A stretch of 64,000 nucleotides of DNA from positions 59,024,001 through 59,088,000 of the forward strand of contig OZ360231.1 of NCBI GenBank assembly GCA_977017645.1. Reading direction: 5' to 3'. The position numbers and the translations under genes are program-made. Below the pieces are notes generated by a model that saw only the letters and a list, made by a program, of their open reading frames with translations, was not told where the DNA came from and made no database searches. This document shows positions 1-64,000 of this stretch, piece after piece (position 1 is the stretch's first letter; each line of letters begins with the position of its first letter). The DNA is from Torpedo marmorata (Eukaryota).

Positions 1-257
1 AAGGGGAGATATCAGGGTCTTTATTTTGGTTTTTTTTTAAACAGAGTTGTGGGTGCCTGGAATGCCTTGCCAGGGATGGTGGTGGAGGCTGAAACATTAG
101 GGGCATTTAAGAGACTCAGACAGCCACATGGATGAAAGAAAAATAGAGGGTTACGAGGTAGGAAAGGTTTAGTACTTTTTTTTTTGGTAGGAATATATGG
201 GTCGGCACAACATCGAGGGCTGAAGGGCCTGTACTGTGCTGTAGTGTTCCATGTTTA
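1..257 (+). mobile_element. CR1-type LINE 3' fragment
   Basis: CR1 ORF2 C-terminal remnant (agagttgtgggtgcctggaatgccttgcca, i.e. RVVGAWNALP) followed by the 3' UTR tail gggctgaagggcctgtactgtgctgta. Confidence 0.8.
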
Positions 258-862
258 GTTGAAAATTTCATTTTGTAATTTCAGATCGGACTGTCGCCAC
301 CAGAAAAAAAATCTAACAGATCAAGAAATTTTTAGTTACGACTGGAATGATTATCACTTCTACTCAAATGATTGCTCACAGCAAATAAAACAAACAAATG
401 TAAACATATAGGCAGATGAAAATATTAATTGTTTAATTAAATAATGAAGTTAAATGACTGATATTTACTTACACAATATATTCTATTTCTACTGTCAAAA
501 TCAAAGTTAAGAGTGGTATTCAATGACAGAATTATTGTTGGTACAACGCTACACAATCTTAAATAGAAGAACAATTGAAATTGTATCCTCTCCACTACCA
601 CACCAATTTTCTCTGCCTTTGCAATTAATAAACTGTTTCAATGTTTCTAAAATCAAAAATGTACACAATTACTTGTCACCCTAACATGAATAAACTGATG
701 AAGTGCCTTGTGCAGGGTTTTGAGCAGCAATTATTACAATAGTTTTAATTTTGAACTACTGATGCACATCTCAAATTAGGAAATGTGGAACAAAATCTCA
801 AATCAACTTTGAAAATATAGACTATGGATATGCCACGTTGATACAAGTCAAAACGAGCAACA

Positions 863-1364
863 CCTTTCTCTACATCGGAGAGACTGGATGCAGACTGGGA
901 GATAGCTTCCCTGTGTACCTTCGCTCTGACCGCATCAATGATAGGGATCTTCCAGTGGCCAACCATGTCTGTCCATGGCCTCATGTACTGCCCAACCAAG
1001 GCTACTCGTAAATTGGAGGAGCAACACCCAATATTCCATCTGGGCACTCTCCAACCAGATGGCATTAACATAGACTTCTCTGGTTTCTGCTAACCTACTC
1101 CCTGTTCTCCCGCTCTTCCCCATCTGTCTTCTTTCCTCCAGCTCTCCATTCCCAGAGCCATCCCCCCTTCCACCTGTTTGCTAGTGTACCCTCCCTCCTT
1201 ATACCTGTGAGACTGTGCACCTCCCCGCCACCATTTTGTTCGGGTGCCTGCCTACATTTTGCTCATACCTTGAAGGGCTCAAGCCCGAACACTGTTTGAC
1301 CTGCTGAGTTTCTCCAGCATTGTTTTACTTCAATCATGGTGTCTGCAGACTTTCGTGTTTTACT
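863..1364 (+). mobile_element. Penelope-like element, GIY-YIG end and 3' terminus
   Basis: Encodes LYIGETG and FHLGTLQPDGINIDFS (GIY-YIG C-terminus). Ends in the ctgcagactttcgtgttttact terminus shared with other copies in the window. Confidence 0.8.
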
Positions 1365-1555
1365 TCCAAAATGAATGGAGTACTTCTGATGGAAATGATG
1401 GCAAAACTCTTTCCATTTCAATTATGATCCCTTGATCAGACTTTTAAAATTTGAGCCAGACTTTTCAGGAGTGGTTCAAAATCACCTTGCAAGTATGTAT
1501 GCTAAAAGAACATGCCAGAAAAAAAAAACATTAGAAGTTGTAGCAGAAAATATTC

Positions 1556-1618
1556 GGCACGTTTAGCGTAGTGGTTAGCGCAACGCTGTCACAGCGCCAG
1601 CGATCGGGACCAGGGTTC
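1556..1618 (+). mobile_element. tRNA-derived SINE head (body continues at 3929-4112)
   Basis: A-box-like tagcgtagtggttagcgc and B-box half gggttc. The B-box is completed by gaatcc at 3929, after a 2.3 kb insertion. Confidence 0.75.
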
Positions 1619-3510
1619 TGATATTTCAGAAATCACAAGAGCAGGAAATGCTCATAAGGTGTCTCTTTATGCAGATGATCTTTTGTTGCATATATCGAAT
1701 CCTGACTGGTCGATTCCATCTATTTTATCAATTCAGGCAATTTTCAGGATATAAATTGAATTTGCAGAAGAGTGAGCTGTTCGTTTTGGGTTCTTCCTGC
1801 TCTTAGATTCCTCTATTCCTTTTAAAATAGCTAAAAATCAGTTCAACTATCTAGGTATTACTATTACTAAGAAATTCAATAATCTGTTTAAAGAAAACTT
1901 TCTTACTTGTTATAGACCATGACCGACAGTTTGGACTGAGGACGGTAAGCAGGAAGGATGAAGTATTTTGGAGTATACACTGGGACCTGGTACTGAAAGA
2001 GTTAACTTGCCCAGGACTTCTTGTATTTACCAGAGAGAGACATCAGGGGGAGACAAACTGTGGAAAGACACTTGGAGAAAAAACTTTGGACCAGGAGCAG
2101 CTGGAGAGAGTTTCTCTCTCTTGTAAGGCCTAAAGTTAAAACTAACTCAGTGGAAGTTTTGGAGTTGAAAAGGCGGGAGAACTCAGTCGGATCCAGGCCT
2201 GTGCATCCCAGAGAAGAAGTGGGGAGAATAGCACAGAATCTCTTAAATCAGAAAAGTCCAGGCTTGTACATCCCAGAGAGAAAAGGCTGGGGAAAAGCAA
2301 GGCCTGATGAATCGGCAGAATCTTGAGTTGTGAAGGCAGCTTTTGTGAGGAACCGGCTGTGAAATCCAAGTAAACGCCTTAATTCCAAAACGGATCTGAA
2401 TTCGCAATCCTTATGAAAACACAAGAAGGGAACGTCATCAGAGAAGAAAACCAAGTCAAGTGTTTGTAAGCATAAACAGTCATTGCCTCTCTCCAACGTT
2501 CATTCAGAAGTACTTCTACCAGCACAGACCTGAATTTGAAACCTTAACTAAGAGAGTGAATTTTTGTGGACTGTATTATTTTTTTGACTGACTTGTTTTT
2601 ATGACTGACCTGGGGTTTTTGGGGAAAGTTTTTCCATTTTTACATAAGGGTTGAGCACAGACTGTAATGGTCTGGGCTTTACACACACACCTTTTAGATA
2701 AGAATAGTGTTTATAGACGTTTATAGTGGGGTTAATTGTTGTGAAATTATATGTTTAATTGTATGTAATAAATATAAATTTCAATTTTACCCCTTTTGCT
2801 TTGCGTCTTCTGTCGTTGCTGGTTTGAATTTGTAACACTTTAATGAGTCGTGTCAAAAAGTCCTTGACACAGTGGTCCCCCCTTTCAATGACATTAATTG
2901 GACGCGTCAATATCATTAAGATGAATATTCTTCCTAAATTTTTATACATTTTTCAAGCTGTACCTGTTTTTGTTCCTAAATCCTTTTTTGATTCATTGGA
3001 TTCCATCATATCTTCTTTTATATGGAAAAATAAATGTCCCCGTCTTAGAAAAGTCTTCCTTCAAAATATTAAAAAGAATGGGGGTTTGGCATTACCCAAC
3101 TTTAGGTTTTATTATTGGGTAGCTAATATTAGATACATTTGTTTTTTGGATTCATCAAGGAAAATGTAGGTGCTTCAAGTTGGATTAATTTAGAAATTAA
3201 ATCTAAAAAATATTCTCTTCTTTCGATACTTGGAGCACCTTTACCTTTTTCAGCCTCCAAATTAACTGACAATTTTGTTGTTAGACATACATTGAGAATC
3301 TGGTTTCAATTTAGGAAACATTTTGGGTACCATAGATTCTTATCAATTAGTCCTATTTTAGGTAATTCCTTTTTTTTTTTAACCTTCAGTTCAAGATAGT
3401 GGTTATCATCATTGGTTAAATTTAGGTATCCAATCCTTTTTAGATATTTTTACTGATCAAAATCTTGCCTCTTTTGAACAATTATCCACTAAATTTACAA
3501 TACCAAGACA
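1619..3510 (+). mobile_element. L1 ORF2 internal fragment (RT C-terminal part), split by a solo LTR
   Basis: HKVSLYADDLLL at about 1653-1690, YLGI, and ORF 2843-3169 (LIGRVNIIKMNILPKFLYIFQ...GGLALPNFRFYYW). Confidence 0.9.
1908..2837 (+). mobile_element. Solo LTR (family A, copy 1)
   Basis: TGTTA...TAACA termini, AATAAA near the 3' end, interrupts the L1 reading frame, and closely matches 35109-35962. Confidence 0.85.
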
Positions 3511-3928
3511 GAAGGTCAAGAACTTCAAATTCCTGGGTGTCAACATCTCCGAGGATCTGTCCTGGAGCATCCACGTTGATGCAATCACAAAGAAGGCTCG
3601 TCAGCGGCTATACTTTGTGAGGTGTCTGCGGAGATTCGGTATGTCACCTAAGACTCTCGTAAACTTCTACAGGTGTACTGTGGAGAGCATTCTGGCTGGT
3701 TGCATCACTGCCTGGTATGGAGGCGCCAACTCCCAGGACAAGAGTAAACTCCAGAAGGTTGTTAACTCGGCCTGTGACATCACAGGCACCAAACTTCACT
3801 CCATCGAGGACATCTACATGAGGCGGTGTCTTAAAAAAGCAGCCTTTATCCTCAAAGACCCCCCACCACCCAGGCCATGCCCTCTTCACTCTGCTTCCAT
3901 CGGGAAAAAGGTACAGGAGCCTAAAGAC
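3511..3928 (+). mobile_element. Rex1/Babar-type LINE fragment
   Basis: FKFLGVNISEDLSW...QRLYF..LRRFG...[19 protein letters not shown]. Confidence 0.85.
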
Positions 3929-4112
3929 GAATCCTGCACTGTCTGTAGGGAGTTTGTACGTTCTCCCTGTGTCTGTGTGGGTTTTCCCCAGGAGCTCCGG
4001 TTTCCTCCCATCCTCCAAATCGTACCAGGGATTGTAGGTCAATTGGGTGTGATTGGGCGGCACGGGCTCGTGGGCCTGTTACCGTGCTGTATGTCTAAAT
4101 TTTAATTTAAAA
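3929..4112 (+). mobile_element. tRNA/V-domain SINE body and tail
   Basis: Core ggagtttgtacgttctccc...gtgggtttt...ctccggtttcctccca and CR1-like tail gggcctgttaccgtgctgtatgtctaaa. Confidence 0.8.
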
Positions 4113-4610
4113 ATGTAATTCATGTTGCCATTTCATATACTTGGCAGAGCAACACGTGAAAGACTTAATTAAATAGAATAACATTGAAACCTAAGGAAAA
4201 TTATGGGGTCAGGAAATTTCATTTTATCATTCCATATCTATATGTCCCTATATATTCCAATATTTTGAGTGTCTCTCCCATAGCACCTACGTAGTACTAA
4301 CCAAAGTCATCATGACCACATAACATTTCCTCTTGTCTTGTCTGTAAGCATCAATCTGGTTGCTTCCTCTTCCCCATTCAACAGCTCTGTTCATTGTCAG
4401 CATAATACTAAAATTTGTTCTAATTCACAACAATGCATATTCATCAAGGACTCACTGTTGCCTCGACTCCCCCTTTTTAATTCTGATATTAAACATCACA
4501 GCAAAAACATGCATGCTTAGACCTCACTACCCTTCCACCTCCACTTGATTTGTGTTGCTCATTTAATCAGTCTCACCCTCTGACATGGTATAGTTGCAGT
4601 ACAGTGACTC

Positions 4611-5173
4611 CATAAGACCACAGGAGCAGAAATAGGCTATTCAACCCATTGAGTCTGCCCCGCCATTCAATCATGGACTGATTCATTTTCCCACAGCCCC
4701 ACTAGCTGGCCTTCTCCCTATAACCTTTGATGTCCTGGCTAATCAAGAACCTATCAATCTCTGCCTTAAATACATCCAATGACTTGGCCTTCACAACCGC
4801 TTGTGGCAACAAATTCCACAGATTTACCATCCTCTGGCTAAAGAAATTTCTACTCATCTCTGATCTATGTGGACGCCTGTTAATCCTGAAGTTGTACCCT
4901 TTTGTCCAAGACTCAACCACCATTGGAAACAACCTTTCTACATCTACTCTGTCCATGCCTTTCAACATTCGAAATGTTTCAATGAGATCCCCCATCTTTC
5001 TCCTAAATTCCAATGATTACAGGCCAGAAGCCATCAAACATTCCTCATATGATAACCCTTTCATTCCCGGAACCATCCTTGTGAACCTCCTCTGAAACCT
5101 CTCTAATGTCAGCACATCCCTTCTTAAATGAGGAGCCCAAAACTGCTCACAATACTTCAAGTGAGGTCTCACT
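4611..5173 (-). mobile_element. CR1 LINE 3' fragment
   Basis: ORF 4702-5013: GDLIETFRMLKGMDRVD...RNFFSQRMVNLWNLLP. Confidence 0.9.
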
Positions 5174-5830
5174 CACTTGTCAACACAATGGTATCAACAA
5201 AAAAAATCTTGTCATTGTCAACTAGTAATACATTTGCAATCTCCTTGTTGGCAAAAATTCAAGGCCCTTATCAAGCATAAATTTCAGTTATGCAGAGACC
5301 TTTTCATGCAGGTAACTATATTTGAGCAATCTTTTTTTACAATAGATTGAATGGTACGAACCAACCACACTGCTTTTGCTTTATAATCTTTCACCATCTT
5401 GATCACATCTTCCACTTGTATTTTACTTGGCTTTTGGATGTGATGAACCACTCATCTGATTAATCCAGCGGAATTTCTTTTTGCTGCACAGTGGATGTAA
5501 AAGTGTTTATGCCATATTTAGTCATTTCTAGAATCCCACATAGATTAAATCCTGCTCAAAAGGTTGACAAGAATGGTAATACACAGAACTGGAAGCAGAA
5601 GAATGGACACAAAATTAACATCTGCGATAAACAAGTGGGCGCATAATTCAACATTCCATTCCCACTTTCACTGCTAACTTCCTCAAATGACATGCATGAT
5701 CTGCACTGCAATATGCCACATCCTTTGGGAAGAAATCTAATACCTTCATACTAATTCACAAACAGCCATGTGACATTAAGATCCCCAAGCAGATCTATTC
5801 TTTGCATTATGCATTTTCTTTTCCATTTCG

Positions 5831-6750
5831 TAGAGTATTACAGCATAGCAACAGGCCTTTCAGCCCAACTTGTCCATGCCAACCAAGTTGCCAACCTAAG
5901 CTGCTCCAATTTGCCTACATTTGCCCATATCCTTCAAAAATCTTTCCTATCCATGTATCTGTCCAAATATCTTTGAATACAGGTGCCTAATCTTTTATCC
6001 GAAAACCTTGGGACTGGACACTTTTTGGAATTCGGAATTTTCGGATTATAGAATTATAGAGGCCGACATCTTCACTGCTGCCGGGAGGCTGACATCCCCG
6101 CTGCAGCCGTCACGGGCCCCATTGTGATTTGGAACTCCAACCCAATTCCTGACCTGCCGGGAGGCCGACGCCGGCTGTGCTCCTGACTTGCCGGGAGGCC
6201 GAGGTCGACGCCGGCCCCGCTCCTGCGTTGTGATTTGGAACGCATGCGCAGATTTCAGTCACTCTCTCTCCCTCTTCAATCTCTCTCCCTCCCCAGCGAC
6301 GGCAATCTGCGCATGCGTTCCAAATCGGAGGCGCTGGACAGGGGGAGGGGGGTTGCAGTGGCGTCCGTACCTGTACGATGTTTTCGCTGCTGCCGGGAGG
6401 CCGACGTCCCCGACGTTCCACTAACTACCTACGCGGACTGACACGGGATTTTCAAGCGTGAGGTAAGTGTAGGTCGCGTCATGTTTGGTGAGCACATGAC
6501 ATCCATGAAAAAAGTTTGGTTTTCGGAGGTTAGGCAAAAATGTTAGGCACCTGTACTGCAAATGCAGCATCCCCCTCCACCACTTCCTCTGGCAGCTACC
6601 ACCCGCAGTAGAAAAAGTTGCCCCATAGCTTCTTTTTAAATCTTTCCCCTCTCACCTTGATGCCCTCTAGTTTTAGATTCTCCTACCTTGGGAAAAACAC
6701 TAGCTATTTACCTCAGGATTTTATATCTCGACAAAGTCATCCCTCAGATT
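5831..6750 (-). mobile_element. CR1 3' fragment interrupted by a MITE
   Basis: CR1 3' UTR/ORF2 remnants at 5831-5977 and 6556-6750 flank the MITE. Confidence 0.65.
5980..6553. mobile_element. Tc1/mariner (Tigger-like) non-autonomous DNA transposon
   Basis: TIRs CAGGTGCCTAA (from 5980) and TTAGGCACCTG (to 6553), flanked by TA on both sides. GC-rich interior with repeated tgccgggaggccga units. Confidence 0.85.
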
Positions 6751-6980
6751 CCTACATGCTGGACCCCTTATGGTGTTGTGGCAGCTCATGCTATCCAAGG
6801 TCTTTTCAAAACACTCTTCTGTTTTACTGAGGTATTCAGCAGCATACTTCTGCAAGATCTTTGAATAAACAGTATAACATACAGAACATGCTATAAATAA
6901 GATTGAGAAACAAAATGAGAATTTTTTCATAACACTATTTTGCCAAGAAATACCAAGAAACTGAAATATGATTAGTAACA

Positions 6981-6986
6981 TTTATT
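6981..6986 (-). promoter_or_regulatory. NDUFB4: NDUFB4 polyadenylation signal AATAAA
   Basis: tttatt on the + strand, about 77 nt past the NDUFB4 stop codon. Confidence 0.65.
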
Positions 6987-7062
6987 AGGGCAAAGTGAGT
7001 TTGACTTCTGTGCAATATACTGTACAATTACTTGTCACATCTGAAGATTCTGCTTCGAGTAC

Positions 7063-7122
7063 TCATGATGACAAACTAAATGGTCGTTCCATTCCTTCCC
7101 TGATAAGTTTTTCTTTATGATC
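7063..7122 (-). CDS. NDUFB4: NADH:ubiquinone oxidoreductase subunit B4, exon 3
   Basis: Acceptor ttttctttcaag; encodes DHKEKLIREGMERPFSLSS*, matching the NDUFB4 C-terminus (DRKEKLIQEG); phase 0. Confidence 0.93.
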   Translation of the reverse strand, partial: DHKEKLIREGMERPFSLSS

Positions 7123-7224
7123 CTTGAAAGAAAACAGAAACCAAAAACAGATAAATTTATCTGGATAGCATGTAAAACAAAGCTTTTCACTGCATCTTGG
7201 TACATATGACAATAAAGAGTAAAG

Positions 7225-7465
7225 TTAGATCTGGAGTTCGGGTTGCCGATGAATTGAAAAGGAATCTATGCGGCTGCAGGAGTGCTGGAGGCGTATCCAC
7301 AGATACTCAGCGACTCTGAAGGAATTCTCTTTCTCTCTTACTGTAAGGGGCGGCAGGCGACACTAATGGTGACCCTTGTCTGCCTTACAGCAGGCAGAGG
7401 TAATTTGGTGTAATATTACATGTTCTGTACTATTACATGACAATAAAGGAATCCTAGAATCTTGG
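7225..7465 (+). mobile_element. 3' part of a GC-rich non-autonomous retroelement (family also at 10660-11118 and 13606-15000)
   Basis: Shared segments gatctggag...cactcagcgactctgaaggga...ctgtaaggggcg...gtctgccttac...catgacaataaagg. Confidence 0.7.
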
Positions 7466-7532
7466 AATATAGCAACGTTCTATGATGAACCACAGCCTAT
7501 GATTTAACTCTACTTCATTTGATTATTCTCAC

Positions 7533-7682
7533 CCGATCAGTTTTGAAGACATAATACCAGAAAAACAGAGGCACAACTCCACACACAAATCCTAGTAGCG
7601 ATGTCTTTGGACTTGGACGAAAGTTGGGATAGATGTGGTTCAGAGTGCGAGCATATACCCAGCGAGTTATGGCTGGATCTTG
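7533..7682 (-). CDS. NDUFB4: NDUFB4 exon 2
   Basis: cttttcag acceptor and gtgaga donor; [50 protein letters not shown]; 150 nt. Confidence 0.96.
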
Positions 7683-8637
7683 CTGAAAAGTACAAAGAGA
7701 TCGCAATAAAATACTTTTTGAAAAGGACTAGAAAATATTAACAATTATAGTATATCAAAACGAAGTTAAAAGGTTTGAAATAAATTGATTTGAGTTACTA
7801 GTTTTCACAGAAAACCCAGAGGTCTTAATTATCAGAATGAATTTATAAATTGTACATGTTTATAATGTTGCCCAGAAGCAGCATGGTAATATAGTTTGGC
7901 TCAAATTCCTTAAACAGTTTAATATTTTTAATTATATGCAAACAAGACATGATTGCCAGCATGAAACAAATTGCAAGAAAGCTATGCTCAAGTATTAGGA
8001 AACTGCCAAAATGTATCTCATTAAACCAATTTACACAGCTTTTACCTCTACAACCATTTGTTTTAAAATTATTAGAATTATTGTAGATCTTCTTACTGTT
8101 GGCTTTCAAGGTACAAGTGACTAAAAATGCAGGTTGTTATTAATAGTTGGCAATAAAACAGCGATATACTGCATTACCAGTATGAAGAACGTAATGTTTA
8201 GAAAAATCTAATTTTCAGGTAGAGTCATAAAATTGTACAACACGGAAGCAGATCCTTTGGCCCAACTCATCCAAGCCATCTACCCAAGCTCATCCAATTT
8301 GCCTGCTCTTGGCCCATATCCCTCTCAACCTTTTCCATCCATGAACCAGCCTAAAAGTCTTTGAAACATCATAATTGCATCTATACCTTCCTCAGGCAGC
8401 TCGCTCAATATACCTGTACAGTACAAGCTATCCCATGTGAAAAAATTTGCAGATCAGGTCCTTTTTAAATCTTTCCCCTCTCACCTTAAACCTATAGTTT
8501 TAGACTCCCTTACTCTGGGAAAAAGACCATGACTTTTTACCTTATCTATGTGCCTCATGATGTTATATACCTTTACGAGTTCACCCCTCAGCCTCCCACA
8601 TTGCAGGATAAAAAGTCCCAGCCTATTGAGCCTCAAG

Positions 8638-9502
8638 GGAGTGAAACACGAAAGTCTGCAGACGCTGTGATTGTAGTAAAAACACAAAGAAATGCTGGAG
8701 GAACTCAGCCGGTCTCCCAGCGTCCATGGGAGGCAAAGATATATTACCGAAGTTTCGGGCCTGAGCCCTTCTTCAAGGAAAAAGCAAAGAAAAGGAATGC
8801 TCAGAATAAAGACAGTGCTGGCTGGGGGAGGAGTCCAGACCAACAAAAGGTGTTAATTGGATATGATAAGAAGTGAGAATTGATTTTGGTTCTGTGAAAG
8901 GATATGATAAGAGGAGAGGTGAGATTTAACTTGTGAATCTGCAGGGGTCATCTACTGCATCCAGTGCTCCCGTTGTGATCTCCTCTACATCGGAGAGACT
9001 GGATGCAGATCGCTTTGTTGAGCACCTGCTCTGTCCACCGCAAAAGCGCTAATCTCCCAGTACCACCCATTTCAATTCCCCATCCCATTCCCTTGCTAAT
9101 ATGTTGGTCCATGGTCTCATGCACTGTCAGACTGAGACCACCCACAAAATGGAGGAACTACTCATCTTCCGTTTGGGAACCCTCCAACCAGATGGAATTA
9201 AAATCAACTTCTCTGGCTTTCGTTAACCCCCCTCCAACTTCTTACCCCAGCTCAGTCTCTCTCCCTTTTCCCTCTGTCTCCTTCCACAGAGCCAAAATCA
9301 ATTCTCACCTCTCCTATCCAATTAACACCTTTTGTTGTTCTGGACTCCCCCCCCCCCAGCCAGCACTGTCTTTATTCTGAGCATTTATTTTTTGCTTATA
9401 CCTTGAAAAAGGGCTCAGGCCCGAAACGTCGGTAATATATTTTTACCTCCTATGGACGCTGCGAGACCGGCTGAGTTCCTCCAGCATTTCTGTGTGTTTT
9501 TA
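8638..9502. mobile_element. Penelope-like element with inverted terminal (pseudo-LTR) arrangement
   Basis: 8638 to about 8925 is the reverse complement of the element 3' end. GIY-YIG remnant (LYIGETG) at about 8945-9220. Flanked by ctatt[g/c]agcctcaag, a 15-bp TSD with one mismatch. Confidence 0.85.
9399..9434 (+). ncRNA. Minimal type I hammerhead ribozyme-like motif in the Penelope terminus
   Basis: Stem I TACC/GGTA, core TTGAAAA(A), stem II GGGC-TCAG-GCCC, GAAA, palindromic ACGT stem III, GTC cleavage triplet. Confidence 0.55.
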
Positions 9503-9720
9503 CTATTCAGCCTCAAGCCCGCCATTCCCAGATACATCCTCATGAATCTTTTCTGCACTCTTTCCAGGTTAATTACACTCTTCCTATCGCTAGGCATCTG
9601 GAACTGTGCATAATACTCCAAGTATGGTCTCACTAATGACATACAGTTGTATCATGACGACCTCAATCCTGTCCTAAATGCCTTTATCACCATGTCAACC
9701 TGCATGGCCTCTTTCAGGAA

Positions 9721-10408
9721 TTTCTTTTCCAACAATATACTTTATTCACAATAAATTATTTACAATACAAGAAAACTGTTCAAGACTTTTTACATTCACA
9801 GTGTCAATCATATCGATACATTCTTATCATTGTACATTTTACATTCTTCTCTTAATACTCCATTACCACCATTGTGGCACCTTGTCGTTTCTCCCCCCTG
9901 TTGGTTGAGGGGCTTCTCTTCAGTGTCAGCCCCTCAGTGCCCAGTAATGGGAGGACTCTAGAACTGTGATCCTTCCCCACAGTGCCCTCGCGTTGGCTGC
10001 ACCAAACCTCAGTGCGCCCCTCAGCACGTACTCCTGCAGCCTGGAATGCACCAGTCGGCAGCATTCCCGAACTGACATCTCAGTATGCTGAAAGACCAAC
10101 AGGTTTCAGGCAGACCAAAGAGCGTCTTTAACCGAGTTGGTGGTCTTCCAGCAGTTCTGGATGTCGGACTCAGAGTGTGTCCCCGGGAACAGCCTGCAGA
10201 TGAGAGTCCTCTGTCAAGCTGCTGCTGGGAATGAACCATGACAAAGCCCCCTGTATCCTTCTCCACACACTCTTTGCGAATCTGCATTCAGCAGAGGTGG
10301 GCGAAAAGTCTCCACTCCACCGCAGCCGTCCCGAGGACAACATGCGTGGAGGGTGAATTTCCGGTTGTACAAGAAGTATCTCACTGGGAGGGCTCCTCTC
10401 ACCACCAT
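9721..10408 (-). mobile_element. Tx1-clade LINE 3' fragment
   Basis: VVRGALPVR..CPRDGCGGVET..ECRFAKSVW..GLFPGTH..VKDALWSA (zinc-knuckle C-terminus), with AATAAA and an A-rich tail near 9741. Confidence 0.85.
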
Positions 10409-10659
10409 ATATATGTACTCCCAGATATCTGTTCAATGTACACTCCGAGGCTCTTCCATTTACCTGCAAATCCTACCAAAATGCAACAGCTCACACTTGT
10501 CCAAGTTAAATTCCATTTGCCATTACTTGGTCCATTTTCACAGCTCGTCTAGATCAGACCCCTGGGATACATCAACCATAATAACATCACAAGAGTTAGA
10601 GGAGGCTATTCAGTGTCTGAAGTCCAATCTACTTCCTTTACACAAAACCACAGAGCCTG

Positions 10660-11118
10660 TACCCAAGATGGCAGTGCTGAGCAGCATACCATGAGGGTTG
10701 CAGACTACTCCTGTAAGTGGGGGGGGGAATGGTGAAATCAGCACCCATTGAGGAGAAGCACAAGAGACGACCCTACAGGACAGTGACCACGGCAGCAGAC
10801 CAGCGAGGGGCTCAGTGGCTGAAGTACCCAAACGGGCTGTGGGCAACTTGCGGTCGAAGGACCTACACAGGCTGCGGGCTGCTGGAGACGGGCTCATGGG
10901 AACCAGAAATCAGAACCGGGATTCGAGACGGTGCTGAGGGTAAGAAGGGCTCCCGAAGGGCCTTGGGTGCAGTAGAGTTTCTGATCGTGTCGGAGGTTTG
11001 GATCTGGAGCTTGGTTTGCTGATGGTTTGAACTGAAGTCTGTGCGGCTGCGGGAGCGCTGGAGGCGAAACCACGGACACTCAGTGACTCTGAAGGGACTC
11101 TCTTTTGCTTTTCTTTCA
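10660..11118 (+). mobile_element. GC-rich non-autonomous retroelement (same family as 14408-15000)
   Basis: Collinear similarity with 14445-14875 starting at cccaagatggc. Confidence 0.7.
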
Positions 11119-11455
11119 TAGCAGTACGGTTAGCGCATCGCTGTTACTGCACCAGTGACCGGGATTCAAATCCAGCTCTGTCTGTAAGGAGTTTGTACGT
11201 TCTCCCCGAGTCTGTGTGGGTTTCCTCCCACCTTTCAAAACGCACAGGGGTTGTAGGTCAATCGAGCGTAATTGGACAGTACAGGCCCGTGCTGTCCAAT
11301 TACGCTGTGTAGTTTATTTTTTGCACTACCAATTAGTGGTAATTCTGCCGCACCCGCAGGAAAAAAGAATCTCAGGGTTGTATGTGATGTCATGTATGTA
11401 CTGACAATAAATCTGAATCTATTACTGTGCTGTATGTCTAAATTTAAAATTTAAT
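11119..11455 (+). mobile_element. tRNA-SINE with an inserted Rex1-type 3' tail (about 11305-11420)
   Basis: A/B boxes and V-like core. The tail gcactacc...gaatctcagggttgtatgtgatgtcatgtatgtac is nearly identical to 21560-21655. Confidence 0.75.
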
Positions 11456-11887
11456 TTCCCCTAATGTTAGGGGCACCACAAAGAGTGCTCATGGAAATTC
11501 TTTGCTTTACAGCAGACAAAAGTTAAAGTATATCATGTATATTACATTTTTTATGTATTATTATGTGACAATAAAAGGAACCTTGAACCTTTACAATTTC
11601 ATGCATCATATTCCTCCGCTCTTTCCCCTTGATCCAACGAATTGTATTTGTGTCTTTCTGAAAGCCCCTTTCCGCCAGCCTTGTAGAGAAACCAAGTTGC
11701 AGATCACAACCAAAGCTTATGGAAGTTTCTCCTCCTATCCCCCCTCACTTCAAGTCACTGAAGGACACGACCGGGAGTAGACTACGTGGAGGAGAGGACG
11801 GGTCAGGACTGCAGCACCCACACAGAGGTTCAGTTGAATGGGGCACAACCCGCACCGTGTGACCCCCCCGGCCCGGCCGCTCCTCAC

Positions 11888-12064
11888 CATCGGCTCCGTC
11901 CGCCTCGGATCGTTCAGCTGCCGCAGGTACTGCAGCTTCAGGCGGGCCCGAATCGCCAGCCTCTCGTCCTGAGCCCGCCGCTCCTCCGCACTCTGCTCCA
12001 GGTACTCCTTGGGGTCGAGGGTGAGGGGCCGGGAGGCCAGCGGCGCCTCTTGATACTGCGCCAT
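11888..12064 (-). CDS. NDUFB4: NDUFB4 exon 1 (coding part)
   Basis: ATG at 12064; MAQYQEAPLASRPLTLDPKEY...ERLAIRARLKLQYLRQLNDPRR; gtgagg donor; lies in a CpG-rich island. Confidence 0.96.
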
Positions 12065-12161
12065 TGCTGCAGAAACTTTATTCACAACGGACAAAACGTC
12101 CTCCAAACGCAACTTTATTGACACCACCAATTATCAGGCCGCTCACGATCACCGGTCCGGC

Positions 12162-12173
12162 TAAGCATGCGCA
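12162..12173 (-). promoter_or_regulatory. NRF1-like site in the NDUFB4 promoter
   Basis: TGCGCATGCtta (9/12 match to TGCGCATGCGCA) about 100 nt upstream of the ATG in CpG-rich DNA. NRF1 is an established regulator of nuclear OXPHOS genes. Confidence 0.5.
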
Positions 12174-12354
12174 TTCGCTACCGGCCGGCAGTGCCCTCCG
12201 GTGGCAAGAAATGGGACCAACAAGGAAGCTGCGAGCATCATCCTCCAGGTCCCCAAACAAATGCAGCAAACGGGCACCAGTTCAGTACTTGATCCATCAC
12301 AGCAGTTCGGAGAAGAATCCAACCCACTTTTATCTTGACGGTCATCCTTGAATA

Positions 12355-12958
12355 TGCACCTCCTCCATCACCACCATTCGGGACCCCAAACAGTCCAAGT
12401 GAAGCAACATTTCACTTGTGAATCTGCAGGGGTCATCTGGTGCTCCTGTTGCGGTCTCCTCTACATCGGAGACTGGGCGCAGACTGAGCGATCACTTCGT
12501 TGAGCACCTCAGCTCTGTCCTCCGCAATAGCGTGGATCTCCCAGTGACCACCCATTTCAATCCCCCGTCTCATTCCCTTGCTGACATGTCTGTCCATGGT
12601 CTCATGCACTGCCAGACTGAGACCTCCCGCAAATTGAAGGAACACCTCATCTTCCGACTGGGCACCCTGCACCCGGATGGCATTAACATTGACTTCTCCA
12701 TTTTCTATTAAGCCCCCACCCACCCCCGACGTCTTTCACCCAGCTCTGTCTCTCTCTTCCCTTTTCTCTCTGTCTCCTTTCACTGAGCTAAAATCGGTTC
12801 TCACTTCTCTTATCATAGCCAATTAACACCTTTTGTTGGTCTGGACTCCTCCCCTGCCATTCTTCAGTCTATTCTGACGCCTTCCTGTTCTTTGCTTATT
12901 CCTTGAAGGGCTCAGGCCCGAAACGTCAATAATATATCTTCACCTCCTATGGATGCTC
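12355..12958 (+). mobile_element. Penelope-like element 3' fragment
   Basis: ORF 12418-12711: ETGRRLSDHFVEHL...HFN...HLIFRLGTLHPDGINIDFS. Confidence 0.9.
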
Positions 12959-13605
12959 TGTCAAATTTAGTTGTTTTTTTTTTTTAAAAAGACAGAGGTT
13001 TGAACAGCAGCATTTAAGTACACTGTAAATGTAAATTTGTTAACATTTGAACATGCAATACAAATTCTCCCGAAGTAAAAAGCCCTCAATGGATTACCAA
13101 ACACATTAAAAATACAGAAGAAAAATGAAGATTAAAACTGACAGCCATCAGAGCACGTTTCCCAATCCTCAAGATAAACAAACTCTCACCGTTTCAGTAA
13201 TGCGCACATCTGGTGCCTTCTCAAGATTAATCCATGCAACAAATGTTGAAAACATTTGCAACACAAGACTGTTGCATGGGAATTGGTAGATTCCTGGGTC
13301 TTCAATGAATCAAGGAATATGAAAATATTAAAGGATATTCAGGAAAAAAAATGGCATTGAGGTAGAAAATCAGCCACGATCTTGATGAATGGCTCAAAAG
13401 ATCCAAATGATCTATTCCCAATTCTCTTGTTCTCAACATTAAGTGGCTCTAATGCTACCAAAATTGAATAAATCTTTTACAGACCTTGTCCCTTTACAAC
13501 TAATTTAATATATCAATGAATTGAAAGTATTACTTTATTTAAAATAATCAACCATGATATGAAAAATGCTATTTTTAAATATATAAATTCAAAATCATCT
13601 GAATA

Positions 13606-15000
13606 AAATGGCGGCACTTCCAGAGCTGCTGTAACGGCAGCACTGCTGCTGGTGCGGATCCGCGGAGAGGAGACAGTGTTCTTCCGCAGGGTTCTACCGC
13701 CCTGTCCAACTACTGACAGCTCGCTACAGGCTTTAAACGGCCTGTTATAGGAGCTGACGGTGGTTTATTTTAAAATCCTGCTGATAGAATGTAAAGAAAG
13801 GGGTTAGGTATTTTTGAGATGGAAAAAGTACTTGGGTACTTTTAAAGATGAAAAACCATGAACTGCCACATTCCAGAAATACTGAAGCAGATAATGGTAG
13901 CCTTCCATGCTGGCTGTTCAAGGTTGTGTAAAATAAATAATGTTTCGCTCACCAGAGGTCTTGTAACATTTTGTTAAACAAAGCCAATTAGTGAAGAATA
14001 GATTAACTTGTTTTTGAGAATCTATTAATTTGTTGTCTACCAAGACGACGAACAGATGCGTCATGATGCTTGGTTGCTAAGGCAACTACATTCTTGCCTG
14101 AGATAAGTTATACTCCAAGGCTATGGGAGAGTTAAGAAAATCAGTTGCGTCCTTTGTTATTAATGCTCTATAAAAGTTTACATTTATGCTTACGTGTGCT
14201 TTTTGGGCTAATCCTGTAGATTTATGATTATGTCAATCTACTGTTATTGGGGCGTGTATAATTTTGCCCATCTTTTGAAAGTATAAAAAACCATGTTTCT
14301 TTTGTCTAGTTGGAGTCCTTTGAGAGTGCAGAAGGAGAGATCTCCCAGGTAGCTTGCTACTCAATAAACTTATTTACTGCATTCGTAGTGCTGTGCGTTT
14401 TGTTACAGCGGGCGGCGATCACACCGCCAACGCTGGATCTGGGCCCCAAGATGGCGCCTATGATCGGCAGCGGTGACGAGGGGTTGCAGACTCCAGGGAA
14501 GCGGAGGCCTATCGCAAGGCACCAGAAAATTGGGGAGACCACCCCCCATTTGAGAAGGAGAAACAGAGGAGACGACCCACCAGACAGTGACCACAGTGGC
14601 GGACCAGTGAGGGGCTCAGGCTGAAGAACAGGCAGCGGGCTGTTGGTGACTCAAGGTGAGGAACTCACGCAGGCTGCGGAAGACTGGTTGAAGGGGTTAC
14701 TAGGTTCGGAACCGAGATGTGAGGAGGTGCAGAGGATGCCGAGGGCTTCCTGATCATGTCGTAGGTTTGGATCTGGAGCTTAGGTTGCCGATGGTTTGGA
14801 CTGAAGGCTGTGTGGCTGGAGGCGAAGCCATGGACACTCAGTGACCCTGGGGGAACTCTTTTGCTTCTCTTTCTCTCGCTGTAAGGGGCGCTGGGCAATT
14901 TTTGCTGATAGCAAATCTTTGTCTGCCTTACGGTAGACTAAAGGAAATTTTGTGTAATATCATATTTTCTGTTTAATTACATGACAGTAAAAGAATCTTG
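13606..15000 (+). mobile_element. GC-rich non-autonomous retroelement, split by an LTR
   Basis: Begins aaaatggcgg (YY1-like), resumes at 14408 and ends in the catgacagtaaaagaatc tail; no RT coding sequence recognisable. Confidence 0.65.
13782..14407 (+). mobile_element. Solo LTR (family B)
   Basis: TGATA...TTACA termini, TATAAAA at about 14282 and AATAAA at about 14363; TSD not evident. Confidence 0.65.
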
Positions 15001-16991
15001 AAAATAGCACATAATTCTCATTAGAAACTCTTGTACTACCAGCGAGCTATTATATGGAAAGTGTTTGATATGGTTCAATGTACAATTCTAAATTAATCAG
15101 AGTATTTAAAACAAAGTACAAGAAGCTCATTAAAGGAGTACATTTCTAGCTTAAGGAACAAAGATCATTTTTGCAAACTTCACTAACATTGGTAGAGTAA
15201 TAGTACAATGAAACCCTCCATGAGAATTGATTTATTTATACGACTTTTATTCTCAAACAAATTTCAGTACTGCAATGTTAAAATATTTTGAAATATCTTA
15301 CAAATTTAAACAATGACAAGGCAAGTGATAAAAGCCTAAAAATCTGATAGTAAATAGATTTTATTAAAATATTTCACAATTATAAATGTTGAATCAAACT
15401 CATCACAAGTAAATCAGTAAATCATAGCATATCAACAGCTATAGATGAAACAAAATGTCAACAAACATTTCAGGTGCAATATAGAAGGATATTTTAATTC
15501 TATCAATTTAATAACTGTCTTCATTCTTAAGTAATTTTCACTTTTATTGTTTAGAATGAATTGTATCAGAAGGAATGAAACAGAAAATTCAGGAAACACT
15601 CAGCAGAATCTGTGGAAAGAGAAGATCCAAGACTGTCAGAATTGAGAAAGGGAGAAACGACACAGGTAGTGCAGCTAGCAGAGAAGATTGGAGGGAAAAT
15701 GGTGGAACAAAGGGAATTTTTCTGACAGCGTAAAATAATAAGGCTGTTAATCTGCTTTACCTGTGTTATGTGCTGCTAATGTTGTAAAGTCTAGGTAATG
15801 TTGTACTCTCTGGTCTACTGGATCAAGCACAGCAAGCCAGGCCACACAAATGAAAGAAAAAGGGAACAAAGGGATGGGAGAAATGACCAGTTCTGATAGA
15901 AAAAGCAATTTATCTATTAATACCTCAGGCTACAATGTGCCCTGGTTAAAAATGAGGTATTGTTCTGAGAGACTGTGATATCTCACTCTTTCTGTCCTTT
16001 CCTTTCATTATATAATCTGACCAGCAGGCATGCAAGACACAGACTTTACAATATATACCTCACATTAAACAGATATAGGAGCTTAGCTGCCCTTTAGCAG
16101 CCACAATATTTCCTACCCATCTTCTCTACAACCAGCTTCTTTTTTTTCTGTTCTGACGAAGGGGCTCTGCCCTGCAACAATGACTGTTTCTCTTTCCACA
16201 GATGCTGCCTGACCTGCTGAGCTTTTCCAGCAGTTTGATTTTATTTCAGATTTCCTGTGTCTGCAGTTTCTTGCACTGCAGGAGAAAATACACGTGTGGA
16301 TGAACCTACACAAACATTTCAACCCCCCACCAAAACTGAAAGACCTGTCCACTATTTGTTTGTGCATCATCTATAAAAGGCAAAATGTTTAAAAGTGAAA
16401 AAGGTTTTACCTGTGAATAACTCAAAACAACAAAGAAAGACATCAGAATCTAGAATTTTGGATGTGTGAGCATTTTGCAACTTTATGTCTAACACTTAGG
16501 TCAGGCCTACAACAGGAAAAATTGAATAATAATATGTGGTCTCAAAACAAGTTTCTGATTTCCAGAATTAATGCTTGAGGGCCTTAATGATTAGCAGCAA
16601 AATTGGCATTATTAGGGCCAACAGTTCAGGAAGATGGTTTTGCCAAGTTCCTTCAAATTTAGAATTAGGTTCCTCCTTGAAGTCATTGGTTTTTATTTAT
16701 TTAAACTCTGCAGTTGCCATACACTCCATCATTTGCGCAAAACATTTGTTGGGCCAAAGGACCCGTTTCAATTCTGTAAAACTCTACGACTCTATAGTAG
16801 CAGGTAACCAGCAAGAACCATTTTGTCAGCTATGCTGCAACCAACTACATTTTTGCACTGAAGCTCTTGTACAATCCAACAAGAAGCAAATTGGGATAAA
16901 TTAACAGGAGACATAGCATGGGATAATGAAAAAAAAAGCCACTAAAAAGAGAGGCATCTTCAAATTTCAGCCTTAAATATCCAAGGCTTGA

Positions 16992-16997
16992 TTTATT
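16992..16997 (-). promoter_or_regulatory. Amidase gene polyadenylation signal
   Basis: AATAAA about 73 nt after the stop codon at 17070. Confidence 0.55.
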
Positions 16998-17069
16998 CTT
17001 TTGTTTGAGTAACAAGGAAGAATTGACTCAAGACTGCAAGACATACACCACCTTGTAATGAATGCTTCA

Positions 17070-17177
17070 TTACAGAAGGTCGTAATAAATATGAGGCTTC
17101 TTAGTTTCAGCACGGAACTGTTCCACCTTCAATCCAACCCGAAAAAGAATTGCTTCATCCCACCATTTACTCATAAT
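17070..17177 (-). CDS. Amidase last exon
   Basis: ccag acceptor; [35 protein letters not shown]. Confidence 0.92.
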   Translation of the reverse strand: MMSKWWDEAILFRVGLKVEQFRAETKKPHIYYDLL

Positions 17178-20100
17178 CTGGAAGGAAGGATTAGAATTAT
17201 TATTGTAACCGCATGATATTTTTTACTACAAAGACCCAAAGATACAATAACAGTAATTCAGCTTCAAGTAAAGTCAGATGGGAATACAGCAATGCAATCC
17301 AGTCACATACACCTCTTCTAACTACTGTATCAGAACAAAATATTGAGCTGATTCATGGCAAATGAAAAGCAAGCATCTCAGGGAAAGCAAATGACATTAC
17401 CTGAAGGTTAATGGGTAGACCGGAGGAGCTGTATCCAACAGGAACCACAAGAGAGGGGATTCCTGTCAAATTTGCAAGCTGCATATATCTGAGATGGGGA
17501 AAGAAAAAAAAAAAGAATCTGCATGTTAGAGGTAAAATTTATCATTATGTCAATAATGGATTTCATTTGCCTTTCTATTCATGGCATTACTCCAAATCCA
17601 ATTACTACTTCTTGATTCAAACATCAGAGCATAGACCTGGAATCTTTAGAGCAGAATAATGCCTATTTCCTACTGCACTGTATATGGTCTACGACTCTAC
17701 AACTTCACATACATACATGCTTTTAGAGCATTACTGAAGGGGCTCCATTCTCTGCATGCCCTCCATTCCCTCCACAACCCAGACACCAAGACAGAAAACC
17801 AACACATGGCTTCTACCATGTCAATCCTATTCAGGACTTTTTAAAGTGGCCTTTAAACAATTCTCAATCCATGTTAATGCATTACCCTCAATCTCCACTG
17901 CCATCAGATTCCTGAATGATCAATGAACCAAAGACACTGCCTTACTTTGACTTTTCATGCACTATTTTTTATTTATTTTTGTAAGGTGGTTTATATGAAT
18001 GTTTGCACTATGATGCTGCTGAAAAACAACAAACTTCATGACTTTTCATGACAATAAATTCTGATCTTTTGTGTAGTACTTTATTAAATGCCTTTCAACA
18101 ATCTCTACTAGTCCCCATTTATTCTGGTGGATAAATCTTCAAAATTTGTATTAGATCTGTCAAATATTATTTCCCCTGATGCCAACTCTCCCCTTTACAT
18201 TATGGTTTCCTCAAGCCCAATTTCCATTTCCTTAAAGATGGATTCCAACATTTTGCAAACAATAAATATAAGCCCAACTGCTCTGCAATTCCTTATTCTT
18301 CTTTGCACAGGCCTTTTAAAATAGCAGCACTAATTGTGTACCTTCCTTTACCCTGGCACTATTCAAGAACAGGGGATTTCAAAAATCATTATTATTGCAC
18401 ACAATTTCTGGAGGGCAATACGCAAAAGTGCTGGAGAAACTCAGCAGGTCATGCAGCATCTATGGGAGGTAAAGGGTAACCAACGTTTCGGACCAGTAGG
18501 ACAATAACTGATACAACAAAATTATTTGCTTGTTGTCTTCATTTCTCCCTCTTCCCCATTATAATTTCTTATCAATGTTTATTTGGATTCCACATTTATT
18601 TTTACTGCTCCCTTCCTTTTACTCAATTGTGGAAGCCCAGAATTATTGCTTTCTTGATCATTTATTCTCAATCTCTTGCTCATTTGTGTGTGCTTCTGAA
18701 ACAGACAAGTTTTTGCTAGACGTCATAGGTGGATGAACTGTAAAACAAATAAAAGGTGCAGGAGGTTCCACAGGAAGAGTTCAAGAGGCCGACGAGGAGG
18801 AGGTTTGGAAATGCAATAGTTACATTTGTTTTGAGGTGATTGGGTTGAACAAGATCAGGATGAGGTGGGTGTAGAGTGGATTGTGGAGGGTCATGTGTCC
18901 TCTCCGTCTGTAACCTGGTGGGAGTGTGGAGTGTAAGCAGTTACTGGTATCGGTAGTGTTAAGTCCGATGTGACTGGTTGCACTGTGTTGTGAGATTGAG
19001 AATACTTGCGGGTGTTATCCCTGTTGCAATTCCCTTACGGGTTTCAATAATGATTGTTTCTCCATTCAGCCTGTGTCCAGACCCACTATTCTTTGAGAGA
19101 AACACGATAGGCTGCAGACGCTGTGACTGTCGTAAAAACACCAAAAATTTTACCACTATTCTTTGAACCCACCGAACTTTTTCCTTCCCACACAACAGTG
19201 GACAATAGGGGATTCAAGGACAACAGAGAGGTGGGGACAGGGAGGGTGCTCGTGTGTGTATAAAGATAGAGAAATTTAGAGGCGGAAATAAATTATAGGA
19301 GGTCAGGGAAATCGAGTTGGAGATTGAAATCACTGGGCACATGAAGTCACAAAGTGCACCCTCTAGTTTGTCAATGAAAATATTGAGAGCAGATGAAACA
19401 AAAGGTACCAAGGTTAATAAATGTATTGGGAGAGGGGAGAAGTAGAGTGTGACCTCACTTTGTAAGGCAGAAAAAAAACTCCATATTTTCAGCTTTTAAA
19501 TATAACTAGCACTTTGTTTAATTGCAGCATGTTTCATTATTAACAGATCACTACTTTAAAAAATTGCCATCTTTTTTCCAATATTCCTACCCATTAATCC
19601 TTTTATTTACCTTACTGTGCTGAAAAGGGTATGAAGATCACAGCAACCAGTGCTGAAGTCCGATGGTTTAGAAGGTAGAGCAGTGTTGGGTATTGCTACA
19701 AATTGACAAAAATACCAAAATAAAACAAGATTCACAAAATTGCCAAAAATCTGTTAAATAAATGAAGACTACCTGCATAAAAATTGGTTGCAAATTTGCT
19801 GCCCGTTTTTAAACAAGATTTCCATCTGAAAGAGTTTTTACTTTCTTTTTTTAAAAAAAAAACACAGCACAGTAACAGGCCCTTCCGGCACATGAGCCCG
19901 TACCGCCCAATTAACCTACAACCCCTCTAAGCTATGAAGGGTGGGAGGAAACCAGAACACCTGGAAAAAAACTCTCGCGATCACGGGGAGAACGTACAAA
20001 CTCCTTACAGACAGCGCCAGATTCGAACCCTGGCGCTGTAACAGCGTCACACTAACCACTACACTAACCATGCCACTCCAAATTGCACATAATGCTGTTC

Positions 20101-23100
20101 TATGGAGTATTCATTCTGGAAATCAGATTAGTCACTTGTCTACGAATAGGATTACCAAGCAATCCTTTACAACAGACAATTCTGAAATTCAGCCATCATT
20201 TTAGATCTCAAACATGAAAGACTATAGTCTCAATTGATGGTCTAAATAGGATTGAAATAGTTTTGCAAATCAACAATCAGGCAAACCCTGCCCAGGAAGA
20301 ATTATTTAATGTTGTGAATTTATTTCTAGCCTCAGATATCTCACTTCAGGCAATGAAACTGCAAAGATACATCATTCAATATTTCATGTATTAATGAAAC
20401 AATCAACTAAATATCATTTTAAACTAGTTACTTAATTTCAATAGAATATTTTTCTAGTGGGGAAAATTACAAGGGTTGCAATAGAGGAAAAACCCTTGCC
20501 TTTATCACCAATACATTTTTAAACAATTTCTCACTGCTGCAAAGATTTGCTATAATCTAATCTTCTTATCAAATGTACTCTTGGGAGTTTACCATTTGAA
20601 TGGTTCATTTTCTCAAGCTCTCTTTTGAATCCAGACGTATTAACATTGGCCTTTTATTGAGATTGTGAATACAGCACCTTAAAGAATGCTGCAAGGAAGC
20701 TCTTGGATTCACTTAGAATACATTCTAACTCTAGAGATGACACATTTAATTTCTGCCTCCTGATGTTATCTAAATTTGGTGAAGGTTGTCAGAAAATCCC
20801 AAACATTTCCAGTTTCCTATTGATCATGATAAATATCCTCCATTAAGCTCTCTATGCCAGCTCAATGGATAATAGCAATTTATAAGTGCTGATTGTTGAC
20901 TTCAGGAAGGGAATGCCAGAGGTATATAATCCAGTGATCATTGGGGAAGAGGTTGAGCAAATTTAAGTTCTTGGGAGTCACTATCTCAGGAGGATCTTTC
21001 CTGGACCCAACGCACTAATGGCATCGTGAAGAAAGCACGTCAGTGCCTCTACTTCGTCAGGAGTTTGCGGAGGTTTGGTATTACAGAAACCCTGGCAAAT
21101 TTCTACAGATGTGGTGGAAAATGTGCTGACCAGCTGCATCACAGTCTGGTATAGAGACATCAATACCCCTGAGCGTAAAGCCCTGCAAAAGGTAGTGGAC
21201 ACAGCCCAGGACATCACAGGCAAAATCCTTCCCACTATTGAGAACATCTACAGGGAACGCTGCCGTCAGAGAGCAGCAGCAATCATCAAGGATCCACTCC
21301 ACCCAACAAATGCTCTGTTCTCGCTGCTGCCATCAGGAAAGAGGAATAGGTGCCACAAGACTTGCACCACCAGGTTCAGGAACAGCTGCTACCCCTCTAA
21401 CATTAGACTCCTCAACAACAAACTCAATCAGGGACTCATTTAAGGACTCTTACTTGTGCACTTTATTGATTTGTTTATTCTCTCTGCATTGCATTGTTTA
21501 CATTTGTTATCTGTTTACACTTATTTGTTTACATGTATACACTGTGTACATTTATTTTTTGCACTACCAATAAGTGGTAATTCTGCCTCGCCCACAGAAA
21601 AAAGAATCTCAGGGTTGTATGTGATGTCATGTATGTACTCTGACAATAAATCTGATGGACAAGGTTAGTTAAAGTTGCTTTTATCCACAATGTGTAATCC
21701 ACAGCAGGCCAAGAGGTGGAAATGGAAAATCGCAACCTTCCTCAACAAAATTCTACCCAATATACGGTATTTATTAGTTCAACTGGTTGGAAAGAACAGG
21801 TCCAATGGGTGCTAGCTTATAAATTCCAAGGCAGAGCATGAAGGTCAATCACAAATATAAATTAAAAACATTGATTTAAACATGACTTAATAGGGTCACT
21901 ATTTGATTTGCACATTGGTATTTAATTTTACTTTGGATTGGACAAGAGAATAGCCTTACCTGGTGTAATGATGCATTGCACATCCTTGAATATTTCTTTC
22001 AGGAAATGCATGGACCGTGATCGCTGCCGGGCAGCCTGTGAGAAGGAAAGCAGATAACCAAGGAAATGGCAGTCTTAAAGGTTCACCTTTTACTGGTGGA
22101 AAAACTGAGTTCAACAAAAAGATAGAGGACAAATGGAATAGGTGTGGAGAGATAAACAGGAAACACCCCACCCCTCAATCATATCACCCTTTCACCAAAT
22201 CTCAGATCCATCCTGAAAAGCAACACACACTGCATTTTTTTCGACTTGATTCTACAGCAGCACCATGAGAATGGTCTCATTCTGTGTTGTAATAAATATG
22301 AAAATATGCATGTAAAGATCACACATCATAGATATCAATCACTCCAAGGAAATCAGGTTGTTCTCAAGCCTGTGGGTCTCCAAGAGACTCCCAGCCACTG
22401 GGTCAGGAAGTGTGGTGATACCAGGACTTTAAGGATCAGATCATTGACTAGGAAGCTATCTGAAGTGAGTCCGAGATCTTCTGTGCATTTGACACACTGT
22501 GATCCTGCAAGGAATATCACCTGCTGTTTGGAGCACATGGCACATCTCACACCATAATGACCAAATTCAATCACATGGTGCACATAAGTATTACCCATCA
22601 AATTTCTTGACCCTTATGTTTTCTATTCTTTCAAAATAATTTCTCCATATTTTACCCCATCTACCTTAATAGAGCCATAGTTATACAGCCTCTGCCCACC
22701 TCAGCCCTGTCGACCAAGTTGTTTACTTGAGCTAGTTCCATTTGTCTGTATTTGGCCCACATCTCTCTAAACCTTTCCTATACATGTATTGTTCAACATC
22801 TTAAATGTTGTCATTGTATTTGCCTCTACAGCTTCCTCTGGCAGTTCATTCCACATAGCTACCACTCCTTTTGTGGAAAAGCTTGCTCCTCCACTCCTCT
22901 AAAGTTTTCCTCTCTCACCTTAAATCTAAGCCCTTTTATAGTTTTAGAGTCTTCTATCCTAGGGGGAAAAAAGACTGACTGTTTATCTTATCCATGCCTC
23001 TCATGATTTTACATACCTCCACAAGGTCACTCCCTCCATTTCCTACATTCCAGGGAAAAATGTCCAAGCCTATTCAGCCTCCCCTTGTAACTCAAGGCCT

Positions 23101-26100
23101 CCAGTCAGAGTGATGTCCTTTTCTGCCTCTTTCCAAACTGACATTTTCCTATAGCTGGGTGACTAGAACGGCACACAATACTTCCAGTGTACAGTTGTAA
23201 CATACTGTGCTCAATGTCCTGTCCCACGAGAGCAAGCATGCAAACAACTTCATCACCCTGTCTCCCCACGTTGTCATTTTCAGAGAACTATGTACTTGGA
23301 CCCCCTGTTCTGCATCATTCTCCAGCACCCTGCCTGTGTATGCCCTGTTCTGATTTAACCAACCAAAGTGCAACACTTCTCATTTGCCCACATTAAATTC
23401 TATTTGCCATTCTTTGGCCTACTTTTTCAGTTGTTCTAGATCCTGATGTAATCTTAGATAACCTTCTCCACTGTCCATGATATCATCAGTTTTGGTGTCA
23501 TCTGCAAACTTACTAACCATGCCACCCACATTTCATCCAGATCATTAACATAGATGACGAACAATAGTGGACCCAGCACCGATCCCTGCGATAAACTGGT
23601 GACAGGGACCCAATCTGGAAAAAACAACCTTCCACTACCATCCTACTAGCAACCCAAATTTGTTTCTAATTTGGCTAGTTCACCCTGGATCCCTTGTGAT
23701 CTAACCTTCCAGACTAGCTACCATGTAGGATCTTTTCAAAGGCCTTGCTAAAGTCCACACTACTATTCCTGTCAATACTCCTTTCAAGGCTCTTGGCTTT
23801 CTCCTGACATAATAGCCTAGTAACTTTGAAAAAAAATCTATTGTATTAACTGTCCTTTGAACAATCCATGCTAACATATTCTTTCCCAGTATTTTTTCTT
23901 CCTTCCCCTCAAGTTGTGGTGTTACATTTTGAAACCACTGAGACCATTCTAAATCAAAAAAATTTTGTCAGTTCAGCACTGTCGCTACAGCTCTTTACAA
24001 GACCGGATTGTACACCATCAGACAAGAGAGATTGGTCATCTTTTGTTGCAGCTACATTCATAATTGCCAAGCCCAGTGAACAGCTTGGCTGTGAACAGCT
24101 CCTGGATCACTGGAGAGTGGAGGGGGAAGCAAAATGTTCTTTGTACAAACTAGATTTATATTTTACTACATACCTGTATGTAATCAGAACTTGTGATTTT
24201 TGATGCCAAAGCTATAGTTAGACGAGTATCTAGATTCTGTAAGAAAAAAAAAATAGGATGGCATAGTTTGATATTCTTTGAAAAAAGCAAAATATATAAA
24301 ATTGGTATTGTATGATAGTCACATGTTTATGGAAAACCTAGTCGAGTCATAATACACTGTACCAGAGTATTAATGAGAGAACCAGATGCTATTATCTCTA
24401 CATTTTCAAACAGCAGCATGGCAAGTTTTAGTTGGGAACTGACAGCTTCTGATGTGTAAATCAAAGCTATTGGGAAAAATTCAAACAGGATCACCTGTGT
24501 CTGGAGAACATTTATATAAACAAAGTTTATATTTACTTCTCAAAGATTCTCCTTTACAATACTTCTTCAAAAATAGACATACCGAAAACACAGACAGATG
24601 TTCGCATCCTTTTACTACCAGCACTCATTTGTGATTTTCACTCCGTTTTCAGACTGGAAAGCGTCCACTAATTCTACTACACGAGACAAATGGTGTGAAT
24701 CCAGCTGGCTGAACAGTCTGGAGCTGCTGGCTTTCAGCTCTTGAATCTTCAGTAAGTCTCCAACTTCTGTGCTTGCTCTGCTGAATGCAGAATTTGGAGA
24801 CTAACCAAGTGACAGATGCAGCCGCATCAGTCCTCAAGCTCTGCTGATGGAAGTGACTGAGGGATTCCAGCTCTGTAAAGACTTCATTAAAACCTGACGC
24901 AAAACAATTTTCAATTATTTGTAAATTTCTTGGGTGCTTTCTATGAACCACATTTAAAAAAAAATTCTTTAGTAATTATTTTAGTTCAATCCTTTGGCTT
25001 ATACACATCTTTGAAATGATTTTAAAATGTTACCGAAAGTGCCAAAGCCTGTTAGGGATGTTCCAGGGAGAGAGTCCCTGGACCAAGTCACCCAACACCT
25101 AATCCTGGATGAGGCCTCATTCTCCAACTCCTGGTGTGAGGAGCAGTGAGGCTAGCCTTCCTCCAACTGGGCTGGAACCAGCAAAATCTGATCACTGAAT
25201 ATGCCATTACCACAAGCAGATCACAGATCCTGCTAACAAGCCAAAGATGTTAAATTGTGGCATAATATAGTACAATTTACTTGATAAGACTTTCAAAGAA
25301 AATTTACAGGAAGGATCCATTCTTGTCTGCTTTCCTTGGGATCATATCCACAGATGTTTAAAAAAATCATCTGGGCTGTGGAATGTGCTGGCAAAAGTGA
25401 AAGAATGAGTTGGATAGAGTGAGCTGAATAACTCCCAACAAAATCTGTTATAGACACTTGGGAAAGAAGACAGACAAAGCTTTACAAGTACAATGTGTAT
25501 ACACTATGAAAGACAGTACAATAGCCAAGCATTGCACAGCAGACACAGGCAAGACAATCATACAACTCTGGAAGCAGGTCATTTTCTAATATCATGGTGA
25601 AAATCAGCTCCCAAGTTTCTAATTTTGGAAAAGTAAAAAATATCAACTTTTACGACTTAGTTCAAGTGATTAATTATACTGGACAATGAAGATTTTGCTT
25701 CTTGAACACTTTTGGGTGTATTTTATGGATTTTGGGCTGGTAATCATGAAAATCACCTTTTTTAGATATAATCTATTTTTGTGATTTCCCGTCATTTTAA
25801 GTCTACTTCAAGCGTACAAATCCATGAAGTGCAACATGTCACTGAAAATTCATTTTCTGCATTCGCACTTGGACTTCTTCCCTGCTGATCTTGGTGCAGT
25901 CAGTGACGAACATGGTGAAAGGTTTCACCAGGACATTGCGACCATGGAAAAGTGGTATCAGGGCAACTGGCTGACTATTGTTGGACACTGACATGAGAGG
26001 CATCAGATGCGGAGTACAAATGAAAATCAGTGGCAAAACATTTTTAGGTCAGTTGAACTAACACAATGTCAGCATCATTATGCGATTAAACATGCCAAAT

Positions 26101-29100
26101 TCAATAAAAGTTAATTTAATGTTTAAAAAAAATGTTGTCCAGTGATATCAGCAATTCAACTCGGTATATTCAGGAATGGAAATATTTTTGCCATTTTGGA
26201 AAATGGAAAGTTTTTTCCCCCCACTATGATACGAATAAATCAAGATGTTTTTCCCTGAGGGATTGAAAAATAAGGAATGTTTTTGTTAAATTTCGGGATA
26301 GATTTCAAAACACTAGTCCTCATTTGATAAAAATCACTAGAAATAACATGCTGATTTAGAACTTGCTTGCTCCTGGATTACAGCCAGCTACAAAGGTTTC
26401 CATTCAACACCTGCTGACAGACCACAGAGCAATTAAAGACATCCATGAAATGTAAAAAAAAACCTTTGAAACAGTTAATCAGTACCAGGTTAACTAATAA
26501 AAGGGCATTCTTTCCACTAAAGTATTCAAGTTGGTATTTTGAACCAAAGCAGATTACTTACCATTTTGTCATATTGATTATTAAAATCCATGTTCAGGGA
26601 CTGTCGTATCTCACTCATAAGAGAAATAAAGTGAGCAGTCTGGACTTCCTCCAACTCTGGGATATGCACATCTACCATTGTTGCACCCAAATTTGTTAGG
26701 CGCTGTACCGCTGCATTAAAGTGAAACAGAATTAACAATAACAACTTGGTTAGTACAGAATTAATGCCAGTGCATTTTGCTTTAGGCCTATTTGCAAACA
26801 CATTTTCACTTCTGACGATAGGAAGTTGCATGCTGGGAGGCTTCCAGCTCGAAGCACATTTATGAGGACACAGAGACAACTCAAGACAATGTGAGCTGTT
26901 CCCCCTTCTGTAAATGCAGCATTTCTGCAAGTTGCCCATTAGCAATTGGATGACATCTCAAACGACACAAAGATTTGACAGCTATTTTTTTTTTTTTTTA
27001 ATTAACAAATTGCAGTAATAACTATGTACTCAGTTGGGCTAGCCTCACAACTCCCTTCATTAAATCTCTTCAATTTTATTTTATATTAAGTTTTATTTAA
27101 ATTTATTTAAATGTAGACATACAGCACGGTAACAGGCCATTTCAGCCCACGAGTCTGTGCTGCCAAATTTACACCCAATTAACCTACACCCCGGTACGTT
27201 TTGATTGGTGGGAGGAAACTGGAGCCCCCGGGGAAAACCCACGCAGACAAGGGGAGAACTTACCAACTCCTTACAGACAGCGCGAGATTCGAACCCCGGT
27301 CCCGATCACTGGCACTGTTTCTTAAAATAGTGTGCATCCCACACAATCTTGCCTATCAGAAAATCAATCAAGGAACCACACAGGGTAGAGGTGATTTATT
27401 TGCCCAGTTAACACAACAAATGGGAGAGTGTGGACTGTGCCCTTCTGCTCCCTCCCCACCAACACCCCCTTCAACTTTGGTTCAAGTTGGTCTCTCTTTA
27501 CCCCACCATTCTTACCTTCTCATCAGATTCCAGGCTTTGTCTTCTAAACACCCACACCACCATGTACAACTCATCTTCCTCCACTTGACCCCTTTCTTTT
27601 ACTTGCCCTCTCTCCCTTTGTCTGGCATCTGCCAATCTACTGCCTCAATCCGTCAGGATTCACTATCCCACATGGGGCCCGTTTCACTATTCCACCCCTC
27701 CCACCCTGTCCTCCAGCTTCTCATACATATTCCTATTCTCAGTAAAGGGTTTCAGCTCAAGACCAATCTTTTTCTCCCACTGACGTTGCTTAACCCATCA
27801 AGTTTTTCCAGCAGATTGTGTTCAGCTTCAGATTCTATCATCTGCCGTCGTCCGTGTGTACTGCTCTCTGAGGCGAGGACTGGCATGAACAGCATGAATG
27901 GGAGGTTGATCTTGTGATCTACTTTTTCCCCCTCTGCTAATCTTTGGAATTGCAAATTTACCAGTCAAAGATCAACCATTAATCCGAAAACTAGATGGAA
28001 CGCATCTCGTGTCCAAATGCACCCATTGAAATTCTCAAGAGTACACAACAAGAATGAATCTTTGGAAAGTTGGAGGCATTTCTACAGAAGGCCAGAGTCA
28101 AAGAGAACTAATGTCATAGGTTCAGATGGAGGGGATAAGATGAGATGCTAGCTTTTCTCCTGTCACTCCCACCCACAAAGGCAAAGAGACCTGCTGGTAA
28201 TATTATAAAATAATATTCTCCAATTTTATGAGGGTCCAGTTTGTAGGCTGAGGCTCCCTTGCTATCAATCCCATCATATATGGCAATAGATTTAAAAAAT
28301 ATTTGTACCTGTCTGGCAAACGTCCAAAACTTCAGAATCACAGTCCTGTTAAAAATTAAAGGGGAATTTCAGAATTCTAAAGTAGAATACAACAAACAAT
28401 AGAAACCATTGCAAAATGGGAATCAGGGCACAGGTATTGCAAGGAGAGGTCAGGGCCAAAGAGATAATGGCTACAGTGAGCGCCTGACTGCAATGGAAGA
28501 GCGGCAAACTGAGATCGAGCTGGAATCACTGGACTGGTAATGTCCGTCTCAGAGAGGTGGGAGACATATCTGGGCATATCTTAGTTTGTTACAGGAGGCA
28601 CCTCCAACACATTCCAAAACTTTACCCAGATTAACATCCAGTAGGCCCAGCGGAACGCAAAGCTATGAAGTTAGATGCATGTTCCACCCTGCGCTTCCAA
28701 AACCCCAAACTGCAGCACCAAAGCTTACTAATCCCAGAAGTGTTCAAATAATTTCCAACACTGCTCATTGAAATTGTAAGCATGGTCAGAACATTTTTCT
28801 CCAGGTAATTCCAGGCAACTGTTCCAATATTCCCTACTTTAATTGGGTTCAGTGGCCTTGTGTTTAAGGTTTCATTCTGCAGAGAGCAGCTTACCTCTCC
28901 GCTTCACCCCAAATTCCTGGGTGCTACCCCAAGACAGGAGTCTCACCTGCCAGACTCATCAAATTAAAAACAGCCAAAAGTTACAAACAAGGATGACTAT
29001 GGCCTTGGAAGATGTCAGGACATTACAGGGAAACAGAACCACAGCCCTCCGTACTGCAGGCCTTCTTGTACGCTCTTGTAGTGTGGCACTGCTCAGCCTC

Positions 29101-32100
29101 GCAGCAGCCACATAAAGACTGTAGGTACATAGCTAAATTCAGCCACTTTCCAAATGAGGGACTGTCAGTGCTGGCCTACCTGCCCGATTCCAAAAAATCA
29201 CGAGCAACAACCTCCCCAATCAGACATCTGACAGAATCTCCACAAAAACATTCATGTGTGAAATGAAAGACCAGCATCTTGGAAATGGGAGAACATCACT
29301 GGCACAATTTGTCCCACCAGATCAGGGAACTGGACTGGGGAAATGGGATTGTGGAGTGTTGTATGATGTAATGAGGTGGCTGGAAGTCCTTTCCTACCTC
29401 ACTGTCACTATATATCCATTTGTGCACTGAAAAAAACCCATTACAAACAACTTTATTCCACCACGGTAGGAGAAAATGCACTTTACCAAGAAGAACTTCC
29501 AATCTATTCCAAGTTTTATATTCTCCAGATCAGGATTTCCAATATTGTCAAAATTCAATGATGGCTGATGCAGACCTGAAAGAATAAAATGACAGCAGCC
29601 TAAATTGGATCTAATCCAAAATCAATCCCCACAAATTCAAGTAAAATGGTTCTAACGTCCAGAACAAGGAAGTGAAATAAGCAACCAGATGATCTTAGAA
29701 AATTACAGCAGACAATTACAAGAATACTGTTAAAGTGTTTGTCCAGTTGATGCCTAACCATCAATTAAAAACGTTCTCTTTGGTTTTAAACCTCTTCCTT
29801 TATAAACACAAACCTCTTGATTTAGCTTTAGTGACCTCCTTTACAACTTCCCCTCAATCTTCAAGAATATATAATTATAGATATAGAAATCAAGGTCTCT
29901 CTGTTCATATGTTATAAAATTATTCATAAAATTATTTTCATGATAAACTGCCCTTCTATATTATTCCTCCCAAAAAGGATCACTTCACGACACAAAGAGT
30001 TTACAACAAGTGACGATTTAGTGCAAATAGAATTAGGCAATATTATAATGTTTGTAGCTGTGTTTTGTTTTAGGGAAACTTTACAATTTCAGTCAGCTTT
30101 AAACCTGGGAAGTCATATCCAAGACTTTTCCCACAGATTAATTTTTTCCATAGATCTGCGTGTTCTTTGGCACTGCCAAAATATCATACTTTCACATCTC
30201 GTAAGTTCCTAAAACATCATTTATATAGCTTTTGAATCCAAATTCAAAGGCTGGATAAAATGCATTAAAAATAACATGGGAAGATGCAGACAAAAAAAAG
30301 TAAACTTTTGTATAGATTGGATTTAACTTATGAAGATCCAAAACAATTGAATCAGACTAACTGATCCTCTGAACCAGATGAAAACTACAATGATGTAATC
30401 TCTATGTACCCATTTAGCTGTTAAATAATATCTCCTGGAAGTAACAGCAATTGCGATAAAAATTGTGAATTCACAATTAGATTCTGGGAAATTCATTATG
30501 AGTCACTTTTCATTATCTTGTATATTCATTGCAACTGATTTCAAGAACAAATTTCACCAAATACAAGATGAATTTAAAGAAATGAAACAGAACATGAGAA
30601 AAATGGAAAATACTATAGGTAAAATAGATGTCAGAGTTAAGAAAGTAGAGGAGGAAGTTAAGAGTAACAATCATGAAGTTGAAGACTGTAGAGAAAGAGT
30701 GGATAAAATGGAAGATACTTACCTTGGTTGGGAAAAACAAAGAGATCAATTAATACAGAAGATAGATCAGATGGAGAATCAAAGTCATAGAAATAATGTG
30801 AAAATATTGGGACTGCCTGAAAATAATGAAACTTTAGATAGAACTCAATTTTTTCAAGATTGGTTGAAACAGATTTTTGGTTTTGACCAACCAGTGGAGC
30901 TTGAACGAGCCCACAGGATTGGAAGAAATCAGGTAGATCGGAGACCACGTCCAGTCTTGATGAAGTGTTTACGATATCAAGATAGAGAAAAAATTTTAAG
31001 ATAGGTGGAATAGTGGATAATGAAGAAGGTTTTCAAGGATTGCAGAAGGATTTGGGCTGCTTAGAAAAGTGGGCTGAAAAATGGCAGATGGAGTTTAATG
31101 CTGATAAGTGTGAGGTGCTTCATTTTGGAAAGAAGAATCAGAACAGGACATATGTAGTAAATGGGAGAGCATTGATGAATACAGAAGAGCAGAAAGATTT
31201 AGGAATAACGGTGCATCGTTCCCTGAAGGTGGAAACTCATGTGAATAGGGTGGTGAAGAAGGCTTTTAGTATGCTGGCCTTCATCAATCAATGCATAGAA
31301 TATCGGAGTTGGGAAGTGATGTTGAGATTATATAAGGCTTTGGTGCGGCCTAATTTAGAGTTCTGTGTGCAGTTCTGGTCGCCAAATTATAGGAAGGATA
31401 TCAACAAAGTGGAGAGAGTGCAGAGAAGGTTTACCAGAATGTTACCTGGGTTTAAGAATTTAGAGTACAAGGAGAGATTGAGCAGATTAGGTCTTTATTC
31501 TTTGGAGCGTAGAAGGTTGAGAGGGGATTTGATAGAGGTATTTAAAATTATGAAAGGGATAGACAGAGTGGATGTGGATAGACTATTTCCATTAAGAATA
31601 GGAGAGATTGAAACAAGAGGACATGAGCTAAGAGTTAAGGGGCAGAGGTTTAGAGGTAACATGAGGGGGAACTTCTTTACTCAGAGAGTGGTAGCGGTGT
31701 GGAATGAGCTTCCGGGAGAAGTAGTGGCGGCAGAGTCAATTTTAGTATTTAAGAAAAAGTTGGACAAGTATATGGATGAGAGGGAAGTGGAGGGTTATGG
31801 GCAAGGTGCAGGTAGGTGGGACTAGATAGGAATGTTTGGTTCGGTGCGGACTGGAAGGGCCTAATGGCCTGTTTCCGTGCTGTAATTGTTATATCGTTAT
31901 ATGGTTATATCAGCGATTCAACATGCACGAGATCACGGGGCTCCGATGGTGATTCAAGGTAGTAGAGTTCTCTTCTATCCTGACTTAAGTCCTATGGTGG
32001 TCAAACAACGTAAAGAATTTAATCCTGCAAAGGCAGTACTGTGGGAAAAAGGATATAAATTTTCGTTTAAGTTTCCAGCGATTTTGAGGATTCAAAATGA

Positions 32101-35100
32101 TGGTGAGAATTGTTTACTATTTATGGATCCTGAGCAAGCTCTTAATCATGCAAGAAATCTTCCACGTCTGAGAAGAAGTGTTCCTTTTGTTTCTAATCAA
32201 CAAAAGCAAGAAAGTCAAACAAGTTTGGATATCTCGATACCTGGTTCAATAACTGGAGAAAATGTTCTGGTTCAAGCTGAAGGAGAACGTGAAGATTTGG
32301 GAGGAGTTAATTGAATAAAAGTTGTATAAATAATTATCTGTTGGGGGGAGGTGGACTCATTGGGACTTTTTCCGAAACTATCACCACCTTAGCGGCGAGA
32401 GCCGCTTCTCGAACGACGGAGGGAGGTGACACTGGGGTAGACAATCCGGTGTTGTTTATGGGGTATTTCTTCTTACTTTTTCTGTTTTCTATTCTATTTG
32501 AGGAGAAAATATATGGACAACAGATTAAGAGGGAAACGCTAGCGGATCTGACAGATAGAGAACGATTAAAGTTTATTTATGGTGGATTCTAGAAGTATAA
32601 ATTTTGTAAGTATTAATGTTAATGGGCTTAATAATCCAATTAAGAGAAAAAAAACTTTGACATATATTAAGAAATTGAAAGTAGATATAGCTTTTTTACA
32701 AGAAATACATTTGATTGATAAGGAACATCAAAAGTTAAAAAGAGATTGGGTGGGACATGTAGTAGCTTCATCATTTAATTCTAAAGCGAGAGGTGTAGCG
32801 ATTTTAGTTAATAAAAAATTACCATTTAAAATACAATCAGTAGTGACTGATGTAGCTGGTAGATATGTTTTAATACATTGTCAAATTTATTCAGAAATAT
32901 GGACTTTTTTGAATGTATATGTTATAAATCCAGATGAACAGTTTATTCAAGAACAAATTTCACCAAAAGAAAAATAGCCCACAGCTAACCAAAAAGTAGT
33001 ATAATTCTTCATTTTCAAAATTTCCTACCTTCTTAATGTTTATAACCTTTCAAGATAAAAGCCCCTGGTTTTCAAGTCTACTATGTTAATGTTCAACTAC
33101 ATATCAGTTAGTAGTCAGGGAAAATAGTGCCAATACTGAAAATCTGAAATAAAATTAGAAAATGCTGGTCAAGACAGCCTCCGTGGAAGGAGAAATGTTT
33201 AATGTTTCAGGCCAATGGATATTCAAAAGGAACTCCATTTCTCTCATCACAGTTGTTGCCCACGTGTTCAGCACTTTATAATTTTCTGTTTTAAACCAGT
33301 CTGCTGGGCCACTGGTACTTTCCCAGGGTTTGATCGGGAATCAAATTGGACCAGCAAAGTCAGAGCATGTTTGGACACTGTTCAAATTATTTCTGGCATA
33401 ATAACAAGAATTTGATTATACAGCACCGAAGTCTTCAGTCCTGTGTATTCAAGAGAAATTTCCTAAAATAAATTATGGTTACAACTTTTCTGGGACCTAT
33501 TAAAAGGACCATACAATTTGACCAGGCCCTTCCTGTCACAACTCATCCTTGCTGCCCTCCCCCACCACTGCAATTTTCACATCAAGGCCACTTAAGATAA
33601 TGTCTTTTCCCATGCAATGCTCCATTTGGGACACTACAGGGGGAGCTGGACCTTGCTGTCCTGGAGAGCTCATCATAGGGCATTCCAAGGATAACATAGC
33701 CTTAATCCCATATCACAGTACAAAGTGGCTTACAGGGCAGCATAATACTTAAATGAGAAGATCACTGACCACCTCAATTCACCGATTCTGCCATCTCGTT
33801 TCCTTCCTTGTGTAAAGGCAGACCCTCATACTAACCTCTCCATTCCAAGAACTGGACCAATTCCCACTCTCATCTCCACTGCACAAGACAGTTAATGATC
33901 CACAATTGAATTGAGATAAATTTCTGTTTCAAAACATCTCCCTTCTCCTTCAGGCAGAGGCCTGACTGGATTGGTGTCCAGAGGTAGGTCCCATTTGTGG
34001 AGAAATACAAATCAATAACCCAATGTCCATTAGAGAGAGATGGTTGCAAGGTGACCAAGGCTGGGAAATAGAGGTTGACACTTTGGATAATAGGCAGGAA
34101 GGAAACAGTTAATAAAGTATTAGCTCACTGCAGTGATGAGGAATAATATTGGCTCATAAACTCACGACGTAGAATCATTTCTACATCGATAAATCATAGT
34201 GATAAGTAGTCACTGGTGGAATTAGTACATAGACTCCCATCAGAGTCTATCCTCAAGGAAAGAATACAAATCAAGATACAAGGAGGGCTTACAAGATAAA
34301 TACTGCAATAAAATCATGGGCATTTTAACTATTATATAGATTAGACAAATCAAATTAGCATCAAGGACAAACTCTAGAGTGCATTCGGAATTGTTTATTA
34401 GAGCAATATATTGAGGAACAAACCAGGGAGTAGACTACTTTAGAGCTGGTACTAAGCAATGAGACAGGATTACTTAATGATTCCACAGAAAAGAATCCCC
34501 CAGGAAAGATTGACGATAGCACTATAGCATTTCAAAGTCAGTCTGAGCAGAAACCTGGATCTGAAGCTCATGCCTTAAACTTAACTAACAGCTATTTCAA
34601 TGGGATGATGGCCAATGTGAACTGGAAATATAGATTAAGGGAGGCTTTATTCTGCAGTAGCAGCAGCAAGTATTTATGCAGACATTTCATACTTTTAAGC
34701 AAAGCTATATTCCAATGTGGGGGAAAAAAAGCTCCTCAAGAGTGATGGTGCATCCCAAGGATGGAATCAAATTGAAAGAAAAGGCACAAAATGTTCCAAA
34801 GATTCTTGGGAGGTCAAATGATTGGAAGATATTTAGTCATCATTTGATGGTTGCCAAAAAAAATGAATAAAGAGGAATAAGACAAGTGTAAACTAGCAAA
34901 CAGTACAAAAACAAACAGAAAGAGCTTCTACAGGTAGCTGAAGAGAGTGGTTAAACACAAGAATGGGAAATTATTGATGGGAAATAGTGAAATGGCAGAG
35001 ATTCCAAATAAAGTACTGAATTTATTTATGTTTGAAATTTAATTTATAGCATATTTGCACTGCAATCCTGCTGCAAAACAATGAATTTCGCAGCATGTTC

Positions 35101-38100
35101 ATGACAATTGTTATGGACCATGACTGACCATTTAGACTGCGGACGGTCAGCAGGAAGGATGAAGTATTTTGGAGTACACACTGGGGCCAGGTACTGAAAG
35201 AGTTAACTTGCCCAGGACTTGGTGTACCCAGAAAGAGAGAGAGAGCAGAGAGAGACAGACTGTGGAAAAGATACATTGTTGCACTTTTGCAAAAGCAGGT
35301 GCAGACCTCTGCAAAAAGCAGACAGTTGGGAGTTGCAAAGGCTAGAGAACACAGCCAAATCCAGGCTTGTGCATCCCAGAGAAAAGACTGGCAGGATAGC
35401 ACATGGCCTCCTGTCTCAGAGAAATTCTGAGGTAAAGCAATTTCTGTGGAGAACAGGCGTGAGATCAGCGAGACTAGCTGTGAGATCCAAGCACACGCCT
35501 TAATCAGTGGTATACTGATCTGAACAGACAATCCTTATGAAAACACAAGAAGGGAACGTCATCAGAGAAGAAAAACAAGTATTTGTAAGCATAAACAGTC
35601 ATTGTCTCTCTCCAACGTTCATTTAGAAGTACTTCTACCAGACACAGAGCTGAATTTGAAACCTGAACTTAGAGAGTGAATTTTGTGGACTGTATTATTC
35701 TTTTTTTTTGACTGACTTGTTTTTATGACTGACCTGGGGTTTTTGGGGAAAGTTTTTCCATTTTTACATAAGGGTTGGGCACAGACTGTAATGGTCTGGG
35801 CTTTATACACACTACCTTTTAGATAAGAATAGTGTTTATAGACGTTTATAGTGGGGTTAATTGTTGTGAAATTATATGTTTACTTGTGTTTAATAAATAT
35901 AAATTTCAATTTTACCCCTTTTGCATTGCATCTTCTGTCGTTGCTGGTTTGATTTTGTAACACAATAAATACTGATTCTGACATGCTGTGAGCATGTTTC
36001 TCTTGCTGGAGTAGCGCGGCTGCATAATTTCAGATAAGGGTTGAATCCATTTAATACAGAGAAGAAATTCCTTCTAAATGTCCAAGAGATAGAGAGGCAG
36101 AATCATTGAAGATATAGCTGACATACATTTAAACTGCAAGGGAGGGTGGGTAGAGAGTGGGAAAGTGGTATGAGGCCAAGACTGGATCAGTCGTGATACT
36201 GAAATGGTAGAGCAAGCCCAAGAGGCTGCTTGGTGTGCACGTATGACCATGCAGTACTTCCAAGCATGAAAAGGTGCACCGTTCTGTCTCCTGCAACTAT
36301 GACTTTCAGCTGCAGACACAAATGAACTTTGATGCAATTGAGACAACAGCCAAGTGGACCACTACTTCTTGACTCAAGTCAACATCACTATTTTCTGCTG
36401 CATTTCTGCACAAGACAATGCAGTTACACTGCCACGTTTAAAATAATTGGCAAATCACCTTGATTAGAACCATAGCTGCGACGATCGTCTTCGACAGAAC
36501 ACACACTTACTCTGATGCTCTAAATTAGTATTATAAATTAATATTTCTAGTTCATTACAACACTTACTATAGGAGTAATTGGGGTCAGGACCAGCCAGAA
36601 TTGCATAGGCCAAAGCAGCATCTTTTACAGAGGTACAAATTGGACCTGCAAATACAAATTATTCAGAACGTCAGCTTAGTCCAACAGAATAGAGAGCAAC
36701 TGTTTCTCCTTTACTACTTTAGAGGAAAAAAAAAAAAAAAAAAAGAGTAAAGCAGATTCAATAAGGAAGTGGATATTGGATTATTTAAGGATTCTGGACA
36801 AGAAATTAATTGACAATAAGAGAGTCACATTGCAAGTGGGCTTTGATTATACCTACATAAGGCACTGGGGACAAGTGAATGGCCCTGTATTTTTTGCTTT
36901 CTGACTGGGTCTGGGTTTGTATTGGGGAATTTAGGGTTGCAGAATCAGGCAGAAATATCATTGGGTCAGGTCAGGTCTAAAAGGGAAGTGTTTGGTTGGA
37001 ATGGGTGGGTGGATTTCAGGACCTGGCCAGGACCTGCTTCAGAGAGCATTGAAATATGATCATTCTGAGAGGGTCCAATAATATGATCCAAGTTCCCAGG
37101 AGCCTAATGAGAGCAAATACATCACTTCATGCATGTCTATGGCAAAGTGTGTTTCTAAGTCAGAAGTTGCTGGTCAAATTTCCACGGCATTGGTTCAACC
37201 CACAGATCATTACACTCATTATATAGTTCCGAAAAAACATGTTAACCAACAAAAATATCTATGTCATTATCTCCTTTTGTTTCTCATCATTGAAAGAAGT
37301 AACAAGCTATAAACCAATTTAATTAAATTTGGTGTCTACTGTTTCTGACTCTCAGGAGTTCATTATTAACGTTGTAGGCAAAGTACAATTTCAACACGAC
37401 TTTGTATTGCGTAGAAACACAAATTTGGATTAGTTCAAACATTACAAATATTGGGCTAGAAGGCAAATAGTGGGAAAATAGATGATCAACCACAACCATA
37501 TTTAATGGCAGAGCAGGCTTGATGGGCCAAATGAGCAAACTCCTTCTCCTGATTTTCTACATTTTTATTGGAAGAGAATACTGATGAGTTTTCTTTGAAA
37601 AGACATTTACAGCTTAAGTACCACTTACCCTTTGTAAACTACAATTCTGTATATCAAAAGTATATTTTAATCAATTATGTTTACTGCACATAACATGCAC
37701 ATTTTTTTTTAAAGACGTAAAAAGGGGGAGAAAATTATGGATGCATCTGAAGTCTCATCTTACCCAAACTCACAGTAGAGTAAGAAAGAGGATAAGACCC
37801 ATAGGAACTGATTCGACCAAAAGTAACTAAAAGTAAAATGAAGAAATCCGTTAATGTTTTTATTTTGTTAGTAATAAAAGTTCAAATATTCTGAATACAC
37901 ATGTCAACACAATTCGGAGACCAAAGCAGAAATCTAAACATTACAGTGAAAAGTGCAAACTTTGCTCCTTTAACAGAAAATCTTGGAAGTGAACAATCAT
38001 TTATAATAGTGTAGCGATACATTAAGTGCAAGTCAGCTAAAGTGATCACAAAGCAAAAAGTATACTGGATGTTGTCTGGAGCATATTCCTTCCAGATAAA

Positions 38101-41100
38101 TCCCGAAAGTGAAAAGCTATTGTTCCCACAGTAAGCAATTGTAAAGAACAGATAACAAGCTTGTAGGTTTTTTTTTATATAAATTGCCTCACTGCAGCTG
38201 CAGAACATTTTATTCTCCAGCTGGAACAGTCCATTCTGTTGTATAATCAGCATCAATAAAGAGATGATGGTGACACTGGACTAGTAATCTAGAGACGGAA
38301 AACCATAAATCGAGAAACACAAGTTTTAAATTTCACTCTGGCAGTGACAGTCTCAGTAATAAGACTATTGGTAAAGATAACAGAGGAACTACTCAAATTG
38401 CATTAAAAATCTAACTGGTTCAGTAATTCAGGGCAAGAAAGCTACCACCCTCACCCTGTTTGGCCTAAATCAACTTTAACCCACAGTAGATTTTTTTTAA
38501 ACTAACAAGCCATTCAGGTGGACAGCAGCAATTCACCACCTCCCCAAGGGCAATTACGGTTGGGCATTTATCAGAGATGCCCACATCCCAAAAAAAAAAG
38601 AAAAATCTTATCTTATAATCTCATTAAAGTTATCAACCCAAAACCTTAACTGTCTTTTTTCTCCACAGATGCTGCCAGAACTATTGAATATTTCCCGTAT
38701 CTTTTGCTTTATTTCAGATTTCCAACATCCACAGACTTTCTGGTTACTTTGTTAAATCTACACAGTGAGATTTTTTTGACCAAGTCTTTTACCTCCACAT
38801 TCAGAGTTCCTTTTTATAACAGCTTGTTCCACGACTCATTTTTATCTCAGTGATTTACCCTGTTACAGTTCAGTGGATCTCATTGATCTAAGAACTCATG
38901 TAAGACACCCAATAGCCATAAAGGAATAATTTCCAGATTCCATTCTTCCAGAAGGAAGCTTCACCCATATTAGAAATGTGGGTACACAAGATATCTGAGC
39001 ATTGTTTCCATCCCCAAGTTTACCTTGCACCTATGCTCACCATAAAGGCAATGTCAGAAACCATCTCTTTATTCAGATACTGAGTCAGAAGAATGTCATT
39101 TCATCTAACATTGCATTCAGAGATATCAACAATGCTAAATTTGCATGGTCCCTACAGTCATTGTGAAATTCAATGATGGGATCCCAAGTTACAATTTTGT
39201 ATTTGCAAATCAATTATTTAACTCATCTCTGTAAAGGAACTCTGATTAAAAAAACAAGCTATAGATAAAGACCCAGAAATAGGATGTGCATAAAGTTCCC
39301 ACACTTGGAAGAGTTACTCCTTGCAAGTATATCTCATATTCAGACCAAAACAATAATACCTTTCAGTCCTACCACACCACAAAACGATGCCGGAATTCGT
39401 ACTGAACCTCCGCCGTCACTCCCAATCGCCAATGGACAAAGGCCTTTAGAAATCAATAATGTTAATGGAGGTTATCTCCACACAGAGAGATTGCAGCTTG
39501 TGGGTTTAGATTTGTGAACTGTTTTGTTATGCATTAATATCAGAAAAAAGGTCCCACAAAACAGATCACAGGAATGGTAACAATTTAAAATTAATACACC
39601 AAAGTTACTCCAAGATATGGAAAGTGACAAGATAGCAGAGATAAAATACAGAAACATAATATCCAAAGAGAACTATGAAACTATGACTAAGCACATGTAC
39701 AGATATAAAGTTCTCAAAAGCCTCTATTGTTGTAAACTAAGGTACAAAGGACATCTGTTTTATTTGCATTATTTGTGTGCTTCACGAAAACAATTGGATT
39801 ATATTCGCTTCCATGCAATTTTCATTTTATCAATTGAATCCAGGGATCTGGATTTGATAATTAAAATTATTTTGTCAGTATCTTCTGACAGTACAACTAA
39901 TTTACATCACTAGCACCCAAGTCAAACAGACCTGAAATAAAGCAATTTTATCCTATCTGTGATGAATTAACCGATCAATTGTGTCGAGATGGAAAACTAG
40001 AATTGATTTTAGCAGCTGTATACTATTTAGAAGAAGATTCAAAATGGGTTTGAGGTTTAAAATCTCTGTCAATCCCTGCAATGAAATAGTCTCACGGATA
40101 TTAGATGAAGTAAGGGAAAATAGGAACTGTTTTATCGATGCATCAGCTGCAGAACAAAGGTACAGCTGGGTCTCCAGGTCCATGAAACACATGGGAGAAT
40201 GTGAGAATTTTAGGACAAGCATGGGTGAGGAATTGATAAACTGGAGGAGTATGTTCTGGGCTTTGGAGCCTAAATGACAGCTAAGTACCCTAGAAACCAA
40301 GGGTTCCATGGATAGCACGTTTCAGGAGCTGGTCAGCACATGGCTCCGTTTGCAGTTAGCGAGCAACTGGGTGCTGGCAACTGAGGTGAGAGTTGAAGAG
40401 AGGATCAGACAGATGTCACAGGTTGGAGGATGGTTAAGCAGTAAATTTGACGGAGGAGAGGTATTTGGGGAGAGGAAAGTGTGTGGGTTTATCAACCCAT
40501 TCACCTGCATCCCTCTCTACTCCCCCACCAAAGAACATGACCAAAGAATCTGGGGTGGGGTGGGGTTTTCAAACACCAAGAAAGCACTGGGAGAGGTTCC
40601 TGCCAAGAATGATGATGGGTTGTCCAGGTTGAGCACCTTTCACCAACCTTGGTGCATACCTCAATTTATAGAACACAAGAACATAAGAAATAGGAGCAGG
40701 AGTAGGCCATCTGGCCCGTCAAGCCTGCTCTGCCATTCAATGTGATCATGGCCAATCTGATGATAGGCTTATCTCCACCTACCTGCCTTTTCCCCCATAT
40801 CCCTTAATTCCCTTACTATGTAAAAATCTATCCAACCTTGCCTTAAATACATTTACTGAGATAGCCTCCACTGCTTCAATGGGCAGTGAATTCCACAGAT
40901 TCACCACCCTCTGGGAAAAGCAGTTTCTCCTCATCTCCATCCTAAATCTACTACCCTGAATCTTGAGGCTACGTCCCCTAGTTCTAGTCTCCCCCACCAA
41001 TGGAAACAACTTAACTACCTCTATCTTATCTATGCCTTTCATAAGTTTCTATAAGATCCTCTTTCATTCTTCTAAATTCCAGTGAGTACAGTCCCAGACA

Positions 41101-44100
41101 ACTCAATCTCTCCTCAGAGGCTAACCCCCTCATCTATGGAATCAACCTGGTGAACCTCTTCTGCACCGCCTCCAAAGCTAGTACATCCTTCCTCAAGTGA
41201 GGAGACCAGAACTGCACGCAGTACTCCAGATGCGGCCTCACCAGTACTTTGTACAGTTGCAGCATAACCTCCATAGACCTCGTTCAAAGAGAGAGGTCCA
41301 TGCTATTTGAAGGCTTCACACGCAGGAATTATCCATGCGATATCATAACATGCAATACACACCATCTGATGTTAGCTTAAAGTGCTCATTAAAAATTGGT
41401 GCCAAGTATTACCACACTCTGAACAATTAAGCTCACCAGCTGCTACAGCTGCTCCTGAGCCACTGGAACTTCCCCCAGGGAAGTGTTGAGGATTGTAGGG
41501 GTTCCTGGGAACTCCATGATACCTGGATTAACAAGTACAAAATACACCACATCAATGCTTTGTTAAAATGTACATTGTGGCATACATGCATAATTTATTT
41601 TCACCCTTGTGACTCATGCTGTGGGCTTCCACCACCCGTTTGCAACTCATCTCTATGATTCAAAAGGCCAATATAAATTTTATAAGCAGGTGTGTACGTG
41701 CATGAAGGTGCTGGCTGAATTTGATATACCAGCCACACCACCTACCAGGTACAGCTATGGCATTCAACACTTAATATGCCAAGCTCATTTTGATTCAAAT
41801 GACCAATTCTGATCTGCTCCATTCTGTAATATAATAGTGTAATTCTACAACCTTTTGTTGCTGTAGAAAGACCTAGAAAGTTGATGTTGACAGCAACAGA
41901 GAGATAACTCTGCAACGACTTGGACTTGGCTGTATTAGGCAAATATTTAAAAATTTGCAGATGCAGACAATCAGGAATCATTGTGAATGTTGATGCTGAT
42001 AGACTGAAGAGATATCGGCAGATTGGTGGAGGTGGCAGATAAAATGCAATGCTAGGAAATGTGAAGTGTTACAATTTAGTGGGAAGAATTAGAAAAGGAA
42101 ATGTAAAGTAGAGATCAGAATTCTTTTAGAGCTATCTCTGGGTATATGCAAAGTTCCTATGTAACAGGGCAGGTTGAAAGTGGGTTTAAAAAAAAAAAAA
42201 AAGCATAAATAGAGCCATAAAGTAAAAGTGTAAGGAGTTAACCTTACAAAATGCTCATTCAGCTACAACTGGAATTGATGCTAAGTTCTGGGTGCTACAC
42301 TTCAGGAAATAAATGGAGGATTTAGAGAGGGTGTAAAAGAGATTTACCAAAATCATTTCAGGGACAAGTGACTTCAGTAATGTGGATAGAATGCAAAGAG
42401 CTTTGATAGATATTTAAAATGCTGAAAGCCATCGAGAGTGTACATGGAGAGAAATATATATGTGCTGGAGGAACTCAGCAGGTCACGCAGCAGCCATAGA
42501 AAGTAAAGGGTAATCAACATTTCAGTCCTGGGCCCTTCATTGGGTATGGTCCGAAATGTTGGTTACCCTTTACTTCCTATGGATGCTGCGTGACCATCAC
42601 GTTTGTGTATTGTGCTTGACCCCAGCATCTGCAGATTTTCTTGTTTAACTACATGGAGAGAAATGGCTCCTTTTAAAAGGATGACGATCCAGAATGTGTA
42701 GGATTAAGCTGACTGGCAAAAGAAACGAGGAATTTTTTTTTTTTTTTTTTTTAATATATCCTTGCATAAAGCAAGTCCATTCTTACTGTAACCATTCTAC
42801 AATTTTTAATCCAAGCACTGTTGATTGGTATCCTTTGTAGTTGGGACTAAAAATACAAGAGCTTGGTCCTTGCAAGAGGAAGGAAACTGCCTACCATAAT
42901 TTTGGATTTAGAGATATTTTACCTTCAAGAACACTGACCCTCATACAATTTACAAAACACTAATGCAACATCGAAAGATGCTTCCTACTTTGACATTGCA
43001 ACTGCAGAAGCAGTTAGAAGGCAAGGGAGCCATTGCAAACTTCCACAGTAAAGATGAAAATGATCTATACAGAATGTTCAAGTACAGATATGATCCAATA
43101 TATATTTTATATTTATATATTTATATATTTATTTATTTATTTTAATCTAATAAACCGAACTTTTGGAAGGAAATAAAGAGTGCAGCAAATTGCCGATAAC
43201 ACGATATGCATTGATTCTGCCCAGTGGGTTCCAGGATTGATGAGGATGAGAGTGGTGTGTACAAGGGAAAGTTCAACCTTCACTAAAATACCTACAGTAT
43301 TATACATTTTGTACACAAGACACCCAATCATAAAGATTATAGCAGCGCAATTCTGATTGCTTAGAACAATACCACAAGTGACAAAAAATTCACTAGCCAC
43401 TAAAAAAGTATACAGTACATAACAAGCTCATGAGTGTTTTGCTGCAGTACAACAAAATTCTGCTTTATATTTTTGGTTACTAATGCTGTAGCAATAAGAA
43501 TAAATGGTGTGCTTTATGTTTTCAGCTGCCTGGACCCCGAGTTTTGGAATCCTCTCCCTAAAACTCTCTCTACCTCCGGGTCACTCTATTTTTCCCTGCA
43601 CCTCCTCGTACAGCCTTGTGTCAAATTTAATTTGACAAAGCTCCACAGTACCATTGCTCACTGTTCATTGGGAAGTTCTGCATGCCCACATTCAGTAGAA
43701 TATTTGCTGTGCAAAACAGAATTGAAATTAAATCTGAAAATCAAAAACCTACAGATGTCGAACATTTTAAATTAATGGTTTTCAAACTGCCGGCCTAAAC
43801 TCACATTCCATAAGTGAGTTTAAACTGCCCCCCTAAACTTCACATTCCACCTTAAGCAATCCCTATGCCATAAGTGCTCTGTGATTAGTTAGGGATTGAA
43901 AGAAAAAGTTTGAAAACCACTGTTTTAATCGTACCTAATTGACTCGTTATGTGCACGGTTTCATAACTCCAAAGGAAATGGGCCAATGACAGTTTTTCTC
44001 AAGCAAACTATTTCAGTAACAATTGGGTCTAGAGCAGTGGTTCTCAACCTTTTTTCCCCACTCACATACCACCTTAAGCAATCCCTTACTGATCACAGAG

Positions 44101-47100
44101 CGCTGATGGCATAGGGATTGCTTAAGGTGGAATGTGAAGTTTAGGGGGGCAGTTTGAAAACCACTGCTTTAAATAAACACTCAGCAGATCAGGCAGCATT
44201 TGCAGAATTGTAACAAATCTGCTTTTTGCTTATGGAAGTACACTGCTAAAGCCAAAGTTGCGTGTTAATGATAATCCCATCTTCACCTGTTGACATTGCA
44301 GCCAGTTACACCCAGCCCAAGCTCGTGCATATTGGATACACCAATAATCATTGCTCCAGCCTCTCGTAATTTTATGACAACTGTGGCATCCTCAGTCTCT
44401 CGCTCCTCACCAAGATAAACAGTTCCCACCCGTTGATAGTATGGAACCTAAACAAATGCAAATTGTGTTAGCAGAGGAATGTTTAAAAGCACTAACTTAT
44501 TGAAAACTGACATATTACAACAATAATACTGTGACTGAGTCTGACAAGCAAAAGATAGCAATGAGTACCCAAAAGCAAAATTGTGACAACTAGTTGTCAA
44601 CTGATTGAATGCGATTCGGAATTTGGTCCAAATGATCAAAGTCCCAAAGCTGTAGGCTTCCCATAAACCTAATTTTAGACACCTCTACTGGGGGATACAT
44701 ATGCTGTAATTTCACAAATGGACCTCTACCTTCTAGAGGCTGAAAACAGCTCTACAACACCTCCTCACAACTCTTTGGACAGCATCAGGCCAGTTTCTCC
44801 CAGTCAATGACATAATTTCACCTGGAAATCATTCCTCTGCAACCTCTCGTCCTGCAGCTCCCCCTTAGAGCTTGCTTCTACCTCCTGTCCAAGATCCAGA
44901 AGTAGGATTGCCCTGGCACACCCATCTTTCTTTGATCGTTCTATAGATGCCAACAAAATGTTAACAGGACTGGGTGAACGGAGGATAGCTGCTCCTATTC
45001 CTATGTTCTCTGTTTTTAGGCAATTTACTTCTTACTCTCTAAACCCCATTCTTTATCTCTTGGTTCAATCTCTTCACATGCATGCTCATGCCATGCACAA
45101 CTCCCTCATCTGCTATGCCAGCTTCCTGGACATCCAATTTCTCTCTTCCCTCATCCCACATCAGGGTGCCTTGAGGGTCCAATTACTTCTTACTTAAATT
45201 GAGGATCAATCATTCCTGCTCCACTGCCATCGCCCTCCTTCCCCTGGCTTTACACTGAACAGCTTCTCCCTCCAACCCCAAACTTTTGTCTCTCCACCTG
45301 ACCTGCTGAAAATTCCCAACAATTTTTAAAAAAAATTTCAAACCTCAGCATATTGCTATGGAGCTTCCCAATTGTGACTTCACTTGCAAGAACAAACCAA
45401 GGTTTAGAAAACTGTGCCAGCATCAACATCCCCTTAAGCACCATCTTAAGCAGCAGCATATCGCATTCCTTAAAACTGAAAGCTTAACAAATTAACTTGA
45501 TACCCAATTCTTTCAAAGAAAAAAAAACCTTGCGCACACCCAAAATATCCCATACTCATCATTCCCTCTCCCTACTCAGCTGCACATTGATTTCCAAGTA
45601 AAATCCCCAGACTGAGCCAAAGAAATCTACACATCCTGCCAGACATATCATCAGCAGTAAGTGCTCGTCTAATGAATAGGTCCTTAAACAATCAATGTTG
45701 AGGAACTAGGAGCAGAAAACAAATGCAGGCCTGGCAGAACCTCCCATGCGCCAAGAGCAAACCTAAAATGGTACACAGGAAAATAAGAACCAGCAATGCC
45801 ACACTACATTAATCTTGTCCAATATTAATTGTACAATTTAAAGTGATCTGGTTGCAAAAAAAGATGATTACGGTGAATATTTCATTCTCTTGCACTTTAA
45901 ACTTTTATTAGGCAAAAATAACAAATTGTTTTGAAATTGAGCAAGAGGCCAGCTTTGAACTGGGAACATCACACAGAACCAATATGTACTTGGACTTTAC
46001 ACCTCAAAAATAACTGACGCAGAATAGAGTCCTCGAGAGCAGAGGGTTCAGTGTTTGGGATACATTTCAGGTAAGCATCATTTCAAAACCACAATCAGGG
46101 CTCAAACCAGGGAAGAAGTGGGCTAAGGAGCCAAAAAACATTGTGCATCAAGAAATTATGCAAAGCAGCTGCCAGGAAGGCAGCAGCCACCCAGGACTGG
46201 AGCCTTCAACTTTGTTATAATGCACTGGTGGGAGGCTTGGGTTTCTACTCCAAACCACCTCCGAGGAGTCTTCACAAATACTACGTTTTATTTTGTCTCA
46301 GCCAAAAAGGAAAAATACAAGACAAGCGGGGATGTTGCATTTCTTCACTGAAGCTTTGAGCTCACCCTTGATTCTTTTTCTCTGCCAATTTGACAGAGGT
46401 TGGAGAGTGTCTGATTTGGGCCAAGTGTTGGTCATGTTGCCTTCCTAATGCATCAGACTGTTTGCAACCACGACCTCAATGCTGGGATGGGAGAAGATGC
46501 TGGAAGGACAAGCGAACTAATGTGCATGGGGAATTATGTAGCGATAGTAGTGGTGGCACCTTTCTAGTGCCTTGAGATGCCTGCTGTAGTTAGTCCAGGT
46601 CTTAGAAGCATACAGGACAGGAATCAGTACTGCCTGTGTTTTGAGCTTTGTGCAAGGACTGCAGCCTCGATCTGAAATCGTTCTATTCTTCAAGTTAAGT
46701 TGGTCTGAAGCTCTGTTGGCTCACTGGAGGCGATGATGAATATCAATGGTGTGTATCACTACCCATTAGTACTTCACTAACGTTATACTGAAACACACCT
46801 CTGCCCCCAATAATGTACCACAGTGTTTATACAGTACAGATCTGTGCCCATCATTGCCTAGACGGGTACATGAACCTGGGCCAGGAATATTGAACCCGAT
46901 TTGTTCACTGATCCCCAAAGTTGACACGGGATTCATGGCATCCAGTTCCTGCTCACCCTTGACCTGAAGTGCTCCTTGTAGTCTTCCTATACTTCTGTCA
47001 GACATTGTCATGGGGTGTCCTGGGAATTTCAGAACCTATTGGCAGGCTGATGGCCAGAGCAGCAACTGTAGCAAGTGACCACGTGGATCTTGACGGGTTG

Positions 47101-50100
47101 CAATAAGGCAAATGCTCACAGAACCAATCAACTCACTCCATGGACGGATGTGGGCTGTGTACTGTGCGCCACAGCCATAACATAGGAAGGATGCAATTAA
47201 GCCAGAAATAGTGCAGCAAAGATTCACTGGATTGTTACATAAACTGAAGGGGTTGAGTTGCAAGGAGAGATTAACTTAGCTGAGGTGGTTTTCCCTAAAG
47301 CAAAGGAGGCTGAGGGTGAACTTAAAGTCTATACAATTATGAAGTGCATAGATAGAGTAGATAGTCACAGGCTATTTCCCAGGGTAGGGTGTCTAAAACT
47401 AGAGGGCATCAGAATAAGACGAGAGGGAAGAGATTGAATAGTGGATCAGTAGGGCACGGTTTTCCACAGAGGATAGGGGGATACATGAAACAAGCTGCGA
47501 GAGGATGGAGGCAGGTACATGGATAGGGGCTAAAAGTAGACAAATACAGGTATGATTAGAGCAGACAGGTTGGGACAAGGGGCAAAGTTCCAAGCTGTAT
47601 AACTCCACAAATCTCTGAGACAGCAGACGAGGAAGTTACAAAACTGAAGTGCAATAACTGGAATGTCACAATTCCATTAAAAGTCTGAAATTATTAATTC
47701 CTGTCAAACAAAATGAAATCGTTTTCATATAGTAGCAGAAACTGAAGTGCAGAAGCTTTCGGTTCTAGCACACTTGTGGCCACAATGTCTTCAGATCCAT
47801 TAATGTTCCATCATTTCAAATACTCAACTTTTAAGTACAAATGTTATCATAATTTATGTCACATTCCACGATCTTATGGCCCTCTGTTGCAAGGCCTTTT
47901 TGCTTCTTTTGAGTTTTACAGAACAGAAACAGACCACTCAGCCCATCTTTTCCATGCCAACCAAGTTGTCTACCTAAACTAGTGCCCATGTTCAGACCAT
48001 ACCTTTCTGATCCTTTCTTCCCCACATGCCAGTCTAAATGTCTTTTAAATGTTGCAACAGTACCACTTCCTTCTCATGTGACCGTCTGGATGCTCCTCTC
48101 AACACCTTCCATTCTTCCCTGGTCCCAACTTCATTAATTGCCATTAAACATATTCCTACACTCTCAGGGACTGTTGGGAACTACATACATAGTTTATTCC
48201 CCACCTTCTGAATGTCTGAGGTTGCCCCCTTCCTTCTCCTCCAGTGTCCCACCTTTCTAGTCACTTTCCTCATCTCTTTAGCTTTTGTCTCAGGAACCAA
48301 GAACATGGATCAATCAATGGCACTGATCAGAAACTAAACTTCATCTTATTCCCAGGTATTCACATTCTAGTCCATCTTCAGTCAAACAGTATTATACTTA
48401 CAACTTTAATTTCCTCCTTAATGCACACAGGAATTCCATCCAGTGGGGAAAGAGGTGTATTAGCTCTGTACCGAGCAGTGGAGGCTTCCGCCATCTAAAT
48501 ATCATAACAGAATGCCAGTGGTAAGCAGAGAATAATAGTGCTGTCAAAAAATGTTGAATTATTGAAATGTCTTGCTAAAAGTTGTTTTGAAAGAAATGCA
48601 GAAATTGGGACCATTTCAACTTGAAGATCTGAAACTGAACTTTTCAGTAACAAAACATTTACTCATCATATGGAGACAGTTAAAATGTGAAGGACAGCGT
48701 GCAAATTAACTAAACACAGGGCTAACAGATGGTAAGGAATGAGTCAGCTGGTTGTCACTAGGACTGCTATAAATAGCCAAACTAAAACTGCAGATCAAAC
48801 AATTCTGTATAGAATCAACAACTCTAGTATTGTCTACTTGAAAACTTATTTCAATTTTTTTTGTAACATAATGCTTCCGTCGTTTTCCCAGTCATCATCA
48901 CAACCAATTAGTTCACTACATTTAATCTGTTAGCTCTGTATATAGCCACCATTCGCAACATCATCCTTAGAGTTAAATTCTACGTAGCAAACAGCAGTAT
49001 AGTATCACTATACAAAAATGACACCATAAGCTTGGTTTGCAAGGTTCCTCAATTTGACCATTTGATTTCCTCCTAACATCTCAGCACCCATCCATTAACT
49101 GAAGGTGTATTCGACCAACTGTGAAGAGAAATTGATCGTCTATGTCTTGCATGAGCAATCATTCTGTCAATAGTGTCACTAACAAGCATAGCAGGTATTC
49201 GTTACAGAAAACGTGAACTAGAACAGTTGTGCACCAAATACTAAGTAGAATTTACTGTCAATGCATATTCTTACAGAGAAGTCTGCATTACCTTTGGAGA
49301 ATATGGGAAGATTTTTGTTGTCAGTAAGGAGCTACCTTTCTTTTGGGCCTCACAGAATGCTCTCATTTCTCTATTGCTTTTGGCTGTCTTACAAATAATA
49401 TGTTGGATGACAGGTTGGAATTAAGCAAATCCTTGGCAAGCCACTGATAAAGTACAATGGTGCCAATCTGCTGTTCGGCTTCTTTATTTCTGAAGTAAAC
49501 AATCTAGCCAGAAAGACCAGTCATCTGTTTACAAGATCATAGCAACTGTGAGAAGGTCACAAACTACAAAAGAACATCTTACCAGCATTTCTTTCCCCAC
49601 TCTGCACTAACCATCCCACATAGACTTGTTCTGCCAATGTGATATATGCAAGTGCAAACCCAAGTGCAAATCTTTGCTTTTCACATAGAAAATGTTGCTA
49701 TGTAATGGTACTTCCAGTTCACTGGAAGTGCCAGCTGCAGAATGCACATGATTATAGCCTGGGTTACCAGGGGCTGCATAATTATCCAGTCAATCATTTT
49801 AATGAATGGAAAAACAAAAGCTCGAGATCTACAATTTCCAAACACCTACTAACAACTCCACCTTTTGCCATTCCTCATTTTCAAAACCACATTAAGCATA
49901 TAGGAACAGACTGGCAATGCAAAAAATGCAGGCCAGTGGGAAAATATTATAGGTGGGCTTCAGCTGTTATTTTAATATGATTGTCTCATATGGAAAAGTT
50001 ACTACAAACAAAAGCAACTGCAGCAACAGTTGGATTCTGACATGAAGAAAATAAGAGTTTTGAATCTGAATAGGCAAATTTACACAGATCAGAAATGTCT

Positions 50101-53100
50101 TCCTCATCCACAGATATTTGGTGGACTCCCACATTCCTTGAAATGCCTGCACTGGCTCAGAAAACTTTGATTTATTTTTCCAAGTGTTGTTGGAAGGACA
50201 TCATCTGGCTTGACTGCATTATCATACCAGACTGCAATAGCCTGGCAATAGCCATTATTAGGAATTAAATACGTTCTCCCAGTGTCTGCGTGGGTTTTCT
50301 CCGGGGGCTCCGCTTTCCTCCCACCGTTCAAAAACGTACCGGGGTGTACGTTAATGGGGTGTAAAGTGGGCGGCATGGACTCAATAGCCTAAACACGACT
50401 GGGATTGTCTGATCTCGGAAGCTAAGCAGGCACAGGACTGGTCAGTACTTGGAGGGGAGACCGCCAAGGAACACCAGGTGCTGTAGGTTTCTGTGAGGAG
50501 CGCTGAACAAAGTAGCGACTCTCTGTCTGCCTTACTTACGTTAGACAAAAATTAAAGAATTTCATGTATGTTAAATTCTAAATGTAGTATTACGTGACAA
50601 TAATGGAACCTTTACCTTTACTCGTGGGCCGAAATGGCCTGTTACCGTGCTGTATGTCTAAAACCTTTTTAAAAAGCACTTAAAATGAGGCATTGCAAGG
50701 TAAAGGTCACTGAAAAGGACATTTCACAAGCTCAGTTCTTGCCTCATGATCCTGCACCCACCCTTGCCCCTCCACAGGCAAGTGAGCAAAAAGTGAAAAC
50801 CCAGAGACAAAACTTCAGAACATTGGGAAGGAATGATGCAGAGAACAAGCAGCAAAAAGAAATCCAAACATTCCACTGAAAAAATACGAAAGATCAGATA
50901 CTCATAGGGACATAAATTAATTTTGATCATTTATTTTTGCCAAGACTAATGAATTTAGGAAACACCAAAATAATTTTTTTTTCCTAATTTCAGAATTTCA
51001 CCCTGCAACACAGTCATTGAATAACTTGTTAACCAGGATTGAAATAAAAAATGTACAACTTGAATGGTTACATTCTACCCATTAAAAGCTCCCTCCAAAA
51101 CATCACAGGCATCACAATTGAATTGAAAATATTGCCAACCTTCATTATCAGCTCACTTTCATATTGTACAATAGCTCGCAACGGAGCAGTTGTTTGATCA
51201 TCATCTTTCAGGGCTCTGATCACATTCTTCGCCACTTGGATTGGAGTAGTTTTACCAGCCCTATACAAGCACAAATTGATTTCTTTAAATATACGATGAT
51301 GGCTCATCAACTGATTAGTCAAAAGAATACCATGAACATTAGTGACAAAAGTCAATCATTGCCCTTCTTCTAGTGATACAAGTATCCAGGGAAGTTTTAA
51401 TCCATTTATAACTCTTGAAAGTAAAAATAACATGGGGTATAAATGGGCATCTATGGAGAAAGCAAAATCTAAATATTTTTCTTTCAAAGTTGTTAAAATT
51501 TGGGGTTGAGGTTCAGACCCATTTTCATCTTCACAGAATATTTGATACAGTCTAGAAAATGTCTCCATCTCAGTGATGAAGCTGCAAATAATTCAGCTTT
51601 TGTGCAGTTGTTGAATCCGAAATGTATTGTGTAAATCTGCAGAAAGGATAGCTCCGCCAACTGAAGCTGCCTCAGGCACTTCAGCCTGAGCTCCCCAACA
51701 CCCACCCATTCCATATTATAAAAGGTTAACCATACAATTTCATGCTGACCCTGAAATAAATGTGACTTTTTAAATAATTAATGGAATTTGTTACAGAAAC
51801 CCTCTAATCTCCCCAAAGCTAAGATTTCATTCAGAACCTGTAAACCTTATCATTAACTGTTCACTATAAATGACAAACTATTATCAGAAACATATCCTGT
51901 TAATTTTCATATCCTTGCTAAACACTTGGAATATTTTTGCCAGCAAAGTGACAAAAAGTGCTTGTGACATTTACCAACGTGATTAAATGACAAGCATTTA
52001 CATGCATCATCCTTAAAAGAATAGTCTTACTTTCCCTCCATCTGCCCTTCCCTCCATCAACACTTCAGAATTGGGGATCTGCTCATAACTCCTCAAGAAT
52101 TGACATCAGCAGTAAATGGAGAACATATCATCGTGGGTCGATTAGTGGTACAGAATGTGGTAGGACAACTCTCTCTGTTTGCTTTCAAAGAGCTGTCTTG
52201 ATTGCTCCAGTCACTCCGCTCTACTTTAATCTTGACCAAAACCCCCATGAGCTGCCAGAAAAAAAAACTCAAGCCTGCCATTTTTGGCACCCCACAATTT
52301 CTATCTCTTTATGTTGACTCTCTTTTATGATGGGTTAGGACATTGAGCAAGTAGTAATGAATGTACAAGTACTTCATGTCCACAGTAGCTTATCATCACT
52401 ACTTCCAAAAGGAATAATTCCACGCATGTCCAACTTCTTGGAGTTGGTAAATGTGGTTGGGGTAGGGTTGTGATTGAAATGGCACTAGTCCTGCCTGTTA
52501 GCCTTTTACTTGGATAGTCTGAATAGCAAAGGCATTAAGGAAATAATGAAATCACTTCTTGTACTTGTATACATACTTATATTCTTCGAGGAAATCAGAA
52601 ATGCTTTTAAAGTTGAATCCAAGCCTCTCTTCTGTAACTCTGAAAAAAATATATACAAAATTGTTACTTTTAGCGAAGTAGAACCACTTTAACTAAACAC
52701 ACACAACACTTAGATTAAGTAACACATCATTTCTGACTCAGAGTATTAATCAACAAAGTTAACACTTATTTTTAACGTTTATCATGACACAGGTTGAACG
52801 ACATCAGGTCTATGGTTCCTTTCTAATGGCCCCCAGTGTTTGAATCCTTCCTATATATCCCACTAGTTAGAAAAGACTGGTTTGAAAGATGTGGTTAGAC
52901 TTTAATTGAAATCAATCTCAGAACATCAGTACTCATTTCTCATTCCTGGGTGCCCTAAGAAATTAGTGGCAGGCTCTCCAATTTATTAAAATTTTCTGGT
53001 GTACATTTTCCAGGACTGGCTTAGTACTTTAATATTCTGCTGGCCATTGGCTGCTCTGTTGCATTGGTTCAGCATGTCTGGAGGCAACCAGTGTCAGGAG

Positions 53101-56100
53101 GAAAGTTAGGGTGCACATCCATAAAAACAGAGAGGAATTAAATTGATAACATCCACAGTAAGAGGACTGGCTTATGTCAGCTTTTACAATGAATCAGTGT
53201 TGATAACGACAAAACATTAATGACCTTATTCAAAAATATTGGCAGTACAGAGCAGAAAGCGAGAAATAAGAGGGTTTGGTAAAAATGCTTTCTCTATTAT
53301 TTGCAAACATGTGATGTATTTGCACATGCGTGTTGAATTCAATTTCCGATATTCAGTCCCACAGTATCAGGTTACAAAAGTGGTATTCAATGCCAAGTAC
53401 AACAAAAGGGCATACTTCTCTCCTGCTGCGTGTGAATAACAAAGGGATGTGACGCCCTCGCCATGGTTTTGAACATTAGAAATGCAGAAATTTACCACTG
53501 CACGACTTGCGTAAAGGAAATCAACAGCTTCAAAAATGTGTACAAAATAATCAAATGAATCAAACCAGAATAGGACTTTCATAGTAAATCCCAGGACCCT
53601 AGAGTGTTGTGGAACAGAATGATCTGGGGATACAGGCACACTGTTTCCTAGAAAGTGACAACTCAGGTAGACAGGGTGGTGAAGATGGCGCTTGTCCTCA
53701 TTGGCTGGGGTATCGAATACAAAAGTGGGGTTTCTATAATACAGCTGAACAAGGCATTGGTGAGACTATACTTGGGAGTACCATGTGCAGTCCTGGTTGA
53801 CCAGCTAACAGAAGGATATCAATAAGTTGTTAGGGGTACAGAGGAGATTCACCAGGGTGTCGCCAGAACCTGAGGGCTTGAATTAGAGGGAGGTTGGATA
53901 GGCTGGGTTTTTATTCCCTGGAATGTAGGAGACTGAGGGGGTGACCTTATAAAGGTTTATAAAATCATGAGGGGCATGGATGAAATCTTCTTCCCAGGGT
54001 AGACTATTCGAGGACCTGAGGCCAGAGGTTCAAGGTGAAACGGGAAAGATTTACGAGGAACCAAATGGGGAAACTTTTTCACTCAGAGGTTAGTCCATAG
54101 CTGCCAGTAGAAACTGTACAATTACAATGTTCAAAAGGCATTTGGACAGATATGTGGATAGGAAGGGATTATAAAGATTTGGACCAAATGCAAACAAATG
54201 GGACTAACCCAGAATGCAAACTTGATTGGCATGGACAAATTTGGCCAAGGAATATTCCCTGCTGTATGGCTCTGTGAATAGAATAGGAATAAACTTTCAA
54301 AGAGATACAAGGTATGGTAAAGCATGGAGAAATATAAATGATTCCTATTTTGATCAAAGTGACTTAATCAGAAACTTCTCCTCCTTGTTTTTGTCCACCT
54401 TATTTCTTTTTGAACACCCAGAACTGTTTCACTCTTGAGACTACAGCTGTGTGACAAGATTTCTCCCAACTCAGATACTGTGGGCAGTCTACCGGGATTT
54501 AAATCAAGAGCCTTTGATCAACTGCACTACCCAGTACTAGAATGACACTTGTTCCATATCGAATAAATTACCTTGGTGCCAGCTAATATTATCCAGAGTT
54601 GGCAAAGCAAATTTTCAGTAAAAATTAAGATTCATATATTCTTAAATGTTTAATTGCAAACTACTCATCTTAATAAGTTAATGGTGCAATATTACTTCGT
54701 ACAATATGATCAATTTTCTAGAACCTATCAAATTAACTTACACTGAAACAAATTAAATTTGGCAAAAAAATCCAATTTAAGATATTCAGGGTAGTCTACA
54801 ATGTCAATAACTGAATAATATTAACAGGAAACATAATTTGCAGGTTTGCAAATCATTCACTTAATGATAATAGACTGGTATGACAGATACCTCATCATCC
54901 AAGCAAGAAATTAATAGTCATCCAACTGTTTTAGATCTGCATGCACATTTGAAACACTGGAAACAAATTCACCTTTTAAAACCATCAGTAACTAAAACTT
55001 CACCAATACTTGCCGCCCACCTCAACTGCAGGAGTTCGTTCAGAACGGTGTTACTGTTATCGTGCCTTGGCGGCTCATCACTATGCTCAGGATTAACAAC
55101 AGGAATGAATATAGGGTCTTCTGGAATGACCATGTTTTGCAGCAAAGTAAAATTTGACATTCTAGAATAAAAAACGCACAAATTTTAAGCAAATATTAAT
55201 CAGGTTCATTAAAAAAAAATCCTCCTTGACATCGCCATTCAATGAAAACTGTTCCCAGGCAAAACGTTAAGGAGATGAATGGTCCCTAATCTATTATCAC
55301 TCATTTTGTCCAATAAACTATCATTTGTGACTTAATAAACAATGACTCAGAGTTGCCCTTTCTGTTTCAGCAGTTTAAAATACAAGCAATTTTCATTAAT
55401 TCTCTGTACGCAAGCTAATACAAATATAGATTTATTCACACTTCACAAGTTTAACATTGTTATCAAGTGCAAATTGAGTGGCACGACTTGGGACAGATTC
55501 TCACTCCAGAGAGTCTCATTCACCATTTTCTAACAGGTTGAGCCAGGGTACTTGACATGGCAGCATGAACCACAAACTGTTTGTACTAGCACTAATGCTG
55601 GGAGTGCAACGTCACAAAAATATAAGTTGATCCAGGATACCCCCTCAACAGAGCATGGTGGGTACTGTCAATCTTAATGCCAAAACAGATTAGGAGGACC
55701 CTTGCATTTATTGTTGGAGGAAAGGCAACTTAGTGGTTACAGAACCTCTCGGGTGACAATTAGTGAAATGTAGATTAATAATTTACATGCAAGCCTTGCT
55801 AACCCAGCCAAAGACACTGGCTGTTGCACATTTTGGAAGATATTGGAGGGTCACAACAAACCTCATTTAAGCATACTTGATACCATCAGCTGCAGTGGAA
55901 ATAGACTTTCGAAAACTTCTACAGGTGGAGAGCATTCTGGCTGGTTGCATCACTGCCTGGTGTGGAGGCGCCAACTCTCAGGACAAGAATAAACTCCAGA
56001 GGGTTGTTAACTCGGCCTGCGACATCACAGGCACCAGACCTCACTCCATCGAGGGCATCTACATGAGGCGGTGTCTTAAAAAAAGCAGCCTCTATCCTCA

Positions 56101-59100
56101 AGGGCCCTCACCACCCAGGCCATGCCCTCTTCACTCTGCTACCATCAGGAAAAAGGTACAGGAGTCTAAAGAGGAGCACTCAACGGCACAAGGACAGCTT
56201 CTTCCCAGCTGCCATCAGATTCCTAAATAATCAATGAACCAAAGACACTGCCTTACTTTTCGTGCACTATTATTTATATTTTTTTTATAGTAATATCGTA
56301 AGATGGTTATAATATGAATGCACTATGATACTGCCGCAAAACACCAAATTTCATGACTTGTTCATGACAATAAATTCTGATTCTGAAGTGTGTAGTACAG
56401 CCATGGATGTTTATTACATTTCAATGAATGCAATTGCATTCTGGCACACAATAGTAACAGGAGCAGGTAATTCTAGTCTCAAACTAGATCGGTCATTCAA
56501 AAAGACTGTAGCTGATCCATCATCAAATGATGTATCCCCGATTTTCCTTGTATTCATTAATAGATTTGCAAGTAAATTATCTACCAAACTTAAATTTAAC
56601 ATGAACAAATGACCGCGCATTAGTGATATTTGTGTGAAAGTTTTCACATCTTCACTACTACTAGCTTTCCACTATTTAGAAAATAGCCTGTTCTGTCCAT
56701 TTTAGATACAAATTGAGTAAATTCACACATGCCTAGAATGAAATTTATTTGCCAATTAGTATTGCTTTGTAATTTATTGCTCACCCAAACACCACCTTAC
56801 AATGATGACTATTTTGTTGTTATCGACATATCCACATATATAATTTTCTAAACCAGCTTCTCAGTAATCTATAATCTAACTAAACACAATGATCTAACTA
56901 AATTTTGAAACACTGTGATGTTGCCCCACTGCTGGTGATTAGTGCCACTTTTCTTCACCTCAAATTCACTTTGAAATGCCACTTCGAGTCAGATTTGCAA
57001 ATCATAGAAACAGGCCCTTCGTCCCACTAAGTCTACGCCAACCTCCATGCCTGTTTATATTTATCCTACTTGCCTGCGTTATATCCCTCTAGGCTTTGCA
57101 CATTCAAGTACCAGTCCGGATGCTCTAAAAAGGGTTACTGTTTCACCACCTCCTCAGACAGCTCATTCCAGATACCAACTACAAATTGCACAAAACATTT
57201 ACTCCTCAGATCCCTTTAAATTTTTTCCCTCCCATCTTAAACCGATACCCTCTTGATTTTGTGACAAACTAACAAACCTTGCTAGTACTATCAAAGGAAC
57301 AGCAATGGAAAATTTCACCAGACAATGGTAAATTAAAAATAATAGTTTTTATTAAACTATTAATAACATAATATTTCTTTCTTATCTCTAAACTTAACTC
57401 TAACTTAAACCCCACTATGTGCAAATGTAAATGTGTGTGTGTGTGTTAAAGTCAAAACTATTTCAGTTTAAAATTGATTCTGAAAAGTCAATTTTAAAGT
57501 CCAGTTTCAAACTTCTCTTGTTGAACTTCAGGATCCCTTTAAATTGTGATTCAGAATTAATTATAAAGCAAGAGTGAAGCATCCGATTTCTTTCAAACTC
57601 ATACGTCTTTTGATGAGTTGTCTTTCAGAGATATTTTTCTTCATGCGAGTGATTTCACAAACTCCCTCTTATCTTGTCTAAGAGTTCTGGAGTCTGTTTT
57701 CCATGAGGATTTCTTTCTTAATTGAAAGTAACATACGATGCTGCTCTCTTTTCTTAGAAACAGTTGGAAGTGGTCTTACTTATTTTAAAAGCCACTTATG
57801 TTGTGTATCTCCTGTGATAAGGGTGATACAATACAGAACAGCATCTCTATCTATTTCAGAGATCACTGCTCCAGATTCTGTCTTTCCAGGAAGTCAAATT
57901 TCTTAACCGATTTCTTTGTTTCTGAGTTCGATAATATATTTCTTGCACCTCTCTCATTTCTGTCTTTGAAGTTCATAATGTCCTCTTCACACTTACATGC
58001 TAAAAGCATCACTTAGACTCTGTGATGTCTAAGCCACATGGGCACAGAATGAACTTGCGTTTACACAGGTGCTTCTGAGCCAACACCTATTGTTTTCAAT
58101 ACCTCAAGAAACATCAAAGCCTTTCATCTCTTGGCTTTAACTGAAACCAGCAGACATTCTGTCTCTGCAAATGGCCAACTCAAAGTATCATGTATTTAAA
58201 ATGCAAATGTGTTGTCTTTGTGCCCCTGAACCACCCAAAACTAACTTACTAAAGCCATATCTCGATGAAATATAATTTTATAATTAAACTAAAGATTAAT
58301 ATTAGCACAGATCCATTACAATTTAGACACACCTACTATTGAGAAGATGATCTAAGCAAATTAAACATTCCTTCCTCATTACATTTTCCATGGCACAGCC
58401 AAGTGAAAACATACCCAAGAGGCAGTAATCTCATGAACTGAATACTTTTGTGTCTAAATACATCTTATTTCACAAGAAAAAAAATGAACTTATTGGTGGA
58501 AATCTAAGATAAACACAGTACAACCACAGATTATAGTTGCAAGTGAACTGAACAAAAGCTGGAAAAGTGTGAACTATACCAATTGAATTCAACGTTTGAT
58601 TCAATATTACGGCAACTATTCAATAACCTTTTATTTGCCATGTGGGATGTGCAAGTTGGGGCAGGTCCAAACAACAGCAAGAAGGCAAACCAAGTAACCT
58701 GGATAGGCTAATGAATAGCGTAATCCATTTAACACGAACCACTGAACTGGTAAATACATTTTTAAATAGGGAGTAGCTGTAATTTTTTTTTTTTTTTTTT
58801 GGAACAAGGCATTGGGGATTTTAGACCTTCTCCATTCCCAAGCCCCCACTATAACTTTAGAGAGGAACTGGGGGAAAAAATAATCTCCTCCCCCGGCCAG
58901 TATTCAGTCTTTATTCTTGCACCTTCCTGTTCTTTGCTTATTCCTTGAAGGAGGACTCAGGTCCGAAACATCAGTAATATATCTTTAACTCCTATGGACA
59001 CTGCGAGACCAGCTGAGTTCCTCCAGCATTTCTGTGTATTAACTACAATCAGTGTCTGCAGACTTCTGTGTTTCACTGGTACAATGCTGCTGTAATGATG

Positions 59101-60022
59101 AAGAGGTACACTTCAGATAGCTCCTTCCAGATTTTTGGGTTTAACTATATTTCAACCCTGGCTGCCTTGATTTCCCCCCCCCCCCAAAGTCACAAAAGAC
59201 TTTTCATGAAAGTCTGCAGACATTGTGACTGTAGTAAAAATGCACAGAAATGCTGGAGGAACTCAGAAGGTCTCACAGCGTCCATAGGAGGTAAAGATAC
59301 ATAACCGACGATTCGGGCCCGAGAAGCTGCGAGACCTGCTGAGTTCCGCCAGCATTTCAGTGTTTTTACTAGCAACATTGTACATTCTAATTTATCATTG
59401 ACATTCAGTGAACACTGCCAAATTCCTGCACTTAAATAAAAGTAAATTTGTTACTGAAAATAAAAGCTTGTCATTTCAGTTTGTACTTAAAAATGTTAGA
59501 AAATCAGAATTGCGACAAAACAAACTCTAGAACTTAAAATGTCATCTTTTAGAAGTCAAACTCATATAGCTATTAATTATAGTTACAATTTTTTATATAA
59601 ATAACAATAACTTTTCACTTTTTCCTTGATAATCCAGTCCCATTCCTTCAGCATTTTGCTTTTTATACCCGATTAGATAGCAAATTCACTCTTCTAACAT
59701 TTACTTCCTGGTTCACAATCTGCACTGTTCATTAACAATTCAATTTAAATTGGGTGAGATGGTACGCAGCTGCTTCCCTGCTTCCATATATCTAATTGCC
59801 CTAAAGAGGAAAGCCACAGCAGTCAGATTTCCATCTTTCAGAAAACTGATATTACGAGCCGCTTACGGACACTGCCCTGTCCATTATATCCAATCAATGG
59901 AACGGGTAATTCGACAGCTAATTCTGGACCAGTGAATAATGGCCACACGGTCTGTATTGAAGGATTAATGTACCAATACTGTACCTTATGATCAGTGGAA
60001 GCAAAATTAGTTCCCCAAAGAT
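17070..60022 (-). CDS. Amidase-signature family hydrolase, plant-FAAH-like; 18 exons recovered, 5' end missing
   Basis: The 18 GT-AG exons listed below splice in frame to 1671 nt (556 aa plus stop). Motifs [11 protein letters not shown] (Lys), [14 protein letters not shown] (cis-Ser) and [21 protein letters not shown] (Ser nucleophile) are present. C-terminus [10 protein letters not shown]. Confidence 0.93.
17401..17488 (-). CDS. Amidase exon
   Basis: (R)[29 protein letters not shown]; ctcag/gtaatg; phase 2 to 0. Confidence 0.95.
17780..18066 (+). mobile_element. Rex1-type LINE 3' tail
   Basis: ctgccatcagattcctgaatgatcaatgaaccaaagacactgcc...catgacaataaattctga, matching 56210-56385. Confidence 0.7.
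19611..19695 (-). CDS. Amidase exon
   Basis: (A)[27 protein letters not shown](R); tgtag/gtaaat; phase 1 to 2. Confidence 0.88.
19861..20075 (-). mobile_element. tRNA-SINE
   Basis: Reverse complement of the SINE head, core and tail seen at 1556/3929. Confidence 0.8.
20885..21655 (+). mobile_element. Rex1/Babar LINE 3' fragment
   Basis: [55 protein letters not shown] plus the 3' tail. Confidence 0.9.
21960..22035 (-). CDS. Amidase exon
   Basis: [25 protein letters not shown]; cacag/gtaagg; phase 0 to 1. Confidence 0.93.
22670..23780 (-). mobile_element. Decayed CR1 ORF2 3' fragment
   Basis: [27 protein letters not shown] remnants and the CR1 3' UTR. Confidence 0.85.
24174..24236 (-). CDS. 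Amidase exon
   Basis: [21 protein letters not shown]; ttacag/gtatgt; phase 0 to 0. Confidence 0.92.
25677..26144 (+). mobile_element. Chapaev3-type (CMC) DNA transposon, internally deleted
   Basis: TIRs (T)ACTGGACAA...TTGTCCAGTG; encodes [41 protein letters not shown] and, after a deletion, ADYCWTL. Confidence 0.85.
26562..26710 (-). CDS. Amidase exon
   Basis: (A)[49 protein letters not shown]; tgcag/gtaagt. Confidence 0.94.
27100..27320 (-). mobile_element. tRNA-SINE
   Basis: Reverse-complement SINE including B-box gggttcgaatc and the V-like core. Confidence 0.8.
28309..28345 (-). CDS. Amidase micro-exon (37 nt)
   Basis: [12 protein letters not shown]; aacag/gtacaa; phase 0 to 1 is exactly what the flanking exons require. 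Confidence 0.85.
29487..29575 (-). CDS. Amidase exon
   Basis: (S)[29 protein letters not shown]; ttcag/gtaaag; phase 1 to 0. Confidence 0.9.
30562..32945 (+). mobile_element. L1 internal fragment (ORF1 coiled-coil/RRM/CTD, inter-ORF, ORF2 endonuclease start)
   Basis: [33 protein letters not shown] and ORF2 [26 protein letters not shown]. Flanked by a 22-bp direct repeat. Confidence 0.92.
31003..31910 (+). mobile_element. Young 5'-truncated CR1 inserted in L1 ORF1
   Basis: Uninterrupted 270-aa ORF 31013-31825 ([16 protein letters not shown]...[10 protein letters not shown]...[14 protein letters not shown]) and a (gttatat)n tail. Confidence 0.95.
34270..35015 (+). mobile_element. Highly decayed CR1 ORF2 (endonuclease/tether) fragment
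   Basis: IMGHFNY..IDW-like and [19 protein letters not shown] remnants. Confidence 0.55.
35109..35962 (+). mobile_element. Solo LTR (family A, copy 2)
   Basis: TGTTA...TAACA with a perfect 4-bp TSD CAAT; inserted in a Rex1-type tail (catgacaat|aaat). Confidence 0.92.
36568..36645 (-). CDS. Amidase exon
   Basis: (G)[25 protein letters not shown]; tgcag/gtaagt; phase 1 to 1. Confidence 0.94.
37764..37826 (-). CDS. Amidase exon
   Basis: (V)[20 protein letters not shown](G); tttag/gtaaga; phase 1 to 1. Confidence 0.94.
39360..39443 (-). CDS. Amidase exon with the catalytic Ser nucleophile
   Basis: (G)[27 protein letters not shown]; taaag/gtatta. Confidence 0.96.
40672..41272 (-). mobile_element. 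CR1 3' fragment
   Basis: ORF 40779-41042: MKGIDK...[16 protein letters not shown]; apparent ATAG TSD. Confidence 0.92.
41437..41522 (-). CDS. Amidase exon with the GGSSSGS signature
   Basis: (R)[28 protein letters not shown](G); tccag/gtgagc. Confidence 0.96.
41975..42720 (+). mobile_element. Decayed CR1 containing a fold-back Penelope terminus (about 42460-42650)
   Basis: CR1 remnants (KCEVLQF.., LERV.KRFT). Inverted arms ggtcacgcagcagccatagaaagtaaagggtaatcaacatttc / gaaatgttggttaccctttacttcctatggatgctgcgtgacc. Confidence 0.7.
43773..44166. mobile_element. Composite hAT-type MITE
   Basis: TIR (CAG)TGGTTTTCAAACT with an 8-bp TSD [t/c]tttaaat; two inverted subunits (43773-43922, 44035-44166) around a spacer. 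Confidence 0.85.
44287..44447 (-). CDS. Amidase exon
   Basis: [53 protein letters not shown](R); tttag/gtgaag. Confidence 0.96.
47170..47610 (+). mobile_element. Decayed CR1 3' fragment
   Basis: RKDAIK..VQQRFT..RRLR..IDRVD remnants. Confidence 0.7.
48402..48494 (-). CDS. Amidase exon with the catalytic Lys
   Basis: [31 protein letters not shown]; tttag/gtaagt; phase 0 to 0. Confidence 0.96.
50270..50665 (+). mobile_element. tRNA/V-SINE body split by a 5S-derived SINE
   Basis: SINE core at 50270-50382 resumes at 50620 (actcgtgggccgaaatggcctgttaccgtgctg). Confidence 0.8.
50383..50619 (+). mobile_element. 5S rRNA-derived SINE (SINE3-type)
   Basis: gtctgatctcggaagctaagcagg...agtacttggaggggagaccgcc..gaacaccaggtgctgtagg is 5S-like, followed by a retroelement tail ending in (accttt)n; ACTC TSD. 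Confidence 0.88.
51140..51260 (-). CDS. Amidase exon
   Basis: (K)[40 protein letters not shown]; tatag/gttggc; phase 2 to 0. Confidence 0.93.
52577..52639 (-). CDS. Amidase exon
   Basis: (R)[20 protein letters not shown](K); ttttcag/gtatgt; phase 2 to 2. Confidence 0.9.
53595..54280 (+). mobile_element. Decayed CR1 3' fragment
   Basis: [34 protein letters not shown] remnants and the 3' UTR. Confidence 0.8.
54973..55161 (-). CDS. Amidase exon (N-terminal region)
   Basis: (R)[25 protein letters not shown]...DGFK(R); tctag/gtgaat; [10 protein letters not shown] resembles plant FAAH VIPEEPMFRP. Confidence 0.9.
55908..56387 (+). mobile_element. Rex1/Babar LINE 3' fragment
   Basis: [33 protein letters not shown] plus the tail; very similar to 3660-3928. 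Confidence 0.9.
57260..58320 (-). mobile_element. Solo LTR (family C, partly similar to family A)
   Basis: TG...CA termini with a perfect ATTT TSD, inserted in a CR1 remnant. The minus strand shares the acacacac...tagtgggg.tt...aataaa layout with family A. Confidence 0.85.
58880..59372. mobile_element. Penelope terminal fragments (direct at 58880-59075, fold-back at 59205-59372)
   Basis: Matches the 9380-9502 terminus; the second piece is an inverted dimer of the terminus. Confidence 0.8.
59985..60022 (-). CDS. Amidase micro-exon (38 nt), the most 5' exon found
   Basis: [12 protein letters not shown](R); ttttcag/gtacag; phase 2 matches the next exon; similar to plant FAAH LIGSLIVDYL. Confidence 0.78.
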
Positions 60023-61362
60023 CTGAAAAGTAATTGCACAAAATAACATCAGTACCATAATTTAATATAAAAGACCAACAAAACAAGGCATGCCGACATC
60101 GTATTGTGCATTTTTGCGGAAGCTGGGGGGAAAAGAGTTCATGGGAAATATTAGTGCCACTTAAATACTTTTTGGGGGGGGGGGGAGAGCAGCTAATTGA
60201 ATCCTGCTCATTCACATTCTCACAAATCTTCAATCAAAAAGGAACAGGTTAATAAAAAGGGCATCACCTTCTGTCCTCAGAACTATGCTAATATTTCAGG
60301 AGTAAAAAAAATCTGATACCAACAGGACTTGGCTTAAGTTAAATGCATCAGATTTCTATTAACAACTATTACAATGTTTTATTTTATAATGCTGTATTAA
60401 ACAGCTCAACATCCTCTAAAAGAAGTCTTACAGGGGAAAAAAAATAAAAAATCACACTGCAAATTTTCTACACTATAGCAATTTATTTTAATACCAAAGA
60501 CTGCAGTCCTCAATATGTTTGCTCTAAAAATAGATTGGAAGGAACAGATTTAGTCTGAGCAATCAAAAAAAAAAAAATCAACACAATTCAAACCAACGCA
60601 CAATCTGTCTCCTCTCCTGAAAAGGAACTTTTAAATACAATAATGGCAGAAAGCTCAATCAAGCTAGGTCAGAAAATCAAATAGCTCACTAAGAAATCCC
60701 TTTCTGTCATAGAGCTCCTCTCGAGACCAGCCAGATGACATGGGAAATTGTATAAAAACCATAACATTTATTCCATGCGACATTTACGTCCGGGCTTGGA
60801 GCAACTGGTCATTCTAAATGCTTCTTCTATTCAATTAAATATGAAAACTGTCTTTTGAAGAAGATTGTCTGTTTATCCTAGATTATAAAAAGTAAAAATA
60901 TCACCTCAAAGAGAAGAAAGCCTTTCAGGTCTCAACCAGGAGTCAAATGTATCACTGACAAGAGAGATAAATTTTATAGGAGGCATTGTAATTATTTATT
61001 GGATCAATGCACCTTCAATGAGAAAATAAAGGAAAAGCTCTGATATTGTCTGTTCTTTGTTTTAATTGGTATCATATAATTCTTTTACTGGAAGGAAGGT
61101 GGAGAATATTCTTTCACCAACTTTATAACTCCCAATTCAGAACAAGGATCAGGAGCAATTTTGGTTTCATACTTGGAGAGCCTCAGCCACCTTACAGCAC
61201 ATAGAAATTCAGGAACATGTTATGTTCCAGCCCTTAATTTAAATAAATTTCCAAAGAGTACTTCCAGTGGACGTAGCTGTGGCAAGAGTTTAGTCAGACT
61301 AGAAAGTAACCCCTAACTACAGTCACACATCTCCATATTTTAAATGCATATAGCTTGCTTTA

Positions 61363-64000
61363 TGTGGTGGAACGCAGTACTGCGGGCATGTCCTCACTGG
61401 CTAACTTGTAGCCCCTCCCCATTACATCCCCTAATAAAGGCTGAGAGCCCTAGTCTCCTCCCCTTATACCTGCCTTGGACGTGATCCAGCAGCATATAGA
61501 GGCATGCTTGGACTTTCAGATTATAAAGCCTTTGATCACTTTATTAATCAGAATTTTAAATTGCCATGGAGAAGGCAATTAGACTGGAGAAGCTGGAGAT
61601 CGATCCGAAGGAACCAGAGGCCTCCGTAAAGTTAGATATGTGGCTACACTGTTTGAAAGCCTACCTGAGGTGCCACAACATCACATCTGATCCTGATAAG
61701 TACGATCTGCTCTTCACAGCTGTGGGCCACCGAGCGTACCAAATAATTTGAGACTGTACTGAATACGAAGGGGCAATGGCCCTACTCCGACAGCAATACG
61801 GAGCCCCGACGAACGCCATGTACGCGCGATTCCAGCTGGGTTCCCGACGCCAGGGGCCCGGTGAGTCGGTCGACGAGTTCGTGAGGGCCATGCTGGAGCT
61901 GGGACGAGCCTGCGGGTGCCAGGACGTGAATGCGGCCCTACACCAGGAGGAGCTCATCCGCGACGGGCTAGTCACAGGCTTCCGCTCCCATCACATAAGG
62001 GAACGACTCCTGGAGAAAGGAGATCGGTCCCTACAGGAAGTGGTTCAGATGGCCCGAGCGATGGAGACGGCCCAAAAGAATGTGGAGGACAACTCAGCGG
62101 GCCACTTGGCCACCAGGTGGGGAGAACGGGCGACGCTATGTTGGGACTCGGGGCCCAACTGCAGATGCCACCGCCGACCACGCGAGGTGCAACTACTGCG
62201 GCCAAAGCAAACACCCGCGGAAGTACTGTCCAGCCCGTAGCGCGACCTGCTCAAACTGCCAGAGGAAAGGACACTATGCCAGGATATGTCGCTCCAAGCC
62301 CCACTCCAGCAGTGCCGCGTGCAGACCCTGTCCCGCATCGCCATCTTGGGCCCACCCACATCCGCCGTCATTTCTGGGTGCCGAGAACCGAACTTCCGGA
62401 CCAGGGGTGCAGCAAAAAGGACTGACGTCACTTCCTGCTTCTTCTCCGGATTCGACCGTGTGCCATCTTCACGATCTCCCAGGCTGCCATCTTGGCGGTA
62501 GCCGTTCCAACATAGCAGCAGCGACTCGGACGGTGAGCTGACACTGGCGTCCATCATGCTGGACCAAGGTAGACCACACCAGCTGGGGCAATCGATGATG
62601 GACATTGAGGTAAACGGTCACTCCACTGGCTGCCTGTTCGACAGGGGAAGCGCTGAGAGCTTCATACACCCGGGCACAGCCGAGCGTTATTCCCTGACTG
62701 TGTCCCCAGCCAAAGGAAAGGTAGCAATAGCCTCCAAATCCCTTTCTGCGGAAATCCGCGGAAGCTGCACCGTGACCCTAACCGTGGGGGGCACGAAGTA
62801 TAAGAACTTTAAACTGCTGGTAATGCCCCACCTCTGTGCACCCATCATGTTGGGGCTAGATTTCCAGTGCCAATTTAAAGGGGTGCTGATGCAGTTTGAC
62901 GGGCCCCACCCCCCACTCACCGTCACTAATAACCAGTACCAGGAGGCCCCGCCCATTCCCCAGAGGAGGCCCAATCACACGATTGAAAGGCGGGCTGGGC
63001 ACCCGACCTGCGGACTAACCACCCTCCGGGTCCCTCCACCTCCGCTGTTCCAAAACCTCACCCCAGACTGTAAACCGATTGCCACTAAGAGCAGGCAATT
63101 CAGCCCCGGGAACAGAAAATTCATTAAAACGGAGGTGGAGCGGCTGCAGGAGGAGGGCATTATAGAACCAAGTAATAGTCCCTGGAAGGCGCAAGTAGTG
63201 GTGGTGAAGAGTGGGGAGAATCATCGGATGGTCATTGATTACAGTCAGACCATCAACCGGTTCACCTTACTGAACGCCTACCCTTTGCCCCGCATATCGG
63301 ATATGGTGAATGAGATCCCCAAGTATAGTGTCTTCTCTCCCATAGACCTAACAGCGGCGTACCACCAAATCCTGATTCGCACAAAAGACCGGCTGTACAC
63401 GGCATTTGAGGCCAACGGCCGACTCTACCATTTCCTGCAGGTCCCATTCGGCCTCACGAATGGGGTGTCAGTGTTCCAAAGGGAAATAGACCGCATGGTG
63501 GATGACAATAAACTAAAGGCGACGTATCCATACCTGGACAATGTCACCATTTGCAGCCATGACCAGAAGGAACATGACGAGAACCTGCAGAGGTTCCTGG
63601 CCACCGCAAAGGCCCTCAAATCTCACACACAATGAGAAAAATTGTGTGTTTAGCACCAAGAAGCTGGCAATCCTGGGGTACGTGGTGGAGCATGGGGCTA
63701 TCGCCCCCAACCCCGAGCGCATGCGCCCCTTCTGGAATTACCCCTGCCACAGAACCCCAAGGCTTCAAAAAGGTGCCTGGTGCTCTTCTCCTATTATGCC
63801 CAGTGGATCCCTAACTATGCAGACAAGGCCCAACCTCCAGTGAAAACCACTACTTTTCCCCCGTCGGCGGTGGCCCGTAAGGCCTTCGAGGGCATCAGAG
63901 GCGAGATTACCAAGGCAGGAATGCACGCCATTGATGAATCTGTCTCCTTCCAAGTGGAAAGTGATGCCTCCGATTTCGCCCTGGCCGCCACACTGAACTA
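61363..64000 (+). mobile_element. Ty3/Gypsy LTR retrotransposon, 5' part (short LTR, gag, PR, RT, RNase H start), disrupted
   Basis: LTR TGTGG..GATCA at about 61363-61538. gag from 61566 with an in-frame stop and frameshift, and paired knuckles CNYCGQSKH..C / CSNCQRKGHYARIC. pol has LFDRGS, SPWKAQVVVV, VPFGL, YLDN and, after frameshifts, ESDASDFALAATL. Confidence 0.95.

Follow-up and report, generated by a model that had tools for sequence, protein, structure and literature searches.

A probable animal member of the Arabidopsis-type fatty acid amide hydrolases encoded in the genome of Torpedo marmorata

Endocannabinoid biology is founded on mammals and teleosts, and amidase-signature enzymes, such as the fatty acid amide hydrolases (FAAHs), readily switch substrate. 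Hydrolysis of N-acylethanolamines (NAEs) has been described for Arabidopsis-type members of the family from Arabidopsis, moss, Medicago and Dictyostelium (PMC10169808, PMC7033180, PMC3412733). Plant group I FAAHs prefer long chains and group II enzymes prefer short, aromatic and alkamide substrates; three Tyr residues line the acyl channel of legume group II FAAHs (PMC10169808). The Dictyostelium enzyme, related at 32% to Arabidopsis FAAH vs. 20% to mammalian FAAH, has no predicted transmembrane segment (PMC3412733), unlike the animal orthologs treated below, with which it was compared by description only. Mammalian FAAH1 has the amidase-signature fold, the catalytic triad and an N-terminal transmembrane anchor, but its membrane cap is formed by the C-terminal helices 18-19 and not by the N-terminus (PMC7033180). 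Two cnidarian sequences cluster with the non-animal (plant-type) FAAH clade, a placement interpreted as apart from higher animals (PMC7033180); of the seven chordate rows in Table S3 of that work, those considered here are four mammals plus human and zebrafish. Apart from this cnidarian grouping, what is already known is a set of database predictions, in which the vertebrate gene is labelled "uncharacterized" or "fatty acid amide hydrolase-like"; we found no description of the vertebrate lineage in the literature covered, which is without most subscription journals.

The window analysed here, 64,000 nucleotides of contig OZ360231.1 (59,024,001-59,088,000; positions below are those of the window), contains a gene of this type in 18 minus-strand exons between 60022 and 17070. 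An earlier note on this DNA had described 18 exons with GT-AG borders and matching phases, and splicing bore this out: all 17 introns are GT-AG, the exon phases agree and the frame is open throughout, its sole stop being the terminal TAA at 17072-17070. The 556 codons counted there have to be corrected to 540 plus stop (1623 nt), and the gene, called intact, is incomplete in the window, as its product matches residues 67-606 of the Pristis ortholog in a gap-free alignment, with the first ~66 residues of the protein falling outside. The first exon in the window is preceded by an acceptor and an in-frame stop, and a comparison of the N-termini of five orthologs with both strands of 60023-64000 gave no credible match. 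The intron upstream of this exon holds LTR-retrotransposon-like gag/protease/RT sequence on the plus strand (61752-64000), and the missing 5' exons lie beyond it, past 64000. The ray gene is real, with one open frame, 17 GT-AG introns and a full triad, and its product is 92% identical, with no gaps, to a Narcine model, a figure that points to an electric ray as the probable host. In tblastn, a bird ortholog gave 13 matches above 35 bits in the window (best 93.6), whereas none of 20 shuffled windows gave a match above 35 bits (best 29.6), so the matches are not due to chance. Five kb downstream on the same strand lies a vertebrate NDUFB4 gene (7063-12064; exons 12064-11888, ~7682-7533 and ~7122-7063), a synteny anchor and not part of the enzyme; nine over-long database models scanned for synteny held no fusion with an adjacent gene. 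Downstream of the last coding exon, candidate polyA signals begin at 16997 and 16701, and the window had no match in Rfam.

Read from its 5' side, the gene begins in the window with an exon (59985-60022, amino acids 1-12, Pristis 67-79) for part of the membrane-binding cap, followed by exon 2 (55021-55161, aa 13-59) with the end of the cap helix, the family VIPEDP motif and a variable linker, and by exon 3 (52577-52639, aa 60-80). The amidase domain begins in exon 4 (51140-51260, aa 81-121). The catalytic Lys (48419-48417, AtFAAH K205) lies in exon 5 (48402-48494, aa 122-152), the cis-Ser (41470-41468, S281) in exon 7 (41437-41522, aa 206-234) within the GGSSSGS motif region, and the nucleophile Ser (39405-39403, S305) in exon 8 (39360-39443, aa 235-262), which also encodes the oxyanion loop. 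The spliced translation thus holds the complete Lys/cis-Ser/Ser triad announced earlier, together with all seven motifs listed for the window protein; the seven motifs given there for Arabidopsis FAAH can be found in the PDB 6DHV alignment. Exon 6 (44287-44447, aa 153-205) carries the NMHELG motif and a Val instead of the usual Lys (AtFAAH K248), and exon 9 (37764-37826, aa 263-283) an invariant Tyr at the head-group (cytosolic access) channel, where AtFAAH has G335 and group II has Trp. Exons 10 (36568-36645, aa 284-309), 11 (29487-29575, aa 310-339) and 12 (28309-28345, aa 340-351) lead to the acyl-channel helices in exon 13 (26562-26710, aa 352-401), with the invariant His of AtFAAH H441, and exon 14 (24174-24236, aa 402-422), equivalent to S472-F479. 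Exon 15 (21960-22035, aa 423-447) is followed by exon 16 (19611-19695, aa 448-475), the counterpart of the AtFAAH 531-537 "squeeze and lock" helix and among the least conserved exons with respect to birds (29%), by exon 17 (17401-17488, aa 476-505) and by the last coding exon (17070-17177, aa 506-540 and TAA) with the family C-terminal KP..YYD.L motif.

For comparisons with PDB entries and structures we used as a proxy the ortholog P0003, which has 86% identity with the window protein and whose best match over the whole chain, in sequence and in structure, is the Arabidopsis-type FAAH. It scored 364 bits with AtFAAH (residues 52-606), 175 with GatA and 66-70 with FAAH1, the similarity to FAAH1 being confined to the signature region (residues 205-366) and not full-length; the family profile gave 663, 329 and 150 bits, respectively. 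With PF01425 (curated cut-off 27), exon 6 alone reached 30.8 bits and P0003 305, and with the NCBIfam GatA/QRSL1 profile TIGR00132 the score was 244 bits vs. a cut-off of 481. The AlphaFold model of P0003 (pLDDT 94.9) matched AtFAAH with a TM of 0.87-0.90 at 35-36% identity and a Z of 50-51 over 568-576 residues, starting at residue 27. Since the next-best folds align only from about residue 135, the N-terminal cap is common to P0003 and AtFAAH; the model has this membrane-binding cap and the access channel, of which cap the window encodes only the second half. Scores and model support the placement of the ray protein in the Arabidopsis-FAAH subfamily, as the earlier note had proposed, and outside FAAH1 and GatA/QRSL1; a divergent FAAH1 or QRSL1 is very improbable on the same scores and fold. 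The note's further distinction from FAAH2 probably holds, no FAAH2, mammalian or ray-finned fish protein being named among the best 120 matches, a list that extends as far as bacteria at 475 bits. Look-alikes in the atlas were amidase clusters only, most commonly from Chordata or Streptophyta, and 724 plasmid records matched, the 30 listed being ordinary amidases with 26-32% identity.

Orthologs were found in sharks, amphibians, reptiles, birds, hagfish, amphioxus, a hemichordate, echinoderms, cnidarians and a sponge, so that the framing of the gene as a plant enzyme in a jawed vertebrate has to be qualified; "plant-type" is a label only, and the gene is special to neither group. The family is common to animals, plants, unnamed lineages and some bacteria, and Chloroflexota proteins (~43% identity) are closer to the window protein than plant FAAHs (34-38%). 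No protostome or tunicate is named among the best 120 matches either. The gene appears to have been lost in mammals, and probably in teleosts, this absence resting on one word-seeded search of 8000 candidates; of the earlier claim of a further vertebrate lineage absent from human, the conserved lineage stands, and its absence from human is seen as the lack of any named mammal in those 120 matches. One bony-vertebrate sequence outside tetrapods (P0057) could come from a lungfish or a ray-finned fish. An amidase phylogeny, for which the note had called, was built with plant FAAHs and bacterial amidases, its rows including no FAAH1, FAAH2 or QRSL1. In it the 38 ingroup rows separated from six outgroup bacterial amidases with 100/100 support (0.92 in a larger tree of 106 vs. 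20 rows); this ingroup unites the plant FAAHs with bacteria and unnamed sequences and excludes other amidases. The animal branch, from sponge to birds, is one clade (100/100) separate from that of plants, and sisterhood of the two is neither found nor rejected (p-AU 0.29). Window intron positions are common to birds, lizard and frog: in tetrapod database models, eight of 12 insertions fall at them vs. 15.7% expected, and eight of 20 deletion ends lie near one vs. 13.7% expected, a weaker test that includes three similar passerine models.

It is very improbable, and already largely refuted, that the gene is a divergent FAAH1, FAAH2 or QRSL1, a pseudogene, a contaminant or a recent transfer from plants or bacteria. 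Such a reading could draw on the bird entries that carry the name "FAAH hydrolase", on the bacterial members outscoring the plant ones while the deep branches of the family take no firm order in the tree, and on the 5' end absent from the window. Those bird entries, however, belong to the plant-type family and not to FAAH1, an annotation trap, and the scores and fold differ from those of FAAH1 and GatA. The open frame across 17 introns, the Narcine match, the shared introns, the flanking NDUFB4 and a gene tree that mostly tracks vertebrate phylogeny argue likewise against it. Horizontal transfer into vertebrates was rejected, as the animal clade has sponge and cnidarian members and follows phylogeny. 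We consider it fairly likely that the ray gene is an ancient animal representative, passed on by vertical descent, of the Arabidopsis-type FAAHs among the amidase-signature enzymes, and that it encodes a membrane-bound long-chain acylamide hydrolase.

Compared with AtFAAH (PDB 6DHV, 6DII, 8EWW, 8EY1; plant group I), the animal protein has the same triad, N-terminal cap, C-terminal tail, length (~607 aa) and fold (TM 0.89 along almost the entire chain). It keeps H441 and, as in group I, an acyl channel free of the three Tyr of legume group II: those positions are Phe, Ala and Leu in the window protein, and Tyr occurs at them in none of 42 vertebrate sequences. It differs in overall identity (35-36%), in a predicted additional N-terminal signal anchor and in Tyr for G335, Val for E338, Ala for F476 and Val for K248. 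Tyr replaces G335 in 42 of 42 jawed-vertebrate sequences and Val replaces E338 in 40 of 42, so that the open polar head-group channel of group I (Thr300, Gly335, Glu338) reads Ser/Thr, Tyr and Val here. With plant group II (MtFAAH2a and legume relatives, ~35% identical) it shares an aromatic residue in this channel, Trp there and Tyr here, and a similar PL(S/N)-aromatic motif, but not the Val for T300. From these alignments, the animal orthologs resemble group I in their acyl channel and group II in their aromatic gate. The triad and the Ser and Arg that follow are invariant in all 42 aligned sequences, as are 140 of 540 columns; acyl-channel positions are variable, that of I532 holding nine residue types among vertebrates.

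The segment that would anchor the enzyme lies outside the window and was read from orthologs. A hydrophobic N-terminal segment with a more positive C-side occurs in 47 of 48 full-length animal sequences, its 17-residue mean hydropathy being 1.7-3.5 vs. at most 1.0 in ten plant and 1.6 in five bacterial sequences, and a helix is predicted at residues 2-18 of the P0003 model. We infer a signal anchor with N-out/C-in topology, so that the enzyme would face the cytosol. The sharks, rays and sauropsids examined retain an N-x-T/S sequon at residue 82 that amphibians, coelacanth and hagfish do not have; it speaks weakly against an exclusively cytosolic position.

By analogy with its relatives, the highest identity to any characterised enzyme being 35-36%, the ray protein is most likely a membrane-bound long-chain fatty acid amide hydrolase, and NAE turnover is a reasonable inference. 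The anchor would fix it to an internal membrane with the N-terminus luminal and the catalytic domain cytosolic. A long-chain fatty acid amide would leave the bilayer and enter by way of the N-terminal cap channel, and the nucleophile Ser, activated by Lys through the cis-Ser, would form the acyl-enzyme; the amine would exit past the invariant Tyr and the fatty acid go back to the membrane. Likely substrates would be endogenous long-chain acylamides (NAEs, primary amides such as oleamide, other N-acyl amides), small or apolar head groups being favoured, and in non-mammalian vertebrates the enzyme may act in parallel with FAAH1 and FAAH2, with probable substrate overlap. It is rather improbable that the animal branch turned to a different endogenous substrate (an N-acyl conjugate of an amino acid or of taurine, or a short-chain or aromatic amide) with little part in NAE or endocannabinoid turnover. 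The Lys248 position is Val, Ile, Leu or Ala in 42 of 42 jawed vertebrates, an animal-specific insertion of one to two residues follows the NMHELG loop, and the acidic E338 is lost, all of which would fit such a shift; moreover, selection over 400+ Myr in these vertebrates, which presumably retain FAAH1 and FAAH2, suggests a non-redundant substrate. The acyl channel nevertheless stays hydrophobic and open, the membrane cap is still present, and all characterised family members cited take NAEs.

If the long-chain acylamide hydrolase that we favour does hydrolyse NAEs, then birds, reptiles, amphibians and sharks possess a catabolic branch of lipid-amide signalling that is absent in human, mouse and probably zebrafish, and this may be an overlooked route of signal breakdown in non-mammalian vertebrates. 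The view of FAAHs as divided into a plant and an animal kind is also corrected, the plant type being present in the first animals and persisting in many vertebrates. The moss member is not effectively inhibited by URB597 (PMC7033180), so inhibitor studies in non-mammalian vertebrates could miss a plant-type activity. We hold as unlikely the fuller proposal that non-mammalian vertebrates have a third, plant-type and membrane-anchored FAAH, one that persisted from sponges to birds and disappeared in mammals and teleosts, and that it escapes FAAH1-selective inhibitors and handles endogenous as well as microbial or dietary acylamides, N-acyl homoserine lactones (AHLs) included, inside gut, skin or gill cells.

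A main role in clearing foreign acylamides (bacterial AHLs, dietary alkamides, aryl amides) inside barrier or liver cells, and not in mucus, seems doubtful to us as well. AtFAAH does cleave long-chain AHLs (PMC10169808), and the title of PDB 8EY1 gives it in crystal with 3-oxo-C12-HSL; in MtFAAH2a, which favours alkamides and aryl-HLs, simulations have the Trp matching the vertebrate Tyr touch the lactone ring, and the gene is dispensable in some lineages. Cleavage in vitro may, however, be incidental to any acylamide hydrolase of broad specificity. The N-out/C-in anchor predicted here speaks against secretion, and the earlier idea of quorum quenching at mucosal surfaces has no support. Bacterial members also lack a conserved quorum-sensing or lipid context: in 79 of 81 ORFs scanned at 12 loci, no neighbour was common beyond pairs of related genomes. 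These uncharacterised amidases (Chloroflexota, Myxococcota, SAR324, Neomarinimicrobiota; 34-44% identity) share the cap, the tail and the aromatic head-group gate, Trp in the three aligned, but have Lys at K248 and no signal anchor. One bacterial locus, L012, has a long branch at the base of the tree and may fall outside the family.

The motifs quoted in the earlier note were found on the minus strand of the window, and the gene model was built by placing six orthologs on the window and then reading the splice sites. The amidase gene (60022-17070) has 18 exons and 17 introns of 223-6992 nt, all GT-AG, which confirms the proposed multi-exon gene with an open frame. The spliced frame of 1623 nt, however, encodes 540 residues with one stop, at the end, instead of the 556 codons claimed. 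Nor is the gene complete, as had been stated: the first exon in the window starts at residue 67 of the 606-residue Pristis ortholog (P0003), upstream of it lie a splice acceptor and a stop codon in frame, and the missing N-terminal residues had no match as far as the window end (64000). Gap-free alignments of the window protein gave 92.4% identity with Narcine, 86.3% with Pristis and 61.3% with crane. A bird query matched the window 13 times above 35 bits and in none of 20 shuffles. When relatives were sought with the single exon 44447-44289 as query, 33 proteins from 46 candidates matched (sharks, rays, birds and lizards), and the top PDB match was Arabidopsis FAAH (AtFAAH).

Full-length family tests were run on P0003 in place of the window protein. 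Among PDB sequences, AtFAAH scored 364 bits over residues 52-606, GatA 175 bits, and FAAH1 66-70 bits over the signature region only; a 109-sequence family profile gave them 663, 329 and 150 bits, respectively. The AlphaFold model of P0003 (pLDDT 94.9) matched the AtFAAH structure with a TM score of 0.87-0.90 at 35-36% identity. The identification as an Arabidopsis-FAAH-type amidase was therefore right, AtFAAH being best by PDB score, profile and fold. An N-terminal membrane cap is described as the mark of plant-type FAAH in one study (PMC7033180), and in the predicted model this cap is common to P0003 and AtFAAH, because the model aligns with AtFAAH from residue 27 and with other amidases from about residue 135. 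None of the NCBIfam models, among 25 of 26 matches listed, reached the cut-off for P0003. Plant FAAHs share 34-38% identity with the window protein, and members from Chloroflexota about 43%. A protein-atlas cluster of the family (157 members, most commonly Chordata) is auto-named 'putative SRSF protein kinase 1', which is clearly a misannotation.

The amidase gene is real, conserved in vertebrates and of a known enzyme family, and databases already list it as 'uncharacterized', 'fatty acid amide hydrolase-like' or 'FAAH hydrolase'. We found no published description of the vertebrate gene in a search whose scope excluded most subscription journals and genome-paper orthology supplements, and the portion of PMC7924210 covered does not mention the lineage; apparently, it is so far uncharacterised.

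The main tree had 44 chosen rows, 6 of them outgroup amidases, and was built without FAAH1, FAAH2, QRSL1, AtFAAH and Dictyostelium FAAH as rows. The family formed one clade against the outgroup (100/100), as did the animals (100/100; 12 named rows and one unnamed) and, separately, the plants (100/100). The base of the family was without resolution, the rows nearest the animal clade were unnamed sequences, and animals plus plants as a single clade was not rejected (p-AU 0.287). Two FastTree trees (161 and 126 rows) agreed on the animal clade, and the window protein grouped as sister of Narcine (100/99), which makes an electric ray the probable source. Among 12 large insertions seen across 67 vertebrate database models, 8 fell at window intron positions (7 introns covered), against 15.7% expected. 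Together with the animal clade, these insertions argue that the gene is vertically inherited within animals. 'Plant-type' is a label for where the family was first studied, nothing more. Earlier studies place two cnidarian sequences with non-animal FAAHs and other animals in a separate clade (PMC7033180), and Dictyostelium FAAH, which cleaves anandamide, nearer to Arabidopsis (PMC3412733). Seven sequences (P0124, P0128, P0138, P0156, P0157, P0168 and P0206) group as an expanded clade within the animal branch, close to the sponge sequence, and lack the NMHE motif.

In a word-seeded, length-limited search, 8000 candidates were scored, 6802 matched and the best 120 were examined. These included sharks, rays, coelacanth, salamanders, caecilians, tailed frog, turtles, squamates, crocodilians, birds and hagfish, as well as amphioxus, a hemichordate, echinoderms, cnidarians, a sponge and Chloroflexota bacteria. 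No named mammal, ray-finned fish, tunicate or protostome was among the best 120 of 6802 (down to bacteria, 475 bits), which, within such a search, indicates loss in mammals and probably in teleosts. The proposed absence of the lineage from human agrees with the lack of a named mammal, but the jawed-vertebrate frame given to it was too narrow, as hagfish and invertebrates have orthologs and bacteria have members of the family. A caveat to teleost loss is P0057, an intact sequence of 613 residues with at most 63% identity to named ones, which branches outside tetrapods, near coelacanth (87/45). Judged from sequence, it is a non-tetrapod bony vertebrate, and it bears on whether ray-finned fishes retained the gene. 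Ascaphus P0079 has a long branch, its model departs from the family in the C-terminal part, and no second anuran was named among the best 120, so the frog gene may be decaying or mis-modelled. Fifty-percent representatives were also searched exhaustively and the best 150 matches taken; a query with one of them retrieved named plant FAAHs. A genome scan gave 80 loci; the first 12 (Chloroflexota, Myxococcota, SAR324 and others) were taken as candidate members of the family, and a further 20 were used as outgroup.

All 42 jawed-vertebrate sequences carry the Lys/cis-Ser/Ser triad and the Ser and Arg next to it without change. Pocket residues were transferred through AtFAAH alignments from two studies (PMC7033180; PMC10169808); as a check on the transfer, legume group II sequences carried Val, Trp and three Tyr where these were expected. 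None of the three tyrosines is present in the vertebrate acyl channel, and the residue at F476 is small (Ala in 36, Gly in 4 and Ser in 2 of 42); the channel is like, or wider than, that of long-chain group I. The head-group channel, in contrast, is like group II, with Tyr at G335 (42/42) and Val at E338 (40/42). In the plant FAAH substrate data, Medicago enzymes of group I favour NAEs and AHLs with long chains, and those of group II favour alkamides and aromatic amides (PMC10169808). In 47 of 48 animal sequences examined, the N-terminus has a hydrophobic segment with basic residues after it, which plant and bacterial members do not have. By the positive-inside rule for membrane-anchor orientation, an N-out/C-in anchor is predicted, which would fix the enzyme to the membrane with its catalytic domain facing the cytosol. 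From these features we infer that the animal enzyme is probably membrane-bound, with long-chain fatty acid amides as its substrates. Against this stand the low identity to characterised enzymes, the variation at acyl-channel positions and a sequon at residue 82 that is conserved in part and weakly suggests that the catalytic face is not strictly cytosolic. Two rival readings, clearing of foreign acylamides and another endogenous amide as substrate, are both unlikely, the second slightly more so. The mucosal quorum-quenching role suggested before found no support. Bacterial gene neighbourhoods at the 12 candidate loci gave no hint to function; in two related loci (L004:5001-6410 and L005:5001-6716) the amidase gene comes after genes for 2-oxoacid dehydrogenase E2/E3 and for a response regulator-kinase, and in L003 and L008 after one for a nitroreductase.

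A complete three-exon NDUFB4 (12064-7063, minus strand) lies 5 kb downstream of the amidase gene on the same strand; human NDUFB4 presumably has no amidase neighbour. It has a CpG island (about 11500-12500) and, just upstream of its start, a GCGCATGC element that resembles an NRF1 site. Downstream of NDUFB4, a second CpG-rich patch (6000-6750, observed/expected up to 0.96) carries two GCGCATGCG elements and might act as a promoter or belong to a repeat. An LTR-retrotransposon-like element (61752-64000, plus strand) with a gag-like ORF, aspartyl protease and RT lies antisense inside an amidase intron and, being CpG-rich, is possibly young. The largest amidase intron (6992 nt) holds LINE remnants (30429-32977, plus strand) with a coiled-coil ORF1-like frame, an endonuclease frame and, between them, a 279-residue frame of another LINE-like type. 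A dispersed repeat occurs at 1907-2843 and 35108-35968, about 33 kb apart, as four ungapped pieces that are 74-96% identical.
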